Below are positions 1-64,000 of a stretch of 64,000 nt of DNA, one piece after another. The notes beneath the pieces were generated by a model, which had not been told where the DNA came from, made no database searches, and saw only the letters and a program-made list of their open reading frames with translations. Location: NCBI GenBank assembly GCA_965213625.1, contig CBDBZU010000004.1, positions 128,001-192,000 on the forward strand, written 5' to 3'. Source of the DNA: a bacterium. GTDB taxonomy: Bacteria > UBA8248. The first letter of the stretch is position 1. The number at the start of each line of letters is the position of its first letter. Made by a program: the position numbers and the translations under genes.

Positions 1-387
1 CGCTTCGGGCTCGGTAATGACGATGGCGGGCTTATCCCCCTGGAGCACCATGGGCAGATACTTCTTCTTCTGCTCCTCGGTCCCGTATTTGATGATCGCC
101 CCCACCACGCCCATGTTGCTGTCCACCACGATGCGCCCCGTGATGCCGCAGACCTTGGCCATCTCCTCCACCACCAAAACAGCCTCGATGAGCGGGCGTT
201 CGGGGCCGCCGAATTCCTTGGGGATGTTCATGCCCATAAAGCCTGCATCTGCGAGAATTCGGGCGTTCTCCCAGGGGTATTCCTCGGTCTGGTCCCAGAA
301 CGCCGCTTTGGGCGCTATCTTGCTGGTGGCGATTTCGCGGGCTTTTTTCTGGATTTCCCGTTGAGAGTCGGTGAGGTCGAAGTCCAC
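1..387 (-). CDS. Acyl-CoA dehydrogenase, N-terminal part (runs off window start)
   Basis: Not in the ORF track; translated by hand from GTG at 387 (AAAGGAGG upstream): MDFDLTDSQREIQKKAREIA...WDQTEEYP...GFMGMNIPKEFGG...YGTEEQKKKYLP...AIVITEPEA, a typical ACAD N-domain. Confidence 0.88.
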   Translation of the reverse strand, partial: MDFDLTDSQREIQKKAREIATSKIAPKAAFWDQTEEYPWENARILADAGFMGMNIPKEFGGPERPLIEAVLVVEEMAKVCGITGRIVVDSNMGVVGAIIKYGTEEQKKKYLPMVLQGDKPAIVITEPEA

Positions 388-499
388 CTCGGCCTCCTTT
401 CAGTGATAGTGGAGGAAGGCTTGCGAGAATCCGTTATGCAACGACTCGCACGAGCGCGCAAGGGGGGAGTGGGAACCAGCGGGGTGACCCCCTAGGATT

Positions 500-579
500 G
501 TAGTTGGGACAACCCTTTTGGGTTGTCCTGCCCCCTATAATTGTCCTTCACGAGGACAGGCACAGGGGCCTGTCCCTAC
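500..579. repeat. GTAG-type REP doublet (REPIN-like)
   Basis: GTAG..GGGACAACCC-TTTT-GGGTTGTCC hairpin and an inverted GGACAGGC-ACAGGG-GCCTGTCC-CTAC hairpin in the intergenic space. Confidence 0.65.
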
Positions 580-604
580 GGAATACGTATGGCCAACCCA
601 TCTC

Positions 605-1360
605 CTACTTCCCCGTAAATCGCGGCGGTCTTTTCTCCTTGAAGGCGCGTACGCCTTCTCCTGCGTCCTCGGTCTCCAGAAGGCGTTTCAGGATCACGTC
701 GCCGAAGCGAAGGGCGTCTTCCATCGTCATGTCGCGCGCGCGAACGGTGATCTCCTTGATGGCGCGCACCGCAAGCGGCGCGTTCGCCAGGACCTGCCGC
801 GCGATTTTCTCGGTCTCCTCCAGTACTTTCTCTTTCGGCACCACCTTGTTTACGAGGCCGAGCCTGAGCGCGGTTTCGGCATCGATGGGCTCGCCGGTGA
901 ACAAATGGTAGTGCGCGAGATTGAAGGGCAGTTGCTTCGCCAACAGAATCGGCCCGCTGACGGAAGAGATGCCGCGCATCACCTGGGGCCAGCCGAGTTG
1001 GGTATCCTCGGCCATCACGCGCACGTCGCAGGAGAGCGCGATGCCTGCCCCGCCCGCCAGACAAAACCCGTTGATCGCCGCGAAGCAGGGCTTAAAAAGC
1101 TCCATGATGACCTGATAGAGGTCGGAAACGGGTTTCACTTCCCTGTCCTCGGGCGGCGGCTCGGTGAGGTCGTGCCCACTGGAGAAGGCCTTTCCGTTTC
1201 CCGTAATCAGACAACCCCACACATTTGGATCGCGCTCCATCTCGTCGAAGAGCGCGAAAATGCGCTCGCTCATCTCGTGGTTGATCGCGTTCATCTTCTC
1301 CGGCCTGTTCAGCGTGATGCAGGCCAGCTTGTCTCTCACTTCATATTCGATCAGCGCCAT
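605..1360 (-). CDS. Enoyl-CoA hydratase/isomerase (crotonase) family protein
   Basis: ITLNRPEKMNAIN, AFSSGHDL, AAINGFCLAGG, FKEKRPPRFTGK motifs; the usual catalytic Glu positions appear substituted (GGAG, WPQV). Confidence 0.9.
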   Translation of the reverse strand: MALIEYEVRDKLACITLNRPEKMNAINHEMSERIFALFDEMERDPNVWGCLITGNGKAFSSGHDLTEPPPEDREVKPVSDLYQVIMELFKPCFAAINGFCLAGGAGIALSCDVRVMAEDTQLGWPQVMRGISSVSGPILLAKQLPFNLAHYHLFTGEPIDAETALRLGLVNKVVPKEKVLEETEKIARQVLANAPLAVRAIKEITVRARDMTMEDALRFGDVILKRLLETEDAGEGVRAFKEKRPPRFTGK

Positions 1361-1383
1361 GTCGTTCTCTCCGTTTCATGTGT

Positions 1384-2172
1384 CTAGCCGCCCGGCAGAT
1401 GCGGCATCAGTTCATCGAGCGTCTTGACTTCCAGGTCCGCCGTCACGTCCGGGTCCCCGGCAATCACGCCCCAGCGGTTCACCCATACAGTGTCCATGCC
1501 CACCTTCTGGCCGCCCGCGATGTCCGTTCTCAGATTGTCCCCCACCATCACGGCGTGGCGCGCCTCCACGCCCAGTTCAGCGAGCGCTTCTTCAAAGAGA
1601 AAAGGCTCGGGCTTCCCGAAAAACACCGGCTCCCGGCCAGCCGCCGCCTGAACCGACGCCATGATGGCGCCCCCGCCGAGAGAGAATGAACCGTCCTCGC
1701 TCGGCAATCGAACGTCGGGGTTCATGGCAACGAAATGCGCTCCCCGGCTCACCGCCCGCGCGGCTGCGCTCAGTGTCCGGTAGGTGAGATCCTCATCGAG
1801 ACCGACAAGCACAACATCGGCCTCATCTTCTTCGTCATGCCCCAGTATCTCGAATCCGCCCGATGCGACCGCACGTTTAAGCGAATCCGTCCCCAGCACA
1901 TACGCCCTTCCCGAGCCGAAGTTCTTCCTCAAAAACGAGCCGACCCGGTCCAGCGCGGCCACGATGAGGTTCTCCCCCGGGTCCAAGCCGATTCCCGCCA
2001 TGTGGGCGCGAATTTCCGCAGCCGTGCTGCGGCTGATGTTCGTGATGAAGCGATGGGGGAGGTTTCTCGACTTGATGGCCCGCATCAACTCCCGCCCGCC
2101 GGACATCACCTCGTCTCCGGCGAAGAAGACCCCTTCCAGGTCGAACACGAAAGCCTTTTTGTCATGAAACAT
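1384..2172 (-). CDS. HAD-IIA family hydrolase (NagD-like)
   Basis: FDLEGV motif I, ITN motif II, GKPEP and VGDNLRTDIAGG motifs III/IV. Confidence 0.88.
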   Translation of the reverse strand: MFHDKKAFVFDLEGVFFAGDEVMSGGRELMRAIKSRNLPHRFITNISRSTAAEIRAHMAGIGLDPGENLIVAALDRVGSFLRKNFGSGRAYVLGTDSLKRAVASGGFEILGHDEEDEADVVLVGLDEDLTYRTLSAAARAVSRGAHFVAMNPDVRLPSEDGSFSLGGGAIMASVQAAAGREPVFFGKPEPFLFEEALAELGVEARHAVMVGDNLRTDIAGGQKVGMDTVWVNRWGVIAGDPDVTADLEVKTLDELMPHLPGG

Positions 2173-2182
2173 GACGGGCCCC

Positions 2183-3391
2183 TTAAATCGCCTTGCGTGC
2201 TTTCAGCCTTTCGATTTCCTCATCACTCAGATCGAGCACTTCCATGAGCACTTCTTCGGTGTGCTCGCCCATCAGGGGAGGCGCCGAGGGCGTCGCACCC
2301 CAGGTACCCTCCATCTTGATAGGCGTGTTGAACGTGCGCATCTCGCCGAGTTCGGGGTGGGTCATCTCCACCACCATCTCTCGCGAGCGCGTCTGAGGAT
2401 CGTTGAGCGCTTCGTCGATGCTCTGGATCGGCCCGCAGGGAACGCCGTGCGCCTCGATTCTCTCTATCCAGTGTGCGGCGGTGTTCGTCTTGTAGACTTC
2501 CGATAGCTTGTCGTCCACATATTCTCGATTCTCGAGGCGGGTGGGGCGATCCTTCATCCTCGGGTCGTCCTTCCATTCGGGATGACCCAGCGCGTCGCAA
2601 AGACCATCGAAGAAATGATCCAGAATGGCGTCGAGCACGAGCCACTTGCCGTCCCCGCACTGGTACGCGCCGATGGGAACGGCGGATGCGTGGCCCGTGC
2701 CCATCGGCTTGGCCACGTCGCCCGCCGTCAGATAGTACTGCGAACGGTAGCTTGCGAGATACAACTGGGAATCCAAGAGCGAGACGTCCACCTTCTGGCC
2801 CACACCCGTCCGCTCGCGCTTGTATAATGCCGCCAGAATCCCGTGGGCGGCGAACATGCCCCCGCCCATGTCACCCATGGGAACGCCCAGGCGCACAGGC
2901 GGCCTGCCCGGCTCCCCTGTGAAACTCATGATGCCGCCTCGCCCCTGGATGATGAGGTCGAGCGCGGGCTTATCCTTCTGGGGGCCGGTGAGGCCGTAGC
3001 CGGTGACGGAGGCGCTGATGATGCGCGGATTCACTTTCTTGAGCGTTTCATAATCCGCGCCCAGACGCTCCAAGACGCCGGGGCGATAGTTGTCATAGAC
3101 GACGTCGGAGCGCTTCACCATCTCGCAAAAGACGCGATAGCCCTCCTCGTCCTTCAGATTCAGGAAAATGCCCCGCTTGTTCCTGTTGAGCGCGATGAAA
3201 TAGGCGCTCGTCTCCCCCACGTAGTGCGGCGGCATGGTGCGGACGAGGTCGCCCCTGCCCGGCACTTCTATCTTGATGACGTCCGCACCCAGATCGGCCA
3301 GCACCATGCTGCCGTAAGGACCTGCAAGCAGGGCGGAAAGATCGAGTATGCGCACGCCCTCCAGCGGCTTTTCCAAAACTGATTCCCCCAC
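2183..3391 (-). CDS. Family III CoA-transferase (CaiB/BaiF)
   Basis: PLEGVRILDLS..LAGPY, LNRNKRGI, NYRPGVLERLG, catalytic D in PMGDMGGG, PPLMGEHT. Confidence 0.93.
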   Translation of the reverse strand: MGESVLEKPLEGVRILDLSALLAGPYGSMVLADLGADVIKIEVPGRGDLVRTMPPHYVGETSAYFIALNRNKRGIFLNLKDEEGYRVFCEMVKRSDVVYDNYRPGVLERLGADYETLKKVNPRIISASVTGYGLTGPQKDKPALDLIIQGRGGIMSFTGEPGRPPVRLGVPMGDMGGGMFAAHGILAALYKRERTGVGQKVDVSLLDSQLYLASYRSQYYLTAGDVAKPMGTGHASAVPIGAYQCGDGKWLVLDAILDHFFDGLCDALGHPEWKDDPRMKDRPTRLENREYVDDKLSEVYKTNTAAHWIERIEAHGVPCGPIQSIDEALNDPQTRSREMVVEMTHPELGEMRTFNTPIKMEGTWGATPSAPPLMGEHTEEVLMEVLDLSDEEIERLKARKAI

Positions 3392-3407
3392 GAAAGATGC
3401 GCCGCCG

Positions 3408-3821
3408 CTAAACCGCGCCGGCAGCTGCGTTGTTCCTGATGTATGAGACGACTTCGGTCATTTCCGCATGGTGGTTGAAGACTTCAGCGACGCCTAAGGA
3501 TTTAAGCCCCGCTACGTCACGCTCGAGAATGTTCCCGCCAAAGATAACGAGGCAATCATCGAGGTCCTCTTCCTTGATTCTCGCCATGAGCCTGCGCGCA
3601 ACCCCCATGTAGGAGCCAGAAAGGATGCTCAGGCCGATGACGTCCACGTTCTCCTGGATCGCGACGGCGATAATCTGCTCGACCGTCTGACGAAGCCCTG
3701 AATAGATCACCTCCATGCCGGCGTCTCTCAACGCGTGGATGATGACCTTGACCCCCCTGTCGTGCCCGTCGAGACCCGGTTTCGCCATCAGCACCCGTAT
3801 GCGCTTATTTGTGTTCATCAT
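3408..3821 (-). CDS. Cobalamin-binding small subunit of acyl-CoA mutase
   Basis: AKPGLDGHDRG (DxHxxG), GLSILSG; ATG overlaps the large-subunit stop (TGATG). Confidence 0.93.
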   Translation of the reverse strand: MMNTNKRIRVLMAKPGLDGHDRGVKVIIHALRDAGMEVIYSGLRQTVEQIIAVAIQENVDVIGLSILSGSYMGVARRLMARIKEEDLDDCLVIFGGNILERDVAGLKSLGVAEVFNHHAEMTEVVSYIRNNAAAGAV

Positions 3822-5470
3822 CAAACGACCGACGGCTCCACGTAGGCCCCGAAAGCGCCGCGCATCACTCCTGTCATCTCCCCCACGGTGAGACGCGCGC
3901 GTGCGGACTCCATGAGATAAGGCACCAGATTCTCTTTCGATTCGCACGCCCTGGCCAGCTTTTCGAGTTGCGCAGCCACCTCGCCCGCATTGCGGGCGGC
4001 CTTCACTCGCGCGAGACGCTCTTTTTGTTTTTCGAGCGCCGAATCGTCCACCTCGTAGAGGCCCTCGCCCGCGCTCATGCGGTCTTCCTCTTCAGAAGTA
4101 AACTTGTTCACCCCCACCCACACCTGCTCGCCATCGGCGATCTTTCGCTGATGCTCATAGGCCTGCCGCGCGAGCAGCCTCTGAATTTCGCCGCTCTCGA
4201 TGAAGGGAACGATCCCTCCGCGCGATTCGTAATCATCCACGATGGCCTGAATCTCCTCTTCCACCTGTCCCGTCACGGCTTCCACCGCATAGCTGCCCGC
4301 CAGGGGGTCCACGGTGTCGGCCACGCCACTCTCATGGGCGATGACCTGCTGAATGCGCAGCGCCGTGCGGATGGACTCGTCCGAGGGAATCTCAAAAGCC
4401 TCGTCGAAACACGCCATGTTCACCGAGCGCGTGCCCCCCATGACAGCGGCCAGTGTGTAGAGCGTCTGGCGCACGATGTTGTTGAGCGGCTCGCGCGCCG
4501 CCATGCGGCTGCCGCAATTGCCGGTCGAGAACTTGAGCTGCATGGTTTTGGGGTTTTTCGCGCCGTATTTCTCCTTCATCGTGCGCGCCCAAATGCGCCG
4601 CGCCGCGCGCAGCTTGCCGATGGATTCGAGCAGGTTGAACGGTCCGACGCCGCCGCCGACCGAGAGGTGAAACGACATCGTGGGCACGAAGTCATCCACG
4701 TGGAGGCCGCGCCCGGTCAGCTCTCGTATGTAGGCCAGCGCGTTCAGGATGGGAAAGGCGACGTCCTGCGCGAGGGTGGCGCCCGTCTCGGCGATGTGGG
4801 TTGCCGAGACGCTGATGGCGTTCACCCGCGGGCAGTGCTTCGCGTTGTACTCGATGATATCGGCCACCAGGCGCATGGAGGGTCTCGGGGGGAATATCCA
4901 CGTTCCCCGGCCGATGTATTCCTTGAGCATGTCATTCTGGAAGGTGCCGCGCAGCTTATCGAGCGCGACTCCCTGGCGCTCGGCGGCGATGAGCCAGAAC
5001 GCCTGGATAATGGCGGCTGTGGAGTTGATGGTGTGAGAGACGCTTACCTTATCGAGCGGTATCCCGTCGAAGACGTCCGCCATGTCCTGGGCGGTATCCA
5101 CGGCGACGCCCAAGCGGCCCACGTCGTCCTGCGCCGTCTCGTCGTCCGAATCCAGGCCGAGTTGCGTGGGCAGATCGTAAGCCATGGAGAGGCCCGTCTG
5201 GCCGTTTCCGAGCAGGAAGTGGAACCGCGCGTTGGTGTCCGCAGAGGTGGAAAAACCCGCGTACTGGCGCATCGTCCACAGCGAACCCCTGTACATCGTG
5301 GGGTATATGCCCCGCGTATAGGGGTATTCCCCCGGCGCGCCGAGCTTTTCCCGATATTCCTCATCCGGCGCGTCCGGCCCATAGACCACGGGCACGGGCT
5401 TGCCCGAGTTGTAGGCCGCTTCGCGGATGGGACGCTCTTTTTTCGCGCCGTTATCCTTGGGCTTAGCCAT
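3821..5470 (-). CDS. Methylmalonyl-CoA mutase family, large (substrate-binding) subunit
   Basis: PGEYPYTRG, WTMRQYAGF, GLSMAYDLPTQLGLDSD, QNDMLKE, ALRIQQVIAHESG..DPLAGSY. Confidence 0.94.
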   Translation of the reverse strand: MAKPKDNGAKKERPIREAAYNSGKPVPVVYGPDAPDEEYREKLGAPGEYPYTRGIYPTMYRGSLWTMRQYAGFSTSADTNARFHFLLGNGQTGLSMAYDLPTQLGLDSDDETAQDDVGRLGVAVDTAQDMADVFDGIPLDKVSVSHTINSTAAIIQAFWLIAAERQGVALDKLRGTFQNDMLKEYIGRGTWIFPPRPSMRLVADIIEYNAKHCPRVNAISVSATHIAETGATLAQDVAFPILNALAYIRELTGRGLHVDDFVPTMSFHLSVGGGVGPFNLLESIGKLRAARRIWARTMKEKYGAKNPKTMQLKFSTGNCGSRMAAREPLNNIVRQTLYTLAAVMGGTRSVNMACFDEAFEIPSDESIRTALRIQQVIAHESGVADTVDPLAGSYAVEAVTGQVEEEIQAIVDDYESRGGIVPFIESGEIQRLLARQAYEHQRKIADGEQVWVGVNKFTSEEEDRMSAGEGLYEVDDSALEKQKERLARVKAARNAGEVAAQLEKLARACESKENLVPYLMESARARLTVGEMTGVMRGAFGAYVEPSVV

Positions 5471-5658
5471 CGTCTACTCCCGCGCAAGGGACCACAAAAC
5501 CACTCTCATATGAGAACGAAAAGTAGCAGAAATTCTCCCTATTGATTATCACACTCTCCCCCCAAGGCCAACGAGAGGGACCTGCGCCCATTGACCCGGA
5601 ACGCCCCGGTGGAGAGAATCGAGAAAAACCCGACACCCCTAAAAAGGAGAACCTAAAC

Positions 5659-6438
5659 ATGAGTCAAACTCTATTCGATCTGAGCGGTGCGAAGGCGCTC
5701 ATTACAGGCGCCGCGCGCGGCATCGGACGTACGCTGGCCGAGGGCTTCGCCGCCGCGGGTGCTGACGTCGCCATCGCGGACATCGACATCGAACCCGCCG
5801 GCGAGGCGAAGGAAGCCATCGAGGGCATGGGCCGCAAGTGCGCGCTCATCCAGGCCGACGTGACCAACATGGAATCGGCCGAGCGCATGGTGATAGAAGC
5901 CGCTGCAGCATTGGGCGGCCTGACCATTCTGGTGAACAACGCGGGCACGAACGTGCGGAAAACGCTCTGGGACATCAGCGAGGCGGACTGGGACAGGATC
6001 CTCGACCTGAACCTGAAGAGCATCTTCTTCATCACGCGGCGGGCGGGTGAGGAGATGAAGAAATCGGGCGGCGGCAAGGTGATCAACATCTCATCCTTGA
6101 TGGGCTGGTCCGTCTTCAGGAACCCCCGGCAACAGTGCTACGGACCTTATACGTCCTCGAAGAGCGGCCTCATCGGCCTGACGCGCGTTTTCGCCCGCGA
6201 GTATGCGACGGACAACATCCAGGTGAACGCCATCTGCCCCACCTTCATCGAGACGGAGCTCACCGCTTCCCTGCAGGAAGACGAACTCATCTACGACGCC
6301 ATCTGCGAGAGAACGCCCATGGGCCGATTCGGACAGATGAGCGAACTGGTGGGGCCGGCCATCTTCCTGGCTTCCGAGGCAAGCAGCCTCGTTACCGGCA
6401 CATCGCTCCTGGTGGACGGCGGGTGGTATGCCACCTGA
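5659..6438 (+). CDS. Short-chain dehydrogenase/reductase (KduD/gluconate 5-DH-like)
   Basis: TGAARGIG, NNAG, YTSSK catalytic motif, VDGG; AAGGAG RBS before ATG 5659. Confidence 0.9.
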   Translation: MSQTLFDLSGAKALITGAARGIGRTLAEGFAAAGADVAIADIDIEPAGEAKEAIEGMGRKCALIQADVTNMESAERMVIEAAAALGGLTILVNNAGTNVRKTLWDISEADWDRILDLNLKSIFFITRRAGEEMKKSGGGKVINISSLMGWSVFRNPRQQCYGPYTSSKSGLIGLTRVFAREYATDNIQVNAICPTFIETELTASLQEDELIYDAICERTPMGRFGQMSELVGPAIFLASEASSLVTGTSLLVDGGWYAT

Positions 6439-7681
6439 AGAGGGAGAGCGCGTTCTCCTGTTGATGACGACGGCCACCTACCGCGCGTCCGCCTACATGG
6501 CGGCTGCTCAGGAGATGGGCGTGCGGGTCACGGTGGGAACCGACCGGCCCGACCTTCTGGCCGAGTTGAACCCGGGCGGCTCCATTACGCTCGATTACAA
6601 CGAACCCGAAGCGGGCGCGGCCTTTATCAGCTCGTTCGCAAGTCAGTTTCCGCTCGACGCGATAGCGCCTGTGGACGACGACACGCTCATCTTGGGCGCG
6701 ATGGCCGCCGAAGCGCTGGGGCTGCCTTACCACCCCGTTGAGGCCTCCCGAACGACGCGAAGCAAGTACGAACTCAGAAAAGTACTCTCGGAAGAGGGTC
6801 TGCCCTCGCCCTCGTTCCGCCTGGTTTCCGCGCAGGAGGAACCGGAGAAAATTGCAGAGGGCATCCGCTATCCCTGCGTGCTCAAGCCTACCTTTCTCGC
6901 CGCCAGCCGGGGCGTGATTCGCGCGAACGACGAAGCCGAATTCGCAGATGCCTACCGCCGGGTCGGCGCGATACTCGAAGATCCAGAAACCATCGCCCGC
7001 GGCGGCACCGAGGCGGGGATGATCCTGGTGGAGGATTACCTTGAGGGCATTGAAGTGGCGGTCGAAGGCCTCGTCGTCCGTGGTGAGGTGCACATTCTCG
7101 CGATTTTCGACAAGCCCGATCCGCTCGAAGGTCCTTTTTTCGAGGAAACCATCTACGTCACGCCCTCAAGACTGCCGGATGAGACGCAAAACCGTATCCG
7201 CGAGGAAACCGCCCGCGCCGCCCGCGCCATCCGCCTGCGTGAGGGGCCCCTCCATGCGGAGCTGAGAATCAACGATGCGGGCGAAATCCGGGTGATCGAC
7301 GTGGCGAGCCGCTCCATCGGCGGAAAATGCTCGGGCGCGCTCGAGTTCGGGGGCGGCACCTCGCTCGAATGCCTCATCCTCTCCCAGGCGCTGGGCGTTG
7401 CGCCCCCCTCCATGGAGCGTGAGAAAACCGCATCCGGCGTCATGATGATCCCCATACCCGGCGAGGGGGTGCTCAAGAGGGTAGACGGCAAAGAGGAGGC
7501 CCTGGCCGTGCCCGGAATCGTGGAGGTCGACATATCCATCCACATCGGCGGGCGCGTCGTACCGCTGCCCGAGGGAGAGAGATATCTGGGTTTCATCTTC
7601 GCCAAGGGAGAGCAGCCCGAAGAGGTGGAAGCCGCCCTCCGCGCGGCGCATGAGAAACTCCGCTTCGATATCGGAGAATAG
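6428..7681 (+). CDS. ATP-grasp domain protein (L-amino acid ligase-like)
   Basis: YPCVLKP, ASRGV, VEDYLEGIEVAVEG, HAELR motifs; overlaps the SDR stop. Confidence 0.82.
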   Translation: MPPEEGERVLLLMTTATYRASAYMAAAQEMGVRVTVGTDRPDLLAELNPGGSITLDYNEPEAGAAFISSFASQFPLDAIAPVDDDTLILGAMAAEALGLPYHPVEASRTTRSKYELRKVLSEEGLPSPSFRLVSAQEEPEKIAEGIRYPCVLKPTFLAASRGVIRANDEAEFADAYRRVGAILEDPETIARGGTEAGMILVEDYLEGIEVAVEGLVVRGEVHILAIFDKPDPLEGPFFEETIYVTPSRLPDETQNRIREETARAARAIRLREGPLHAELRINDAGEIRVIDVASRSIGGKCSGALEFGGGTSLECLILSQALGVAPPSMEREKTASGVMMIPIPGEGVLKRVDGKEEALAVPGIVEVDISIHIGGRVVPLPEGERYLGFIFAKGEQPEEVEAALRAAHEKLRFDIGE

Positions 7682-7689
7682 GCCCAAAG

Positions 7690-7715
7690 AAAAAAGGCCG
7701 GCCAAGAGGCCGGCC
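7690..7715 (-). terminator. Intrinsic terminator between convergent genes
   Basis: GGCCGGCC-AAGA-GGCCGGCC stem with an A-run (U-tract on the minus strand). Confidence 0.6.
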
Positions 7716-7738
7716 CTTCATCTTCCAGTGAGGAAAAC

Positions 7739-8287
7739 TTACTTTTTCGTCGGCGCGTAGTAGGGGTTCGCACCCGAGGCGTGGTCGGTGGTGTCGATCA
7801 CCTGAATCTCGGGGTCGAGCTGCTGCAGGCGCGCCTCGACGCCTGACTTGAGCGTCACGTCCGCCATGCCGCAGCCCGCGCAGCCGCCGCCCATCTGCAC
7901 GAACACGCGCTTTTCCTCTACGTCCAACAGGTTGATAACGCCGCCGTGGGACGCGACGGCCGGGTTGATCTCCGTGTCGATGATCTCCTGAATCTGCTCC
8001 AGGAGGGACGTATCGCCCTCCGTCATCTCGCGCGTCACCTTGAACCCGCTCGTGGGGCCTTCGGTCACGAACTCGATCTGGGCCTTCTCCGCTCTGTCGA
8101 CATGATCGGGCGAGGCGAAGACACCCAGCAGAGGGTTCTCCACCCGGATGTACTCGGCCGCATCCTCATCCTTCACCAGGTCGAGCTTGTAGCCGCCCTC
8201 GAAGCTGATGAGAATTCCGGCGAAGCCCCCGCCGTTTTGCTCCATGATTTCCTTGACTTTACCGGCTGCCGCCTCGGTTATCTTCAT
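7739..8287 (-). CDS. nfuA: Fe-S cluster carrier NfuA-like
   Basis: Degenerate A-type N-domain (ITEAAA) plus NifU-C domain INPAVASHGG..MGGGCAGC..DTTDH..G.NPYY. Confidence 0.85.
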   Translation of the reverse strand: MKITEAAAGKVKEIMEQNGGGFAGILISFEGGYKLDLVKDEDAAEYIRVENPLLGVFASPDHVDRAEKAQIEFVTEGPTSGFKVTREMTEGDTSLLEQIQEIIDTEINPAVASHGGVINLLDVEEKRVFVQMGGGCAGCGMADVTLKSGVEARLQQLDPEIQVIDTTDHASGANPYYAPTKK

Positions 8288-8436
8288 GACATCACTCCCG
8301 AATGATTTGTCTCGTATATATGCGCCAATTCCCCATACCCCTCAAGAATACCACGGCGTGCGCAAAAGGCAAAAGATAAAACACATGGCGCAACGAATCC
8401 CAAATTCCGCCGACCCTGGAATGCGTAGATGATTGG

Positions 8437-9294
8437 CTACAGCGGCGTACGCGCCTTGATGTCCTCTTCGGTCACGTCGCCCATGTAGACGTAACCCGTC
8501 TCCTCCACGCTCCCGCTGCCGATGTAGATGCCCACCGCCTCGATGGGATCGGTATCGCTCAGGTTGTGGAGCCAGTGCTCCACCCCTTTGGGGATATAGT
8601 GGAAGTGACCGCCGCGCACCTCGACGCGGTCGGGCCCCGCGCCCGCCAGGCCGTGGCCGCTGATGATGTAGTAAATCTCCTCGCAGTTGTCGTGCCTGTG
8701 CTTCTTGTGAATCGCGCCCGGGAAGAACCGCGCGCGGAACAGCGTCGTATCGCTGCCGTTGTGACTCCCCAGAGGGAGCCTGAAGTCGGTGATCGACCAG
8801 CCTTCGCCCTCGTTCATGTTCTCGGGGGGCACGTCGTCGAGGTGCACGAGGATTCCCTCGGTCAGCCCCTCGCGCGGCATGTCGAGGTCGGCCCGGGTCA
8901 CGTCGCCGTGGAACTCATAGCCCGTGCCCGCCACGCTCGGCGCGCCGAGGTAGAAGCCGACCACCATCGCCTCCTCGTCTTTCGTCTCGTTGTAGAAGAA
9001 ATGCGTCGACCCCTTCGGCATGAGGCGGCAGTGGCCCTCGCGCACCTCGGCGCGTTGGTCGCCCTGGCCGACCACGCCGTTTCCCTTCAGGTAGACCGCG
9101 ATTTCCTCGCACTCGGTATGGAGATGCTTCGCGTGGGTGGAGCCAGGCCGGAAGATGGAATGAAAGACCGTCGTCGAGCTTCCGTGCGCGCCTGTGATGG
9201 GCAGGCGGAACTCCGAGATCGCCCAGCCTTCCTTTTCTTCCATCTTCTCGGGCGTGACGTCGTCGACGTGGATCAGGGGGTATTGAAGCGGCAT
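8437..9294 (-). CDS. Bicupin protein (paralog 1)
   Basis: Two cupin motifs HAKHLHTECEE and HKKHRHDNCEE..IPKGVEH; start chosen at ATG 9294 after GAGGA. Confidence 0.8.
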   Translation of the reverse strand: MPLQYPLIHVDDVTPEKMEEKEGWAISEFRLPITGAHGSSTTVFHSIFRPGSTHAKHLHTECEEIAVYLKGNGVVGQGDQRAEVREGHCRLMPKGSTHFFYNETKDEEAMVVGFYLGAPSVAGTGYEFHGDVTRADLDMPREGLTEGILVHLDDVPPENMNEGEGWSITDFRLPLGSHNGSDTTLFRARFFPGAIHKKHRHDNCEEIYYIISGHGLAGAGPDRVEVRGGHFHYIPKGVEHWLHNLSDTDPIEAVGIYIGSGSVEETGYVYMGDVTEEDIKARTPL

Positions 9295-9334
9295 AGACAA
9301 GTTCCTCACAAAATGGATGTTCTACAGGGAATAT

Positions 9335-10207
9335 CTATTCGATAGCGCCCGTTCGCTGTTTCAGGTCTTCATCCGTCACGGGGCCTAAGTATTCAAAGCC
9401 GCTCTCATCGAGTCCGCCCACGCCGATGTACCAGCCCGGCGCCGAGAGGTCTTCGGTGTCGCTGATGTTCGCGAGCCAGTGCTCCACTCCGGCGGGCATG
9501 TAGTTCACGTCGCCTGCGAACACTTCCCCGCGATCTTTCCCGATTCCCGCGAGTCCGCGGCCCTTCAGGATGTAGCAAATCTCCTCGCAGTTGTTGTGGC
9601 GGTGCTTCATGTGCACGGTTTTGGGGCCGAAGTAGCCCTGCATCCAGCACGAGCCCGCCCCGTGGCTGCGGTTGAGCGGCTCGTTGAAATAATCCTGCGT
9701 CCAGCCCTCCTCATGCGATACCTTGACGTGGGGAACCTCGTCGTTGTGAACGAGGGGATGCTGCAGGGCAGCGGCGCTCAGCGTGCGCGGGGCGGTGATG
9801 TCGGCCTCGGTGACCTCGCCCAAATAGACGCGGCCGGTGTCCTTGAAATAGGGAACGCGGTCGTAGAACCCGATGATGACGAGCGGATCGTGCCTGCCCA
9901 GGTTCACGAGCCAGTGCTTCACGCCCTTGGGAATCTGGTGGAAGTGGCCCGCATGCACCTCCACGCGGTCCTCCCCCGCGCCCGCCAGGCCGTGGCCGCT
10001 CACGACGTAATACTGCATCTGGCAGTTCTCGTAGCGGTGCTTGTGGTGGCGATCACCGGGGGCCAGGGTGGCGTGGTACATGATGGAGGAGGAACCCTCC
10101 TTCCCGCTGACGACGACACGGAAATCGGAGACGCTCCAGCCCTCTTTTTCGTCGAGCTTCTCGGGCGTCACGTTGGCGATGCGAATGTATGGGTGCTCAA
10201 AAGACAT
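9335..10207 (-). CDS. Bicupin protein (paralog 2)
   Basis: HHKHRYENCQ..IPKGVKH and HMKHRHNNCEE..PAGVEH; AAGGAGG before ATG 10207. Confidence 0.8.
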   Translation of the reverse strand: MSFEHPYIRIANVTPEKLDEKEGWSVSDFRVVVSGKEGSSSIMYHATLAPGDRHHKHRYENCQMQYYVVSGHGLAGAGEDRVEVHAGHFHQIPKGVKHWLVNLGRHDPLVIIGFYDRVPYFKDTGRVYLGEVTEADITAPRTLSAAALQHPLVHNDEVPHVKVSHEEGWTQDYFNEPLNRSHGAGSCWMQGYFGPKTVHMKHRHNNCEEICYILKGRGLAGIGKDRGEVFAGDVNYMPAGVEHWLANISDTEDLSAPGWYIGVGGLDESGFEYLGPVTDEDLKQRTGAIE

Positions 10208-10238
10208 GACGACCTCCTTGATTTCTGGAGACAAGCGC

Positions 10239-10419
10239 GGGGTTGTTGAAAAACTCCCCCCGAGGAGGGGGTTTGTAGGGGTCACATAGATGCGACCCGG
10301 ATTTTTCACGCCGCCCCCGAACGGGCCGCATGATATGCGGCCCCTACCAAACCAACCCCCCGGCCCCTTGCCACGGGGGTAAAGGCGACGCCCCCTGCGA
10401 GGGCTCTTTCAACATCCCC
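10239..10419. mobile_element. MITE with GGGGTTGTTGAAAA terminal inverted repeats, carrying a GTAG-REP doublet
   Basis: Left GGGGTTGTTGAAAAA, right CTTTCAACATCCCC; inside GTAGGGGTCACATAGATGCGACCC and GGGCCGCATGATATGCGGCCCCTAC. Confidence 0.7.
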
Positions 10420-10440
10420 GCCCGCGCAAGTTGGCGGGCG

Positions 10441-11469
10441 TCAGTTCGCTATCTCTATTACCGCCCGGAGCGTGCCGCCGTCACCCCCTGAGTCGACGAA
10501 CTCGAAGCCCTCTTGAATGTCATCGAGCGCGAAGTGGTGCGTGACGAGGGGTTCCAGGTCAATCTGCCCGGTCGCCACCAGACGGATGGCGCTCTCGAAA
10601 TCCTCCGGCAGACCTGCGCGCGAGCCGATGACGGTCAGGTCCTTGAAGTAATAGGCCTGGCCCGGCACCCCGTCTACCTGCGCCGGCCCGATGCCGAACT
10701 GCAAAATCGCGCCGCCGGGCCGCACCATCTCGTAGGCCTGCACCATGGTCTCGGCAGCGCCCGCCGTCTCGATGACGATGTCCGCCCCCAGGCCGTCGGT
10801 AAGCTCACGCACGGCTTCGACGGGGTCCACCTCGCCCGCAGGCACGATTTCATCCGCACCCATCTCTTTCGCCACCTCGAGCTTCCACTTGCTCCTCGTC
10901 ACGGCGATGACGGACGAAGCGCCCGACACTTTCGCCAACTGCGTGTGGAGCAGGCCGCTGCTCCCCTGCCCCAGGACGGCCACGCGCGAACCCGCGATGT
11001 AGGGCGCCTTTCGCTGGCTGTAGACGACCGTGTAGAGACCCACGAAGTTCGTCGCCGCGGCGAAACTCACCTGCTCGGGGAAGGCGAACGCTTCGGTCTC
11101 GCGCACGGCGATGTACTCGGCGAAAGTGCCCGGCACCTCGCGACCCCTGAGCCCGCCGTGCAGGCAAATGTTCGTCAGCCCGCGCACGCAGTAGAAACAA
11201 GTGCCGCAACTCGAAAGGGGGTTCAGCACGACCCGGTCGCCCACTTTCAGGCGCGTGACGCTCTCGCCGACCTGCTCCACCGTGCCCGTGCACTCGTGGC
11301 CGGGAATCAAGGGGATGCGCGCGGGCATTTTTCCGGCCCAGATGGATACGTCCGTGCCGCAGATGGCCGAAGTGGCCACACGCACCAGCGCGTGGTCGGC
11401 GGGCAGGCCGGGGTCGGGCTGATCGCCCACGCTCATCACGCGCGTTTTTTCAAGCAAAGCCGCTTTCAT
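10441..11469 (-). CDS. Zinc-dependent alcohol dehydrogenase (MDR family)
   Basis: ICGTD, GHE, structural Zn CGTCFYC..C, GQGSSG nucleotide-binding loop. Confidence 0.92.
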   Translation of the reverse strand: MKAALLEKTRVMSVGDQPDPGLPADHALVRVATSAICGTDVSIWAGKMPARIPLIPGHECTGTVEQVGESVTRLKVGDRVVLNPLSSCGTCFYCVRGLTNICLHGGLRGREVPGTFAEYIAVRETEAFAFPEQVSFAAATNFVGLYTVVYSQRKAPYIAGSRVAVLGQGSSGLLHTQLAKVSGASSVIAVTRSKWKLEVAKEMGADEIVPAGEVDPVEAVRELTDGLGADIVIETAGAAETMVQAYEMVRPGGAILQFGIGPAQVDGVPGQAYYFKDLTVIGSRAGLPEDFESAIRLVATGQIDLEPLVTHHFALDDIQEGFEFVDSGGDGGTLRAVIEIAN

Positions 11470-11613
11470 GAAATTCTCCGCCAGAACATGAGGTTACGTT
11501 TCAGGAAAATTGAGATTCGATTCGCCCCAAGAATACGGCATCGCGCCGATATGGAAAAGCGGGTTTGGTACTAAAACCACAAGCCCGCGAACCACACCGG
11601 AAAGAAATTCTCC

Positions 11614-12777
11614 TCAGCGTGCCTCGAAGAAGCGGCGCACGGCGTGGTCGGGGGTGAAGCGGCCCTCTATGGCGTCGCGGAGCCAGTCGGCCACCATGAG
11701 GTAGAAATCGGGCAGGCGTCCGCCCATCGTGTGGGTTTCGTTCTCATACACCCAAAGCTCCCTCGCGCCGCCGAGGAGGTCGAAGAGTTGCTCGGCGTCC
11801 TCCAGGGGACAAAGCTCGTCGAACTCGCCCATCGCCAGAAGCGTGGGACACTCGATGTCGCCCGCGATGTGCTCGAGCGTCATCTGCCCGGCCATCGCAT
11901 CGAAGGCGTCCTCATCATAGGTGTCGGACATGTACTTGTAGTTCGCCCGGTAGGCGGGCTTTCCGCTCTTGAAGATGGAGTCCTTCTGGAGGTAGACGCC
12001 CATCGCGCCCACGCAGGCTTTCAGGCGTTTATCGTGCGCCGCCACGCACGGCCCCCAGTAGCTGCCCATGCTCCAGCCGTAAAGGCCGATTTTCCCTGAG
12101 TCCACCTCGGGGCGTGATTCCAGGAAATCGATGGCCGCAGAACCCGCGCGCTCAAAGTTATCGAGCGTCACCCAGGTCTCGCGCGTGTTGCTCTCCCCCT
12201 GGCCGGGGCCGTCGATGCTGAGCGTGGCGAGGCCGCGCCGCCTGAAGTGGTTATGGTAGGGATTGGGGAGAAACTCCTTGATGGTGTCCATCCCCGGCAC
12301 GATGATAACGCAGGGCGCGTTTTCGACCCCCGGCACGGTCTGCAAAATGCCGGGAATCGTCTTGCCGTTCTCGAAAGGAATCTCCACGCGCTCGACTGGA
12401 GCCTCATCGAATAACTCGATGAACTTTTTGTAGCAGGCGATCATCTTCCCATAGATTTCGAGCTTCTGCGGTGTGTTCTTGTGGATGACGCCGCAGGCGG
12501 GGCCGTAATAAAGGGCGGCGCGGTGGTAGAACTCCGCCGCCGATTCTCGGTGGCCCGCCGCTTCCGCTTCTCTCGCGAGCGCTTCTTCCTGAGCGGCGGT
12601 GCGCGCCCACTCCTTGGGCACGGAGCCTGGCGTCTTGATGCGCTCGGTGGTCCTCCGCACGTCGGCGGGACGGAAACCCCACTCCACGTACATCACCGAG
12701 CGGAAGGCGTAGACGTCGTGAACCTTGTAGAACTCCTCCGTCACCCACTGCTGGCCGCGGCGGCTCCCCTCGCTCAC
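11614..12777 (-). CDS. Alpha/beta hydrolase, 2,6-dihydroxypseudooxynicotine hydrolase/FrsA-like
   Basis: PGMDTIKE, DGPGQGE, GWSMG nucleophile elbow, GEFD and H; helical N-terminal cap. Confidence 0.78.
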   Translation of the reverse strand: MSEGSRRGQQWVTEEFYKVHDVYAFRSVMYVEWGFRPADVRRTTERIKTPGSVPKEWARTAAQEEALAREAEAAGHRESAAEFYHRAALYYGPACGVIHKNTPQKLEIYGKMIACYKKFIELFDEAPVERVEIPFENGKTIPGILQTVPGVENAPCVIIVPGMDTIKEFLPNPYHNHFRRRGLATLSIDGPGQGESNTRETWVTLDNFERAGSAAIDFLESRPEVDSGKIGLYGWSMGSYWGPCVAAHDKRLKACVGAMGVYLQKDSIFKSGKPAYRANYKYMSDTYDEDAFDAMAGQMTLEHIAGDIECPTLLAMGEFDELCPLEDAEQLFDLLGGARELWVYENETHTMGGRLPDFYLMVADWLRDAIEGRFTPDHAVRRFFEAR

Positions 12778-12785
12778 GAGAAAAC

Positions 12786-13508
12786 CTACGCGCGCCGGGC
12801 AGTCGCGAGATGCTCGCGCATCAGCGCGCCGCCTGCGGAGGCCGCTTCGTCAAAACCCGCCACCCGGAGCGTGTGCCACATGGCCGTTGTGTTGCTCGTG
12901 AGCACGGGCTTTCCGAGCGCGGCTTCGAGCACATCCACCGATTCGAGCGAGCGGAAGTTCGTGCAGCTGATGAAGATACCGTCCGCCTCCGCGCAATCCA
13001 CCTCGCGCGCGAGAGCTTCCGAGTTCTCGGGCGGCAGGAAGGCGGGGCACTCGACGTTCTGACCCCGCTCGGCCACGACTTCGATTCCCTTGTCCTTTAA
13101 GAATACCGTGAGCCTCTCGTTCAGCCATTCTGGATAGGGGGAAGCGAGCGCCACCTTGGCGACGCCCATCTCGCGCATGGCCTCGGTGAGGGCGGTGGAG
13201 GTCGTGGTGGCGGGGATGCCGGTTCGCTCCTGGATGACCGCGATGATGTCGTCATCCATGCCGGGGCGCACGAAGCTGCCGCCGGTGCAGCCGAAACAGA
13301 TGGCGTCGAGACTCGCGTGGCCGAGCAGATCGGCGAGTTCGGGCACCACCTCTATCATGTGCAGGAGGGTTTCTTCCTCATCGTCCGTGTGGGCGATGCG
13401 GGTGAAGTGGACCGAAACGCCTTCGGGCGCCATGCGCTGGCATTCGTACTCCATCACCGTGTTCCAGGATGGGACGATGAAGCCGAGCTTTTTCTTCCAA
13501 TCCGTCAT
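12786..13508 (-). CDS. Maleate cis-trans isomerase / Asp-Glu racemase family protein
   Basis: GFIVPSWNTVME, both catalytic Cys (GCTGGS, SCTNF), GKPVLTSN. Confidence 0.85.
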   Translation of the reverse strand: MTDWKKKLGFIVPSWNTVMEYECQRMAPEGVSVHFTRIAHTDDEEETLLHMIEVVPELADLLGHASLDAICFGCTGGSFVRPGMDDDIIAVIQERTGIPATTTSTALTEAMREMGVAKVALASPYPEWLNERLTVFLKDKGIEVVAERGQNVECPAFLPPENSEALAREVDCAEADGIFISCTNFRSLESVDVLEAALGKPVLTSNTTAMWHTLRVAGFDEAASAGGALMREHLATARRA

Positions 13509-13663
13509 GGGGATGTCCTCCATCAGGAAAGTCGAAATCCGTTTGATGCGGAAATGATAAAGAAGGCGAAGTTATAAGTCCATCGCCCGGAAAAGATCCC
13601 GTGATTGGGTTTTTGAGAAAGCTCTATGAACGAAGGCTTGACGCGTCTAATGAGGGAAAAATT

Positions 13664-13880
13664 ACTTCCCCCTTGAGGGGGTTGTTGAAAAATACCGGAC
13701 TCTGCGGTTCGGTTCGACGTATGTGAATGTGTAGGTCGGACATATATGTCCGACATATATGCGCCCCGCATTAATTTCCCACCAAAAGGGCCGCATACTA
13801 TGCGGCCCCTACACACGTTTTGACATCCCGACCAAGTGGAATTGGATCGATCCGATCCGCTAGGGATTTTCGACAACCCC
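13664..13880. mobile_element. Composite MITE: TIR element with internal REP doublet, preceded by half of a CTCCCCCTTGAG element
   Basis: GGGGGTTGTTGAAAA (13677) ... TTTTCGACAACCCC (13880); inside GTAGGTCGGACATATATGTCCGAC and GGGCCGCATACTATGCGGCCCCTAC. Confidence 0.7.
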
Positions 13881-13919
13881 GTATATCGGGTGTTCTTGGT
13901 CCCTCGCCCGGCGTTCGCG

Positions 13920-13953
13920 CAAAAAAAGGGCGGCTCATTTCGAGCCGCCCTTT
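13920..13953 (-). terminator. Intrinsic terminator downstream of the DRE-TIM gene
   Basis: Minus strand AAAGGGCGGCTC-GAAAT-GAGCCGCCC followed by a T-run. Confidence 0.75.
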
Positions 13954-14063
13954 CCGTACAATCTTCAACCCGCGCATCGGGGCGGAGAGCTTGAAGCCGC
14001 TGGGTCCGGCCGGCGAACCGGCGCGGCCTAGCTCATCCGCCCCCGAGCGATGCGGGTTGAAAA

Positions 14064-15284
14064 CTAATTCGCTCCCGCCAACTCCTTGAACTCGTCCATC
14101 GTGAGCAGGCGATGGAGGCTCAGGGATTTTTCCTTCACGTCCATCAGGAGCGCCATTTTCTCTTCCTCAGAAGCCGTGATGCCCAACTGCTCCAGGAACA
14201 GGTTGATGGAATCGATGCCGCTGCCCTTGCCGATGACGGGCTCGGGTTCGCTCTGACCGACGAGGCCGGCGCGGAAGGGCACGAGTTCGGTCGGGAAGTC
14301 CTTCTCGCAGTTCTTGAGCCAGCTGACGATGATGCCGCTCTCGATGTCGTAAAGGTTATCGCCCACCACGCAGCGGTTGGGTGCCAGGCTGATGCGCCCG
14401 CATTCCTGCACGAGGCGCGATACCTCGGTGAACTTCTCCGTCTTTAAGCCCATATCCACGTCGTACATGGTGAGCATGGCCAGGGCGAGTTCCTCATACG
14501 CCGCGTTGCCGGCGCGCTCGCCGATGCCGCTAACGGAAGTCTGCGCCACCTGGCAGCCCTCGGCCATCGCCATCAGCGTGTTGGCGACGCCCATTCCGTA
14601 ATCATCGTGGAAGTGGGGCTCGAAGGGCTCGTCCGGGAAGACCTCGCGCATCTTCTTGATGACGTAGGGCACGGTGTGCGGGCTGAGCACGCCGAACGTG
14701 TCGACGATCGCCAGCGCGTCCATGTGGCCTTCGGTCGCCACCTTCTTGAGCAGGCCCAGCACCCAGTCCAGCGGGGCACGGGAGAAGTCGATGGGGAAGA
14801 ACACGGTGTAGAGGCCGCACTCTTTTGCCACCTGCGTGGCCTTGACCGAGGTTTCGATGGCCTTGTCGAGTTCCCACTTGTAGGCGCGCTCGATCATGTG
14901 CGTGGAACTGGGCACTTCCATGACGACGCCCTTCACGCCCGTGTCGGCGGAGCGCTTCACGTCGTCCGCCATGCAGCGCGCGAAGCTGAACACCTCGGTG
15001 TCCGTGCCTTCGAGACGCTTGACGATCTCGCGGATCGCCGCCTCGTCAGACGGCGAGACCACAGGCATACCGGCCTCGATGCGGTGCACGCCCGTCTCGG
15101 CCAGGGCTTCGGCGATTCTGATTTTCTCGTCCTTGTTGAACATGACGCCCGCCTGCTGCTCGCCGTCACGGAGCGTCACGTCGTGGATCTTGGGATTGGG
15201 GTCGAAATTGATATTGGAGGTCACCTCGCCCTCGAAGTTCCACGGGCTGGTGAACCACATATCGTTGTTCCAGGGTTCGCTCAT
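14064..15284 (-). CDS. DRE-TIM metallolyase (pyruvate carboxyltransferase / LeuA-homocitrate synthase-like)
   Basis: DVTLRDGEQ, HFHDDYG, GIGERAGNA, IESGI; no LeuA regulatory domain. Confidence 0.85.
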   Translation of the reverse strand: MSEPWNNDMWFTSPWNFEGEVTSNINFDPNPKIHDVTLRDGEQQAGVMFNKDEKIRIAEALAETGVHRIEAGMPVVSPSDEAAIREIVKRLEGTDTEVFSFARCMADDVKRSADTGVKGVVMEVPSSTHMIERAYKWELDKAIETSVKATQVAKECGLYTVFFPIDFSRAPLDWVLGLLKKVATEGHMDALAIVDTFGVLSPHTVPYVIKKMREVFPDEPFEPHFHDDYGMGVANTLMAMAEGCQVAQTSVSGIGERAGNAAYEELALAMLTMYDVDMGLKTEKFTEVSRLVQECGRISLAPNRCVVGDNLYDIESGIIVSWLKNCEKDFPTELVPFRAGLVGQSEPEPVIGKGSGIDSINLFLEQLGITASEEEKMALLMDVKEKSLSLHRLLTMDEFKELAGAN

Positions 15285-15398
15285 CTCATGATTCTCCTAT
15301 TCGCCTTTTCGGGAGGCGATTTCCCCTGCACTGCGAATATGAAAAAACGCTCCCGCCCGCGCCCCAGGCGGCAGGGACGCGGACGGGAAGCAAAACCG

Positions 15399-16748
15399 TT
15401 ACGCGGGCAGCTCGAAGCGAGGCTCGCCGCGCGATTTCGCCGAGAAGTCGAAGTACGGCGAATCCTCGATGCACTCGTCGTAGTGCGAGGAACCCGTGAA
15501 GACGACGGGGCCGTCGGGGCCGACGAGGACGTTCTCTTCCAGGCGTACCGTCTGGGGAAGCCCGGGGTGACCGGCGAACGTCTCGATGGCGAAGTACATG
15601 TTCTCCTTGATCTCCACCGGATAATCGAGGCTGTAGGCGCGGCTGATCCACATGCCCTCATACAAGTCCAGGCCGATGGAGTGCGCGAACTGCTGGAGCG
15701 TCACCGTGCCGTACTTGTCATCGGCGTAGACGGGGAACTGCTCGGCCACGTCCTTGGACGTCTTGCCCGGCACGAGCTGGCTCATGCCCGCGTACATCGT
15801 GTCGTAGACCTCTCTGTAAAGCTCTTTTTCCTTCTTCGTCCAGCCGCCGCCGCACTTGAAGCAGCGCACGTAGTCGACGAAGTAGCCGCCGGGGCCGATG
15901 GCGTTGATGTCGACGACGACGAGGTCTCCGTCGCGGATCATCTTGTCGGTGTGCCAGCGGCGGTAAGGGCTGGTGTTGCCGCCCGAGGCGACGATGATGT
16001 CGTAAACGAAATCGAAGCCCTCTTCATAGAGCAGGTTGTTCACCCACGCGGTGAGATCGCACTCGCGAATGCCGGGCTTGAGCCACTCGTTCCTGATCTT
16101 CCACATGCAGGTGTCGCCGATGGTCGAGCTGATCTTGAGGCACTCGATCTCCTCGGGCGTCTTGATGACGCGCGCCTCGCTCATCGCCGGCCACGCGTTC
16201 ACCAGGTTCACGCCCTTTTCGGTGAAGGCGCTGTAGGCCTGCATGTCCATGATGTCGATGCCGATCCGCCCGTTGAGCGGAATGTTGTTCTCCTTGAGAA
16301 CGTCGATGACCGAATCCGCCATGCGGTTCACCATCATCTGCTCAGCGGTCTCGGACCACTTCCAGGTGATGGCGGGACGGATGTTGCCCTCGAGCCAGGG
16401 CGCGTCGATCCGGGCGCACTCATAGTCCGATCCTGCGGTCTCGAAGAGCACCGGCGTTTCCGCACCGCGACAGAGCACGGCGTAGCGGATGAAGATGTTG
16501 TTCTTCCAGTTGCCCTGGAAGACCGACGCGGTGTAGCGGATGTTCTCGCCCTTGTACATGATGATGGCGTCCATGTCGTGCTTTTCCATCATCGCCTTGG
16601 CGCGGGCGAGCCTGTCCTTACGCATCTGCTCGAAGTCCACGCGGCGCTGCCAATCGCTGCCCGTCTGGCTGTAGACGCGCCGGGGGGACTGGTAATGCTC
16701 TTTCTGCAGAAAGTCCATCGGCATGCCTTGTTTGCTCATTTCCACCAT
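15399..16748 (-). CDS. M24 family metalloenzyme (Xaa-Pro peptidase / DddP-like)
   Basis: Creatinase-like N-domain (NIRYT), ARVIKTPEEI, metal ligands D..GYFVD, HSIG, E, RLEE. Confidence 0.85.
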   Translation of the reverse strand: MVEMSKQGMPMDFLQKEHYQSPRRVYSQTGSDWQRRVDFEQMRKDRLARAKAMMEKHDMDAIIMYKGENIRYTASVFQGNWKNNIFIRYAVLCRGAETPVLFETAGSDYECARIDAPWLEGNIRPAITWKWSETAEQMMVNRMADSVIDVLKENNIPLNGRIGIDIMDMQAYSAFTEKGVNLVNAWPAMSEARVIKTPEEIECLKISSTIGDTCMWKIRNEWLKPGIRECDLTAWVNNLLYEEGFDFVYDIIVASGGNTSPYRRWHTDKMIRDGDLVVVDINAIGPGGYFVDYVRCFKCGGGWTKKEKELYREVYDTMYAGMSQLVPGKTSKDVAEQFPVYADDKYGTVTLQQFAHSIGLDLYEGMWISRAYSLDYPVEIKENMYFAIETFAGHPGLPQTVRLEENVLVGPDGPVVFTGSSHYDECIEDSPYFDFSAKSRGEPRFELPA

Positions 16749-16848
16749 GAAAATTCCTCCTATTCGGAAATGGGGTTGAAGCGTTCAAAAAACGACATCA
16801 ATAAAACGTCCGACAACTACGACAACCATAAAGCGCGCCCGCACTTCC

Positions 16849-17583
16849 TCAGACGCGCAACCGTCCTCCGTTTCGCGATACGGCCAGCGCCTCTTTGAGC
16901 CGCGCGCCCTCCGCCGCCATGTGCTCGCGCATGGCGAGCGCGGCTGCTTCCGGGTCGCCCGCATCGATCGCAGCCAGGAGCTTCTCGTGCTGTAGAAGCG
17001 CCTCGTCCGGCTGTCCGGGCGTTCCGATAATCCTCCGCTGGCTCTTTTCGATAAGACCCGCGATGGCCTCCCACACCGTCCTTAAAACGGCGTTTTCCGC
17101 CGCCTCGCAAAGCGCGCGGTGCCAGGCGACGCCCGCGCGCACGAAGGCTTCGGGCTTGTCGATGCGCTTTCGCATCTCCTCGGTGTGGCTCCTCAGGCGC
17201 TCGATATGTTCTTCGGTTCTGCGCTCCGCGGTCAGGCGCGCGACCTGTTCTTCCAGCCCCTGCCGCACCTCCCAGAGTTCGAGCAGGGTGTCTTCCTTCA
17301 CGTCGAGTAGAAACGCCAGGCTCTCGCGCACCGTGGCGAGATAGGGGTCCACCGTGAGGTTGCGGAGATATGCTCCCTGCCCGCTCCTCACCTCGATGAG
17401 CCCCGTTGTGTCGAGCGCGCGCAAAGCCTCCCGCACCGAAGGCCTGCCGATGCCGAGCGTCGCCGCGAGTTCACGCTCGGACGGCAACCTGTCGCCGGGC
17501 GTGAGCTTTCGTTTGCGGATGAGCTGCTGAATCTGCTCCACCACGTCTTCGTAGAGCCTCGTTTTTCTCACCGGCTTGAGCAA
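16849..17583 (-). CDS. FadR/GntR family transcriptional regulator
   Basis: GDRLPSERELA..LGIGRPSVREAL wHTH plus FCD domain; TTG start 7 nt after AGGAGG. Confidence 0.92.
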   Translation of the reverse strand: MLKPVRKTRLYEDVVEQIQQLIRKRKLTPGDRLPSERELAATLGIGRPSVREALRALDTTGLIEVRSGQGAYLRNLTVDPYLATVRESLAFLLDVKEDTLLELWEVRQGLEEQVARLTAERRTEEHIERLRSHTEEMRKRIDKPEAFVRAGVAWHRALCEAAENAVLRTVWEAIAGLIEKSQRRIIGTPGQPDEALLQHEKLLAAIDAGDPEAAALAMREHMAAEGARLKEALAVSRNGGRLRV

Positions 17584-17672
17584 GAAACCGCCTCCTGGGG
17601 ACGCAAACCATCCCGAGCGATGAGGGAAAACCACGCGGGGATTGTTATTTTTTTGTACGAGACCGGAAGTCC

Positions 17673-17718
17673 TGGTCAGATGGTATGACCAATACTAGTC
17701 TGCACGCCCCCTTGTCAA
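17673..17718 (-). promoter_or_regulatory. Putative FadR-type operator overlapping the promoter of the GntR cluster
   Basis: TGGTCAGATGGTATGACCA palindrome (TGGT-N3-ACCA at 17681-17691, FadR-subfamily-like); minus-strand TTGACA (17713-17718) and TAGTAT with a short 15-nt spacer. Confidence 0.55.
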
Positions 17719-17768
17719 CAGGCTCAAGTCCTTTTTTCATCCGGCATTAACAAGCATCCGCCCCCGCG

Positions 17769-17798
17769 TTGCCGCTCCGGTATTCCAGGGCGTATAAT
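17769..17798 (+). promoter_or_regulatory. Putative sigma70 promoter for the 17.8-24.5 kb operon
   Basis: TTGCCG-N18-TATAAT about 50 nt upstream of the 17848 start. Confidence 0.45.
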
Positions 17799-17847
17799 CG
17801 GCCCCCATCAAGCGCGCGTTACCGCCCCCTTCATCGAAGGAAATCCC

Positions 17848-18699
17848 TTGTCACCCGACTACGCCCTCTCGGCGCATCTGTTCGCCTATGAACCGCTTCG
17901 CTTTGAGCACCTGAAAGAGGCGGCCGAGGCCGGTTTCCGGAAAATCGAGCTGTGGGCGATGACGCCCAATTTCGACGTAAGCGATGTCGCGAAGCTCAAA
18001 ACCCTCAAAAGTCGGCTGGCGGACCTCTCCCTCACGACATCCACCTTCCATGCGCCCTTTTACGCCGATCTGAGCGATGCGAGAGCCGGACGCTGGCTCT
18101 CCCTCGCCGATCCTGAGGCAGATGCGCGTGAGGCGGCCATCGAGAAAACGATTCGGGCTCTTCGCGCATTCCGCCCCCTGGGCGCGCGCGTGGTTATCAT
18201 TCATCCGAGTGCGCCGGGTAAGGCGGGGGATGGGGATACCTACGAAGCCCTGGAAGATAGCATCGAGCGGCTCCTGCCCGTGGCGGAGGAGACCGACACG
18301 GTTTTGGCGCTCGAAAACATCCCCTCCGCCCTGGGCCGTGCGGAACCGCTGGCAGGGTTCGTCGGGCGGATCGACCACCCGAGACTAAAAATCTGCATCG
18401 ACACCGGCCACGCCCTCATCACCGAGTGGGAAAACACCAAAAGCGCCATCGAGCGGCTGGCGCCCTTTTGCGCCGCAACGCATCTGCACGACAACGACGG
18501 CAGGAACGACGCGCACCTGATTCCCGGCGAGGGCGCGTTCGAGTGGCCCTCTTTCTTCACGACGCTCGACGCTCAAAACTATTCGGGAACGCTTGCGCTC
18601 GAACTCAGGAGAAAAGAAGAACCCTACGCCAAGACGCTGACCGACGCAGCGCGCGCCATAAAGGCCCTCGCCTCACACATCAAGCCGAATCCCGCATGA
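17848..18699 (+). CDS. Sugar phosphate isomerase/epimerase (xylose isomerase-like TIM barrel)
   Basis: FHAPF, LALEN, CIDTGH, HLHDN..DAHL.PGEG, LALE metal motifs. Confidence 0.85.
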   Translation: MSPDYALSAHLFAYEPLRFEHLKEAAEAGFRKIELWAMTPNFDVSDVAKLKTLKSRLADLSLTTSTFHAPFYADLSDARAGRWLSLADPEADAREAAIEKTIRALRAFRPLGARVVIIHPSAPGKAGDGDTYEALEDSIERLLPVAEETDTVLALENIPSALGRAEPLAGFVGRIDHPRLKICIDTGHALITEWENTKSAIERLAPFCAATHLHDNDGRNDAHLIPGEGAFEWPSFFTTLDAQNYSGTLALELRRKEEPYAKTLTDAARAIKALASHIKPNPA

Positions 18700-19718
18700 A
18701 GGCGAACATCGCGGAGCAGACACGAGCACACGAGCACCTGAAAACCTTGGCGCGCGCGCATTTCGGCGTCGGCGTTTCTTCTATAACCCCGCTTACCGGC
18801 GACGCATCGACACGCGACTACGCCCGGCTCATCCACGCAGGCGGCACTTACCCAAGTTCTATCGGGATGATCATGCCGGAGCCTTTTCGCAAGGAGACGC
18901 TCCCCTTCATCGACGTGCAGGCGCATTTGGGGGAGATCGGCGTGAAAGTACCTGAAATTTACGCGGTGAATGAGGAGGCGGGCGTCATACTGCTGGAGGA
19001 CTGCGGCGATGAATCGCTCGAAGACGCATGGCGGGGCGGCGGATGGGAGCGGGCGGAACCGCTCTACTCAACCGCCATGGATATAATGGCCGCCATGCAG
19101 GAAGCTCCGGGCGCGCCCGCAGTCGGGAGAATCGCGCTCACGCGGCGCTTCGACGCTGAATTCTTCACGAACGAACTTCACCACACCCGTAAATACGCCT
19201 TCGAAAGCCTCCTGGGGATGGAAACGGATGAGCGCACCCTGGATGCGGCGTTCCGCTCGTTGTGCGAAGAGATCTGCCGGATTCCGTTTCGCCTCACGCA
19301 CCGCGACTACCACAGCAGGAACCTGATGGTGCGGGACGATGCGGTTTTCGCCATCGATTTTCAGGACGCGCGCATGGGGCCCGCCACCTACGATTTAGCG
19401 TCTCTCGTCTTCGACAGCTACGTCGATCTCGGAACCGAGGCGCGGGATTACCTCACCGTCCGCTACTGGGAGACTTGCGGCCACCGCCTCTTCTCGGCTA
19501 AAGAAGAATACGAACGCGCCCTGCGGGCTACCGCCATACAGAGAAACTTGAAGGCCATCGGCACTTTCGCCTATCAAAAGGCGGTGCGCGGAGCGGAACG
19601 CTATCTGGAGAGCATTCCGCATACCGCCAGGATGGTGGAGAAACATTTCGAGAAGAGGAAGGACTTGGGACCTCTCCACACATTGCTCGAACCTTTCCTC
19701 GACGCGCTTCTCAAATAA
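18696..19718 (+). CDS. Aminoglycoside phosphotransferase family kinase, AmgK-like
   Basis: GDASTRDYAR, HRDYHSRNLM, IDFQDA.MGP..YDLAS, QRNLKAIGTF; ATGA overlap with the upstream gene. Confidence 0.82.
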   Translation: MKANIAEQTRAHEHLKTLARAHFGVGVSSITPLTGDASTRDYARLIHAGGTYPSSIGMIMPEPFRKETLPFIDVQAHLGEIGVKVPEIYAVNEEAGVILLEDCGDESLEDAWRGGGWERAEPLYSTAMDIMAAMQEAPGAPAVGRIALTRRFDAEFFTNELHHTRKYAFESLLGMETDERTLDAAFRSLCEEICRIPFRLTHRDYHSRNLMVRDDAVFAIDFQDARMGPATYDLASLVFDSYVDLGTEARDYLTVRYWETCGHRLFSAKEEYERALRATAIQRNLKAIGTFAYQKAVRGAERYLESIPHTARMVEKHFEKRKDLGPLHTLLEPFLDALLK

Positions 19719-19733
19719 AGGAGTCATTCTCAG

Positions 19734-20327
19734 TTGGATTTCCTGAAATCGACATTTCTCACGTCGGTGGAGCTTTGTCTCTATGATTTTCCGCACCCCA
19801 CCGAAATACCGCCGAGCGAGGCGAGAATCGAGGTGGAGCACATCATCCTCGACGAGGCGTCTGAGAATCGCCACCTGATAACCGAGGTTCAGGGCGAGAG
19901 CCTGACGGGGAGGCGCTTCGAGCGGGGCGAGAAGTGCTTCGTCGCGCTCGAAGACGGCAAGGCGGTGAGCTACATCTGGGGCGCGCGCGGCGTGGTGGGC
20001 GTCGAGGAAATCGACAAGGGCGTGAAGCCCGAGGCCAAGGAGATATACCTCTACGATGCTTTCACCCTGGAGCCCTGGCGGGGAAAAAACCTCTACCCCG
20101 CCGTGCTCAGGCGCGCGCTGGAATACGGCGAGAAGCTGGGCCTCACGCGCTCGCTCATTTTCGTGGAGGCGAAGAACACGCCATCGAGGCGCGGGGTGGA
20201 CAAGGCGGGCTTCATCCAGTTTCAGACGCTCTACCACAACCGGTTTTTCGTCTTCACCCGCTCGAACCTCTCGGACCCCCTGGAGGGGCACCCGTCGGCC
20301 ACGTTCGTCGGTCTGGAGTTCGCGTAG
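19734..20327 (+). CDS. GNAT family acetyltransferase
   Basis: YLYDAFTLEPWRGKNL (motif A), N.PS..G..KAGF. Confidence 0.75.
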   Translation: MDFLKSTFLTSVELCLYDFPHPTEIPPSEARIEVEHIILDEASENRHLITEVQGESLTGRRFERGEKCFVALEDGKAVSYIWGARGVVGVEEIDKGVKPEAKEIYLYDAFTLEPWRGKNLYPAVLRRALEYGEKLGLTRSLIFVEAKNTPSRRGVDKAGFIQFQTLYHNRFFVFTRSNLSDPLEGHPSATFVGLEFA

Positions 20328-20376
20328 CGGACAAAATCAACGCGCCCACAGGCGCGATGGATGCGAAGGAATCCCG

Positions 20377-21396
20377 ATGTCGCAAAGTTCATGCTCCTCA
20401 TTGCAGTTAGAAAAATACACGTCGCCCGAGGCGTTCACGGAGTTAGAAGCCGAGTGGCGCGCGCTCATGGCGCGCTCCGCCCACGCGCACCCGTTCTACG
20501 ACCCCGCGTGGCACGCCGCGTGGTGGCGGAACTTCGGCGCGGGCGAGCTGCGCGTCTACGCCCTGCGGGATGAGAACGGCGCGCTCGCCGGCGTGGCGCC
20601 CTTCGTCCTGAGCGAGGGCGGACGCCTGCGCTTAACAGGAGGGGACGACCTCTCGGATTACCTCGACATCATCGCCGCAGACGGTGCGCACCTCGCCTGC
20701 TGGCGGGCGGTTCTCGCAGCCCTGGGTGAGCCGGACGCGCCCGATTGGCGCGAACTCTCCCTGCGCGGGATTCCCGAGACCTCCCCTACCATCGCGGCTA
20801 TCGAGGAGTTGACGGGCGGGGCGGCCTCGATATCCGAAGAAGAAGTCTGCCCCGTCATCGCGCTTCCCGATTCATGGGATGAATACACCGGGATGCTCGC
20901 CCCCCGGGACGAGCGCGACCTGAGGCGGAAGATACGAAAAGCCAACATGGAGGCGGGACTGGAATACGAGAGAACCGAATCGGCGGACGCGCTGGCCGCC
21001 GATCTGGAAGACTTCATCACCCTCCACGCACTGAGCCAGCAGGAAAAGGCGGATTTCTGGAACGCCGACAGAAGGGCCTTTTTCGGTGACGTGACACAGG
21101 CGATGCTCGCGCTTGGCTGTCTGGACTTGAGCGTCATGCGTGTGGACGGCCATCCCGTCGCCGCCAATCTCTCGTTCGATTACGGCGACCGGATATATCT
21201 GTACAACTCGGGCTTCGACCCTGTGGAGCACGAACTGAGCGCGGGCCTGGTGCTGCTCGCCCACAACGTGGAAGAGGCGATTCAGGCGGGGCGCGCGTCG
21301 TTCGACATGTTGCGGGGCGATGAGGCCTACAAATACCGCTACGGCGCGCAGGATGAGCGCGTGATGCGCGCTTTGATCGAGAGGAGCGGACTATGA
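20377..21396 (+). CDS. GNAT family protein (CelD/BcsL, Acetyltransf_6-like)
   Basis: LEAEWRAL..PF...WH..WW, SDYLD, YNSGFD, SAG..L, FDMLRGDEAYK. Confidence 0.82.
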   Translation: MSQSSCSSLQLEKYTSPEAFTELEAEWRALMARSAHAHPFYDPAWHAAWWRNFGAGELRVYALRDENGALAGVAPFVLSEGGRLRLTGGDDLSDYLDIIAADGAHLACWRAVLAALGEPDAPDWRELSLRGIPETSPTIAAIEELTGGAASISEEEVCPVIALPDSWDEYTGMLAPRDERDLRRKIRKANMEAGLEYERTESADALAADLEDFITLHALSQQEKADFWNADRRAFFGDVTQAMLALGCLDLSVMRVDGHPVAANLSFDYGDRIYLYNSGFDPVEHELSAGLVLLAHNVEEAIQAGRASFDMLRGDEAYKYRYGAQDERVMRALIERSGL

Positions 21397-22697
21397 CCCC
21401 TGAGTCGACCCGTCTCGCCATCCTCTCGATGCACACCGACCCGCTCGCTCCCCTGGGAGGGGACCTGACGGGCGGGATGAACGTATACGCCCGCGAGATC
21501 GCAAAGGCGTTCGCAAGCCTCGGCGTACAGGCGGACGTCTTCACCCGCCTGGAATCGGACTCGTCCGCCAGAGAAGTTCCCATCGCCGACGGCGCGCGCC
21601 TCATACGGGTCGAAGCGGGACCAAAGGATAGGCTCGACAAGGACGCGCAAGTCGAATGGACCGACGACTTCGCCGAGGGGATTCTCGCCTTCGCGGAAGA
21701 AGACGGGGCGCGTTACGATGGCGTTTCCGCGCATTACTGGCTTTCGGGCCTTTCCGGCGAGATATTGGCCGAAACGTGGGGCGTTCCCCTCGCAGTTCGC
21801 TTCCACACCCTGGCCGCGCTTAAAAACGACGCGCTGCCCGCAGACACCAGGCGCGAGTCGGATATACGACTGGCGAGCGAACCCCGGCTCGCACAGTCGG
21901 CGGATTCAGCTTTCGCATCATCGCCCGACGAGGCGCGTGCGATTGGGGAGATATCGGGCGGGGCGGAAGTCCACGTCGTCCCCTGCGGGGTGGACCTCGA
22001 AACCTTCTTTCCCCATCCCAAGACAGAGGCGCGCGCGCGTCTTGGCTTCGAGCCTTATGACACATACGTCCTGAGCGTGGGCCGCATCGAGCGCGTGAAG
22101 GGACTGGATCGCCTGATCGAGGCCTTCGCCGTCATGCGCCGGGAACGACCGGGGCTGGATGCGCGTCTTCTGCACGTAGGCGGCGAGATAAGAAAAGGCG
22201 CGGTGAGAATCGGCGGAAGTTACCACGCAGGGGATTTCGCCTCGCAAACACAGGGAGCGGAAGTCGCTCGCCTGGAGAAACTCGCGCGCAGGCTCGGCGT
22301 TGCGGACGCCGTCATCTTCACGGGCGCAAAGCCGCAAGAGGCGCTCCCGCTTTACTATTCCGCAGCCGACGTCTTCGCGCTGCCGTCGCGCTACGAGAGC
22401 TTCGGCATGACGGCCGTCGAGGCGGCCGCGTGCGGACTGCCCACACTCGCCTTCGACGTGGGCGGCATCTCCCAAGCTGTGAGCGAGGGCGTGAGCGGCC
22501 ACCTCATCGCGGACGGCGACACGAACGCCTACGCGCGGAAAATGACGGAAATGCTCGAAAACCCCCCTGAGCGACCCAGCCGGGCGGCTACCAGGTGGGC
22601 GGAATCGTTCGCCTGGACGCGGATCGCGGAGGCGGAGTTCGACGTATGGGCGCGCCTGCGTCACGAGGCCGCGCTCTCATCACCCCACGCATCATAG
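21393..22697 (+). CDS. GT4 glycosyltransferase, MshA-like
   Basis: HTDPLA..GG..GGMNVY, HYWLSG, FHTL, GRIERVKG, PSRYESFGM..EAAACG. Confidence 0.85.
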   Translation: MTPESTRLAILSMHTDPLAPLGGDLTGGMNVYAREIAKAFASLGVQADVFTRLESDSSAREVPIADGARLIRVEAGPKDRLDKDAQVEWTDDFAEGILAFAEEDGARYDGVSAHYWLSGLSGEILAETWGVPLAVRFHTLAALKNDALPADTRRESDIRLASEPRLAQSADSAFASSPDEARAIGEISGGAEVHVVPCGVDLETFFPHPKTEARARLGFEPYDTYVLSVGRIERVKGLDRLIEAFAVMRRERPGLDARLLHVGGEIRKGAVRIGGSYHAGDFASQTQGAEVARLEKLARRLGVADAVIFTGAKPQEALPLYYSAADVFALPSRYESFGMTAVEAAACGLPTLAFDVGGISQAVSEGVSGHLIADGDTNAYARKMTEMLENPPERPSRAATRWAESFAWTRIAEAEFDVWARLRHEAALSSPHAS

Positions 22698-22715
22698 ACA
22701 AGGAAGGAAACGCTA

Positions 22716-23408
22716 GTGAGTCACACGGAATTCAGGAACATTCTCGTCATCGTCGCCCACCCTGACGATGCGGAACTATCCTCGGGAGGCAGCATCGCCC
22801 GCTGGACGCAGGAGGGCGCCACCGTGCGGACGGTCGTCTGCACGAACGGGGACAAGGGCACGAAGGACGACATCAGCCCCTTCGACCTGGCCAAGATACG
22901 CGAGGCGGAACAACTCGAAGCCTCCCGCATTCTGGGCGTTGCGGAGACGATCTTCCTGCGCCACCGCGACGGGGAGCTCGAGGACACGCGCGCGTTCAGG
23001 AACCAGATCGCCTTCCTGATCCGCCACTTCAAGCCCGACACCATCCTGACCCACGACCCCTGGCGCACCTACTACCAGCACCCCGACCACCAGGCCATCG
23101 GACACGCCACGTTCAAGGCGGTGGTCTACGCGCGGGATCACCATTTCCTGCCCGAACTCACCTACGCAGGCATCGAGGCGCACCACACGAACAACCTCCT
23201 CTTTATCAATACGCGCGTACCCAACTTCTTCGTGGACATTACGGAGACCTTCGATACGAAAGTCCGCGCGGTGTGCGCGCACAAGTGCCAGATCAAGAAT
23301 CCGAAAGCATTCGAGAAACGTACGCGCCAGCGCCTCGAAGACGCAGGATCCGCGGCGGGCCTCCCGATGGCGGAGCCTTTCGTCATCACTAGGATGCGCG
23401 AGGGCTAG
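22716..23408 (+). CDS. PIG-L/LmbE family deacetylase
   Basis: AHPDDAE, TNGDKG, R..E...A, HPDH, VDIT..KV.A..AH.CQ. Confidence 0.9.
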   Translation: MSHTEFRNILVIVAHPDDAELSSGGSIARWTQEGATVRTVVCTNGDKGTKDDISPFDLAKIREAEQLEASRILGVAETIFLRHRDGELEDTRAFRNQIAFLIRHFKPDTILTHDPWRTYYQHPDHQAIGHATFKAVVYARDHHFLPELTYAGIEAHHTNNLLFINTRVPNFFVDITETFDTKVRAVCAHKCQIKNPKAFEKRTRQRLEDAGSAAGLPMAEPFVITRMREG

Positions 23409-23417
23409 GGCGCGCGC

Positions 23418-24515
23418 ATGAACGAAGAGGCGCCCGAGGTCAGAGCCGGGCAGCACGTCATGGCCGGTTTCGAGGGGTCAGCGGCCCCGGCTTCCCTCCT
23501 GGCTCGCATAAGAGCGGGCCGCATCGGCGGCGTCATCCTCTTCAAGAGAAACATCGAGTCCGCCGGGCAAACCGCCGCGCTCATCGCCTCCTTGCAATCT
23601 GCAGCCCTCACCTCACCGCTCGAAGCGCCCCTGCTCGTGGGAATCGATCAAGAGGGCGGACGCGTGAGCAGGCTCTCTGGTGACTTCACCACCTTCCCGG
23701 CGGCACGGAGTTTCGGGGACACAGGCGCCCCCGCCCTCGTAAGGGAAGCGGCAAGGGTCACCGGGGCCGAGCTGGAGGCGGTCGGCGTGAACGTAAACTT
23801 CTCGCCCACCGTGGACATCTTGACGAACGCAGATTCCGCCGTCATCGGCGACCGCGCATTCGGGACTACTCCAGAGGTCGTCGGCCTGATGGGTGCGGCC
23901 ACAGCCACCAGTCTCCAGGAGGAAGGCGTCGCAGCCTGCGCCAAGCATTTCCCCGGCATCGGGGACATGGCGCCCGACCCACACGACGTGCTGCCGACTT
24001 CCGGCCTCACGCTCGATGATTTGAGGGCTCGCGAACTGCTGCCATTCCAGCACCTCATCCGCCGCGCACCGCCCGCCTGCGTCATGGTGGCCCACGCGGA
24101 CTTTCAAGAGATAGACGCTGCCGCGCCCGCGAGCTTATCCCCCCTTTTCTTTCAAGAGGTTCTGCGCGAGGAACTCGGTTTCCGGGGCGTCGCGATCACC
24201 GACGACCTCGACATGGGCGCGATAGACGACCCCGCAGAGGCCGCGCTTCGAAGCATCGTCGCCGGGGCCGACATCGCCCTCATCTGTCATTCGGAAGATG
24301 CGCAGGAGAGCGCCTGCGACGCCATCGCGCGAGCCATCCGGGAGAATTCCATGCTCCCCGAGCAGGAGGCGGCCTCATCGGACCGGATACGCAGGCTCAA
24401 GGAGAGCTATTGCCGCCCGAACTGGCGCGCGGAGATGCTCGAAGTAATCGGGTGTGAGGAACATCAAAGAGCGAGAGAGAGGATTCTCGCGGCTTTGGAG
24501 AAAGCCAGGCGGTGA
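23418..24515 (+). CDS. nagZ: Beta-N-acetylhexosaminidase (GH3)
   Basis: GGVILFKRN, IDQEGGRVSR, KHFPGIG..DPH, TDDLDM nucleophile. Confidence 0.85.
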   Translation: MNEEAPEVRAGQHVMAGFEGSAAPASLLARIRAGRIGGVILFKRNIESAGQTAALIASLQSAALTSPLEAPLLVGIDQEGGRVSRLSGDFTTFPAARSFGDTGAPALVREAARVTGAELEAVGVNVNFSPTVDILTNADSAVIGDRAFGTTPEVVGLMGAATATSLQEEGVAACAKHFPGIGDMAPDPHDVLPTSGLTLDDLRARELLPFQHLIRRAPPACVMVAHADFQEIDAAAPASLSPLFFQEVLREELGFRGVAITDDLDMGAIDDPAEAALRSIVAGADIALICHSEDAQESACDAIARAIRENSMLPEQEAASSDRIRRLKESYCRPNWRAEMLEVIGCEEHQRARERILAALEKARR

Positions 24516-24764
24516 GGGGGTTGTTGAAAAAGTCCTCCTCAAAGGGAAACTGCCTGTAGAGCATTCGTCGCCCTTGCCCGTAATACCATCTTCATCCCGA
24601 GTAGGCGCGCTTGCGCGCCGTATCGAGGGGCGCCCTTCGATACGCCGCCTTCGGCGGCTACTCAGGGTGAGGTCAATACGGCGGCATGTAAGACGATGGC
24701 TTGACCCGACCGAAAAGGGAGGGTCAAATGCCCCCGCTCCCAATACCGGCTTTTTAACACCCCC
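24516..24764. mobile_element. MITE (GGGGGTTGTTGAAAA TIRs) containing a TCATCC-GAG...CTCAGG-TGA palindromic element
   Basis: TIRs at 24516 and 24751-24764; inner 24592-24670 TCATCCCGAGTAG..GTATCGAGGGG..CCCTTCGATACG..CTACTCAGGGTGA. Confidence 0.68.
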
Positions 24765-24772
24765 TCTGCCCA

Positions 24773-25828
24773 TCACACGTTGAAGCGTACGTGAAAGATG
24801 TCGCCGTCTTTTACGACGTATTCCTTGCCTTCCAGCCTCAAGGTTCCCCTGTCCCGCGCGGCTGACAACGAGCCCGCCGCCATGAAGTCGGGATACGAGA
24901 TGACCTCCGCGCGAATGAAGCCGCGCTCGAGATCGGAGTGAATCGTCCCCGCCGCATGGAGCGCGACCGTGCCCGCTCGAATCGGCCAGGAGCGAACCTC
25001 ATCCTCCCCCACGGTGAAGAAACACCTGAGATTGAGCAAGGAGAACGACGCATGAACCACCTTGTCGAGCGCTGAGGATTCGAGGTCGTAATCCGCCAAA
25101 AATTCCGCCTGCTCCTCACCGGGCAACTGCGCGAGTTCCTCCTCAAGACGCGCGGCCAAGGCGACGGGCGTCTCGCCTTTCAGCTTGGCGAAAGCGTCCG
25201 CCTCTCCCAGTTGCTCCTCGCCCACGTTCACCACCACGAGGAGCGGCTTGGCGGAGAGAAATCCAAACCCTTTGATAATACGCGTTTCATCTTCACCCAG
25301 ATCGAGCGCGCGTACCGGGCGGCTGTCTTCGAGCACCTCGCGGATGCGGCCCAGCAGGGCGAACTCGGCAGCCTCGGCCGCGTCTTTCTTGACGCGCACC
25401 AGCTTCTCCAGCCGCTCCATGCGGCGCTCGACGACCGAGAGGTCACGCAACATCAGGTCGAAGCGCACGTCCGCCAGATCGCGCGCGGGGTCGATGCTCT
25501 CCCTGGGATGCGGAACGCCCGCGTCCTCGAAGGCGCGCACGACCACCAGCAGCGCGTCCGCACCCTCCAGCGCCTGCGGGATGGCCTCGGCGTTCTTGGC
25601 AGCGCCCCCGTCTCCCACGCCGGCATCCACGAAATTGACGCCCGCGTATGTCGTTTTCTTGGGGCTGAAAACCCCGCTCAGGGCGTCCACCCGCGCGTCC
25701 GCCACCGCCGCCGCGCCGATGTTCACGCGCGCGGCGCCGTAGCCCCCCGTGGAGGCCGCGCCGCCCGTGAGCGCGTTGAACAGCGTCGTCTTGCCGCTGG
25801 CTGCGGGACCGATGATGCCTATCTTCAA
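24773..25828 (-). CDS. ychF: YchF/Ola1 family ATPase (divergent P-loop)
   Basis: GKTTLFNALT, FLSAKP..NVGE, FFTVGEDEVRSW, AAGTIHSDLERGFIRAEV, EGKEYVVKDGD..RFNV; TTG start after AGGAG. Confidence 0.88.
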   Translation of the reverse strand: MKIGIIGPAASGKTTLFNALTGGAASTGGYGAARVNIGAAAVADARVDALSGVFSPKKTTYAGVNFVDAGVGDGGAAKNAEAIPQALEGADALLVVVRAFEDAGVPHPRESIDPARDLADVRFDLMLRDLSVVERRMERLEKLVRVKKDAAEAAEFALLGRIREVLEDSRPVRALDLGEDETRIIKGFGFLSAKPLLVVVNVGEEQLGEADAFAKLKGETPVALAARLEEELAQLPGEEQAEFLADYDLESSALDKVVHASFSLLNLRCFFTVGEDEVRSWPIRAGTVALHAAGTIHSDLERGFIRAEVISYPDFMAAGSLSAARDRGTLRLEGKEYVVKDGDIFHVRFNV

Positions 25829-25921
25829 ATTCAAGCTCCTGATTGAACCATGAACGAACAAACGCGCGGGAGTGTATGGGAACGGGGGCAAGAGGTCAAA
25901 AGGGTCAGCCCCGATGGGAAT

Positions 25922-26507
25922 GTAGGAGCGGACCCGCGCGTCCCTCCGCGTAACAGGGTTTTTGCCACCTGAACTTTCCGCAGCACCATTAATACAGCCC
26001 CTTCCGGTGTGAGCCGGAAGGGGTTTTGTTGTTGTGTCAAACTCGACTGAGGATGGGTTGTTGAAAAATCCGGCCCTAGGAGCGGGCGATATGTAATCTC
26101 ACGCGGCGGTGAAGGGGAAGCCAGCTCGGAGCGAGCAAGTGTGATTGGTGTGTAGGTCAGACATATATGCGACCCCTTCAACTTCACATCCGTCGAACCG
26201 ATTCACGAAATCAGGGTTTTTCAACAACCCCGAATAAGGGAGGGTACTGATAGATAATAGAGGGGGCGAGACTCACTCCTCCTTGAGGGGTTTGACGATG
26301 AATATGGTCAGGATTCAACGAGCGCGATCCTCGCGCAGCATGACTACGCTGTCGGTCTGCCGCATATCGAGCGTCCGGGAGAGGAGTTACCGTGTGCGCT
26401 CTCAAAACCTCCTTCTTCGGTCGGTTTTGACCCTGACAAGGGGGGGTAGGGGGGGTTGCTTTTACTCACTCAAGAACTTTTTCAACAGCCCCCTCAAGGG
26501 GGGAGTG
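25922..26507. mobile_element. Cluster of REP and MITE copies
   Basis: GTAG hairpin at 25922; TIR element 26055-26231; CACTCCTCCTTGAGGGG...CCCCTCAAGGGGGGAGTG element 26274-26507 containing another TTTTCAACAGCCCC end and a CCCTGACAAGGGGGG hairpin. Confidence 0.65.
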
Positions 26508-26569
26508 GTTCCTGGTAAACTCATCTTGTCGCAAAAGAAAGGGTGATGGGGTGTGCTCTCTGATAAAGC

Positions 26570-27295
26570 TTATTGTTCGTCGAGTTTTTGAAGCTCCTGC
26601 TCCGCCAAGGAAATCAGGCTTTCATCACCGGCATTGCCAGCCAAGTCAAGTGCGGTCGTTAAGTCTTCTCGCGCTTCATCTGCAAAACCCAATTCAGCTT
26701 TCGCTATCCCCCGGCTGATGTAGCAGGTTTCGACACAGTGAATCATCCAAAGGTCTTTATTAGAGCGTTTTTTATTCCTATAGCTAGAAATAGCTCTATC
26801 AAAATCCTCAACAGCAGCCTCGTAATCACCCATCATGGCCTCTGCGAGACCACGATTTCGGTATGCTTCGCCTAAGTTTCGGTCTAGTCGGAGAACCTCG
26901 TCGAAAGCCCTGGTAGCAGCTTGAGGATGGGCCGACTCCAGGTAAACGCGACCCGCTGATATCATACGTTCAATTTCGAAACCCGGAGCTGTCCAACTGG
27001 CAAGGATAATTATGCCAATCGATGTAGTTAGAAGAATTACCCCTATGACGACCAGCAACAAGACAAGAATGCCTGCCAGAGAATTAAGCTCTTGCAACCA
27101 AACATTTACAGCCACCCCCACTACTATAGAAACAGAAACAATTATACTGATAAGCGTCGACTCTCTCGAAGTCAACATCTTCCATATCCACCACCAAATT
27201 TTTTGATGTTTTTCGTCTAAAGCCATTATCCTTGACTGGGCACTCTTCTGAAAAAAGTGCAAGATTTCGACAATCCTGAATTCATCATCAACCAT
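26570..27295 (-). CDS. Membrane-anchored tetratricopeptide repeat protein
   Basis: Two hydrophobic helices then TPR units (AYRNRG.A...GDYEAAVEDFDRAI; YISRGIAK..LG..EAREDL); AT-richer than its neighbours. Confidence 0.75.
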   Translation of the reverse strand: MVDDEFRIVEILHFFQKSAQSRIMALDEKHQKIWWWIWKMLTSRESTLISIIVSVSIVVGVAVNVWLQELNSLAGILVLLLVVIGVILLTTSIGIIILASWTAPGFEIERMISAGRVYLESAHPQAATRAFDEVLRLDRNLGEAYRNRGLAEAMMGDYEAAVEDFDRAISSYRNKKRSNKDLWMIHCVETCYISRGIAKAELGFADEAREDLTTALDLAGNAGDESLISLAEQELQKLDEQ

Positions 27296-27365
27296 CTAAC
27301 TCGTTGTCTCCATCAATCGACTTTCTGAAATGGACTTCACATGCGCGTCAATCTGAAAACACCCC

Positions 27366-29591
27366 TCACCCCACCCTGTTCACGTAAATCGGACTCGACC
27401 AGGCCTGGCCACCGTCGACCTGCAGGACGCGCACCCAGTAGGGGTTGCCGGCGTCGGTGGAGGCGTCCTCGTCCGTGAACTGAAAGCGCGCGCTCCAGTC
27501 CTTGAGGGTCGGGGCGAGTTCCGAGACAAGTACGCGGATGTTCACGCCGCCGGCTTCGATGATGGTGGGAGTCTCTGTGATATCGCCCAGGGGAATATCG
27601 AAACTCTTGACGCTGCTGAAGAAGGAGAGCGTGGCGTCGGCGGGGGCGTCCAGGTCGATGAGCACGCCGTCCGGATCGCCCGAGGTGGCGGTGGCGAAGC
27701 GGAGCAGCTTGTTCGATACGCGGGTGATCGCGTCGTCGTACTGATCGAGCGCGTAGGGCGTGTGCGAGAGCATCGCGCCCTTGTCGAGCGCGATGCCGCC
27801 GCGCCATTCGACCTTCTTGTCGCGCCCGCTCTTTTGCGTCACCCCGCTCCACTGCACGCGGACCCGCCGCGCGCGGGACTCGCCCTGGACGGCGTTCAAG
27901 GGATGGCGGTGGATGGTTTCCCCGCCGCGCTTCAGTTCCACGTCCAGAAGCGGCGCCGTGCCGTGGACTTCCACTTTAATCGTCGGCGGTCCTTCGGCCT
28001 CCACCTCCCCGCCCATGAGGGCTTCGCCGCATGCGGTCTTCAAGTAAATGCGCTCGCCGTTCGTGGCGTAGGTCCTCCTCGCGCGCATCGCCTCCCAGAC
28101 GGCCTCGCGCGTGAGTTCGCGCGCATAGAGGCCCATCAAGCCGCCCTTCACGTCGAAGGTGACGACGTTGTTAGAACGCCTGTTGGGATAGACCAGCCCC
28201 TGGCGGCCCGTGTGATCGTCGCTCCCGCCGATGAAGCCGACCCTAAAGCCGCGCGCGAGCACTTCTTCCGCGAACCACTCGAAGGTGCCGTGGTGTGAGT
28301 GGATTTCCGCGAGATGCACGAATTCGGGATCGAAGAAATCGAGGTTGCACGCCCGCCCCCCCACGTGGGCGACGCTCATCACGTCCGCGCGGCCTCGGAA
28401 GGTCTCCCAAAGCGCCGAGATGGGGAACCTGTCGTCATGAACATCCGATAAATCGTCCACGCCCGCGTGTGAGCTTCTGTGGATTACTCCAGCATCGCCC
28501 GCGTAGTAAATGTTGTAATCGCCGCCGCCCGAGCGCGTGCCTGACCATTCATAGCCCAGGAGCGTGACGAAGCGGCCCGGTTCGTTGAATGCCTTACACT
28601 CCCGAACGACCTCCGCCCAGTCTTCCTTGCGGACCCTGAAATCGTTACCCTGCCACGCGGCGACATCCACCCCCGCCTTGTCGCGCGCGAAGCGGAAGTA
28701 TTCCTCCACCGTGCCCGTACCGACCGTGGAGCGCGTCTGTCCGTGGATGTCCCCCCAGAAAAGCGAGTAGGGATCGTCAGGCGCTTTTGGCAGAATCGGC
28801 GGACTTAAAGAGACCAGCCCCGCCGGGTCCTCGAGTCTTAAGCGATAAGGACCCTCGCCCGTCAACCTCGCGCCGCCTATGCGCTTCACGCCGCCGTCAT
28901 CCGAGGTGAATTCCACTTTACCTGGGGCCTCATCCTCATCGCGCCACCGCGTAAGACTCTTGTTGACCGATACCTCTCCCGTGAATTCCTCCGCCGGGTT
29001 CCCCCAGCTGTCCACGCCGCGCACGATGGCGGAGAACGTCTCCCCCCGCACGGGCGTCTGGGGACACGCGAGATGCCAGGTTTCTGGCGCACCGCCCACG
29101 ACGCGGATGTCCGGATCTTCGGCCAGCTCGTAGAAATGCTTTCTGTTGAATGTGTCCACCACGATCTTGAACGTGTGGCGCGTCTCGGGAAAAGTCTGCG
29201 CGCGGATGCCGGGACCGCCGCCTGTGGTATCGCCCAGGATGAGCGTTACCTTATCGCCTTCGCACAAGAAACCTTTCGACACGCGGACCGCGACGCCGGA
29301 GCGCCAATCGTCCAGATAGCCCTGTTCCTGGTAGGAGAGTGCAAGGCCCACATTTTCGTTCGAACACGTGACGCTCACATAGCCCGACGCCGCCGGGTCC
29401 TCGAACTGGGGGATTTCCATGTCGCTCGAGAGCCGCTTGCACACGAGAATCTGCGCGCCCTCATCCACCCCGTACCTGCCCGCCGTGAAGATGATTTTTC
29501 TGGTGAAGAACGCCCCCGCCACGATGGGGGTTTCGGGCTCCACGCGGGCGCTTCCTACGTCGAAGCGGTAGGGGTCGAGTCGCTTGTCCAT
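27366..29591 (-). CDS. DUF3604 / PHP-like domain protein
   Basis: FWGDIHGQT..TVGTG, GYEWSG, GFIGGSDDH.G, LTREAVWEAMRARRTYAT.G, YWVRV.Q.DG..AWSSPI. Confidence 0.78.
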   Translation of the reverse strand: MDKRLDPYRFDVGSARVEPETPIVAGAFFTRKIIFTAGRYGVDEGAQILVCKRLSSDMEIPQFEDPAASGYVSVTCSNENVGLALSYQEQGYLDDWRSGVAVRVSKGFLCEGDKVTLILGDTTGGGPGIRAQTFPETRHTFKIVVDTFNRKHFYELAEDPDIRVVGGAPETWHLACPQTPVRGETFSAIVRGVDSWGNPAEEFTGEVSVNKSLTRWRDEDEAPGKVEFTSDDGGVKRIGGARLTGEGPYRLRLEDPAGLVSLSPPILPKAPDDPYSLFWGDIHGQTRSTVGTGTVEEYFRFARDKAGVDVAAWQGNDFRVRKEDWAEVVRECKAFNEPGRFVTLLGYEWSGTRSGGGDYNIYYAGDAGVIHRSSHAGVDDLSDVHDDRFPISALWETFRGRADVMSVAHVGGRACNLDFFDPEFVHLAEIHSHHGTFEWFAEEVLARGFRVGFIGGSDDHTGRQGLVYPNRRSNNVVTFDVKGGLMGLYARELTREAVWEAMRARRTYATNGERIYLKTACGEALMGGEVEAEGPPTIKVEVHGTAPLLDVELKRGGETIHRHPLNAVQGESRARRVRVQWSGVTQKSGRDKKVEWRGGIALDKGAMLSHTPYALDQYDDAITRVSNKLLRFATATSGDPDGVLIDLDAPADATLSFFSSVKSFDIPLGDITETPTIIEAGGVNIRVLVSELAPTLKDWSARFQFTDEDASTDAGNPYWVRVLQVDGGQAWSSPIYVNRVG

Positions 29592-29650
29592 CAGGATGGT
29601 TCCTCAGGGTTTGTGATGTTCAAGAAAGTAACCGCCCGGCCTCACGCTTC

Positions 29651-30406
29651 TTAATCCGAGTAGGCGCGGGCCTCGTCCACGAAGCGGGAGAAGAGTTGCG
29701 CCGCTCCGTCCATATCGGCGTAGCCGTAGGCCGACATGGATTCGGGGTGCCACTGTACGCCCACGACGAACTGGTGCGAGGGAGACTCGATGGCCTCGAT
29801 GACGCCGTCTCCGGTCTTGGCCGATACGCGCACGCCCGGCCCCACCTCGCGCGCGCTCTGGTGGTGGTGGCTGTTCACCACGGACGAACTCCCGAGCACC
29901 TCGCCCAGGATGGACTCGCCGATCTCGATTTCGTGGAAGGTGTAGGTGTTCTCGTCCGTGTTATCGGGGCGGTGCGTAAGCGCGTCCGGCACCTGGGAGG
30001 GGATGTCCTGATAGAGCGTGCCGCCCGCCGCGATGTTGATGACCTGCATGCCGCCGCAGATGCCGAGCACGGGCATGTCGCGCGACATGGCTCCCCGGCA
30101 GGCCGCCATCTCCGCCGTCTCGCGCTTGGGGTTCGTGGGGCTGCACTCGGGAATACGCTCCTCGCCGTAAAGCATGGGGTCGATGTCGTGCCCGCCGCCC
30201 GAGATAATCAGCCCGTGGATGCCGGTGAGCAAGGAGACGCTCGCCTGCTCATCCTCCACCGCGGGGAGCAGCAGGGGCGCGCCGCCCGCCTTGATGACGG
30301 ACTCCACATAGGCGTCCATGAGAACGTGACGCGGGCGCACCTTGGGTTCTTCGGGGTAATTCCTTTTGCCCACGTCGCAGGTGATTCCGATTCTCGGCCG
30401 TTTCAT
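29651..30406 (-). CDS. Peptidase C26 / gamma-glutamyl-GABA hydrolase family (PuuD-like)
   Basis: RPRIGI, GGGHDIDP..YG, LGICGGMQ, VNSHHHQ, GVQWHPE. Confidence 0.88.
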   Translation of the reverse strand: MKRPRIGITCDVGKRNYPEEPKVRPRHVLMDAYVESVIKAGGAPLLLPAVEDEQASVSLLTGIHGLIISGGGHDIDPMLYGEERIPECSPTNPKRETAEMAACRGAMSRDMPVLGICGGMQVINIAAGGTLYQDIPSQVPDALTHRPDNTDENTYTFHEIEIGESILGEVLGSSSVVNSHHHQSAREVGPGVRVSAKTGDGVIEAIESPSHQFVVGVQWHPESMSAYGYADMDGAAQLFSRFVDEARAYSD

Positions 30407-30700
30407 TCGTTGCTGCCTCCCTTGCCAGAAACACAAAAAAATACTGAAAACCCATCAAAAGCGCACGCACCTATGAATCTCAGACGGAATGCGAATATCA
30501 CCACATTTCGGGCGAAACGAAAACCACCCGCCCCCGAAAGCCGAAAACGGGTTACGCCTCAGGCCTACTGCGGCGCAGGGGTGGATTCCGGCGTCCGCGC
30601 ACTTTATAGTCCGAAGCGAGTGTTCCAAGACACGCTGCCGGATAAATCCCGCGCCGGATGCGGATCGTTTTGTTCGAGGCTGTATGGAGGTTTATCACAC

Positions 30701-31006
30701 TTGTTCCGTCTTTACTTCACGCGCCTGATACTGCCCATCGTCTTCGTGGCAGGGATGGTGGCGATTCCCTTCGTCTGGCTGCCGGAAATCACGCCGCCGG
30801 AGAAAACCCCCGCTGCGCAGAAAGCCTCGGGCGAGGTGGATAAAAAAACCAGGCGCGCCACGCCGTTCCAGAAGACGATGACGATAGGCTTCGCGCTCAT
30901 CCTCGTCTCGGTGACGGCGGGGGGCTACATGCTCTACCGCATCACGCGCTCCCAGACGGCGAGCTGGCGGCGGCGCTTCGCGCCCGCGAAACGCCGGGGG
31001 CGGTGA
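30701..31006 (+). CDS. Small hypothetical membrane protein (2 TM)
   Basis: TTG start after GGAGG; two hydrophobic segments; 3' part of ORF 29696..31006. Confidence 0.55.
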   Translation: MFRLYFTRLILPIVFVAGMVAIPFVWLPEITPPEKTPAAQKASGEVDKKTRRATPFQKTMTIGFALILVSVTAGGYMLYRITRSQTASWRRRFAPAKRRGR

Positions 31007-31185
31007 GGGCGCGAACCTTCCCTTCTCGGGGTTACCCCACAGGACGCGACTACAGATAAAGAGCACATGATTGCAAGTGCGTATTTTTGCGCCCGTCCTC
31101 TCCCGGTTGATTGCGGAGGGTGGGCGATCGGATATAATGAAATCAACCACAGCCGCCAGGGGACCCAACTCAAAGGAGAAAGCAC

Positions 31186-31548
31186 ATGACAACCTTTGAA
31201 AGTTGGAGTCTCCTCGCCGCCTATCTCAACCTCATCGCTTCATTCGGCGGACTCGGGCTGCTCTACTACGGCATCCACGTGATGGCGCGCGGCGCGGAAA
31301 TGCGGGCGGCGGACTCCGAGAGCAAACACAACGAAAGGATGGCGGAGTCCCGGCGCAGGGACGAAGAAGCGAAGCGCAGGCACGACGAGTGGATGCGCAA
31401 GCATGATGAAGAGTCCGCGAATTCCAGGCGCAGGCATGAGGAGAGAATGACGACCCATGCCGAAAGCCGCGATACTTTACGCGCGCTCATCGACGGACAG
31501 GCCGAAAGCCGCATGGCCCTGCGCGAACTCATCGAGCGAACCGGTTAG
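31186..31548 (+). CDS. Hypothetical protein: N-terminal TM helix plus charged repetitive coiled coil
   Basis: AAAGGAG RBS, upstream TATAAT; repeats RRHD/EE.M and AESR..LR.LI. Confidence 0.65.
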   Translation: MTTFESWSLLAAYLNLIASFGGLGLLYYGIHVMARGAEMRAADSESKHNERMAESRRRDEEAKRRHDEWMRKHDEESANSRRRHEERMTTHAESRDTLRALIDGQAESRMALRELIERTG

Positions 31549-31577
31549 CAACGGCGAGCGGATACAAAAGCCCTCCC

Positions 31578-31649
31578 CTATGAACGCCGCATCCCGAGGG
31601 ACGCGCCGCTCAGCACGGACGACCCCGCCGCGAAGGCCAGGCACATGAG
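31578..31649 (-). pseudogene. Displaced duplicate of the MFS gene 3' end
   Basis: 31587-31649 matches 33771-33833 at 60/63 nt; encodes LMCLAFAAGSSVLSGASLGMRRS* versus MFS LMCLAFAAGSSILSGASLGMRD*. Confidence 0.9.
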
Positions 31650-31712
31650 ATGGGTTGCGGTATGTTGACCTGCCCCAAGAATGTGATTATTTTTATGGAA
31701 AGGAGGCGCGAC

Positions 31713-31850
31713 ATGGCCGACACGGAAATGACCCGCACCCCGATTCCAAACGAGGAAACCCGCGAAGCCATTCGGCAGGCGCGCGCCGGGGAAGGGCTGA
31801 GCACGTATAGCGGCGTCGAGGAGTTGATCGCCGAACTCGACGATGCGTGA
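31713..31850 (+). CDS. Short DinJ/RelB-like antitoxin (toxin-binding part)
   Basis: IPNEETREAI..AR.G......SVEEL-type C-terminal antitoxin motif; AAGGAGG RBS. Confidence 0.7.
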   Translation: MADTEMTRTPIPNEETREAIRQARAGEGLSTYSGVEELIAELDDA

Positions 31851-31887
31851 ACTTCGCGCAACCACGTAGTTAAAAAGAGACCTCAGA
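31843..31887 (+). pseudogene. YafQ-like toxin remnant
   Basis: ATG overlapping the antitoxin end reads MRELRATT*LKRDLR, resembling a YafQ N-terminus (TxQFKRDLK) with a nonsense codon, then truncated. Confidence 0.6.
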
Positions 31888-31948
31888 ATAAACGCTCGTA
31901 TAATCTGCGATTTTTCCGTATTCCGAACGACGCACTGCATAATATTCG

Positions 31949-32560
31949 CTAAGCGCGAGTGATATCCTTAACCATCACGTCTGCAGTGATCAGGTACTTG
32001 GCTAAAAGCGGTAGTTCCGGCGAAACACGTTGTGACACTAGAAGGTTGCCGCAGGTTACGCCCCGCACTTTTGCACCGTAGTATTTCCCTATCAATTTAA
32101 CAAAATTTTTACGAGAATTGGTATTTCTGTGCACAATATGGTTGCGGATAGACCGAATCTCGGTTAAGAAACTTGCGTAATTCTTGAGCAACTGGTGGCA
32201 CTGATCGGCGGAGTCGATCAGAAATTTTATGTTGTCCCGGATCTCGGCTCCGTTATTCCATGGAAGTGTGTAGCGGAATTTCGGGCGGTTAAGGCTATGC
32301 ATCGCCTTTATCGCTGCTGGGATGTTCCTTTGTTGGGCGAGAATAATCGGTGTGCTTCCATCGATATATGTTGCACCACAAACAAGTTTGCAAAATACGG
32401 ACCTCATGGTGTTTTCAATTAGGATTGCCAACCGTATCAATGCGATCTCGGCAATGAACTTGCGGTGCGCGGGTACCAGCGAAGACGTCGACGTTAGTAT
32501 ACCAGTCAGACGGGCGGTTTCCTTCGTAAAATTAGTGAAGTCATTCGTGAGCGACGGCAT
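31949..32560 (-). CDS. HEPN domain protein (putative RNase effector)
   Basis: N-terminal helix with E (ILIEN) and RxxxxH motif RNHIVH; starts 3 nt after the DUF262 stop. Confidence 0.7.
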   Translation of the reverse strand: MPSLTNDFTNFTKETARLTGILTSTSSLVPAHRKFIAEIALIRLAILIENTMRSVFCKLVCGATYIDGSTPIILAQQRNIPAAIKAMHSLNRPKFRYTLPWNNGAEIRDNIKFLIDSADQCHQLLKNYASFLTEIRSIRNHIVHRNTNSRKNFVKLIGKYYGAKVRGVTCGNLLVSQRVSPELPLLAKYLITADVMVKDITRA

Positions 32561-32563
32561 GAT

Positions 32564-33580
32564 TTAACTAAAAGCATCGGTCAAAGCTTTATTACGGATC
32601 CCCCGCTTATTAATGCGGTGCAAATTCCCTCCACTGAAGCCCTCAAGAAAGGTTGTTTGTTCGTCAGTCTTAACGTCGAGGTCTCGATAGGCGACCACTT
32701 TTGCGTCAATGTCGTACATGCACTGCTGGATATTGGCAACGTTGACGTTTTTTCGATTTCGTAGTCGATCCACAACTACCATCAAACTGAAGGCAAGCTG
32801 TTGCTGCTGGAACACTGTGTCGGAGAATGCAGTCGTTGGAATCGAAGCGAGCTTTCCAAATAAATCCTCCAAGCGCTCACTTAGTTCTTCCATTTTCGGG
32901 AAATCTACGTCGTAGTCTTTGTAGTATTTGGTGATTTTCGGAGCGCTGAAGTCGACTAAACCCTCAGCTAAGTTAATTACGAGATCTGATACAAATTGGA
33001 CCTCCTGCATGCGCGAAATCTGCGCTGCGGAGAAGATACCGGTCGAACGCCAGAAAGGTAGCCGCATAGCCGCCTGGCTGAGGCAAAACTGCTTAAAATC
33101 TCCACTGTATTGAGCGTTCCTCTTTTCTTGTGGGTTCAGCGTTTTGGAGATTGAGTTAATACGTCCAAATATTTCGATTACATCAGGTTCTTCGGCACCA
33201 ATGAGATAGCCAACCGAGAGCGCGGTACCGAGAAACAATTTCTTCTGCGCGTTCGTAAGTTCTGAGTATTTGACCTTCTTCTTGTGATCGGGATGCCCTG
33301 CCGCGAATTCATCGTTTCGGTACGAGATGATGGATCGAATGCGTTGCTGCCCGTCCACAACCTCTTTTATTGATTTCTCTCGCTCTACGTCAATTTGGTG
33401 CCGAATATAGATGCTCGGCACTGGCTTCCCCTCGAAGATAGTATTAACGAGGTATGCCTTCTGTGGGTTCGACCAAACTGACCGGCGTTGATACCAAGGA
33501 TCTATGTTAAGGCTACCATTGTTATAAATGTTTAGCAGATCTTGGATGACCAACGATTGGTAATCGACGCGTTCCATCAT
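32564..33580 (-). CDS. DUF262 (GmrS/ParB-Srx fold) domain protein
   Basis: YQRRSVW, VVDGQQR, FGRIN, LNPQEKRNA motifs; GAGGAG RBS. Confidence 0.88.
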   Translation of the reverse strand: MMERVDYQSLVIQDLLNIYNNGSLNIDPWYQRRSVWSNPQKAYLVNTIFEGKPVPSIYIRHQIDVEREKSIKEVVDGQQRIRSIISYRNDEFAAGHPDHKKKVKYSELTNAQKKLFLGTALSVGYLIGAEEPDVIEIFGRINSISKTLNPQEKRNAQYSGDFKQFCLSQAAMRLPFWRSTGIFSAAQISRMQEVQFVSDLVINLAEGLVDFSAPKITKYYKDYDVDFPKMEELSERLEDLFGKLASIPTTAFSDTVFQQQQLAFSLMVVVDRLRNRKNVNVANIQQCMYDIDAKVVAYRDLDVKTDEQTTFLEGFSGGNLHRINKRGIRNKALTDAFS

Positions 33581-33764
33581 CTCTCCTCAGGACTGTCTAA
33601 TTGAACGTGAACGATCATGACTCGAAATTGGGTGAGGCGCAACTCAAACTAGGAGTGAATATGTTAAGTTTTTAATATGTTGAATCAAGGTATGAATAAG
33701 CCAGTATTTCAGCAAGAAGGTCGAACAGTGATTCGTACGATTTCAACACCGAAGGCGGTGAGAG

Positions 33765-34982
33765 TCAATCCCGCATCCCGAGGGACGCGCCGCTCAGTAT
33801 CGACGACCCCGCCGCGAAGGCCAGGCACATGAGGGCCAGGCTCTCCACGCTTACGCCGTAATCGATCAGCCAGCCCATGACGACGGGCGAGAGCGCCGTG
33901 GACACCACCATGAACGAGGTGGCGAGCGAGCGGATGGCTCCCAGGTTCTCCACCCCGTAGATTTCCGCCCAGATGGCCCCGCCGATGGTGATTCGCACGC
34001 CGACGGTGACGCCCGTCATGATCATGTAGATGAGGGCTACGACCCAGTGGTCGGAACTCGCCAGCGCCAGAAGCGCGACGCACATGGGCGCGAGATGCCA
34101 GGGGAGGATTTTGACCGCGCCGACGCGGTCGATGAGGGGGCCGGTGAACAGCGTCAACGTGACGGAGAAAAGCGTGTAGAGCGTGTACGCGCCCGTGAAG
34201 AAGGCGAGGCTCCACCCCTTGGCCTCCACCAGATGCCCCATGTGAAAGAAAAAGCCGGTGCCGATGAACGAGGGGGCGAGAGAGACGGGCATGATGAGAT
34301 AAAAGCGCGGATCCTTGAGCACCTCCCTTCTTCCCCACACCCCTTTGGTTCTCGCCGCGGAAGCCGCCTCCCCCGTGCGCGCCGCGCGAGCCAGGTGCTC
34401 GTCTTCATGGCCTTTGAGCAGCCAGGCGACGGCGGGAATCAGCACGAGGGCGGAGAAGGCCGCCATCACCAGCCAGGTCTGCCGCCAGGAGAACCATGCG
34501 CTCAAGGCGACCGCCACGAGCGCCATGACCGCCTGGCCCGAGGGTCCGCCCATCGAGATGATGCTGACGGCGCGCCCGCGCTCCGCCGTGAAATGCCGGC
34601 CGATGCTCGTCACCGAGGTGTGGACCATCAGCCCCTGGCCCGTGAGCCTGAGCGCGAAAAGCGTGAAGAGCAGGGCCGGGAAGGCGGGCGCCGCCGCCAT
34701 CAGGACGCAGGAGGCGACTAACCCCGCGCAGACGCACAGGGCGAAAACCTTGAGCCGCGTCTTGTCGATCATCCGGCCTATCCATATCAGGCACATGGCG
34801 CTCGATACGGTGGCGACGGCGTAGGCCAGGCCGAACTCCCCGTGGGAGAGTGCGAAGGCGGCGCGGATATCGGTGTTGAAAACGGCGATGTAATAGGATT
34901 GCCCGAAGCACGAAAAAAACGTGAGCAGGAGGCCAAAGGACAGAAAACGGCGGTTTTTCCACGCGAAGGAGAGATATTCCAA
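33765..34982 (-). CDS. MFS transporter
   Basis: About 12 hydrophobic segments, GRMIDKT and GPLIDRVG motif-A repeats. Confidence 0.9.
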   Translation of the reverse strand: MEYLSFAWKNRRFLSFGLLLTFFSCFGQSYYIAVFNTDIRAAFALSHGEFGLAYAVATVSSAMCLIWIGRMIDKTRLKVFALCVCAGLVASCVLMAAAPAFPALLFTLFALRLTGQGLMVHTSVTSIGRHFTAERGRAVSIISMGGPSGQAVMALVAVALSAWFSWRQTWLVMAAFSALVLIPAVAWLLKGHEDEHLARAARTGEAASAARTKGVWGRREVLKDPRFYLIMPVSLAPSFIGTGFFFHMGHLVEAKGWSLAFFTGAYTLYTLFSVTLTLFTGPLIDRVGAVKILPWHLAPMCVALLALASSDHWVVALIYMIMTGVTVGVRITIGGAIWAEIYGVENLGAIRSLATSFMVVSTALSPVVMGWLIDYGVSVESLALMCLAFAAGSSILSGASLGMRD

Positions 34983-35129
34983 TGGCGGCCTTCATGAAGG
35001 AGCGGGGGGTGTCGATACGAGGCGCAGTATAGCATGGGGGCGAGGTATGGAGGAGACGGCTCACCTTGACACCACTCAGACCGCCCCATACCCTGACCCC
35101 ACACCCAAACAGCGGAGGCATCGAGCGCC

Positions 35130-35816
35130 ATGCGATTCCAGATCGGCCTTCTTCTCTTCCCGAACCTCACCCAACTCGACATGACAGGCCCGTACGAGGT
35201 CTTCACCAAGTTCCCTGAGTCCGACGTGCACCTCGTATGGAAGACGCTGGACCCGGTAAAAGCCGGCGGCGGCATGGAGCTTCTGCCGGGCATGACGTTC
35301 GATGATTGTCCGCAGCTCGACCTCATCTGCGTGCCGGGCGGCGCGGGCATGAACGCGCTCTTGAACGATGAGGAGACGCTCGACTTCGTGCGCAGACAGG
35401 CGGCCGGGGCGCGCTACGTCACCTCCGTGTGCACGGGGTCGCTCGTGCTGGGCGCTGCGGGGCTTCTGAAAGGAAAGCGCGCGACCTCGCACTGGATGTC
35501 GCACGCGATGCTGGCCGCCTTCGGCTGCGAGCCCGTGGCCGAGCGCGTGGTCGTGGACGGCAACGTGATCACCGGCGGCGGGGTGACGGCGGGAATCGAC
35601 TTCGCCCTGACGGTGGCGGGCGAGTTGCTGGGGGCGGAAGCCGCCCGCAAGATACAACTCGGCATGGAGTACGACCCGCAACCACCTTTCGATTCCGGCT
35701 CTCCGGAACGGGCGGACCCGGCGATGGTCGCCGCCGTGCAGGAAGGCGCCGCCGCGCGCCAGAGCGAGCGGGAAGAAGCGGTGAATGAGGCGGCGGGTAG
35801 GCTGGGAAGCGGTTGA
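35130..35816 (+). CDS. DJ-1/PfpI family protein (isonitrile hydratase-like)
   Basis: QLDMTGPYEVF, VPGG, SVCTGS catalytic Cys, TGGGVTAGIDF, EYDPQPPFDSGSP. Confidence 0.9.
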   Translation: MRFQIGLLLFPNLTQLDMTGPYEVFTKFPESDVHLVWKTLDPVKAGGGMELLPGMTFDDCPQLDLICVPGGAGMNALLNDEETLDFVRRQAAGARYVTSVCTGSLVLGAAGLLKGKRATSHWMSHAMLAAFGCEPVAERVVVDGNVITGGGVTAGIDFALTVAGELLGAEAARKIQLGMEYDPQPPFDSGSPERADPAMVAAVQEGAAARQSEREEAVNEAAGRLGSG

Positions 35817-35892
35817 TGATGCTTGGAGTTGGGGTCGCGCTCCTTATACATCACTCAACTTAAGTCTGTAGTTATTCCTGTGATGTGAAAAA

Positions 35893-36354
35893 TTACCCGA
35901 CACTCCGGCGCCGTCCGACCCACCTCCTGACGCTTAGGCAATAGGCTTCGTATCGTTCGCCGAATTTCCGACGCATCGCGCGCTCCTCATATGCGATGTA
36001 GCAATACCGGACAATGACGGCGAAGAGGGCGCTCAAGATGAGTGCGGCCAGCGTTCTCGAAACCAGTGCGGCGCCGAACACCGCCAGCACCAGACCGAGA
36101 TACATCGGGTTTCTACTCATGCTGTAGATACCTTCGGTCACCAGTTCTCCGGGTTCCTCGAATGTATACACATTCGTGCCGATACGTTGGAACAGCTTCT
36201 TTCCGGCGACCGAAACGCCGATGCCGAATATAAATACCGCGATACCTCCCCATAAGAGCAACGGTTCCGTGAAACGCATCAACGGGATGAAACGCTCTAC
36301 CGTGAAGATTGCGGCTATCAGAATCCAGAACAGGGTAGGTGGATTAATTTGCAT
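35893..36354 (-). CDS. Isoprenylcysteine carboxylmethyltransferase / PEMT family membrane protein
   Basis: LVTEGIYSMSRNPMYLG, EERAM..KFG..Y..Y...VRRW. Confidence 0.85.
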   Translation of the reverse strand: MQINPPTLFWILIAAIFTVERFIPLMRFTEPLLLWGGIAVFIFGIGVSVAGKKLFQRIGTNVYTFEEPGELVTEGIYSMSRNPMYLGLVLAVFGAALVSRTLAALILSALFAVIVRYCYIAYEERAMRRKFGERYEAYCLSVRRWVGRRRSVG

Positions 36355-36600
36355 GCGCCTTGTCCTTAAAGACGTCATCCGCCGGTTGCAGCAGGTAGGC
36401 TTCGCCGGCGGTGAGCATTCTGAATGACCTCCCAGGAATTCGAACGATACAACAGGAAGTGTAAGGAAACCGTTTGGAAACGAACAAGATTCAGGAATAC
36501 TTTTGGTTTGTGGCGTCCGGCTTGACGAATAGGGAGAGCCCAAAAGAAAGGAACTCCTAAGAAATTCACCAAGGAATAGAAGAAAGACCGTATTTCAATT

Positions 36601-36900
36601 CACTCCCCTTGAGGGGGTCGGGCTTCCCGAGGGGGAAAGCCCAATGAAAAAGTTCCTTTTCAGAGGGTAGAAGGGACGCCTTTTTCGACTGGAAAAGCAA
36701 CCCCCCAACCCCCCTTGTCAGGGGGGTAAAATCAAAATGCCCCCCCGACAGAGGGGGTAAAGGCGATGCCCCCCGAAAAGGGTGTGAAAGAAAAGCCCCC
36801 CTGACAAGGGGGGTTGGGGGGTTATTCCCTTGGCAAAGGTTTTTTTACAGCCCCCATAGGGCAGATCACGACCTCGGGCCGCTCACGAGCGGCCCCTACA
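36601..36900. repeat. Degenerate stack of palindromic elements
   Basis: CACTCCCCTTGAGGGGG start, CCCCCCTTGTCAGGGGGG / CCCCCCTGACAAGGGGGG pair, TTTTACAGCCCC end, GGGCCGCTCACGAGCGGCCCCTAC REP. Confidence 0.6.
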
Positions 36901-36979
36901 TACATGCTGATCTCACAACAAAGGCCGCCCTGGCGGGCGGCAACAAACCCGCGAGGACGGCCCCTGGTTGATAAAACTG

Positions 36980-38341
36980 CTAGGCGTCGAAATACTCGCG
37001 CGTGACCTTGAAGACCATCGGCGCGAGCAGGAGCAGGCCGATGAGGTTGGGCACCGCCATCAGCCCGTTCAGCGTGTCAGACAAGTTCCAGACGAAGGCC
37101 ACCTTCACGTTCGCGAAGCCGAGCGCCGCCAGCACCCACAGGCCCCGGTAGACCATGAGGCTGTTCTCGCTGAAGAGATACTGCCAGCACCGCTCGCCGT
37201 AGTACGACCAGCCCAGGATGGTGGTGAAGGCGAATACGGCCAGCGCAAGCGTGACGATGTAGTTCCCGCCCGCGATGGTGCTCTGGAAACCCGCCGAGGT
37301 GAGCAAAACGCCCGTCAAGCCCTTGCCGGCCGCGTCCTTCAGCACCCATGCGCCCGAAGTCAGGATGACCAGCGCCGTCATCGTGCAGACCACGATGGTG
37401 TCGATGAAGGTGCCGAGCATGGCGATGACGCCCTGGCGGACCGGGCTGTTCGTCTGCGCCGCCGCGTGCGCGATGGCCGCCGAGCCCAGTCCCGATTCGT
37501 TCGAGAACACGCCGCGCGCGACGCCGAAGCGAACCGCCGCCGCCACCGCAGCGCCCGCGAAACCGCCCGCTGCCGCCGCCGGGGTAAAGGCGTGCTTGAA
37601 GATGAGGCCGATGGCCGCCGGCACTGCGGTGATGTTGATGAGAATGATGATGAGCGCAGCGCCCACATACAGCACGATCATCGCAGGCACGAGCTTGCCC
37701 GCCACCTCGCCGATCCGCTGGATGCCGCCCAGGATGACGAAGCCCACCAGCCCGGCCACGACGACCCCCGTCAGCCAGGTGGGGATCAGAAAGCTGTCGG
37801 CAAGCGCGGTCGCCATCGAATTCACCTGCACGGCGTTACCGATGCCGAAGGCCGCCACCGCGCCGAACACGGCGAACGCGAGCCCCAGCCACTTGGCGAG
37901 TTCGGGCGCGAATTCACCCACGCCGTTCCTGAGATAATACATGGGACCGCCCACGTACTTGCCCGCCGCGTCCACCTCGCGGTAGGTGACCGCGCAGACG
38001 GCTTCTGCGTATTTCGTCGCCATGCCGAAGAGCGCGATGAGCCACATGTAGAAGATGGCCCCCGGTCCGCCCAGGGCGATGGCGGTGGCGACGCCGGCGA
38101 TGTTCCCGGTGCCGACGGTAGCGGAGAGCGCCGTCATCAGCGCGTTGAAGGGCTTGACCTCACCCTCGCCGACCTCCCCCTCCGTGTCGTACAAGAGCCT
38201 GAAGCCGTAGCCCACCTTGCGCCAGGGCATGAATACCATCCCCAGCGTGAGCAGCACGCCCGTCACGCCCAGCATGCCGAGCATCGGCGGCCCCCAGGCG
38301 AAGGCGTTCACGGAACTAATCATGGAATTCAGCCAATCCAT
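36980..38341 (-). CDS. Sodium:alanine/glycine symporter (AGCS family)
   Basis: ATVGTGNIAGVA.AI..GGPGAIF.MW, GGPMYY, RGVFSNESGLGS, FAFTTILGWSYYGE. Confidence 0.95.
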   Translation of the reverse strand: MDWLNSMISSVNAFAWGPPMLGMLGVTGVLLTLGMVFMPWRKVGYGFRLLYDTEGEVGEGEVKPFNALMTALSATVGTGNIAGVATAIALGGPGAIFYMWLIALFGMATKYAEAVCAVTYREVDAAGKYVGGPMYYLRNGVGEFAPELAKWLGLAFAVFGAVAAFGIGNAVQVNSMATALADSFLIPTWLTGVVVAGLVGFVILGGIQRIGEVAGKLVPAMIVLYVGAALIIILINITAVPAAIGLIFKHAFTPAAAAGGFAGAAVAAAVRFGVARGVFSNESGLGSAAIAHAAAQTNSPVRQGVIAMLGTFIDTIVVCTMTALVILTSGAWVLKDAAGKGLTGVLLTSAGFQSTIAGGNYIVTLALAVFAFTTILGWSYYGERCWQYLFSENSLMVYRGLWVLAALGFANVKVAFVWNLSDTLNGLMAVPNLIGLLLLAPMVFKVTREYFDA

Positions 38342-38548
38342 CGCATCTACCCCCTCTTGGTGCTACGAAGTTGGCGGCCAGATGGTGTCCCACTGGTCCG
38401 GGCGGCGGACGCCATCCCTCTTAAAAAAACTACCAGACAATATTCGGGCGGGATATATATTTATACGGCGGGAGAGGCCTAGGTGAAAATACTATAAAAA
38501 AACGATGCGCCTCGCAAACAATCGAAAACCGGCCTCCGCGCGGCGTCC

Positions 38549-38982
38549 GGGGGTTGTTGAAAAAGTCCTTGCTGTTGAGTTGGGATTCCACCTGTAGGGG
38601 CCGCATAGTATGCGGCCCTTCCCGTCCGGCATTCGGGACGCATGTATGTCGGACATATATGTCCGACCTACACGGAAACGGCAATGATGCCGGAATGACG
38701 GCGGTGGTTAATTCCGAGTGAGGAGAGGGGAAATTCACTCCCCCCTTGAGGGGGAGTCGATGAAGCCGAGCGGTATTTGCGAAGGCTGAATCGGTGGGGG
38801 GTAAAATGCGTATTATTGCCATTCCGAATTATACCCCCCACCAGTTCACTTTCGGGCTTACGCCCTCAGTTCACTGTCGGTCTTCCCCGAGGGAGACCGA
38901 CCCTCAAGGGGGGAGTGAATTCCCTCTCTCATCGGTCAGTCAGATACACCGAATCGCGAAATCAGGGTTTTTCAACACCCCC
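38549..38982. mobile_element. Nested MITE: TIR element containing a REP doublet and a CACTCCCCCCTTGAG element
   Basis: GGGGGTTGTTGAAAAA...TTTTTCAACACCCCC; REP pair at ~38594-38670; inner element 38736-38917. Confidence 0.75.
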
Positions 38983-39145
38983 TTTTTCCCTTGCGCGGCC
39001 TCCCCGGTGGCGTTCATAATCAGGATATTCAACGAAACGGGAGGCGCGCGATGAAGATGCCACCGGCGGCGCTTGCCGATGGAACGCTCTCGCGGCATGC
39101 CCTAAAATGGACCGGCTTCGATCTGACACCACAGGAATGAACGAG

Positions 39146-40015
39146 ATGAGCGAAGAGACGACACCCCAAGCCGATCAATCGCAAGAGGAGAGCGCCCTCG
39201 CCTACACCCGGGCGGGAGACGCCGCCAAGGCACCGCGCCGGAAGCTGCCCAAAAAGATGTACGAGGCCGAACTCTTGAGGCTCCAGGAAGAACTCGTGAA
39301 GCTCCAGGAGTGGATAAAGGACCAGGGGCTGAAAGTGGTCGTCATATTCGAGGGACGGGACGCGGCCGGCAAGGGCGGCGTCATCAAGCGCATCACGCTG
39401 AGACTCAACCCGAGGGTGTGCCGGGTCGTGGCGCTCGCCGCGCCCACCGAGCGCGAGCAGACGCAGTGGTACTTCCAGCGCTACGCGGCCCACCTTCCCG
39501 CCGCGGGCGAGATGGTGCTCCTGGACCGCTCCTGGTACAACCGCGCGGGCGTGGAGCGGGTGATGGGATTCTGCACGGAAGAGGAATACCGCGAGTTTCT
39601 CTACTCATGCCCCACGTTCGAGCGGATGCTCGTGCGCTCGGGGATCATCCTCATCAAATACTGGTTCTCGGTGAGCGACGAGGAACAGGAACGCCGCTTC
39701 CAGGCGCGGCTTCAGGACCGCACGAGGCGCTGGAAGCTCTCGCCGATGGACCTCGAATCGCGCACCCGCTGGGTGGAGTATTCCAGGGCGAAGGACGAGA
39801 TGTTCGCCTACACCGACATCAAGCAGGCGCCCTGGTACGTGGTGGACGCGGACTCGAAGCGCCGCGCACGGCTGAACTGCATCAGCCACCTGCTCTCCCT
39901 CATCCCCTATAAGGACCTCACGCCCTCGCCCATCGAACTCCCCCCGCGCCGGGACTCGAAAGCCTACGTGCGCCCTCCCTTGAGCGAGCAGACGTTCGTG
40001 CCGGATCGGTATTAG
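39146..40015 (+). CDS. ppk2: Polyphosphate kinase 2
   Basis: FEGRDAAGKGG Walker A, WYFQRY, DRSWYNRAGVERVMGFC, WKLSPMD; start could be 39137 or 39107. Confidence 0.95.
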   Translation: MSEETTPQADQSQEESALAYTRAGDAAKAPRRKLPKKMYEAELLRLQEELVKLQEWIKDQGLKVVVIFEGRDAAGKGGVIKRITLRLNPRVCRVVALAAPTEREQTQWYFQRYAAHLPAAGEMVLLDRSWYNRAGVERVMGFCTEEEYREFLYSCPTFERMLVRSGIILIKYWFSVSDEEQERRFQARLQDRTRRWKLSPMDLESRTRWVEYSRAKDEMFAYTDIKQAPWYVVDADSKRRARLNCISHLLSLIPYKDLTPSPIELPPRRDSKAYVRPPLSEQTFVPDRY

Positions 40016-40251
40016 GGGCGTATTGCTCGAAGTTTCATGCAACGCCATTAAGACTTAAGAGCTAATACTTAATAAGAGTGTGCGTTTTGCAGTTATATTG
40101 CGCGAACGCTTCATAAGGGAATTCGTTATTAAGGGTTATGGGGTAAGTCTTAATAAGGGGATTTTGAGAGATTCCTTATTTCGTGATTTGGCTATGGAGC
40201 CGACCGGGGAGGGAGAAGATTACGCAATCCCCTTGCAGAACGCCAACCAAC

Positions 40252-40470
40252 CACTCCCCCCTTGAGGGGGAGTCGAAGAGCTGAGGGCGTAAGCCCGAAA
40301 GCGATTCGGTGGGGGGTATAACCCGGAGTGGCGATAAAACGCGATTCACCCCCCACCGATTCAGCCTTCGCACAAACCGCTCGGCTTCATCGACTCCCCC
40401 TCAAGGGGGGAGTGAAATTCAGAGCGCTCCCCCTCCAGGCATTTTCAACAACCGCTCGCGAGCGGCCCCT
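40252..40470. mobile_element. CACTCCCCCCTTGAGGGGGAGTCGA palindromic element plus a MITE end and REP
   Basis: 40252-40414 bounded by long inverted repeats; inverted homolog of 38736-38917 and 49690-49895; followed by TTTTCAACAACC and CCGCTCGCGAGCGG. Confidence 0.72.
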
Positions 40471-40508
40471 ATTTAATAAAAAGGGGGACACGAAAATCGG
40501 ATCCCCCC

Positions 40509-40640
40509 TCACACCTCCGTGCCCTCGTTCAGGATCGAGAGATATTCCTCGTAGCCGAACAGGCGGTTGCGCTTCTTGCCCGTGAGTTCGCGGACGATAC
40601 CCAGCCGCTCGAGCGCCCGCATACCGCTGGACGCCGCCAT
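40509..40640 (-). pseudogene. Fic-family protein C-terminal remnant
   Basis: Manual translation AASSGMRALERLGIVRELTGKKRNRLFGYEEYLSILNEGTEV*, the typical C-terminal wHTH tail of Fic proteins. Confidence 0.7.
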
Positions 40641-40807
40641 TCGGATTTGCGCTGTTTTACATGAAGGGCGTGGCCTCACCCCAGGTCTAGATCCAGCAGA
40701 TCTACACCGGAATCATTTCGTTCGTACTTATGCAACTGACCGGACTGGCGCTTATCATGGCATTTCCGGAAATCGCCATGTGGCTGCCGGGACAGCTGCT
40801 CAATTGA
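40631..40807 (+). pseudogene. TRAP transporter large permease (DctM) C-terminal remnant
   Basis: Manual translation TPPFGFALFYMKGVASPQV*IQQIYTGIISFVLMQLTGLALIMAFPEIAMWLPGQLLN*; TPPFG and FP..A.WLP motifs, internal stop. Confidence 0.78.
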
Positions 40808-40808
40808 G

Positions 40809-42224
40809 CTATTCCTGGGCCGGTGCGGCCAGATCGGGCCTTCGGTCGGCCCACGGTCTGGCGGCCTCGAATGCGGCGGCGGCGCGGAAGATGTCTTCCT
40901 CGTGCAGGATCTTCGAAACCATCTGCATGCCTACGGGCAGGCCGTCCCGGGTCCATCCCGCCGGCACCGAGGCAGCCGGCTGGCCCGTCAGGTTGAACGG
41001 ATAGGTGTAGTAGACCCAGGATACGATGTTGCGGTCGGGCAGCTCCGGGGGCGCGTTGCAGTTCACGTCGAAAGCCGGGACGGGAAGCGTCGGCGTCAGG
41101 AGCAGATCGTAGTCCTCGAAGAAGAGGCGTATCTTCTCGCGTAAGTCGTAGCGCCGGAAAACCTTGCCGTAATACTCGTCCAGTTCCTGATCGAGGGCGC
41201 CGGCAAGCACGTCGGCAACCGCCGGGTCGAGCAGGTCCGGCTTGTCGGCGAGCACATCCTTGAGCCGGGTTCCGACGCCGGCGTAGAACTCGGCCATCCA
41301 GATGGGGAGCGGATCCTCTTCCATGACCTGTTCGACCAGGTCCACGGTGCAGCCGAGATCCTCGAACACCCTGACGGCCTCCTCGACGATCCGGACCACC
41401 TCGCCGGTAGGCTGCGCGTAGCCGAGCGTCGGGCTCCAGGCCAGGCGCATGCCCTCGACCGGACGCTCGCAGGCGGCCAGGAAGTCGGGCACGGGCTGCG
41501 CGACGCCGAAGGGATCCCGGCGGTCGTGCCCGGCGATGGCGCTCAGCAGGAGCGCCCCGTCGCGCACGGTGCGGGTGAGCGGGCCGACATGGCCGAGCGT
41601 CGGCGTGGCGCTCGCCGGGTAGACCCCGACGCGCGCGAACTGCGCCTTGATGCCGAAAAGGCCGCTGAGCGAACTCGGGATGCGGACGGACCCGCCGCCG
41701 TCGGTTCCGAGCGCGAACGGCGTGACCCCGGCGGCAACGCTGGTCGCGGCGCCGCAGCTCGACCCGCCCGGCGTCTTGGCAAGATTCCAGGCGTTCGGCG
41801 TCACCCCGGTCAGCGGGCTGTCGCCGACCGCCTTGCAGCCGAACTCGCTGGTCGTCGACTTGCCGACGATGCAGCCGCCCTGCCGCCGCAGCCGTTCCAC
41901 CGAGGGCGCGTCGACCGCCGCGACATTGTCCGCCATCACCCGGGAGCCGAAGGTCAGCTTCAGGCCGTCCACGGCGATCATGTCCTTCACCGAGATAGGC
42001 AGGCCGTGCAGCAGTCCGAGCTCTTCGCCGGACATGACGGCCTTTTCGGCCTGCCGCGCCGCTTCGAGGGCGAGGTCGGGCGAGGTCTGGACGAAACAGT
42101 TGAGCGTCGGCTCAAGCCCGTCCATGCGCTCCAGGGACGACCCGACGAGTTCGACCGGCGAGATGTCGCCGCCCGCGATCAGGTCCTTCAACTCGATTGC
42201 CGTCATGAACGCGAAATCGCTCAT
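40809..42224 (-). CDS. Amidase signature family enzyme
   Basis: LHGLPISVKD, PGGSSCGAA, GTDGGGSVRIP (Lys-cisSer-Ser triad), PFNLTGQPA. Confidence 0.93.
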   Translation of the reverse strand: MSDFAFMTAIELKDLIAGGDISPVELVGSSLERMDGLEPTLNCFVQTSPDLALEAARQAEKAVMSGEELGLLHGLPISVKDMIAVDGLKLTFGSRVMADNVAAVDAPSVERLRRQGGCIVGKSTTSEFGCKAVGDSPLTGVTPNAWNLAKTPGGSSCGAATSVAAGVTPFALGTDGGGSVRIPSSLSGLFGIKAQFARVGVYPASATPTLGHVGPLTRTVRDGALLLSAIAGHDRRDPFGVAQPVPDFLAACERPVEGMRLAWSPTLGYAQPTGEVVRIVEEAVRVFEDLGCTVDLVEQVMEEDPLPIWMAEFYAGVGTRLKDVLADKPDLLDPAVADVLAGALDQELDEYYGKVFRRYDLREKIRLFFEDYDLLLTPTLPVPAFDVNCNAPPELPDRNIVSWVYYTYPFNLTGQPAASVPAGWTRDGLPVGMQMVSKILHEEDIFRAAAAFEAARPWADRRPDLAAPAQE

Positions 42225-42487
42225 CGTTCCCCTCCGTCGAGCCACCCGCCAAGCGTCTCGAGCGTCTTCGTAACGGCAGGCTGGCCGACTTCCACAGCCG
42301 CCGCGATGTCCGATATGCGGCTCCCTCGCCGTGATCGTTGCCTGACGATGTGATGCAGGATGCCGGACTGACCCAACGTCAGACCGTGGGGTTCCAGCAA
42401 AATGGTCATGCGTGTTCCGAAAAGCCGGCTGACATGGGACAGCCAGGTTGCACATTCGGAAACCGGCGGGCCTGTGAGATTCGACAT
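42221..42487 (-). pseudogene. Truncated MarR-family regulator
   Basis: LEPHGLTLGQ..IL..SDIAAAVEVGQPAVTKTLETL, then the wing and C-terminal helices are missing. Confidence 0.55.
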
Positions 42488-42678
42488 GGTTTCACTATTC
42501 GCTTGATTTGCATTCCAAAGAATATAAAAAAATATTCCAAGGAATACAAATTGAGATAGCGGAATGTTCCTGAAGCTGCCGGACCGCGTTCAGCGGCGGG
42601 AGAGGTTGGACGATCTCTTTGGCTGATTACGGCTGAGACTGCTCGCGAATCCGGGCCGCTCGCGAGCGGCGCCTACAG

Positions 42679-43005
42679 TCAACCGCGCGGCTCATCCTCC
42701 GCGATGCCTTTAAGCACGACCGGGGCGCGGTCGGGAAATTCGGCGACCAGCGAGAGGCGCCCGCCCATCGCCTCGACGGTCTTTCTGAGCGTGGAGAGCA
42801 GGAGGTCGCTTCGCTTCTCGAGCCTCGATACGCCGTCCTGCGTGATGCCCAACTCCTCCGCCATGCGCGCCTGTGTCAACTCCCGCGCCTTTCTGAGATC
42901 GCGCAGGGTCATCTCCTCCGCGACCAACTCCGCCGCTCGCGCCTCGACCTTCTTGCGTCGTGCGGGGCTTAGCTTTTTGATCTTTTTGTTTACGTTTACG
43001 GGCAT
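42679..43005 (-). CDS. XRE/HigA-like HTH antitoxin (orphan)
   Basis: TLRDLRKARELTQ..MAEELGITQDGVSRLEKRSDLLLSTLRKTVEAMGG.L.LVAEFPD. Confidence 0.85.
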   Translation of the reverse strand: MPVNVNKKIKKLSPARRKKVEARAAELVAEEMTLRDLRKARELTQARMAEELGITQDGVSRLEKRSDLLLSTLRKTVEAMGGRLSLVAEFPDRAPVVLKGIAEDEPRG

Positions 43006-43253
43006 GGTTCTTTCTCTCGAATGTTAGGTGTGGACGTATGATATGTTGTGGGAGACATATGTTGTCAAGTGCATGTTCTATAAAAAAGAAAGCTTTTTAG
43101 ATGTAGATTTTCTGGAGGTTGCAAGTGAAAAATAAAACGATCAGCAAGCTCCATCTTCGAGTAAATGACTAGACAAGTAGAAGTTTACCCGATAGGCAAG
43201 TTTGCGAAGAACAAAAACCACCTAATCTAATCAAGACAACTGGAGACATAAGA

Positions 43254-44210
43254 GTGAATGAATTGCCAGCTATCGTCGTACACTGCGACTGGAGCGTGGA
43301 GCAAGGAAAAAGATGGATGGCTTGTGCAGTCCGCAACGGAAACCTCTGGGAACTCAAGCAACCTGAGTTAGTTGGAACTACGAAGGACTTGTTCCAGAGG
43401 TTACAAAATCGAAAAAAAACACCTGGATGTTTATTTGTAGGTTTAGACTTTCCGATCGGCTTGCCAAAATACTACGGCGAAAAAACAGGATTCTCTAATT
43501 TTCGTAACGCTCTTCGAAATTTTGGTTGTGATAAATGGAAAGATTGGTATTCCGTTTGTGAAACTCACGAGGAAATATCAATTACTCGCCCATTCTATCC
43601 AATGAGACCTGGAGGCACCGAGCAAAAGCATCTTCTGGACGGGCTAATGTGCGAAACCCCTGAGCAACTCCTGCGTATTTGCGAGAGAAAAACAAGTAAT
43701 CGAAACGCAGCCTGCATGTTGTTTTGGACCCTTGGCGGCAATCAAGTTGGGAAAGCTGCTATTTCAGGCTGGCGTGAACTTCTTGCACCAAATTTTGATG
43801 TGTTAGGACTTTGGCCGTTCGACGGACAATTGCATGAACTGTTCGCTCAATTCGATATCGTCATCGCTGAGACATATCCTGGGGACGCTTATGGGCAACT
43901 GGGCATCCCACGATATCCCCGATGGAGCAAACGAAAGCGTGCCGGTAGACAGTCAATATCCCAACATCTTTTGAACTGGTTAAGCTCACGTCCAGTTTCA
44001 TTTCATGCAAGACTGGATAGCAACATCAGGCATGGTTTTTCAGAGAATTCACAAGGAAAAGACAAGTTCGGTGAAGATAAATTTGACGCAACCGTGGGGC
44101 TATTCTGTATGCTTGATGTGGTATGTGGCCGCATTCCCGAAAATATTCCAGGCAATAAGTCTATTACTCGTTGGGAAGGGTGGATCCTTGGGCAAGAATT
44201 CAATATCTGA
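43254..44210 (+). CDS. DUF429-like protein (predicted RNase H-fold nuclease)
   Basis: HCDWS, GLDFPIGLP, FWTLGGNQVGKAA, LWPFDG, AETYP, EDKFDA, EGWILG. Confidence 0.68.
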   Translation: MNELPAIVVHCDWSVEQGKRWMACAVRNGNLWELKQPELVGTTKDLFQRLQNRKKTPGCLFVGLDFPIGLPKYYGEKTGFSNFRNALRNFGCDKWKDWYSVCETHEEISITRPFYPMRPGGTEQKHLLDGLMCETPEQLLRICERKTSNRNAACMLFWTLGGNQVGKAAISGWRELLAPNFDVLGLWPFDGQLHELFAQFDIVIAETYPGDAYGQLGIPRYPRWSKRKRAGRQSISQHLLNWLSSRPVSFHARLDSNIRHGFSENSQGKDKFGEDKFDATVGLFCMLDVVCGRIPENIPGNKSITRWEGWILGQEFNI

Positions 44211-44336
44211 AATAGGCAATGGTCGCTCATTACAATGAGAGGTTTCCGCATGATCGAGTGACGGCATACGGATCACGGAAAATCGTCACAGCCGGGTGTA
44301 CCACACCGAGGTTGGCTCTGCGTCGGAATCGAAGAT

Positions 44337-44765
44337 TTGGAAGAACCATCCCAAATTTGTGAGATGTGTGAAAGTGTTGAAATTCGTTACGTGCATTTAA
44401 TGCAACACTCTGACTACCCTGAAACATTAGGTGTTGGTTGCATTTACGCCGAAAACATGGAGAACGACAAAGTAAATCCGGGCCGGAGAGAGAAAAAGCT
44501 GAAGACTAAGGCGCGGCGGCGGAAGAAATGGTCGAATCGTGAGTGGCGAACCTCTATCAAGGGTAATCCCTATCTCAACACCGAAGGTTTCAATTTGACT
44601 ATTTTCCCGGCAACGGGCAGTAGAGGCTTGTATTGGATGCTCCTAGTGACCCACCGAGAAAGTGGCGCCTCTCAGTTTGGCCGTCGACGCTATAGATCAG
44701 AGGAAGAAGCAAAAAAAGCCGCTCTCGATGCTTTGATCTGGACCAAGGAACATCTTGGATACTGA
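44337..44765 (+). CDS. Hypothetical protein with Zn-finger-like CEMC..IRYVH..GC motif (5' end possibly disrupted)
   Basis: The frame stays open upstream (GKSSQPGVPHRGWLCVGIEDL) back to an in-frame TGA at 44259 just after ATG 44250. Confidence 0.55.
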   Translation: MEEPSQICEMCESVEIRYVHLMQHSDYPETLGVGCIYAENMENDKVNPGRREKKLKTKARRRKKWSNREWRTSIKGNPYLNTEGFNLTIFPATGSRGLYWMLLVTHRESGASQFGRRRYRSEEEAKKAALDALIWTKEHLGY

Positions 44766-44919
44766 TCTCCATCCACACGCCTCCGTCTCTTTGCCCAGTA
44801 TCGAGAGTTTTCCCATAGTTGATCAGGCGAGTTGCGGTTTTTACAAGTATGTTCTGGGACGTTGGCCGCTCGCTTGAAAATTCTCATTCCGTTGAAAACC
44901 CTAAGAAAAGAACACCCCC

Positions 44920-44984
44920 CTACTCCACCTTTCTCCTCATCCTCTACTTCTCGGCGCGGGCGCGTTTATCCTTCAAGCGTTTTT
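44920..44984 (-). pseudogene. Displaced, diverged duplicate of the arfB 3' end
   Basis: 52/65 nt identical to 49124-49188, ungapped, with 16 consecutive identical nt (TCCTTCAAGCGTTTTT); encodes KRLKDKRARAEK*RMRRKVE* versus ArfB KRLKDKRQRADKKRMRGKVG*. Confidence 0.85.
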
Positions 44985-45172
44985 GCAGGGGAGAGTGCCA
45001 AAGACAACAATAGCTTGCCAAAGTTTGCCGCAGTACTTGGTACGGTGCATTATAATGAAAAAGATGCGGAAGTATGGTAGACAAAGCATCGAAACCAAAC
45101 GAGTGAGAAATACAGTCTCAGGATACGTCGTTAAACTATTAAAGCATGTTGAAGGCTAAAGGTGAAGGATTT

Positions 45173-47857
45173 ATGGAGGGAACCCAGCAATTCCAATCCG
45201 AAACCATGCGAGCCGCACTAAACCTGCCGAACGGCGCGCGGTTTTATCGTTGCGCCTTGCAAGTGAACCCATTCGCCTATCTCGCCAGACATAATAAATC
45301 AACATCATTTCAGTCCGAAGACGAATACAACGAAGCAATCATTGAGGCCTGCCTTAAGACAGAAACCGAGGTGATTGGCGTTACGGACCATTACCGTATA
45401 GAGGATTCCAGGAAACTAATCGCCTCCGCTCGCGAAGCCGGTTTATGGGCTTTTAGCGGATTTGAAGCCATAACAAAGGACGGCGTTCACTTTCTTTGCC
45501 ATTTCGATCCCGATAAAGACAATAATCTGGAGAGATTCATCGGCGACTGCGGTATTCACGATTCTAGCCAACTCTCACCGATAGGAGAACTAGACTGCAC
45601 TGAGCTTCTGGACCATTCAAAGGAATGGGGGGCTACTTGCATTGCTGCGCATGTGGCGTCGGAAGGTGGTCTTTTAAGAAAGCTGTCAGGACAAACACGG
45701 ATCAAAGTCTGGAAATCGCCTAACCTGCTTGCCTGCGCGCTTCCCGGACCCGCTGACGACGCACCGCAGGGGGTCAAAGAGATACTTAAAAATAAGGACG
45801 CTCAACACAAGCGCGGACGCGCAGTAGCTATCATAAATGCGTCAGATGTAAGCGATCCCGAAGACCTGAGGAAGGAAAGCGCGTCCTGCTTCATCAAGAT
45901 GTCGGATGTCTCTGTCGAAGCATTTCGCCAGGCATTTCTTGATCCGGAATCCCGTGTAAGGCTACACAGCGATCCCCAACAAGAACCCCATGCCGAACTT
46001 CTTGCTATGACTTGGGAAGGCGGTTTTTTACAAGACACCTCAATTCATTTCAATGAGAATCTCAATGCCGTGGTCGGCGGACGCGGCACGGGTAAATCCA
46101 CGATGATCGAGAGCATCCGTTATGTGTTGGGTCTTGAGCCACTCGGAGAAGACGCGCGCAAGGCGCACGAAGGAGTGGTTCGCAACGTATTGAAAGCGGG
46201 GACAAAAGTTTCGCTGATGGCGCGGTCACACAAACCACCAAAACGTTGCTACAGCATCGAGCGCTCAGTGCCTAACCCGCCGGTCGTCAAGGACGAAACT
46301 GGTGAAGTGTTGCCTATATCACCACGAGACGCGATGCCCGGCGTAGAAGTTTTCGGCCAACATGAAATCTCGGAACTCACCAAAAGCCCCGAAAAACGCA
46401 CCTTGCTATTGGAGCGGTTCATCGAGAGTGATCCGTCGATGGCCGGACGAAAAGTGAAATTGCAATTGGAACTTGAGAGGTCGCGAAGCAGGATTGTGGA
46501 CGTAAGGCGAGAGATGAGAACGCTCGAGGAGCGACTTGCAGTTCTGCCGGGTCTGGAAGAAACCGAGAAGCGCTTTCAGCAGGCCGGCCTGGAAGAGCGG
46601 CTCAAGGAAAAAAGCCTTCTCATTAAGGAAGAGCGCCTATTTTCAAACCTTGCCGAGCGGATGCAACCGTTTCGGACGCTTCACCATGAACTGATTGAAG
46701 CCCTTCCGATCGATACAGCATTCGTGTCCGACAAGGCGCTTGATGGATTACCAAACTCAGAAACATTGCGGGAACTAGAAACAATTCTTAAAACCCTGAG
46801 TACACGCCTCAAAGTGGTTAGCGTGCATTTTGCCGAAGCTTTGGCCGAGACCGATACTGCAATCGAGAACCTTAGGGCGAGATGGGATAAACAACGCTCG
46901 GCAATTGAGGATAATTACGAGCAGTTATTACGAGAACTTCAGAAATCGAATATCGATGGCGCGGAATTTATCCAACTCCGCAGGCAGATCGAAGAATTGC
47001 GTCCGCTTAAAGACCGAATGGAAAATCTTAATCGCGATTTGGGCACCCATGAAGCTCACCGCCGCAACCTGCTCTCAGAATGGGAGGACGTCAAAGGTAG
47101 TGAATTTCGTGAAATTGAGAAAGCCACCAGAAAAGTTTCAAAGCAACTCAAAGGGCGAGTGCAGGTCGAAGTTACGATGGCAGGCAACCGCGATCCATTG
47201 GAACGAGTCTTAAGGGAGGTTGGCGGAAACCTCGCTGCCGCTATCGAGCGTCTTCGAGAACTGGAACAACTTTCCCTCCGCGAGTTTGCGCAATGCTGTC
47301 GGGAAGGCAAAGAATCCCTGATGGAGAACTACGATCTCCCCTCTGGCTCAGCAGAACGGATATCGCGGGCCGAGCCCGAGCTATTCATGAGAATCGAAGA
47401 ACTGGAACTTCCCGCGACAACTCAAATTGAATTAAATACTGCTGCGGAGGGAGACCAAGCGGTATGGCAAACGCTGGAAGCGCTTTCCACCGGACAAAAG
47501 GCAACCGCCGTTCTGTTGCTCTTGCTCTTGGAATCCGAGGCTCCACTTGTCGTCGATCAGCCCGAAGACGACCTCGACAACCGTTTCATCACCGAAGGCG
47601 TCGTACCGATCATGCGACGGGAAAAACGTCGACGGCAATTCGTCTTCTCAACGCACAACGCGAATATTCCCGTGCTGGGTGATGCCGAACTCATCTTGGG
47701 CCTTTCCGCTTCCGGCGAGGCGGAAGAAGGGCAGGCCAGGATTGCTCCAGAACATATGGGTTCGATTGATTCCCAGCCGGTTCGGGAACTGGTCGAGGAA
47801 ATCCTCGAAGGCGGGAAAGACGCCTTCGAAATGCGTCGTTCCAAGTACGGTTTCTAG
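45173..47857 (+). CDS. PHP-domain / SMC-like ABC ATPase fusion (TrlF/Ppl-like)
   Basis: N-terminal PHP-like domain (CALQVNP, VTDH, GFE, H, AAH, ASD), Walker A GGRGTGKS, long coiled coil, LSTGQK, VVDQPEDDLD, STHN. Confidence 0.85.
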   Translation: MEGTQQFQSETMRAALNLPNGARFYRCALQVNPFAYLARHNKSTSFQSEDEYNEAIIEACLKTETEVIGVTDHYRIEDSRKLIASAREAGLWAFSGFEAITKDGVHFLCHFDPDKDNNLERFIGDCGIHDSSQLSPIGELDCTELLDHSKEWGATCIAAHVASEGGLLRKLSGQTRIKVWKSPNLLACALPGPADDAPQGVKEILKNKDAQHKRGRAVAIINASDVSDPEDLRKESASCFIKMSDVSVEAFRQAFLDPESRVRLHSDPQQEPHAELLAMTWEGGFLQDTSIHFNENLNAVVGGRGTGKSTMIESIRYVLGLEPLGEDARKAHEGVVRNVLKAGTKVSLMARSHKPPKRCYSIERSVPNPPVVKDETGEVLPISPRDAMPGVEVFGQHEISELTKSPEKRTLLLERFIESDPSMAGRKVKLQLELERSRSRIVDVRREMRTLEERLAVLPGLEETEKRFQQAGLEERLKEKSLLIKEERLFSNLAERMQPFRTLHHELIEALPIDTAFVSDKALDGLPNSETLRELETILKTLSTRLKVVSVHFAEALAETDTAIENLRARWDKQRSAIEDNYEQLLRELQKSNIDGAEFIQLRRQIEELRPLKDRMENLNRDLGTHEAHRRNLLSEWEDVKGSEFREIEKATRKVSKQLKGRVQVEVTMAGNRDPLERVLREVGGNLAAAIERLRELEQLSLREFAQCCREGKESLMENYDLPSGSAERISRAEPELFMRIEELELPATTQIELNTAAEGDQAVWQTLEALSTGQKATAVLLLLLLESEAPLVVDQPEDDLDNRFITEGVVPIMRREKRRRQFVFSTHNANIPVLGDAELILGLSASGEAEEGQARIAPEHMGSIDSQPVRELVEEILEGGKDAFEMRRSKYGF

Positions 47858-47859
47858 TC

Positions 47860-49086
47860 ATGACTACGCGGACGGAGCTATTGGAAATAATCGCAAACGG
47901 CGAAAACTCCGGCATTGATTTCAAGCGAGATGTCTTGCAAAACCAAGACCTCGCAAAAGAACTAGTCGCCTTCTCGAATTTAGATGGTGGAATGGTTCTG
48001 CTGGGAGTAGATGATGATGGGAATATTACCGGCTTAACTCGGCCTCGCTTGGAAGAGTGGGTCATGACTGCATGCCGGGACAAGATCAGGCCAGCCATCA
48101 TTCCATTTTTCGAGACGATTAAGAATGTGGAACAGGGAAAGGACGTGGCGATTGTACGTGTTCCGCGCGGAGGCGACGTACACAGCCAGTGGCATAACAA
48201 CAGGAATACTTATTACATCCGGGTAGGTTCACAAAGTCGGGAACCGACGCCACAGGAACTAAGCCGCTTGTTTCAACAACGCGGCGCGTTTCGCGCCGAT
48301 CTAAGACCGATTTCCGGTGCAACCATTGAGGATTTAGACCGCCGTCGACTCAAGGATTACTTCAGCCGGGTTCGTCAACAAGAAATTCCAGCAGACACAA
48401 ACGACTCGAATTGGCATTCCTTGCTAATCAATACGGAAATCCTGCTCGAAGAGGGCGTAACCCTTTCAGGAATGCTGCTCTTCGGAAATACGCCGAACCG
48501 GTTTCTGCCACAGGCGGGCATTGATGCGGCGGCGTTTCCGGGAATGGAAAAAGATTATGCGGCGAAAGAGCGAGTGGCACTGCGCGGACCTATGACACCA
48601 CTCTTGGATCAGAGCAATACTATTGTGGAATCTGGCTTGGTCGAGCAGGCACTGGATTTCGTCAGACGCAACACTCCCGTGACTGCCGTTCTCGAAGATG
48701 GCGCACGTCGAGTGGAAAAAAGAACATATCCAGACAAGGTCATCCGAGAAGCCATAGTAAATGCCCTGATCCACCGAGACTATCTTCTAGGAAACGTCGA
48801 TATCGAACTGGCGATTTATGAGGACCGGCTGGAAATTATCTCGCCCGGTAAGCTCCCGAACGGAATCACGCCGGATCGAATGCGTGTTGGAACACGCGCG
48901 GCACGAAACCAACTCCTGAAAGACGTTATGCGTGACTACGGGTATCTCGAACATATGGGAATGGGCGTACCCCTCATAATAATTCGCGGAATGATGGAAC
49001 ACAACGAGACCGACCCCGACCTTGCCGAAGAAGATGAAAGGTTCATGGTTCGGCTCTTTGCGGGGAATCAATCTAAATGCGAGTAA
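47860..49086 (+). CDS. Schlafen/AlbA_2 domain + HATPase_c_4 (RecG-C-like) protein
   Basis: GENSGIDFK..AFSN..GG..LGVDDDG (AlbA_2); REAIVNALIHRDY, SPG.LP, RN, E..GMG (HATPase_c_4). Confidence 0.85.
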   Translation: MTTRTELLEIIANGENSGIDFKRDVLQNQDLAKELVAFSNLDGGMVLLGVDDDGNITGLTRPRLEEWVMTACRDKIRPAIIPFFETIKNVEQGKDVAIVRVPRGGDVHSQWHNNRNTYYIRVGSQSREPTPQELSRLFQQRGAFRADLRPISGATIEDLDRRRLKDYFSRVRQQEIPADTNDSNWHSLLINTEILLEEGVTLSGMLLFGNTPNRFLPQAGIDAAAFPGMEKDYAAKERVALRGPMTPLLDQSNTIVESGLVEQALDFVRRNTPVTAVLEDGARRVEKRTYPDKVIREAIVNALIHRDYLLGNVDIELAIYEDRLEIISPGKLPNGITPDRMRVGTRAARNQLLKDVMRDYGYLEHMGMGVPLIIIRGMMEHNETDPDLAEEDERFMVRLFAGNQSKCE

Positions 49087-49123
49087 CAACCTAAATATTT
49101 GCGTACAGTTCTCCTGAAAAAAT

Positions 49124-49537
49124 TCACCCCACCTTCCCTCTCATTCTCTTCTTATCGGCGCGTTGGCGTTTGTCCTTCAAGCGTTTTTCTTGCGACCCTC
49201 GGGTGGGGCGCGTGGGGCGGCGCGGCCGGGGCGGGTCGGCGGCGGCGGCGAGGGCGGCGCGCAGCTTCTCGAGGCAGTCGGCGACGTTCCGGCCCTGATC
49301 GCGAAAGCGGCTGCTCGCGATGACCACGTGGCCCTCGCGCGTCACGCGGCGCGGGTGGAGCGCGCGGAGCCTCGCCTTCACGCCCTCGGGCGCGCTCGGC
49401 GAGGCGGCCATGTTCCAGCGCAGCACCGCCTTGGAGGAGACCTTGTTGACGTTCTGCCCGCCGGGGCCGGAGCTTCGCGCGAACTGGAAGTGGATTTCGC
49501 GCAAGGGGATGCGGAGCCTCTCGTTCACGATGAGCAT
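49124..49537 (-). CDS. arfB: Alternative ribosome rescue factor ArfB (peptidyl-tRNA hydrolase)
   Basis: ARSSGPGGQNVNKVSS (GGQ), R.Q..N, basic C-tail RRPTRPT..S.EKRL..K. Confidence 0.95.
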   Translation of the reverse strand: MLIVNERLRIPLREIHFQFARSSGPGGQNVNKVSSKAVLRWNMAASPSAPEGVKARLRALHPRRVTREGHVVIASSRFRDQGRNVADCLEKLRAALAAAADPPRPRRPTRPTRGSQEKRLKDKRQRADKKRMRGKVG

Positions 49538-49622
49538 GTTGATACTCCCGGGGGCGTCAGGGGGGCGGCGGGTGGCGATTGCGGGGGCGGCTTGATTGAG
49601 ACGGCAAGCGCGTCAGGGGTTC

Positions 49623-49952
49623 GGGGCTGTTGAAAAAGCCCTTACGGATCGCGCCAAAACATTCTCCCCTTGCAGAGCCCCCCAACAACCACTCCCCCCT
49701 TGAGGGTCGGTCTATCCTCCTCGGGTAGACCGACGAAGAGGCCGAGCGGTTTATGCGAAGGCCGATTCGGTGGGGGGTGAATCGCGTTTTATCGCCACTC
49801 CGAGTTATACCCCCCACCAGTTCACTTTCGGGCTTACGCCCTCAGTTCACTGTCGGGCATTCCCCTCGGGATGCCCGACCCTCAAGGGGGGAGTGAACTT
49901 CAAAAGTTTGCGCGCAACCCAAAATTGCTCTTAGGGCTTTTTCAACAACCCC
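49623..49952. mobile_element. Nested MITE: TIR element containing a CACTCCCCCCTTGAG element
   Basis: GGGGCTGTTGAAAAAGCCCT...AGGGCTTTTTCAACAACCCC; inner element 49690-49895. Confidence 0.75.
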
Positions 49953-50064
49953 ACCCCGCTAGTGTTCGGCCCTCTTCCGTCGCGTTAATCACTCCCGCAT
50001 TGGTCGCGTTCGATTCCTTCCTCTTCAGGCGGAATCGACCTCATTCTTCAATCGCGATTCATCA

Positions 50065-50452
50065 TCCGCATTTGCCCGCAGTTGCGCGTCGGTCGAAACT
50101 TGCCGACTCGTGTAGAATACACCACGGGCCGCGCCGCGAGAAAGGACGCGTTGCGGACGGCCTTCAAGAGCGTGCAGCATGAATGGTCCGGGAAGCCACG
50201 CCCGGCCCCGCGAATCGAAACGGGAAAAACCATGAGACGAACAAGCATCCAAAGCGCACGACCGCAGCGCACCGAACGCCTCTGCAACGCCATCAAGAAT
50301 AAGTAAACAATTCGATAAATATCGATAAATTCACGGGGTTTTTCTGTAAATTACTGAAAATTAACGAGGGGAAATGCGCGCAAATGCGGGGAACTGCGGA
50401 GGCGGGATGTGCGCAGATGCGGGGAGTTGCGGGGAAAATTCGCGGATGAGTC
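50065..50452. repeat. att-like region with ~10-bp-periodic TGCGGG repeats and an AT-rich core
   Basis: 50065-50088 and 50377-50400 form a 21/24 inverted repeat; direct repeats at 50371-50432; TCGATAAAT x2 at 50312-50330. Confidence 0.55.
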
Positions 50453-50522
50453 CGCTCCCCCCGCCCGCCAGGGGACAGGGGCGTTCCGAGACAAGTGATT
50501 GTTTACTGATGGGTTATCGTGA

Positions 50523-51689
50523 TTACACGACTTTATCGGTGCGCAGGCGGGCGATTTCCTCCGCAGAGTAGCCAATCTCTGCGAGAATCTCCCCGGTGTG
50601 CTCGCCAAGAACCGGCGAAGGATTTGATAAATCAGGCGTTACGCCGCCGAACGCAACCGGGGAAGCGGGCAGGAGGCCCGGCCCCGCCACGGGGTGATCG
50701 ACCTCCACGAAGGCCTCCGGGAAGCGCTCCTTGACCTGGGCGACATTGTTGATGGCGCTCACCGTAACCCCTTGAGGAATAAGGAGTTTCTCCCACTCGG
50801 CGGTCGTCTTCCGGGTGAGGATATCTTCGAGAATCGCGCGCAGGGCGGCGTCGTTCGCCACGCGATCCTTATTTTCGCGGAAGCGGGGATCGTCCGCAAG
50901 CGCAGGTTTTTCAAGGGCTTGGACGAATACGCGGTAGCGGTTCGTGTTCGAGATGGCCACGTATATGAGGCCGTCCCTGGTGCGGTAGCCCGAGAAGGGA
51001 GAGACCACCGGATGGGAAAGTCCTTCCGGTTCAGGCACTTGGCCGGTGAAGGCGTGGCGCGACACGGGGTTTTCCATGATGTTGACAGTCGCGCCCATCA
51101 TCGAGGCGTCCACGCGGGTACCCTCACCGGTGCGCTCCCTCTGGAAAAGCGCGGTGAGAATCCCGGAAAGCAAGTAAAGTCCGCTAGTTACGTCGACAAT
51201 CGAGACGCCCACGCGCACGGGGTCTCCGCCCGCAGGCCCCGTCACGCTGATGAGGCCGCCCGCCGCCTGCAAGAGGCTGTCGAAGGCGGGGCGTCCGGCG
51301 TTTTTCCCGCTCTGGCCGAAGCCGGACACGGCGGCGTATACGAGCCGGGGATTATCCGCCCTCAGGGCCTCCCAGCCGACGCCCAGGCGGTCCATCACGC
51401 CCGGGAGGAGGTTTTCCACCAGAACGTCCGCCTCCCGGCAGAGTTTCTTGAATACCTCCACGCCTTCGGGTTTTTTGAGGTCCAGCGTGATGGAGCGCTT
51501 GCCGCGGTTTAAGCTCATGAAATAGCTGCTCTCGCCGTTTTTATATGGACCGATGGCGCGGCTGTCCTCCCCGCCGGGACGCTCCACCTTGATGACCTCG
51601 GCCCCATAGCCCGCAAGATATAGGGAAACGATGGGACCGGCGTTGAACTGGCTGGCGTCGATGACCTTCAGACCCTGGAGGAGTGGCAT
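50523..51689 (-). CDS. Family III CoA-transferase (CaiB/BaiF)
   Basis: LQGLKVIDAS..AGP, LNRGKRSI, EN..PGVMDRLG, SIVDVTSG, PVLGEHT. Confidence 0.93.
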   Translation of the reverse strand: MPLLQGLKVIDASQFNAGPIVSLYLAGYGAEVIKVERPGGEDSRAIGPYKNGESSYFMSLNRGKRSITLDLKKPEGVEVFKKLCREADVLVENLLPGVMDRLGVGWEALRADNPRLVYAAVSGFGQSGKNAGRPAFDSLLQAAGGLISVTGPAGGDPVRVGVSIVDVTSGLYLLSGILTALFQRERTGEGTRVDASMMGATVNIMENPVSRHAFTGQVPEPEGLSHPVVSPFSGYRTRDGLIYVAISNTNRYRVFVQALEKPALADDPRFRENKDRVANDAALRAILEDILTRKTTAEWEKLLIPQGVTVSAINNVAQVKERFPEAFVEVDHPVAGPGLLPASPVAFGGVTPDLSNPSPVLGEHTGEILAEIGYSAEEIARLRTDKVV

Positions 51690-51707
51690 CGGATGCGGGG
51701 GTGCTTT

Positions 51708-52628
51708 CTAGCGGCGTTTTCTGGTGGTTTTTAAGGCCGTTTTCTTCTGCGTGGTTTTCTTCGGGGCTGCTTTCTGAGGAGCTTTCGCCCTGGCCGCCTT
51801 GCCTGCGGCGGCCTTCTTGGCGGTCGTGCTTCTTTTCGTCGTATTCGCGGCCCTGGCGGCGCTCGACTTCTTTTTAGCCGCCGTTTTCCGCGTCGCCGCC
51901 GTCTTTTTCTTCACTCCGGCCGCTCTCGAACTGGCCGTTTTGCTCTTCGCCGAGGCGGGTTTCTTGGGAGCGGCAGCCGCTTTTTTCTTCAAGGCGGGAG
52001 ATTTTTTCCTGGCCGGCGTTCGTTGTTTCTGCGCCGCAGCTTTTGAGGCGGCTTTTTTCCGCCGAGCACGTTGTTTTTTCGCTTGTTTCTCATTTTCGAT
52101 ACGCGCCGCCTCAGCCGCCCGTTTTTCTTCTTCGGTGGGCGGGAAAACGGGTTTTCTGCGTCCCGTTATCAAGCGAAAGGCATAGCCCACCTGCGTTTCG
52201 CGCCATTCATTCTCTCCGAGATCCTGCAATACGAGCTCTACCGGGGAGCCAGGAACCAGCATGTCCCGATAACCTTCCCAGCCAATCAGGTGGGAATTTA
52301 TCTTTATCCCCTCATCCAGGAGTATGACAGCCGAGGCGTGTTCTTCATCGCCATCTACGGAAGAATGTGTGATTGTGGCCGAAAGAAGCTTACCCTTCCC
52401 GCTCAAAAGCACTTCACTCGTGCTGCGGGGACAAACCGGATTATCGCAAGTAGTTTTCGCGCCGGTCTTTGGGAAAAAATACTCCTCGCACTCCCTGCAA
52501 ACGGACCCGATGAGCTTGGGTTTATGACGAGAATTCCTGGGAATCGTAAAAACATCGCGCATAAATGGAACGACAACTTTATTTTTATCAGGAACAAAAA
52601 TCGAAGGCTCATTCTGGCGGAAGTTCAT
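51708..52628 (-). CDS. DUF35-type Zn-ribbon/OB-fold protein with Lys/Ala-rich histone-H1-like tail
   Basis: LIGSVCRECEEYFFP..C...C, LSGKGKLLSAT, VELV, YAFR; then ~140 aa of KKAA/PAKK-type low-complexity sequence. Confidence 0.72.
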   Translation of the reverse strand: MNFRQNEPSIFVPDKNKVVVPFMRDVFTIPRNSRHKPKLIGSVCRECEEYFFPKTGAKTTCDNPVCPRSTSEVLLSGKGKLLSATITHSSVDGDEEHASAVILLDEGIKINSHLIGWEGYRDMLVPGSPVELVLQDLGENEWRETQVGYAFRLITGRRKPVFPPTEEEKRAAEAARIENEKQAKKQRARRKKAASKAAAQKQRTPARKKSPALKKKAAAAPKKPASAKSKTASSRAAGVKKKTAATRKTAAKKKSSAARAANTTKRSTTAKKAAAGKAARAKAPQKAAPKKTTQKKTALKTTRKRR

Positions 52629-52913
52629 CTACTACCCTGCTTTTGAAGTTTCGAAGTGCTAAATCAAATTGAATTAAATGCAAACGGCTAGTTAAATCTC
52701 AAAGGCATGCCGGGATTAGTGCGCGAACACTACCAAAGGGGTTCAACGAGTGTCAAGATGAATTCAAATTGATGAAATTCCCAAATACACCGTACAAGAT
52801 ACAACCTCCATTCATCACAAAACGACCCCTGCGCCAACCTTGATATTGACGACTTGACCATTCAAAACCTGCAATCTTATAGTCGACAATCGTATATATA
52901 TAAAGGAAGCGGT

Positions 52914-54356
52914 ATGACATCTCCGGACGCTCGAAATTTTCAATCCAAACTGCTTCGATTATTACCCTCGGTAGATGAAATAGTTACCCGTCTCAAAAGT
53001 GAAGGTGCCAACGGCTCATCAGACGCTGCCCTTTCCGATGCCGTCAGAAAAGCCATTGGAATGAAGAGAAAGCTTCTGCTTGAGCAAATGAGTCAAGAAC
53101 TTCCCAACATTTCGGAAAACGCCTTGCTGTGCGAACACACACTTCGGGATATCGTTTTCGATGAGGCGAAACAAATCCTTTCTTCGAATAAACAACTCGG
53201 ATTGAAAAAAGTCATCAACGCCACAGGAATCGTACTGCACACAAATCTGGGTCGAGCCCCGTTAAGTGACGCCGCAAGGGCTGCCCTCGATGATGTGGCC
53301 CAAGGATATTCAAATCTGGAATTCGACTTGAACCTCGGCCAGAGAGGAAAAAGAGGGTCCGAAATCGAATCTCTCCTTTGCCAGCTAACAGGAGCGGAGG
53401 CCGCACTGGTCGTAAACAACAACGCCGCGGCCGTGATGTTTGCGATTCACACAATGGCCAATGCCGCCGAAGTGGTCGTTTCAAGAGGCGAGTTGGTTGA
53501 AATTGGCGGTTCTTTCCGAATCCCGGATATCATGCGCCAAAGCGGCGCAAAATTGGTTGAAGTAGGAACAACCAACAAAACGAGGATATCCGACTACCGC
53601 AATGCCATTACCCAAAATACGGCTTTGTTCCTGAAAGCGCATACAAGCAATTACAGGATAATCGGCTTCACGGAAGAAGTATCTCGCGGTGAACTCTCTG
53701 AACTAAGCAAGGAAACAAGTATACCTACGCTGGAAGATCTCGGGAGCGGTTTACTTCTTCAAATTGAAGGGCTTCCGCATGAACCCACCGTCATTGAATC
53801 AATACTTGCGGGAATCGATGTCGTTACTTTTTCCGGAGACAAACTTCTCGGTGGCCCACAAGCAGGTATCGTTGTAGGCAAGACGGCATGGGTGGGTAAA
53901 ATGAAAAGACACCCGCTCATGCGCATTCTCAGGCTCGATAAGCTTACACTAGCCGCCTTGGAGGCAACGCTCAGAGCATATCTCGACCCTGGTACCGTCC
54001 ACACCCAGAATCCGACCTTTAAAATGTTGTCCACAAACCGCGAGAAACTGAAAATACAAGCTGAACGTCTGATCAATCTGATGGGGGAACATACTTGTTC
54101 CGTACTCGGCGCAAAGGTGGAAGAAACATCGGGGATGGTAGGCGGCGGAGCCATGCCCATGGCAAATCTCGAAAGTTATGCTGTGACATTGTCTTCCAAA
54201 AACTATTCCGCCAAATCGTTGGAAACTCGTCTACGCCAAGGTTCTCCACCTGTCGTAGCACGAATTCATGAAGATAAAGTAATACTTGATCTGCGGTGTA
54301 TTCAAAATGATGAATTAAATCACCTTGGCGTGATTCTCAACGAATTTGCAAAGTAG
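52914..54356 (+). CDS. selA: L-seryl-tRNA(Sec) selenium transferase
   Basis: VINATGIVLHTNLGRAPL, VVNNNAAAV, SRGELVEIGGSFRIPD, EVGTTNKT, FSGDKLLGGPQAG (PLP Lys). Confidence 0.97.
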   Translation: MTSPDARNFQSKLLRLLPSVDEIVTRLKSEGANGSSDAALSDAVRKAIGMKRKLLLEQMSQELPNISENALLCEHTLRDIVFDEAKQILSSNKQLGLKKVINATGIVLHTNLGRAPLSDAARAALDDVAQGYSNLEFDLNLGQRGKRGSEIESLLCQLTGAEAALVVNNNAAAVMFAIHTMANAAEVVVSRGELVEIGGSFRIPDIMRQSGAKLVEVGTTNKTRISDYRNAITQNTALFLKAHTSNYRIIGFTEEVSRGELSELSKETSIPTLEDLGSGLLLQIEGLPHEPTVIESILAGIDVVTFSGDKLLGGPQAGIVVGKTAWVGKMKRHPLMRILRLDKLTLAALEATLRAYLDPGTVHTQNPTFKMLSTNREKLKIQAERLINLMGEHTCSVLGAKVEETSGMVGGGAMPMANLESYAVTLSSKNYSAKSLETRLRQGSPPVVARIHEDKVILDLRCIQNDELNHLGVILNEFAK

Positions 54357-54417
54357 TTTTGAACCTTGTCTGAATATCATTTCACTCGCCTACGCGAAAA
54401 CAGGGGACGATTTACCT

Positions 54418-55221
54418 ATGCCTACAGTTAATTCCAAAGGTGTTGCAATTGATTATGAAGTCATCAATCCCCACCATTCCGATACGCCCGTATTCCTGAT
54501 CAGCGGGCTGGGAGGAATTCGCGCATCATGGACGAAGCAAATCGACGCCTTTTCCGCTACCAGGCCCCTCATCCTTCATGACCATAGGGGAACTGGAAAA
54601 AGTGCAAAACCGAGCGGGGTATATAGCGTTCCGAACATGGCGAAAGATATCACCGCCATCATGGATGACCTTCAAATAGAAAAAGCGCATCTCGTTGGCA
54701 GTTCAACAGGGGGCGCCATCATCCAGGTGATGTGTATTGATTATCCCCAACGTGTCAAAAGCGGGTCTATCGTAAGTTCCTGGCCCAGGAGCGACGCATA
54801 TTTCACTCGCCAATTCAGTGTACGAAAAGAAATTTTACTCGATATGGGATGGGAAACATACACTAGATTTTCCACATTCACCTTGCATAGCCCAAAGTTT
54901 TTCACCGACAACTTTCAGGGTATTCAAATGCAGGAAAACCAATCGATCGCCAACGCGCCTCCGGCTGAGATCATGGCCGAGAGAATCGACTGCATTATTG
55001 CGCATGATCAGTTAGACCGCTTGGGTCAAATCACAAGCCCGGTACTGGTGGCCGTTGCAAAAGACGATGTAGTCACTCCGCTGTATTATTCTCATCAATT
55101 ACGTGATGCCATCCCTGGCGCTGAAATAAAAATTTTTGATGAAGGCGGCCATTTCGTATATATCGAGAAACCGGTTGAATTCAATGAGTCTATCCTCGAA
55201 TTCATCCATCGCCATGATTAA
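54418..55221 (+). CDS. Alpha/beta hydrolase (RutD/PcaD-like)
   Basis: SGLGG, DHRGTGKS, GSSTGG nucleophile elbow, D and GGH triad positions. Confidence 0.85.
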   Translation: MPTVNSKGVAIDYEVINPHHSDTPVFLISGLGGIRASWTKQIDAFSATRPLILHDHRGTGKSAKPSGVYSVPNMAKDITAIMDDLQIEKAHLVGSSTGGAIIQVMCIDYPQRVKSGSIVSSWPRSDAYFTRQFSVRKEILLDMGWETYTRFSTFTLHSPKFFTDNFQGIQMQENQSIANAPPAEIMAERIDCIIAHDQLDRLGQITSPVLVAVAKDDVVTPLYYSHQLRDAIPGAEIKIFDEGGHFVYIEKPVEFNESILEFIHRHD

Positions 55222-55269
55222 TCGATATTTTCATCACTCGCCTATCAACCACGAAGGCGAAACCACCTT

Positions 55270-57180
55270 ATGAAACATGTTGTCATCGGAACCGCCGGCC
55301 ATATCGATCATGGCAAAACCTCTCTCGTCAAGGCATTGACCGGCACAGATACCGATCGCCTTAAAGAGGAAAAAGAACGAGGCATCACCATTGAGCTCGG
55401 GTTCGCCGAGTTGATTCTCGATAACATCCATGCAGGAATCGTGGACGTTCCTGGCCATGAGCGATTCGTTAAAAACATGCTGGCGGGAGTCGGGGGCATC
55501 GATTTGGTTATGCTGATTGTTGCCGCCGATGAAGGCATCATGCCGCAAACGAGAGAGCATTTGTCGATATGCCGACTTCTCGGCATAAAAACCGGTGTAA
55601 TCGTGCTCACGAAAGCAGATCTGGTCGAACCGGAATGGGTCGAACTAGTTACTGATGATATTCAGGATTTCGTGAAAGGTTCTTTTCTGGAAGAAAAACC
55701 CATTGTGCCAGTTTCGGCTCACACCGGGGATGGTCTGGATAATCTCAAAATTACATTAAGCGAAATCGCTAATCAGGCTCCTTCAAAAAGCGAAACAGGT
55801 ATCTTCCGAATACCGATTGACCGCGTCTTCACGATGCGAGGTTTCGGAGTCGTGATTACAGGTACCCTGTTCAGTGGGAACGTGGCTGTAGGCGAGCAGG
55901 TTGAAATTTTTCCCAAAGCCCTTCAGGCGCGCGTTCGTGGCTTGCAAGTTCATGGGGAGTCTGTGGAAAAATCGACTGCCGGACTCAGAACCGCCGTAAA
56001 TCTCCAGGGCCTCGAGCGCGCCGAAGTGTTCAGAGGAGACATCATCGGTCATCGTGGTGAACTGAAGACAACTTATATGCTCGACGTTCATCTGGAACAC
56101 CTCGCCGACGCGCCCCGCCCGCTGAAAACCCGCAACCGGATCCGGTTCCATGCCGGGACCGCCGAAATCATGGGCAGGATCTCACTCATCGGAAGAGATG
56201 TACTTGAGCCGGGAGAGAGCTCATTTGCCCAAATACGGCTGGAGGAACCTATCGTCGTACTGCCCAGAGATAGATTCGTCATCCGGAGTTATTCGCCAAT
56301 CATCACGATAGGTGGTGGGGAAATCCTGGATATCATGCCTCGCAAGCATAGGCGATTGCGGAGTGCATCCCTGGAGCACCTGAAATCACTTCATCAAGGG
56401 AATGAGACGGAAAGACTACTCATATTGCTCCAGGATTCACGGTTGAGCGGAGTTGAACTCGCTGACCTCACAGGCCGCCTCACATTAAAGCCGAGTGACA
56501 TTCAGAAAACCATTCAGGAATTATCGTCCCAAGGAAAAGTGCAAATTATCGACCAAACCAATTTCTTCTCCATGACTACAGCGCATTTCAACACCGCCCA
56601 GAAAAATATTCTCTCATTTTTGGGTGATTATCACGATGAGAATCCACTTCGCACAGGGGCGCCGAGGGAAGAAGTTCGAGGCAAGGCAGGCGAAATCAAT
56701 GAAAAAATCTTTGCAGCCGCACTCAAAAATTTAAGCGAATCAAACGATATCATTGAAAATGGCGCCATATTAAGACTCGCCTCCCATTCAGTAGAAATTG
56801 ATGAAACGCTAGGAGAAGTGAAAACGAAACTGGAATCGGTTTTCATGAGTTCCCACTTTCAACCACCATCCATCGAAGACGCATTCTCACAAAGCCGCGG
56901 CAAAGGCAACGCAAATCGAAATGCTCTGCAAATCCTCATCGACGAAGGTGCTTTACTGCGACTGAAGGACAACATTATCTATCATCGACAAGCTTTGAGC
57001 GAAGCAGAAAACCTTCTGAAAGAGCATCTATCGCACAACAACGAAATTACGGCTGCGGAATTCCGAGATCTGCTGGGCATTACACGAAAACACGCCATCC
57101 CTTTGCTTGAATATTTTGATACTGCGCGAATTACGCTAAGGGTGGGAGACAAAAGAGTGCTTCGACCAGACGCAAGATAA
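55270..57180 (+). CDS. selB: Selenocysteine-specific elongation factor
   Basis: [33 protein letters not shown]-terminal w[29 protein letters not shown]. Confidence 0.97.
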
Positions 57181-57203
57181 AATCCCTCTAAAAGGAATGA
57201 AAA

Positions 57204-58385
57204 ATGCCTCTCGATATTAATAAAATCCAACGTTTGCGTTCAGATGTCCCGGCTCTGAAAAATCAAGTTTACGTAAATTGGGGTGGCGGGGGACCATCGT
57301 CGAAATCGATTATTCGTGAAATGGACAAGTTCACAAAGCGCGATATGGAACTCGGCTCGTTTCACCCGACAGTCAGGAATGAAACCACCAAGGCCTTAAA
57401 ACGCACTCGAGAGAGTTGCGCAAAACTCATCGGCGCAGATGCTTCGGAAATTGCCCTGACCAATAATACGACTGTCGGAATCAACATCGCCGCCGCCGGA
57501 TTAACCTGGGATGCAGGAGACGAGGTGATTGTCTCGGATCTGGAACATCCAGGCGGCTACCTTCCTTGGTTGGTATGGCGGAAGAGAATTCCCATCAAGG
57601 TGAAATTAATCAAGACTGGTCATAATGATGAGCAACTCCTCAAAAACTTAGAAAAAGCTGTCACGTCAAAAACAAGGGTTGTTTGCGTGAGTCATATTAC
57701 GTGGCTCAATGGCAGGAGGCTTCCCCTTGAAGCAATCGGCCAAATTTGCATCTCCGCAGGCGCCCTCCTCATCGTAGATGGCGCCCAGTCCGTAGGACAT
57801 ATACCGGTCAAAATAAAAGACACCGGCGTAGATGTATACACCATATCAGGCCAGAAATGGCTGATGGGTCCGGATGGCACAGGCGCCGTGTATATTAGGA
57901 GTGGAGCAGGCAAAAAGATTCAGCTTTCAGCTGCAAGTTTTCGCTCAGCACAAAAAAAGAGTTTAAAATCCCTTTCTTTTTCCCCTGAGCCGAGCGCGAT
58001 GCGCTATGAAGTCGGAACTCTCAATACAACCGGGTTCATTGGATTCCGGGCTGCGGTCGAACATTTCAGGAGAACAGGACCCGTATCCATCGAAAAAAGA
58101 ATTCTGGCGCAGGCGAATCGCCTCCTGTCTCAAATACGTCCAATCAAGAATGTTGAAGTCATTACGCCTGAAGGAGAGGCTCAGTCTGGTCTGGTTTCTT
58201 TTCGGATTAAGAACGTCGAATCTCAAAACGTGGTGAACAGGCTCTACAGGAAATACCAAATCATCCTCAGGGCGGTGGTCACGGAGCCTCCCGCCGTCAG
58301 AGTCTCCATTCATTATTTGAACACGGAACAAGAAATGGACTCGATAGCAAATGCGATAGACGCAATCGCGGCCGGCAGAAAATAG
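57204..58385 (+). CDS. Class V PLP-dependent enzyme (C-S/C-Se lyase or epimerase type)
   Basis: NTT.GIN, DLEHP, SHI.W..G, DGAQSVG, SGQKWLMGP (PLP Lys), RYEVGT, VRVS.H; no SufS/IscS catalytic Cys loop visible. Confidence 0.85.
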   Translation: MPLDINKIQRLRSDVPALKNQVYVNWGGGGPSSKSIIREMDKFTKRDMELGSFHPTVRNETTKALKRTRESCAKLIGADASEIALTNNTTVGINIAAAGLTWDAGDEVIVSDLEHPGGYLPWLVWRKRIPIKVKLIKTGHNDEQLLKNLEKAVTSKTRVVCVSHITWLNGRRLPLEAIGQICISAGALLIVDGAQSVGHIPVKIKDTGVDVYTISGQKWLMGPDGTGAVYIRSGAGKKIQLSAASFRSAQKKSLKSLSFSPEPSAMRYEVGTLNTTGFIGFRAAVEHFRRTGPVSIEKRILAQANRLLSQIRPIKNVEVITPEGEAQSGLVSFRIKNVESQNVVNRLYRKYQIILRAVVTEPPAVRVSIHYLNTEQEMDSIANAIDAIAAGRK

Positions 58386-58411
58386 GGACAAATAGCTCAA
58401 ATTCCAAACAC

Positions 58412-58445
58412 AAAAAAAGCGGCGGTTCTTTCACCGCCGCTTTTT
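58412..58445. terminator. Bidirectional intrinsic terminator
   Basis: AAAAAAA-GCGGCGGT-loop-ACCGCCGC-TTTTT between convergent genes. Confidence 0.8.
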
Positions 58446-58461
58446 CTCGTTTCGTTCGAAA

Positions 58462-59202
58462 TTATTTTTTCAGCGTTACGTTCACCGCCGTGGCGGCGCC
58501 GCCCTTCACCGACACATTCATGGATTTCTTGCCCAAAACCTCGTGCCAAATCTCGAGGGTGTAAGAGCCTGCGGGAACATCCTTTATCTCGAATTTGCCC
58601 CCGGCGCCCGTGATGCCGACATAGGGGTTATCCGCCACAACGATGTAGCCCTTCATCCAATCATGAACGTCACAGGTCACTTTCAGGATGCCGGGCTTCT
58701 TGAAGTAGCGGGTCGACATTCTCAGTTTTTTCTTGAACTTGGGCTGCGCGATATTCGCTACCGAGTTGCCCGTCTTGCCAGGATGGGTATGGACGTTGTG
58801 GAGAATCTTGTCGCTGTTTTTCATCAGCAGCTTCGACTTTTGCTTCATCACGACCACTCGAGGCAGGTAGACACATCCCTTCTGGTCAACCACGGCTTTT
58901 TTCTGGCTTTTCGACCACTTCTTGCCGGATTTCACGCCTTTCAAAGAGACGACGGCCCAGACCACGCCGCCGTCTTTCACGACCAGGCTCTCGTCCTTAA
59001 TCGGTTTTTTCGCGCAAACCTTTTTATCTTTATTCACGGATAATGTTTTGGATTTCGGGGCCGCGCCGTCGAACTTGATTGCTCCGGTAATCGAACCTCC
59101 ACCGCTTACCTTCCCTTCCTTGTAAGCGTCCGCGGAGCCAGCTAATGCGATGCTCAACATCACCGCAAACATCCAGCACAATTGAAAACGTTTGGGAACC
59201 AT
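58462..59202 (-). CDS. Secreted cupredoxin-like / carboxypeptidase-regulatory-like domain protein
   Basis: Signal peptide (..AGSADA), DQKGC.Y.P, HNVH and CDVHDWM (His/Cys/His/Met ligand set), WHE.LG. Confidence 0.72.
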   Translation of the reverse strand: MVPKRFQLCWMFAVMLSIALAGSADAYKEGKVSGGGSITGAIKFDGAAPKSKTLSVNKDKKVCAKKPIKDESLVVKDGGVVWAVVSLKGVKSGKKWSKSQKKAVVDQKGCVYLPRVVVMKQKSKLLMKNSDKILHNVHTHPGKTGNSVANIAQPKFKKKLRMSTRYFKKPGILKVTCDVHDWMKGYIVVADNPYVGITGAGGKFEIKDVPAGSYTLEIWHEVLGKKSMNVSVKGGAATAVNVTLKK

Positions 59203-59618
59203 GCCTACTCCTCTCAAATAATTTTTCAGGTTGTCAGCAACTGTTTGTAAAAAAAAGCGTGCACGCATTCATTCGTACACGAAATATCGGTGATTTCAGA
59301 TGCAGGACCTCTTAAAATGACTTCTAATCAAATCGGAACCGCAAAGAATTCACACCTGCTCCATTCAAGTAATCCACCTTTCACTTTAAGTCAACCCTCT
59401 TGTTGATTGACTCGGAAATTCGCCTGCATTCATTACGCAAACAAGCTGAATACCGCATGAAAGAAAGCGTAGGTCCCGCCGTCAGAAGAGGCAAATCCAT
59501 CTCGCTAGCGCAAGCGACCCCACTGCCGCGATGTTTGCAACATGGCGTACTCTGGGGTATCTCTCTAAAGCCTGAAGCCGACTTATGGCCGATATGATTG
59601 ATTCTCCGGGAGTAAACT

Positions 59619-60467
59619 GTGAATCCGAACCTAAAAGACGCCAAAATGCCCGAAACGCTCGATGGATGGGCGATTCTGCACCAAATCTTCAGGGTGAACT
59701 GGCCCGCCTGGAACCGGCTGGAGAGCGCCCGGCGGCACCGCATCCTGGATGAAGCGACGGAATTCTTCGCCTCCATCGCCCGTCCCGAATCCGGCGAGAG
59801 CGCGCTTTTCAGCTTGCTTGGCCACAAGGGCGATCTGCTGTTCCTGCATTTCAGGCCCACGCTCGATGCGCTGGGTGAAGTCGAACTGGGGCTGCGGCGG
59901 CTGGCGCTTGCGGAATATATGGACGAGGCCACGTCCTACCTCTCGTTCCTGGAACTCGGCCTCTACGAAATGACCGTAAAGCTCCACGCCCGGTTCGTGG
60001 ATGAGGGTCTCGAGCCGGGAAGCGACGAGTGGAAGTCGAAATGGGCCGAAGAGATGGAAAACCAGCGCGAGCGCATGAAAGAGCGCCTCTACATGGATAT
60101 ACCGAAGACGAGGTATCTGTGCTTCTACCCGATGAACAAGCGCAGGGGCGAGGAGAAGAACTGGTACGGCCTGCCCATCGAGGAGCGCCAGCAAATGATG
60201 CGCGAGCACGGCTTCGTCGGCAGACGTTACGCCGGCCGCGTACAGCAAATCATCACGGGCAGCATCGGTTTTGACGACTGGGAGTGGGGCGTGTACCTGT
60301 TCTCTGAGGATCCGCTCGTATTCAAGCGCCTCGTATACGAAATGCGCTTCGATGAGGCCAGCGTCTGGTATGGAGAGTTCGGCCCGTTCTACGCCGGCCT
60401 GCGCATCATGCCGCATCACCTGAAAAGCATATTCTCAGGCTCGGTTCCCTCCCTCGAAGCGCCGTAA
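59619..60467 (+). CDS. chdC: Coproheme decarboxylase (chlorite dismutase superfamily)
   Basis: PETLDGW..LH, GHKGDL, FYPMNKRR..NWY.LP..ER..MM.EHG..GR.YAG, GSIGFDDWEWGV, YEMRFDEAS. Confidence 0.85.
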   Translation: MNPNLKDAKMPETLDGWAILHQIFRVNWPAWNRLESARRHRILDEATEFFASIARPESGESALFSLLGHKGDLLFLHFRPTLDALGEVELGLRRLALAEYMDEATSYLSFLELGLYEMTVKLHARFVDEGLEPGSDEWKSKWAEEMENQRERMKERLYMDIPKTRYLCFYPMNKRRGEEKNWYGLPIEERQQMMREHGFVGRRYAGRVQQIITGSIGFDDWEWGVYLFSEDPLVFKRLVYEMRFDEASVWYGEFGPFYAGLRIMPHHLKSIFSGSVPSLEAP

Positions 60468-60496
60468 GTCATACGATTTCAAAGAATAAGACCTTC

Positions 60497-61357
60497 ATGG
60501 CGAATGTTCTCATCGTGGGTTGCGGCTATGTCGGCGCTGCGCTCGGAGCGGTGCTCGCTGGTGAGGGCCATCTCGTCTGGGGCATGCGCCGAAACCCCGA
60601 TAAGCTGCCCGAATCCATCAAGCCGCTGAGCGCGGACGTTCACGACAAGAACCTGGGTGGCCTGCTCCCCGAAGGCCTCGATTTCATCTTCTACACCCTC
60701 TCCTCGGGCGGCGGCGGCGAGGCGGGCTACCGGGCGGCGTATGCGGACGGCCCGAAAAACCTGCTCGAAGCGATTGAAATGAAAGGGGAAAGACCCAGAC
60801 GAATCTTCTTCACTTCGAGCACGGCCGTATACGCGCAAACAGACGGCAGCCGGGTGGATGAGGAATCGCCCACGCAGCCGACCCATTACGCGGGCCGCAT
60901 CCTGCTCGAAGGCGAGCGTACCCTGCTGGAGAGCGGCTACCCCGCCACAATCCTTCGACTTTCAGGCATTTACGGTCCCGGCCGCACACGCCTGATAGAC
61001 TCCGTCCGGGCGGGTCGGGCCGAAGTCCATGAGGGCCTGCCTCGCTACACGAACCGCATCCACCGCGACGATTGCGCGGGCGCGCTGGCCCACCTCATGA
61101 AGCTGGACGCGCCGGATGCGATATACGTCGGCGTCGACGATGCGCCCACCGATCGGCGTAAAGTGTTGATTTGGCTGGCCGAACGGCTCGGCGTCCCGCA
61201 TCCGCGCGAAGCCGGGGGCGGCGAAGCCCCCTCCGCGCGCGCGGCGACGAACAAGAGATGCTCGAACGCCAGGCTCGAATCCAGCGGCTACCGCTTTCTT
61301 TATCCGTCTTACCGGGAGGGCTACGCCGAGATGATCGAAGACTTGAAAACAACGTAA
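60497..61357 (+). CDS. Atypical SDR / NAD-dependent epimerase (YeeZ-like)
   Basis: GCGYVG, TSSTAVY, RLSGIYGPGR, NRIHRDD, F.YPSYREG. Confidence 0.88.
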   Translation: MANVLIVGCGYVGAALGAVLAGEGHLVWGMRRNPDKLPESIKPLSADVHDKNLGGLLPEGLDFIFYTLSSGGGGEAGYRAAYADGPKNLLEAIEMKGERPRRIFFTSSTAVYAQTDGSRVDEESPTQPTHYAGRILLEGERTLLESGYPATILRLSGIYGPGRTRLIDSVRAGRAEVHEGLPRYTNRIHRDDCAGALAHLMKLDAPDAIYVGVDDAPTDRRKVLIWLAERLGVPHPREAGGGEAPSARAATNKRCSNARLESSGYRFLYPSYREGYAEMIEDLKTT

Positions 61358-61369
61358 CTATCTGATGAA

Positions 61370-62065
61370 TCAATCATTTAGAAGGACTCTCAAATCCTTC
61401 CTCAGCTTCTCGAGAGATTCCGCGTCGTTGCTGTGGTAATAGCCCCGGATGGTGAAGTTCCTGTCGATGAGCACGAAACGCGAGCTGTGGGAGATCAGGA
61501 TTCCCGGCGTCTTCCCGCCCTCTTCATGCCCGGGATGATGCGCGTGCGCGCTGGGGAGCAGAAGCCGGAAAGCCCGCTCACCGATGGAGCCGGAGGGGAG
61601 CGCGGCTTGCTTGGTCGCATAACTCAGGCGAAAGCCCTTCAGCGCTAACTCTTTGATTTCTTTCTCTTTACCCGTCAGAAAAAACCACCGCGCCCTGTCC
61701 GCGCCGAACTTGCGCGCATAGGCCGAAAGGAGCGCCGCCTTATCGTGCGCAGGGTCGGTGGTGATGGAGATCTGCCGGAAATCCTGATGCCCCGAAAACG
61801 CCCGCTGGAGCCGCCGCATCTCGCTCGTCTGGAGCGGGCAGGTATCCTCACAGCGCGTATAGATGAAGTCCGCCACCCAGACCTTACCGCTTAAGCGCTC
61901 TCTCGCGAACTCGCGGCCCGATGCGTCAACCAGCGCAAAATCAGGTAGTTGCGAGTAGACGGGCAGGCTCTCGAAGAAGCTTCTCTCGAGCCAGCGCCAG
62001 CCGGGCGCGCCCGCCAGGCCGACGAGAACGCCCAGGGTCAACACCAGAATCATGCGCCGCGCCAT
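61370..62065 (-). CDS. SCO family copper chaperone
   Basis: N-terminal TM, DFIYTRCEDTCP (CxxxC), DPAHD, W.FLTG, HSSRFVLID..IRGYY; His-rich insert. Confidence 0.88.
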   Translation of the reverse strand: MARRMILVLTLGVLVGLAGAPGWRWLERSFFESLPVYSQLPDFALVDASGREFARERLSGKVWVADFIYTRCEDTCPLQTSEMRRLQRAFSGHQDFRQISITTDPAHDKAALLSAYARKFGADRARWFFLTGKEKEIKELALKGFRLSYATKQAALPSGSIGERAFRLLLPSAHAHHPGHEEGGKTPGILISHSSRFVLIDRNFTIRGYYHSNDAESLEKLRKDLRVLLND

Positions 62066-62489
62066 GCTCGCCTCTCCCAGGAAATTCACACGAAACCAAC
62101 CGCGCGCATTCTGGCAAATCGCGCGCGTCGGTGCAAAGCCTGCGGGGCGTAATTCCCCGCATTTGCCGTCATGGCGGAACTGGCGGCCCGTGGCAGAATT
62201 CCCCTGCGCTGCGACCCGTCGGCGTCATTTCCCCTGAAAACAATTTATATTTATTTACCAAAAGACACGTTCATGATTTCATCCCGTGGACAATCGTACT
62301 ACCGTATACCCTGAAGTACGATAAACTTCTGTATTAAAATCATTAATTGATACATTTTCTTTTTCGCCTCTCCTTGCATTTACGACATGCTTACGCTTTA
62401 ATAGCCTCACGTTTGATGCTGGACGTATGCGATTTGATTACGGATTTCCCATATCCTCCGGCCTGCAACACGATTTTCAGGGAGCGCCC

Positions 62490-63665
62490 ATGCCCAGAAG
62501 AAGCGAGATCAAGCTTACCAAACGCGTGGTCGACGCGTTATCTGTCGAGAAGAACGACGCCGCCTTCTGGGACCGGGAGCTGGCCGGCTTCGGGGTGCGG
62601 GTCTACGCCACGGGCCGGAAGGTCTACGTGGTGCAGTCGAGAGGGCCGTGGGGTCCCAAACGAGTGACGCTTGGACGCCACGGCGAGATGTCTTGTGAGG
62701 AGGCGAGGAAGCAAGCCGCACTCGTCATCGACCGCATCAAGCGGGGCGAGGAGCCCGAGCCCAAGCCGCCTGAGGCCGCGCCCACGGTGGCCGGTCTGGC
62801 CGAACGCTTCATGCGCGACCACGCCGAAACACACTGCAAGCCCGACACCGCGAGGTCGTACCGCTCCCTGATCGAGAACCACGTCGAACCGGCGCTTGGC
62901 GGGATGGCGGTGGCCCAAGTCGGCCGGGCAGAGGTCGCCGCGCTCCATCACGGTCTCCGCGATACGCCCGCCGTGGCCAACGCGGCGGTGGGACTGCTCT
63001 CTAAAATGTTCAAGATGGCTGAGGCGTGGGGCCTGCTTCCTGCCGGAAACAACCCGTGCCGGGGGCTTCTCCGCTACCGGACGCGGAAGCGGGAGCGGTT
63101 CCTGACGCAGGATGAGTTCCGCCGCCTCGGACGTGCGCTCAGAGAGTTCGAGGCGGAGGGAAGGACGTGGGCGGCCGCGGTGGCGGCGATCAGGCTCCTG
63201 GCGCTTACCGGGTGCAGGCGGAGCGAGATACTGGACTTGCACTGGGACGACGTGGACCGCACGGCGGGGGAGCTCAGGCTTAAGGAAGCCAAGGCGGGCC
63301 CGCGCATGGTTCCGCTGACGGCGCCCGCGCTCAAGGTGCTGGAGGGGATCCCCCGCTCGCCGGAGGACCCCTGGGTGATCTCTTCGAAGTACGGGAGGGG
63401 CCGCCTGGGGAACCTCTCCTACTACTGGGGGTCCGTGAGGGAGCGGGCGGGGCTGGACGACGTTCGAATCCATGACCTGAGACATAGTTACGCCTCGCGG
63501 GCGCTCGCGCTGGGCGAAAGTCTGTCTGCGATCGGCCGGCTGCTCGGCCACCGTCACGTGGTGAGCACGGCGCGCTACGCGCACCTGATGCGCGATGCCG
63601 AGAAGGCGGCGGCCGCCCGTGTGGGGGAGAGCATCGGCGTCCACGTCAAGAGCCGGGGGAGGTAG
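62490..63665 (+). CDS. Tyrosine recombinase/integrase with arm-DNA-binding N-domain
   Basis: FWD.ELAGFGVRV..TG.K (arm-binding), TGCRRSEI (R), HDLRHSYAS (HxxR), LLGH, TARYAH (Y); catalytic set intact. Confidence 0.93.
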   Translation: MPRRSEIKLTKRVVDALSVEKNDAAFWDRELAGFGVRVYATGRKVYVVQSRGPWGPKRVTLGRHGEMSCEEARKQAALVIDRIKRGEEPEPKPPEAAPTVAGLAERFMRDHAETHCKPDTARSYRSLIENHVEPALGGMAVAQVGRAEVAALHHGLRDTPAVANAAVGLLSKMFKMAEAWGLLPAGNNPCRGLLRYRTRKRERFLTQDEFRRLGRALREFEAEGRTWAAAVAAIRLLALTGCRRSEILDLHWDDVDRTAGELRLKEAKAGPRMVPLTAPALKVLEGIPRSPEDPWVISSKYGRGRLGNLSYYWGSVRERAGLDDVRIHDLRHSYASRALALGESLSAIGRLLGHRHVVSTARYAHLMRDAEKAAAARVGESIGVHVKSRGR

Positions 63666-63675
63666 AGTGGAAACG

Positions 63676-64000
63676 ATGCAGCCCAAAATTAAAACGCTCT
63701 CGAACCGCGCAGTCGCGAAACTCACGGTCGAGAAAGACACTGTCTTCTGGGATCGTGATCTCACCGGCTTCGGGGTGCGGGTGTATCCCACGGGCGGCAA
63801 GGTCTACGTCGCCCAGGCGCGGGGACCGGGAGGACCCAGGCGCGTTACGGTGGGCCGCTACGGGGTCATCCATGCCGATGAGGCCAGGAAGCGCGCCGCC
63901 CACATCATCGCGCGCATCAAGGCGGGCGAGGAGGCGGTTCCCGAACCGATCAAGCCCGCCTGCGGTCCCACGGTGGCCGAGCTCGCCAAGCGCTATCTCG
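63676..64000 (+). CDS. Second tandem tyrosine integrase paralog (runs off window end)
   Basis: Manual translation MQPKIKTLSNRAVAKLTVEKDTVFWDRDLTGFGVRVYPTGGKVYVAQARGPGGPRRVTVGRYG..PTVAELAKRYL, clearly paralogous to 62490..63665; starts 10 nt after its stop. Confidence 0.9.
   Translation, partial: MQPKIKTLSNRAVAKLTVEKDTVFWDRDLTGFGVRVYPTGGKVYVAQARGPGGPRRVTVGRYGVIHADEARKRAAHIIARIKAGEEAVPEPIKPACGPTVAELAKRYL

Follow-up and report, generated by a model that had tools for sequence, protein, structure and literature searches.

Duplicated gene tails as scars of integrase-free insertions behind an MFS transporter gene and arfB in a bacterial genome and its relatives

The analysed window is a stretch of 64,000 nt on one contig of a bacterial genome (G000), and contains two intact minus-strand genes, an MFS transporter gene and arfB, that are each duplicated at the 3' end. 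A preliminary description of the window had reported that the last 63-65 bp of both genes recur downstream, and whole-genome self-BLAST confirms this at 63 nt each. In both pairs the right-hand copy is the 3' end of the intact gene and the left-hand copy is an orphan tail, 2.2 kb (MFS) or 4.2 kb (arfB) downstream of the host gene, and the repeats end at the stop codon or within a few nt of it. The GC content between the copies (inserts of 2.1 and 4.1 kb, respectively) is 0.44-0.49 at MFS and 0.46-0.55 at arfB, compared with 0.59-0.68 in the flanks. The MFS locus is made up as follows:

31587..31649, minus strand: orphan MFS tail (pseudo-tail, last 63 nt), 95% identical to 33771-33833 (repeat 1, whole-genome self-BLAST E 9.8e-18), running on into the ancestral downstream flank
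31713..31850, plus strand: remnant of a dinJ/RelB-family antitoxin gene (45 aa) that has lost 141 nt internally, in frame
31843..31891, plus strand: start of a yafQ toxin gene (~49 nt), truncated by cassette 1 and with an early TAG
31949..32560, minus strand: 203-aa protein, partner gene in cassette 1, with no Pfam or NCBIfam family and a weak PADLOC Cas13-ApeA match (1.3e-3)
32564..33580, minus strand: GmrSD_N/DUF262 protein of a defence-type nuclease family, 338 aa, cassette 1 (Pfam PF03235 1.4e-19; PADLOC NsnA 1e-27, PD-T4-2_A 1.6e-20)
33765..34982, minus strand: intact MFS transporter gene (Pfam MFS_1 1.5e-40), tail repeat at 33771-33833

The dinJ remnant aligns to the full-length dinJ of the relative G013 (RelB, E 7e-7) with L025 15463-15603 missing, and the same deletion allele, 94.9% identical, is carried by G014. 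The yafQ fragment matches the beginning of yafQ in G013 (YafQ_toxin, E 7.7e-33) at 90% identity. Together, the dinJ-yafQ remnant (31713-31891) is a GC-rich part of cassette 1, which corrects the first reading of this stretch. The orphan MFS tail extends two codons beyond the repeat to a TAG of its own, and with its flank it is colinear with the single tail and flank of G008, G004, G006 and G031; in the empty sites of G031, G011, G002, G008, G004, G006 and G010, a single tail is directly continued by the flank found after the G000 orphan. The last 6 nt and the stop codon of the intact MFS gene are unlike those of all relatives in the tail alignment. The junction of a dinJ-yafQ insertion behind MFS is common to two relatives, G013 and G034. 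On these alignments, the orphan MFS tail belongs to an older dinJ-yafQ toxin-antitoxin insertion: the dinJ-yafQ module arrived first, with the duplication, and most of yafQ was later replaced by the AT-rich two-gene DUF262 cassette. The MFS locus holds a lesson for annotation, namely that an orphan tail beside a defence cassette is no proof that the cassette made the duplication.

The arfB locus carries a further low-GC island (island A) on the far side of the orphan tail:

42679..43005, minus strand: XRE-type HTH gene (Pfam HTH_37/HTH_3), far boundary of the arfB hotspot, conserved in G000, G031, G011 and G002
43006..44921, plus strand: island A, of low GC, beyond the orphan arfB tail, with a 318-aa ORF (43254-44210) and a 142-aa ORF (44337-44765)
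44922..44984, minus strand: orphan arfB tail (last 63 nt), 83% identical to 49126-49188 (repeat 2, whole-genome self-BLAST E 7.0e-7), with native-type stop and flank TAGGGGGG
45146..47857, plus strand: TrlF-family AAA-like ATPase, 903 aa, cassette 2 (NCBIfam NF045780 1.8e-152, 510 bits, cut-off 350)
47860..49086, plus strand: Schlafen AlbA_2 and HATPase_c_4 protein, 408 aa, cassette 2 (Pfam 2.5e-20 and 1.5e-20)
49124..49537, minus strand: intact arfB (Pfam RF-1), tail repeat at 49126-49188

The low-GC stretch at arfB reaches left past the orphan tail to 43006, which again corrects the first reading. Island A (GC 0.41-0.51) has no Pfam, PADLOC or NCBIfam match and is absent from the relatives fetched. 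Beyond it, the segment 40699-43076, including the HTH gene, is 97% identical to G031, the closest relative, whose arfB is also 97% identical. The orphan arfB tail has one in-frame TAG in addition to its terminal TAG. Its stop and flank match those of G031, G013, G011, G002 and the G014 orphan, and the same motif lies downstream in G017 (C271). A local alignment seeking a longer arfB remnant upstream of the orphan gave a score of 16, the same as shuffled sequences. The C-terminus of the TrlF-family protein resembles Ppl (PADLOC Ppl 7e-39). GC content and family matches bear out the earlier statement that AT-richer cassettes with defence-type proteins lie between the copies, the defence role of both cassettes being predicted from those matches. 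The cassettes had also been described as free of recombinases; in agreement with this, Pfam, NCBIfam and PADLOC scans matched no integrase or transposase family in cassette 1, cassette 2 or island A, and the nearest Phage_integrase match to both cassettes is at window position 62427 and later.

We fetched the arfB regions of 13 relatives and characterised ten, nine with named cargo plus G004, where the site is empty with 170 nt between arfB and a PPK2 gene. Behind arfB these ten show seven states, the empty site and six other cargo types:

G008: Type ISP restriction enzyme
G011 and G002: Dcm, an HATPase_c_3 protein and Vsr
G031: 1,735-aa helicase with a REase_MTES_1575 domain
G014: AAA_21 ATPase and a 174-aa protein
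G013: AdoMet_dc-like and DUF3326 genes
G006 and G034: TrlF and Schlafen pair, at ~77-78% nt identity (alignments include arfB)

The arfB cargo proteins scanned in the relatives gave no recombinase family match. As the recurrent capture proposed in the preliminary description would lead one to expect, empty sites or other cargo are found at the MFS and arfB loci of relatives. Extra pieces of arfB, surveyed in 23 genomes of the genus, range from 62 nt to the whole gene:

G000: 63 nt
G014: 64-81 nt plus nt 157-189 (score 41, shuffle maximum 27)
G017: 88 nt
G004: nt -28 to 324
G034: whole second copy
G013 and G014: 5' fragments

The orphans start at ~nt 350 of arfB in G000, 332 in G014 and 323 in G017, and the crossover point is not fixed across insertions. 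The upstream sides of the G000 and G014 orphans have in common a 9-mer, GCACTCTCC, which scored 18 against a shuffle maximum of 24 and was not accepted as homology. In G006, a search at the distal end of cassette 2 found no orphan arfB tail; since G006 and G034 carry cassette 2 without an orphan tail, the tail duplication is not obligatory for carrying it.

The two arfB tails of G000 differ in their affinities. Against G031, mismatches along the working gene number 0/230, 4/119 and, in the last 65 nt, 12/65. Because the tail has 12 mismatches in 65 positions, as opposed to 4/349 outside it, the working arfB tail is foreign to the rest of the gene; it appears to be of other ancestry and to have arrived with the cassette. 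Its ending GGGGTGA is cassette-linked, being common to the working arfB of G000, to G006 and to the second arfB copy of G034, and the orphan tail retains the native ending given in the feature list. A single arfB tail is present in G004, G031, G013 and G011. Block-wise, the identity of the flanks to G031 ranges from 90 to 97%, with mismatches concentrated in the arfB tail. The G000 working, G000 orphan and G031 tails are pairwise 80-86% identical (52, 53 and 56 of 65), so that “native” and “imported” are mosaic calls and not clean ones. Judged by these comparisons, the MFS and arfB cases are different types of event. The preliminary description saw one mechanism at work twice, and this stands for the architecture, found at both loci, but not for a single shared type of event bringing in the defence cassettes, as the MFS orphan is older than the DUF262 cassette.

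Tail duplications with cargo behind them recur across the genome, as had been predicted. Of 32 repeats that touch a stop codon, 12 are multi-copy, 5 touch two gene ends, and the rest have their second copy downstream in 13 cases and upstream in 2 (one-sided binomial 0.004 for two-copy repeats of the filtered set); only the filtered set gave this asymmetry, the unfiltered ORF count being 50 versus 35. The gene set for this survey came from a greedy longest-ORF heuristic, which failed to call guaA, gave a wrong arfB call (set right by hand), assigned MFS to the two-gene-end class via a spurious 120-aa ORF and left a locus at 1.663 Mb among the multi-copy repeats. In a crude histogram, repeat ends within 12 nt of stop codons numbered 21 versus 16 in a mirror control, with no clear peak; as the genome-wide set was chosen for stop-touching repeats, it cannot test stop-codon bias. 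Cargo at other loci includes TctABC transporter genes, lipoproteins and an oxidoreductase, and a route specific to defence modules is not supported. The near-equal repeat length had been singled out as unexplained, but stop-touching two-copy repeats measure 29-132 nt genome-wide and the arfB pieces vary as widely as listed above, and the equal length of 63 nt is therefore a coincidence.

Empty sites or different cargo are found in relatives at MFS, arfB, guaA, a Gfo/Idh/MocA-type gene (Gfo-type) and two further loci. None of 22 relatives has the guaA cargo, 15 of them having an empty site there; the TctABC locus is empty in four of five relatives and the 1.663-Mb locus in one of five. The guaA and Gfo-type repeats are 97-98% identical, with 35 of 36 positions identical at guaA, where the working copy equals the G031 tail exactly. 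The junctions at the Gfo-type gene recur in other species (G011, G012, G003 and G014). The five relatives searched match the TctABC cargo only weakly (68-80%), in scattered pieces that lie elsewhere in the genome, and so a near-relative donor is not evident.

Insertion scars of this kind are already known from the literature, and they are found repeatedly in this genome and in related ones. For restriction-modification units, insertion with long target duplication was reportedly described by Nobusato et al. in 2000. The scars are best read as belonging to this published class, an integrase-free insertion with long, variable target duplication, the mechanism of which is not established (Furuta, Abe & Kobayashi 2010, PMC2853133). 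As in that class, the insert is a small block (<20 kb; 2.1 and 4.1 kb here) without a mobility gene, and the long, variable direct repeats, of tens of bp (>30 bp), align to a single copy at the empty site of relatives (MFS, arfB and guaA). The class was screened by R and M homologues in the insert, whereas the cargo here is a DUF262 pair (with the 203-aa partner), TrlF and Schlafen, toxin-antitoxin, transporters or lipoproteins and not restriction-modification, and the repeats are always a gene tail. Since the arfB copies seem to differ in ancestry, a strict “target duplication” is doubtful at arfB.

The “minimal mobile elements” of Neisseria are varied cargo at one chromosomal spot between conserved genes, without a recombinase. 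Hotspots without mobile elements, with recombination at flanking core genes, are described by Oliveira et al. 2017 (PMC5635113). The loci studied here resemble those hotspots in having different accessory genes in the same interval between conserved genes of relatives, no recombinase and a mosaic flank identity (90-97% versus G031). The difference from both is that a double crossover, with exchange in each of the two flanks, leaves no duplication, whereas a remnant of the flanking gene persists at the present loci and requires an event that is one-sided or has a single crossover. In homology-facilitated illegitimate recombination (HFIR; PMC3240628), one homologous anchor suffices for the entry of foreign DNA, and duplications can arise during exchange in the transformation-generated merodiploids of PMC3784515; both are laboratory events. 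The likeness lies in a single homologous anchor together with a duplication, a tail duplication with its joint inside the anchor gene not being confirmed for either.

On balance, and with some reserve, we favour the reading that the MFS and arfB loci are hotspots without an integrase, placed directly behind conserved genes, at which related strains gain and exchange cargo by homology-guided insertion. As regards the route of recombination and the way of DNA entry into the cell, which we infer, the incoming DNA from a relative would bring its own version of the conserved gene's end, with cargo behind it, and would recombine inside the resident copy of that gene end. Either a circularised fragment would undergo one homologous crossover, or one end would be joined by a homologous crossover and the other illegitimately. 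An imported tail, with the cargo after it, would then complete the working gene, the resident tail being displaced downstream as a decaying orphan, and the DNA between gene and orphan could later be replaced again. The repeats of tens of nt would be survivors, as long ones would presumably recombine and delete the cargo, and orphans erode. For the transformation or HFIR-like route suggested earlier, this means that homology as the driving force fits better than integrases do, the route itself being conjectural. The genes comEC and dprA are present, but both also match in E. coli and other non-competent control genomes, so their presence decides nothing on competence. No donor, circle or empty-site subpopulation was seen among the relatives fetched and the short-read contigs of four public runs, which drop rare variants. 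Several observations run against homology-guided insertion. In all four of the repeats studied in most detail, ~6 nt at most separate the repeat end from the stop codon, as would also be expected of an attP with a replacement end, and the 97-98% identity of the guaA and Gfo-type repeats fits true target duplication equally. The histogram without a clear peak, the unfiltered count, the orphan-free cassette 2 of G006 and G034 and the mosaic state of the arfB tails weigh in the same direction.

Prophage e14 and phage 21 in icd of E. coli bring an imported replacement end that keeps the gene intact, the native end being displaced beyond the insert, and such elements have their own integrase and one fixed att site. 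The scars described here share with them the imported gene end and the native end on the far side of the insert, but are integrase-free, with many targets and variable extents. It is unlikely, although worth serious consideration, that the cassettes are remnants or non-autonomous relatives of site-specific integrative elements (CIME-like), in which an attP carried the replacement gene end, a tyrosine integrase recombined it with the 3' end of the gene, and that integrase was lost or acts in trans. The order of restored gene, cargo and displaced native tail is the classical one, the repeats stop at the stop codon in MFS (seen in G013), arfB, guaA and the Gfo-type gene, and their lengths (36-63 nt) are within the range spanned by long att identity blocks in actinomycete and archaeal elements. 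The genome moreover has 29 Phage_integrase matches with 9 tandem pairs, one of them from window position 62427. Nevertheless, an integrase inside the element next to the att site, the hallmark of such elements, is found in neither cassette nor in island A, and neither an integrase nor an integrase pseudogene occurs in the examined cargo of G000 or of the scanned relatives. The target sequences are many and unrelated, the arfB pieces vary up to a whole gene with the G000 and G014 orphan starts ~20 nt apart, and the MFS and Gfo-type repeats enclose a toxin-antitoxin pair or a ~400-nt repeat element and not an island. Nor does any repeat tie the sites to the element of the tandem integrases: in an indirect test, the region upstream of the pair in the window (188.5-190.6 kb of the contig) shared no repeat with sequence up to 150 kb away. 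On both counts, targets and linking repeats, the earlier suggestion of these integrases acting in trans is not supported.

Rather improbable is a true insertion with long target duplication, in which non-homologous DNA entered at staggered breaks and both 36-63 nt copies are recipient-derived and identical at birth. A class of this kind is published for restriction-modification units without another mobile element, with repeats >30 bp, for example 46, 47 and 65 bp (PMC2853133). The recent guaA insertion, with its near-identical copies and a working copy equal to the G031 tail, would suit such an origin, as would the TctABC cargo without an evident near-relative donor. At arfB, however, the insertion is absent from G031 and hence younger than the split from it, yet the copies are only 83% alike, with 12/65 tail differences, and so were probably different at birth; the working tail also has the cassette-linked features common to G006 and G034. 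It is extremely improbable that the duplicates match by chance or are products of a strain-chimeric assembly. The assembly does contain redundancy (C4 1-11070 equals 184758-195821 at 99.8%) and 5.16% contamination, and in runs X13 and X14 the contig with cassette 2 is covered 1.3-1.4x as deeply as the adjoining one and shows variant letters at 45112 and 45119. The E-values (1e-17 and 7e-7) are, however, at whole-genome scale, and the same junctions occur in other species (G013 and G034 for MFS, and the four relatives named above for the Gfo-type). Independent short-read contigs of the four runs also reproduce the arrangement, one 7,796-nt contig (covering 41858-49653) crossing the orphan tail, cassette 2 and arfB, which contradicts the chimera that had been named as a possible refutation.

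A bolder reading, which we regard as a long shot, takes the gene tails as addresses for an integrase-free system of cassette exchange. A cassette between two tail copies would loop out as a circle via recombination between the copies, pass to a relative and insert there at the corresponding gene, with a mere 30-130 nt of homology sufficing for host RecA (or an unrecognised enzyme). If so, modules would be pooled across the genus much as cassettes are in integrons, but no dedicated integrase would be involved. Furuta et al. (PMC2853133) put forward a similar “virus-like life cycle” for restriction-modification units, but did not demonstrate it. As regards excision or circles, among 15 of the 42 contig joints of runs X12-X15 over 31000-50500, none connects the two copies of either repeat; because contigs drop rare variants, this counts neither for nor against such forms.

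Whatever the route, anti-phage and other accessory genes are renewed here without visible mobile-element machinery, in a bacterium that is probably sponge-associated, and orphan gene tails can be read as dated scars of insertion events. For a class that has been in print since 2000 without an established mechanism, more than 12 scars and a genus with empty, filled and re-filled sites are good material. Outside the genus, cassette 2 was found at four loci from one scan, with arfB within 6 kb of none of them, and there is thus no sign that cassette 2 itself seeks arfB. A Thermoanaerobaculia MAG also has the TrlF and Schlafen pair (57% and 63% identity).

Whole-genome self-BLAST of the genome under study (G000; 4.15 Mb in 4 contigs, the window being positions 128001-192000 of contig C4, 64 kb) recovers the two direct repeats of the preliminary description, with E-values at whole-genome scale that exclude a chance match for both. 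In each repeat, an intact gene ends in the right-hand copy (the working tail), and the left-hand copy is an orphan tail.

31587-31649 and 33771-33833, direct, 63 nt: repeat 1 (95% identity, E 9.8e-18)
31713-31850: dinJ remnant with an in-frame 141-nt deletion
33765-34982, minus strand: intact MFS transporter gene, its 3' end the right-hand copy of repeat 1
44922-44984 and 49126-49188, direct, 63 nt: repeat 2 (83% identity, E 7.0e-7)
49124-49537, minus strand: intact arfB (RF-1 domain), its 3' end the right-hand copy of repeat 2

The reading frame of the MFS orphan extends two more codons to a TAG, and the arfB orphan carries one TAG in frame and another at its end. GC content is 0.44-0.55 between the repeat copies, against 0.59-0.68 in the surroundings. 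Cassette 1, behind the MFS gene, encodes a GmrSD_N/DUF262 protein (PADLOC NsnA, 1e-27) and a 203-aa protein. Cassette 2, behind arfB, encodes a 903-aa TrlF-family AAA-like ATPase (NCBIfam 510 bits, cut-off 350; PADLOC Ppl match of 7e-39 over the C-terminus) and a Schlafen protein with AlbA_2 and HATPase_c_4 domains. As the latter two genes also stand side by side in a Thermoanaerobaculia MAG (57% and 63% identity), the pair is a unit. Family searches matched no recombinase among the proteins of cassettes 1 and 2, as previously claimed.

The arrangement is recovered in short-read contigs of four public runs (X12-X15), which contain 0.98 of sampled words and contradict an origin of the duplicates as assembly artefacts; the assembly may itself derive from these runs, whose agreement is a check on it rather than independent biology. 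One 7,796-nt contig (41858-49653) spans the orphan tail, cassette 2 and arfB. Another, of 2,212 nt, starts inside the MFS orphan and stops inside the working MFS tail, the outcome expected of a k = 31 graph with a 34-nt identical block. Depth in run X12 is 40.6, versus 39.6 and 39.8 for the adjoining contigs. Runs X13 and X14 hold a contig (45120-49229, cassette 2 plus arfB tail) at 1.3-1.4 times its neighbour's depth, with variant letters at 45112 and 45119; a second strain with cassette 2 in another context may be present. The start of contig C4 also takes part in large near-identical duplications, of 1-11070 with 184758-195821 (99.8%, taking in 56758-64000 of the window) and of 15138-28638 with 4111203-4124725 (98.3%), which may be assembly redundancy or recent mobile-element copies.

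Comparison across the genus indicates a composite history for the MFS locus. Seven relatives (G031, G011, G002, G008, G004, G006 and G010) have a single MFS tail and are empty; they include G031, the closest relative of G000 (arfB 97%, flanks 90-97% identical). In all seven the tail leads directly into the sequence left of the G000 orphan, and therefore the orphan and its left flank represent the ancestral gene end. Other relatives carry a dinJ-yafQ toxin-antitoxin module here. In G013 the order is MFS, yafQ, dinJ, orphan tail of 60-63 nt (YafQ_toxin E 7.7e-33, RelB E 7e-7), G034 shares this junction, its orphan shortened to about 17 nt, and G007 and G014 retain the module or a remnant with no clear orphan. 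The G000 orphan likewise adjoins the promoter side of this module, not the AT-rich cassette; only the first ~49 nt of yafQ are left, and the DUF262 cassette fills the interval between this stub and a point 6 nt short of the MFS stop. The orphan thus belongs to the dinJ-yafQ junction, and the proposal that the defence cassette made the duplication is not supported: the duplication arrived with the toxin-antitoxin module, inside which the cassette is a later replacement. The dinJ deletion allele recurs in G014 (stretch L029, 16693-16828) at 94.9% identity, with flanking genes at only about 84%, which suggests that a small dinJ segment was exchanged between the two lineages.

At the arfB locus, a hotspot for defence genes, partial copies of arfB are numerous. 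Extra arfB pieces were surveyed in 23 genus genomes, 18 of them with an arfB match.

Cargo behind arfB and extra arfB pieces
G000: TrlF and Schlafen pair; 63 nt
G006 and G034: the same pair at ~77-78% nucleotide identity, arfB included in the alignments; in G034 a whole second copy interrupted by a transposon
G004: empty, 170 nt to the PPK2 gene; nt -28 to 324
G010: about 1 kb
G008: Type ISP restriction enzyme
G011 and G002: Vsr, HATPase_c_3 protein, Dcm
G031: 1,735-aa helicase with REase_MTES_1575
G013: AdoMet_dc-like and DUF3326 genes; 5' fragments
G014: AAA_21 ATPase and 174-aa protein, then orphan arfB tail, then further cargo; 64-81 nt plus nt 157-189 (score 41, shuffle maximum 27), 5' fragments
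G017: 88 nt

Among the part of the cargo ORFs scanned in relatives other than G001, no protein matched a recombinase. The G034 insertion (~3.1 kb, stretch L040 about 9659-12814, 23-nt terminal inverted repeats, 8-bp target duplication) into the hotspot is an ordinary transposon. Left of the G000 orphan is island A (43006-44921; two ORFs without family), bordered by an HTH gene common to G031, G011 and G002.

The G000 orphan retains the stop and flank TAGGGGGG, as in G031, G013, G011, G002, the G014 orphan and G017, and the working tail terminates GGGGTGA, as in the cassette-linked arfB of G006 and G034. Since mismatches between working arfB and that of G031 run 0/230, 4/119 and 12/65 along the gene, the last 65 nt differ in history from the remainder of the gene. 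The picture is a mosaic, as the three tails are pairwise identical at only 52-56 of 65 positions.

Tail duplication recurs throughout G000. A whole-genome scan for direct repeats (10-mer seeds, spacing 200 nt to 20 kb) found 712 pairs, 626 of them no longer than 150 nt. With all ORFs of at least 100 aa, the second copy lies downstream of the gene end in 50 pairs and upstream in 35, counts that contain many paralogues or multi-copy repeats. Filtering to a greedy non-overlapping gene set, with a stop codon within 12 nt of the repeat, leaves 32 pairs, 12 of them multi-copy and 5 touching two gene ends (the MFS repeat falls here through a spurious ORF); in the remainder the second copy is downstream in 13 and upstream in 2. 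Among the cargo are TctC/B/A transporter genes, lipoproteins, an oxidoreductase and IS copies, so the pattern is not specific to defence. The guaA locus (36-nt repeat) has 0.9 kb of cargo, present in 0/22 relatives, in 15 of which the guaA tail leads straight into what lies beyond the distal repeat in G000. The TctABC locus (55-nt repeat) is empty in 4/5 relatives, and a locus at 1.663 Mb (38-nt repeat) is filled in 4/5 and empty in G006. At a Gfo/Idh/MocA-type gene (47-nt repeat), 10 relatives are empty, the repeat flanks only a ~400-nt multi-copy GC-rich element in G011, G012, G003 and G014, and G000 carries an AT-rich 268-aa gene in addition; like the MFS locus, this is an old duplication that received its insert later. 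Given lengths of 29-132 nt at stop codons genome-wide and 36-55 nt at the checked loci, the equal length of the window's two repeats, previously taken as a clue, is a coincidence.

Placement of the cassettes by a site-specific integrase at replacement-end att sites would explain why the repeats end at stop codons, and integrases abound in G000 (29 matches, 9 tandem pairs). However, the target sequences are unrelated to one another, the arfB repeat boundaries vary from genome to genome, and no repeat connects the sites with the tandem-integrase element from 62427 onward, making this explanation, including action in trans by that element as first suggested, unlikely. Strict target duplication, with both copies from the recipient, fits guaA, where 35 of 36 positions are identical, but not arfB, where the event is young and yet the copies are only 83% alike. 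Homology-guided entry accounts for most of the facts, and we infer the following route. DNA from relatives, comprising a gene tail and cargo, would enter by homology through one crossover within the gene tail, the far side having no usable homology; the displaced tail would then decay, and the cargo could later be replaced again. The integrase element comprises two tandem tyrosine-recombinase genes (62427-63665, and 63595 to beyond 64000). The Phage_integrase tandem pairs of G000, spaced about 1.2 kb, lie within 3-5 kb segments that form a repeat family (78-95% identity).

PMC2853133 describes insertion with long target duplication, with repeats above 30 bp, its authors stating that experimental evidence for release and re-entry is absent, and PMC5635113 describes hotspots without mobile elements, with recombination at flanking core genes. 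The G000 loci are real and well documented, and they represent a known kind of scar, not a new kind of element; the comparison across relatives gives the case useful depth. Relative to this literature, what is added is cargo wider than restriction-modification and, within a single genome, the asymmetry between downstream and upstream copies.

A GC-rich repeat of about 110-270 nt, modular and in part palindromic, occurs at 38730-38920, 40250-40420, 49690-49950 and about 36600-36850; copies lie next to arfB, around the PPK2 gene and within the tail duplication of the Gfo-type gene. BLAST finds 85 matches to it in G000, 20-30 per genome in most relatives searched and 1-2 in four of them, and the repeat is a candidate REP/BIME-like or MITE-like element. 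A chlorite-dismutase-family gene (59619-60467, Pfam 8.8e-59) adjoins an epimerase gene, with a SCO1/SenC gene one gene beyond.

Follow-up and report, generated by a model that had tools for sequence, protein, structure and literature searches.

The 3' end of arfB in this genome, from a Nitrospinota family, is present as two diverged alleles: a working tail directly followed by a two-gene cassette, and an orphan tail on the far side of that cassette. The relatives that each tail resembles indicate that the incoming DNA most likely brought the new ArfB tail. We place the case in the class 'insertion with long target duplication' (PMC2853133), so that the kind of insertion is already known. With moderate confidence, entry of the cassette can be explained by one homologous crossover and one non-homologous joint, without an integrase, a circularised donor being the most likely sub-model. 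Positions refer to the window, the whole stretch of 64,000 nucleotides that was analysed (Table 1).

Table 1. Features of the arfB locus and of a second site in the window.
Feature	Position	Strand	Basis or remark
arfB	49124..49537	-	137 aa, intact; NF006718 155.6 bits (cut-off 100); YaeJ match E 6e-22
Working arfB tail	49124..49188	-	codons 118-137 and TGA; likely came with the cassette
Orphan arfB tail	44920..44984	-	likely displaced vertical allele, now decaying; 52/65 to working tail
16-nt block	44969..44984	-	identical to 49173-49188; likely crossover interval; adjoins illegitimate joint at ~44985
Orphan nonsense codon TAG	44944..44946	-	codon equivalent to YaeJ K129, by codon comparison
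Cassette	44985..49123		4139 nt, two genes, GC 0.51
TrlF-family ATPase	45146..47857	+	903 aa; NF045780 510 bits (cut-off 350)
Schlafen/AlbA_2 and RecG-C-terminal-like (HATPase_c_4) protein	47860..49086	+	408 aa; domain search
Distal cargo behind orphan tail	43254..44765	+	DUF429-like (43254-44210) and 142-aa ORF of no assigned family (44337-44765)
HTH gene	42679..43005	-	sequence shared with G020 resumes here (97%, 43076 to 40699)
Second event: 2.1-kb GmrSD_N cassette between MFS gene tail copies	31587..33833	-	63-nt copies, 95%
MFS tail copies around GmrSD_N cassette	working 33771-33833, orphan 31587-31649	-

The preliminary description had reported an ungapped alignment of the two tails with a 16-nt identical block at the gene-proximal end, a cassette of about 4.1 kb between them and a nonsense codon gained by the orphan, and each of these was reproduced. 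The tails are identical at 52 of 65 positions, while 20 base-shuffled tails gave best matches of 35-39, and in the whole genome (4.15 Mb) the second-best ungapped match of the working tail reached 36/65 and that of the orphan 37/65. Nine codons differ between the working and the orphan tail: three synonymously, one as stop codon (TGA versus TAG), four by missense changes, of which D/E alone is conservative, and one by the nonsense change from AAG to TAG. The earlier wording that several differences are synonymous or conservative thus holds for five of the nine changed codons and fails for the other four. Given that a short-read contig of 7796 nt (run X2, possibly the source sample) covers 42500-49653 with one difference, an artefact of long-read assembly is unlikely; the arfB tail repeat is genuine. 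The working ArfB has the GGQ domain and the equivalents of the YaeJ tail residues R118, L119, K122, K129 and R132, as these are named in the available text of PMC3950681.

The GC content of the cassette is well below that of the arfB body (0.74), and both of its genes are predicted to be anti-phage genes that would act in defence. The TrlF-family ATPase is related to the anti-phage protein Ppl (PADLOC Ppl, E 7e-39), from which a defence role is predicted; it was rejected as Ppl proper, scoring 164 bits against the NF042955 cut-off of 1000, and belongs to the TrlF family. A literature search on TrlF returned nothing relevant. Behind the orphan tail, the distal cargo (GC 0.46) is likely an older cassette. 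It was present in none of the 22 genus relatives and gave no Pfam match, and its DUF429-like assignment derives from an Atlas feature score of 0.99 to DUF429 clusters, in which the family is on 24-36% of members. Sequence of the cassette type aligns with that of the relatives G006 and G022 until the joint at about 44985 and diverges there, and this junction has only a few nucleotides of microhomology. No common junction motif was seen at the other sites, among those listed. The same 9-nt string precedes the orphan here and one orphan in G014, and is readable as cassette or as decayed arfB.

Integrase sites classically show an identical block with a recoded tail after it, and integrative elements such as e14 or phage 21 at icd and islands at guaA rebuild the 3' end of the protein-coding gene they target. 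The arfB case shares with them the replacement tail and the displaced fragment with an identical core. Site-specific integration would take the 16-nt block as att core, with the 3' end restored by a tyrosine recombinase that acted in trans or has since been lost; the genome holds 29 PF00589 matches, and the 3' end of the GMP synthase gene, a known integrase target, is one of the other sites with this layout. However, domain and profile searches found no recombinase or transposase in the cassette, the edges of the element carry no cognate integrase, and the nearest recombinase lies 13.5 kb away (PF00589 match at window position 63099). No terminal inverted repeat of at least 8 nt was found on the cassette. 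Unlike in such elements, the crossover position is not fixed, breakpoints differing in every relative, and in G006 and G022 the homologues of the cassette lack a distal copy of the tail. We therefore consider site-specific integration very unlikely. The earlier proposal of arfB as an integration target is not supported in that sense, given that no cargo protein scanned is an integrase, that breakpoints vary and that the layout occurs at many unrelated genes. A search for the tail in mobile elements gave nothing beyond chance: the 50,697 phage records yielded no match and the viral contigs no exact 23-mer, and plasmids gave three matches of 26-34 nt at chance level.

Comparison with relatives bears on which tail is vertical. 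Against the closest relative, G020, arfB has 4 differences in its first 340 nt and 12 in its last 65. The orphan matches the G020 tail at 56 of 65 positions versus 53 of 65 for the working tail, and shares with it rare states at nt 366 and 374-375 and the TAG-GGG end, while its changes at nt 388, 399, 400 and 402 are private. By contrast, the TGA and 3' flank of the working tail resemble those of G006, and working tail and flank together resemble those on the same TrlF and AlbA cassette in both G006 and G022, where cassette homologues (76-77%) follow arfB immediately. The claims that the tails represent alleles from separate lineages and that the incoming DNA swapped the ArfB tail while bringing the cassette are thus borne out by these resemblances, and ArfB is likely chimeric, vertical to about nt 340-365 and donor-type beyond. 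In run X5, from a second study, one contig has 13 differences over 49129-49556 and carries the orphan's GCC codon at 49163-49165. The private changes of the orphan, its stop included, could also be read as decay after a local duplication of the resident tail, or the locus as a chimera of two strains in assembly, but the states of each copy are common to different relatives, a bias toward third codon positions runs across tail pairs (see below), and a single short-read contig spans the locus; either origin is extremely improbable. Single-tail arfB loci are common among relatives, and none continues into the distal cargo seen here (0/22). Since no relative has the exact pre-insertion state, with arfB passing directly into the distal cargo, the order of arrival is one that we infer.

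The layout recurs in about 13-16 cases in this genome, arfB and other genes together, one of them being the GmrSD_N site in the same window (Table 1), where G020, G008 and G004 pass from the gene end into the sequence downstream of the orphan. Clean additive empty sites were seen in 4 of 5 relatives for a phosphodiesterase gene with TIR cargo, and the cargo of the MFS/Tct site is absent in all five; both sites are additive, without deletion of resident DNA. Empty-site relatives were fewer for the M20 peptidase and RidA-like sites (1/5 each). Repeats at the other genes measure 36-370 nt, about half being shorter than 75 nt, and the cargo includes transporters and enzymes. Recent inserts, whose repeats are at least 92% alike, include those at the MFS, phosphodiesterase/TIR and hydrolase sites and at nuoN of G011. 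Across 14 tail pairs, chosen by eye, 62, 41 and 128 differences fall at codon positions 1, 2 and 3 (p 5e-12); in some pairs the identical block is 5'-terminal, in others 3'-terminal.

A survey of the genes downstream of arfB, the check attached to the preliminary description, showed that the context differs widely across the genus. The 3' flank of arfB holds defence genes in 13 of 18 genomes, and in relatives RM systems are found there. Four relatives carry additional pieces of arfB, which begin or end at differing positions: in G014, tails starting near nt 333 and, weakly (E 0.23), 374, and a head that stops at about nt 62-70; in G022, an entire second copy starting near -19; in G004, a head reaching nt 324; and in G044, the last ~38 nt. 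Duplication length is accordingly variable, with pieces of ~38, 65, 82 and 430 nt across genomes. The 5' leader of the second G022 copy is unlike that of the first, which matches G006, G008 and G010. Elsewhere, in G013 contig 1 and G017 contig 271, arfB pieces and cassette occur as units. A scan of the collection gave 5 loci for a wider survey; at 20 loci outside the genus (14 in the same family, 6 distant), several on contigs that end within 1-6 kb, a convincing tail copy was found in G044 alone. Our literature search found no paper naming arfB as such an insertion site. arfB itself is not special: what would explain its reuse is that one genus has a defence hotspot with arfB as the conserved flank, and that tail swaps keep the key residues. 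Core defence hotspots as described in the accessible part of PMC10250203 likewise have one position, bounded by conserved genes, with defence systems that vary; lineage and flanking genes are different there. The arfB flank is a practical spot for mining defence genes: the 18 genomes have about a dozen different cassettes at it, of which several are unnamed.

We reasoned that the donor may have been a chromosomal fragment that came from a related lineage, began at arfB nt 350 and took in the stop codon and the AlbA and TrlF genes, and whose ends would have been joined into a circle. A single crossover of this circle with resident arfB, in or beside the 16-nt block, would give arfB the donor tail and place the cassette behind it, pushing the resident tail and older cargo 4.2 kb downstream, where the displaced tail would then have gained its stop codon. 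Consistent with a circular intermediate are the arfB allele pattern, the variable ends of the pieces, the third-position bias and the additive empty sites elsewhere, and the foreign-type leader on the second G022 copy is predicted by a circle but not by pure duplication of resident DNA. Against it, a circle would offer only 65 nt of homology at arfB and a perfect run of 16 nt, on which RecA acts poorly, and allele patterns compared site by site with relatives are mixed, the predicted swap not being clean. Ku, as a candidate for the end joining, was found in none of the 25 genomes searched. Neither a circle nor an excision joint nor an empty arfB allele was seen in the contigs examined, a result that cannot show absence.

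In a rival reading, resident arfB suffered a break near nt 350, or its whole length served a linear donor for pairing, which would remove the short-homology problem; the gene-side end would then have copied donor tail and cassette before microhomology rejoined the resident tail without any circle. The switch to the donor allele (nt 340-365) coincides with the start of the orphan (nt 350), the units in G013 and G017 agree with such an invasion, and published models point the same way: Furuta et al. suggest double-strand breaks as the cause, in the part of PMC2853133 at hand, and HFIR has been invoked for T6SS and Rhs arrays in the corresponding part of PMC5361080. This one-sided invasion is nevertheless somewhat unlikely in view of the foreign-type leader in G022, of several tail pairs being most similar at the stop end, and of the deletion of resident DNA that normally accompanies HFIR; a comparison of allele swaps under circular and linear models at 9 sites was mixed. 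The events could also have run in reverse order, the TrlF cassette and its tail being resident and a G020-like donor fragment (a 65-nt arfB stub with the DUF429-like cargo) recombining at the downstream HTH-amidase anchor, with the illegitimate joint at 44985, as in ordinary HFIR. The distal cargo is of lower GC and unique to this genome, the TrlF cassette stands at arfB in two relatives, and G020 and G011 share the proximal cargo of the dienelactone hydrolase site at about vertical identity. But this order needs two events, with the stub starting by chance within ~16 nt of an older allele switch, the identity of TrlF to G006 and G022 is just 73-75% versus 87.5% for a core gene, and at four other sites it is the proximal cargo that relatives lack, which makes this order decidedly unlikely. 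We thus retain the circularised donor as the leading reading.

Capture of this type has a laboratory counterpart in E. coli, where, according to the portion of PMC3240628 consulted (Amarir-Bouhram et al. 2011), the usual product of HFIR is a deletion, and trimmed, re-circularised donors with one-sided homology gave inserts bracketed by partial gene duplications of 109-950 bp, ten times more commonly than HFIR. There the donor was an identical laboratory plasmid, whereas the repeats here are natural, diverged and often shorter (36-370 nt). As for deletion, no pre-insertion arfB allele was found, and the phosphodiesterase/TIR and MFS/Tct sites are additive. The insertions described by Furuta, Abe and Kobayashi in the available text of PMC2853133, which cites Nobusato et al. 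2000 (its reference 37) for the class, are likewise small inserts without a mobility gene and with defence-type cargo, between long direct repeats of variable length that often extend over a start or stop codon without disrupting the gene. The arfB insert is similarly under 20 kb, free of other mobile elements and bracketed by a direct repeat longer than 30 bp. It differs in that its cargo is TrlF and AlbA_2, and transporters or enzymes at other sites, rather than restriction-modification, so that the RM-survey rule of R and M genes both in the insert does not hold; in that its repeats are 80% alike, as alleles of different lineages, compared with 96-100% in four rows of Table 2 of that paper; and in that a dozen or more sites occur in a single genome. 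The T6SS/Rhs arrays of Kirchberger et al. 2017, in the part of PMC5361080 seen, share a conserved upstream anchor beside which new modules stand, older parts displaced downstream and no integrase, but the anchor here is a housekeeping gene that keeps its own tail as an orphan instead of having it replaced.

An automated search for tail-orphan matches gave 16 in 4.12 Mb of this genome, 4 in 0.4 Mb of G011 and 1 in 0.4 Mb of G047, versus 2 in 0.8 Mb, 0 in 0.2 Mb and 0 in 0.2 Mb of the controls G032, G030 and G037. Inspection by eye removed 2 false and 1 doubtful match here, 1 false and 1 doubtful in G011, and both in G032, leaving 16 in 4.92 Mb versus 0 in 1.2 Mb (p about 0.03, by hand calculation); the unfiltered counts of 20 versus 2 are not significant (p 0.13). 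With so small a control, enrichment in the lineage is suggested only. ComEC was found in 22 of 25 genomes, and also in 10 of 14 control genomes.

Taken together, one genome with a dozen or more events, in which donor and resident alleles are distinguishable, makes the circular, break-primed and reverse-order models separable by conspecific comparison, for a class of insertions of whose origin the survey in PMC2853133, in its available text, gives a mere suggestion. We tentatively propose that integrase-free single-crossover capture of short chromosomal fragments from relatives, possibly borne by GTA-like particles, might be a main genome-wide route of gene gain in this Nitrospinota family, not tied to restriction enzymes in the cargo and far commoner than in sister families. 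If so, the chimeric orphan gene ends would record each crossover and the insertion mechanism would be readable from genomes, and at arfB the stop codon of the orphan would penalise loss of the cassette via the 16-nt block.

The 65 nucleotides that end arfB (the working tail) recur as an orphan copy beyond the cassette, and the two align without gaps at 52 of 65 positions; an identical block of 16 nt lies at the end proximal to the gene. Given that the next best match to either tail in the 4.15-Mb genome reaches at most 37/65 and that 20 shuffled tails gave 35–39, the arfB tail repeat is a real feature, as the preliminary description had proposed. A single short-read contig, from a run that possibly represents the source sample, spans 42500–49653 with one difference. 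The repeat covers codons 118–137 plus the stop, and nine codons are changed between the tails (3 synonymous, 4 missense, one TGA/TAG stop swap and one nonsense). The nonsense codon, already ascribed to the orphan from sequence alone, lies at the position equivalent to K129 of YaeJ; none of the five residues required by E. coli YaeJ is lost from the working tail. The closest named relative of this ArfB comes from a Nitrospinota record. Palindromic, multi-copy elements whose ends are inverted abound throughout the genus and lie just upstream of arfB.

Features of the arfB locus and of related loci (window coordinates unless a contig or locus is named)
Feature	Coordinates	Strand	Remarks
ArfB gene	49124-49537	-	identified as ArfB
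Working tail	49124-49188	-	end of intact arfB
Orphan tail copy	44920-44984	-	
Identical block	44969-44984; 49173-49188		
Cassette	44985-49123		between tails
TrlF-family ATPase	between tails	facing arfB	above family cut-off; related to Ppl, not a member
Schlafen/AlbA_2 protein, RecG-C-like domain	between tails	facing arfB	
Unknown ORF (142 aa) and DUF429-like gene	behind orphan		distal cargo
HTH gene	42679-43005	-	beyond distal cargo; 97% identity to closest relative (G020) restarts here
Palindromic elements	49623-49952; 40243-40421; about 38730-38980		
Tyrosine recombinase pair	63099-64000 and beyond		
Identical duplicate of one such pair	C4:6342-8022		
MFS gene tail copies	31587-31649; 33771-33833		95%; around GmrSD_N gene and 203-aa ORF
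Na+/H+ exchanger gene tails	G000:C4:3804984-3816135		three copies, marking two stacked insertions
CAP12/Pycsar-type TIR gene	G000:C4:547534-549372 (L051)		behind phosphodiesterase; 181-nt duplication
NADH dehydrogenase membrane subunit gene end	G011 L131:2074-6848		308-nt 97% copy around 4.2-kb insert
Second arfB copy of G022	L040:7230-10421		interrupted after nt 29
arfB fragments	L146:4105-7597 (G013 contig 1); L147:1007-1729 (G017 contig 271)		joined to homologues of arfB-linked cassettes
Unnamed cassettes	L031:3553-6634 (G013); L037 (G017 contig 11); L039 (G017 contig 318)		

Compared with G020, arfB differs at 4 of its first 340 nt but at 12 of its last 65. Where the two tails differ, rare states at nt 366 and 374–375 and the TAG-GGG end are common to G020 and the orphan, which supports the earlier proposal that the tails are alleles of different lineages and points to the orphan as the copy fitting the vertical lineage. 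G020 agrees with the working tail at five coding sites; four of them are orphan changes found in at most one other allele, while the fifth, nt 384, counts against a clean picture of a vertical orphan. The orphan's GCC codon is also present in a contig from another study. The same cassette sits directly 3' of arfB in the relative G006 and in the second arfB copy of G022, both ending in TGA, and no distal tail copy was found behind it in either. The TGA end of the working tail, combined with a 3' flank resembling that of G006, supports the proposal that incoming DNA replaced the ArfB tail. Because the cassette is 73–82% identical to its G006 and G022 homologues as against 87.5% for a core gene, the donor would be a third lineage.

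Self-comparison of the genome revealed the tail-duplication layout at many unrelated genes. An automated test over 206 tiles gave 16 hits, 13 of them (arfB included) convincing by eye, and three further known cases span tile borders. Anchor genes include those for an MFS protein (a second event in the window), dienelactone hydrolase, phosphodiesterase, recN, peptide deformylase and GMP synthase, and cargo away from arfB includes GmrSD and TIR proteins, transporters and enzymes. Relatives carry additive empty sites at the four loci tested, and some of them share the cargo found at recN, deformylase and hydrolase; the TIR gene behind the phosphodiesterase is missing from 5/5 relatives tested. 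In 14 hand-picked tail pairs most differences fall at third codon positions, indicating alleles rather than decayed copies. The insertion at the end of the NADH dehydrogenase membrane subunit gene of G011 took place recently and affects a core gene. After review, 16 tail-orphan cases stood in 4.92 Mb of the family versus none in 1.2 Mb of outgroups, a difference not significant before review, so that enrichment in the family is only suggested.

The arfB insertion fits a known class, insertion with long target duplication (Furuta et al., PMC2853133). The two are alike in repeat, size and lack of a mobile element and differ in cargo type and repeat divergence; closer cases may stand in the paper's supplements. 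Among the matches listed for this class, none concerned the present lineage by title or opening of the abstract, and searching for arfB or yaeJ as a target of integration brought up no relevant report.

All live models combine homology at one end with an illegitimate joint at the other. Our favoured mechanism, which we hold at even odds, is that a donor fragment circularised and then underwent a single crossover with resident arfB, because this is the commoner experimental route to a duplication, allows the identical block to sit anywhere in the repeat and accounts for the foreign leader on the second arfB copy of G022. Against it count the little homology (65 nt, with a perfect run of only 16 nt), allele patterns that are mixed across the sites compared, and the failure to find Ku in 25 genomes. 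Break-primed insertion from linear DNA, which the coincident junctions at the arfB locus fit, is a possible but less probable route. That the distal cargo arrived after the TrlF cassette seems unlikely, even with that cargo found in 0/22 relatives. ComEC, which bears on the source of the donor DNA, is present in related genomes but is common generally. Integrases are known to target genes such as icd and guaA; such action at arfB is very improbable, given no fixed site and no enzyme. A search of the cassette found neither a recombinase nor terminal inverted repeats, and the closest tyrosine recombinase lies 13.5 kb away. Genes for tyrosine recombinases are found in adjacent pairs spaced by about 1.2 kb, at the window's end and at about nine other places on contig C4 of this genome (G000). 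With the same layout at unrelated genes, the initial reading of arfB as an insertion target was not upheld if it meant a dedicated site.

ArfB was present in 17/22 genus relatives; it was unmatched in G007, a genus member (single contig, 100% complete), and in nine genomes of other families in a phylum search. The survey of downstream genes called for at the outset showed a variable context: the stretch from arfB to the next core gene held in common contains defence-type genes in 13 of 18 genomes (G000 among them), while two have no cargo after a full gene and three carry other cargo. The defence types, some assigned via BLAST clusters whose representative was scanned, are type II RM with Vsr, type ISP RM, Dsr1-like SIR2, short Argonaute with SIR2, helicase-nuclease, HEC-02, QatC-like and TrlF with AlbA. 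No integrase was found among 50 scanned flank proteins. We take the gene names ppk2, metF and nuoN from sequence, and the CBS-domain label in G044 and the riboswitch label in G032 are likewise presumptive. Additional stretches of arfB, with different ends in each genome, occur close to the gene in G014, G022, G004 and, from another genus, G044; of the 20 loci outside the genus, the remaining 19 showed no convincing tail copy. In G022 the second arfB is interrupted by an insert of 3.1 kb that carries an IS1595-type transposase and terminal inverted repeats and is flanked by a target duplication of 8 nt. Elsewhere, arfB fragments are joined to homologues of arfB-linked cassettes. The unnamed cassettes of this hotspot, among them an AdoMet decarboxylase-like plus DUF3326 block and a QatC-like pair, are candidate new defence systems.
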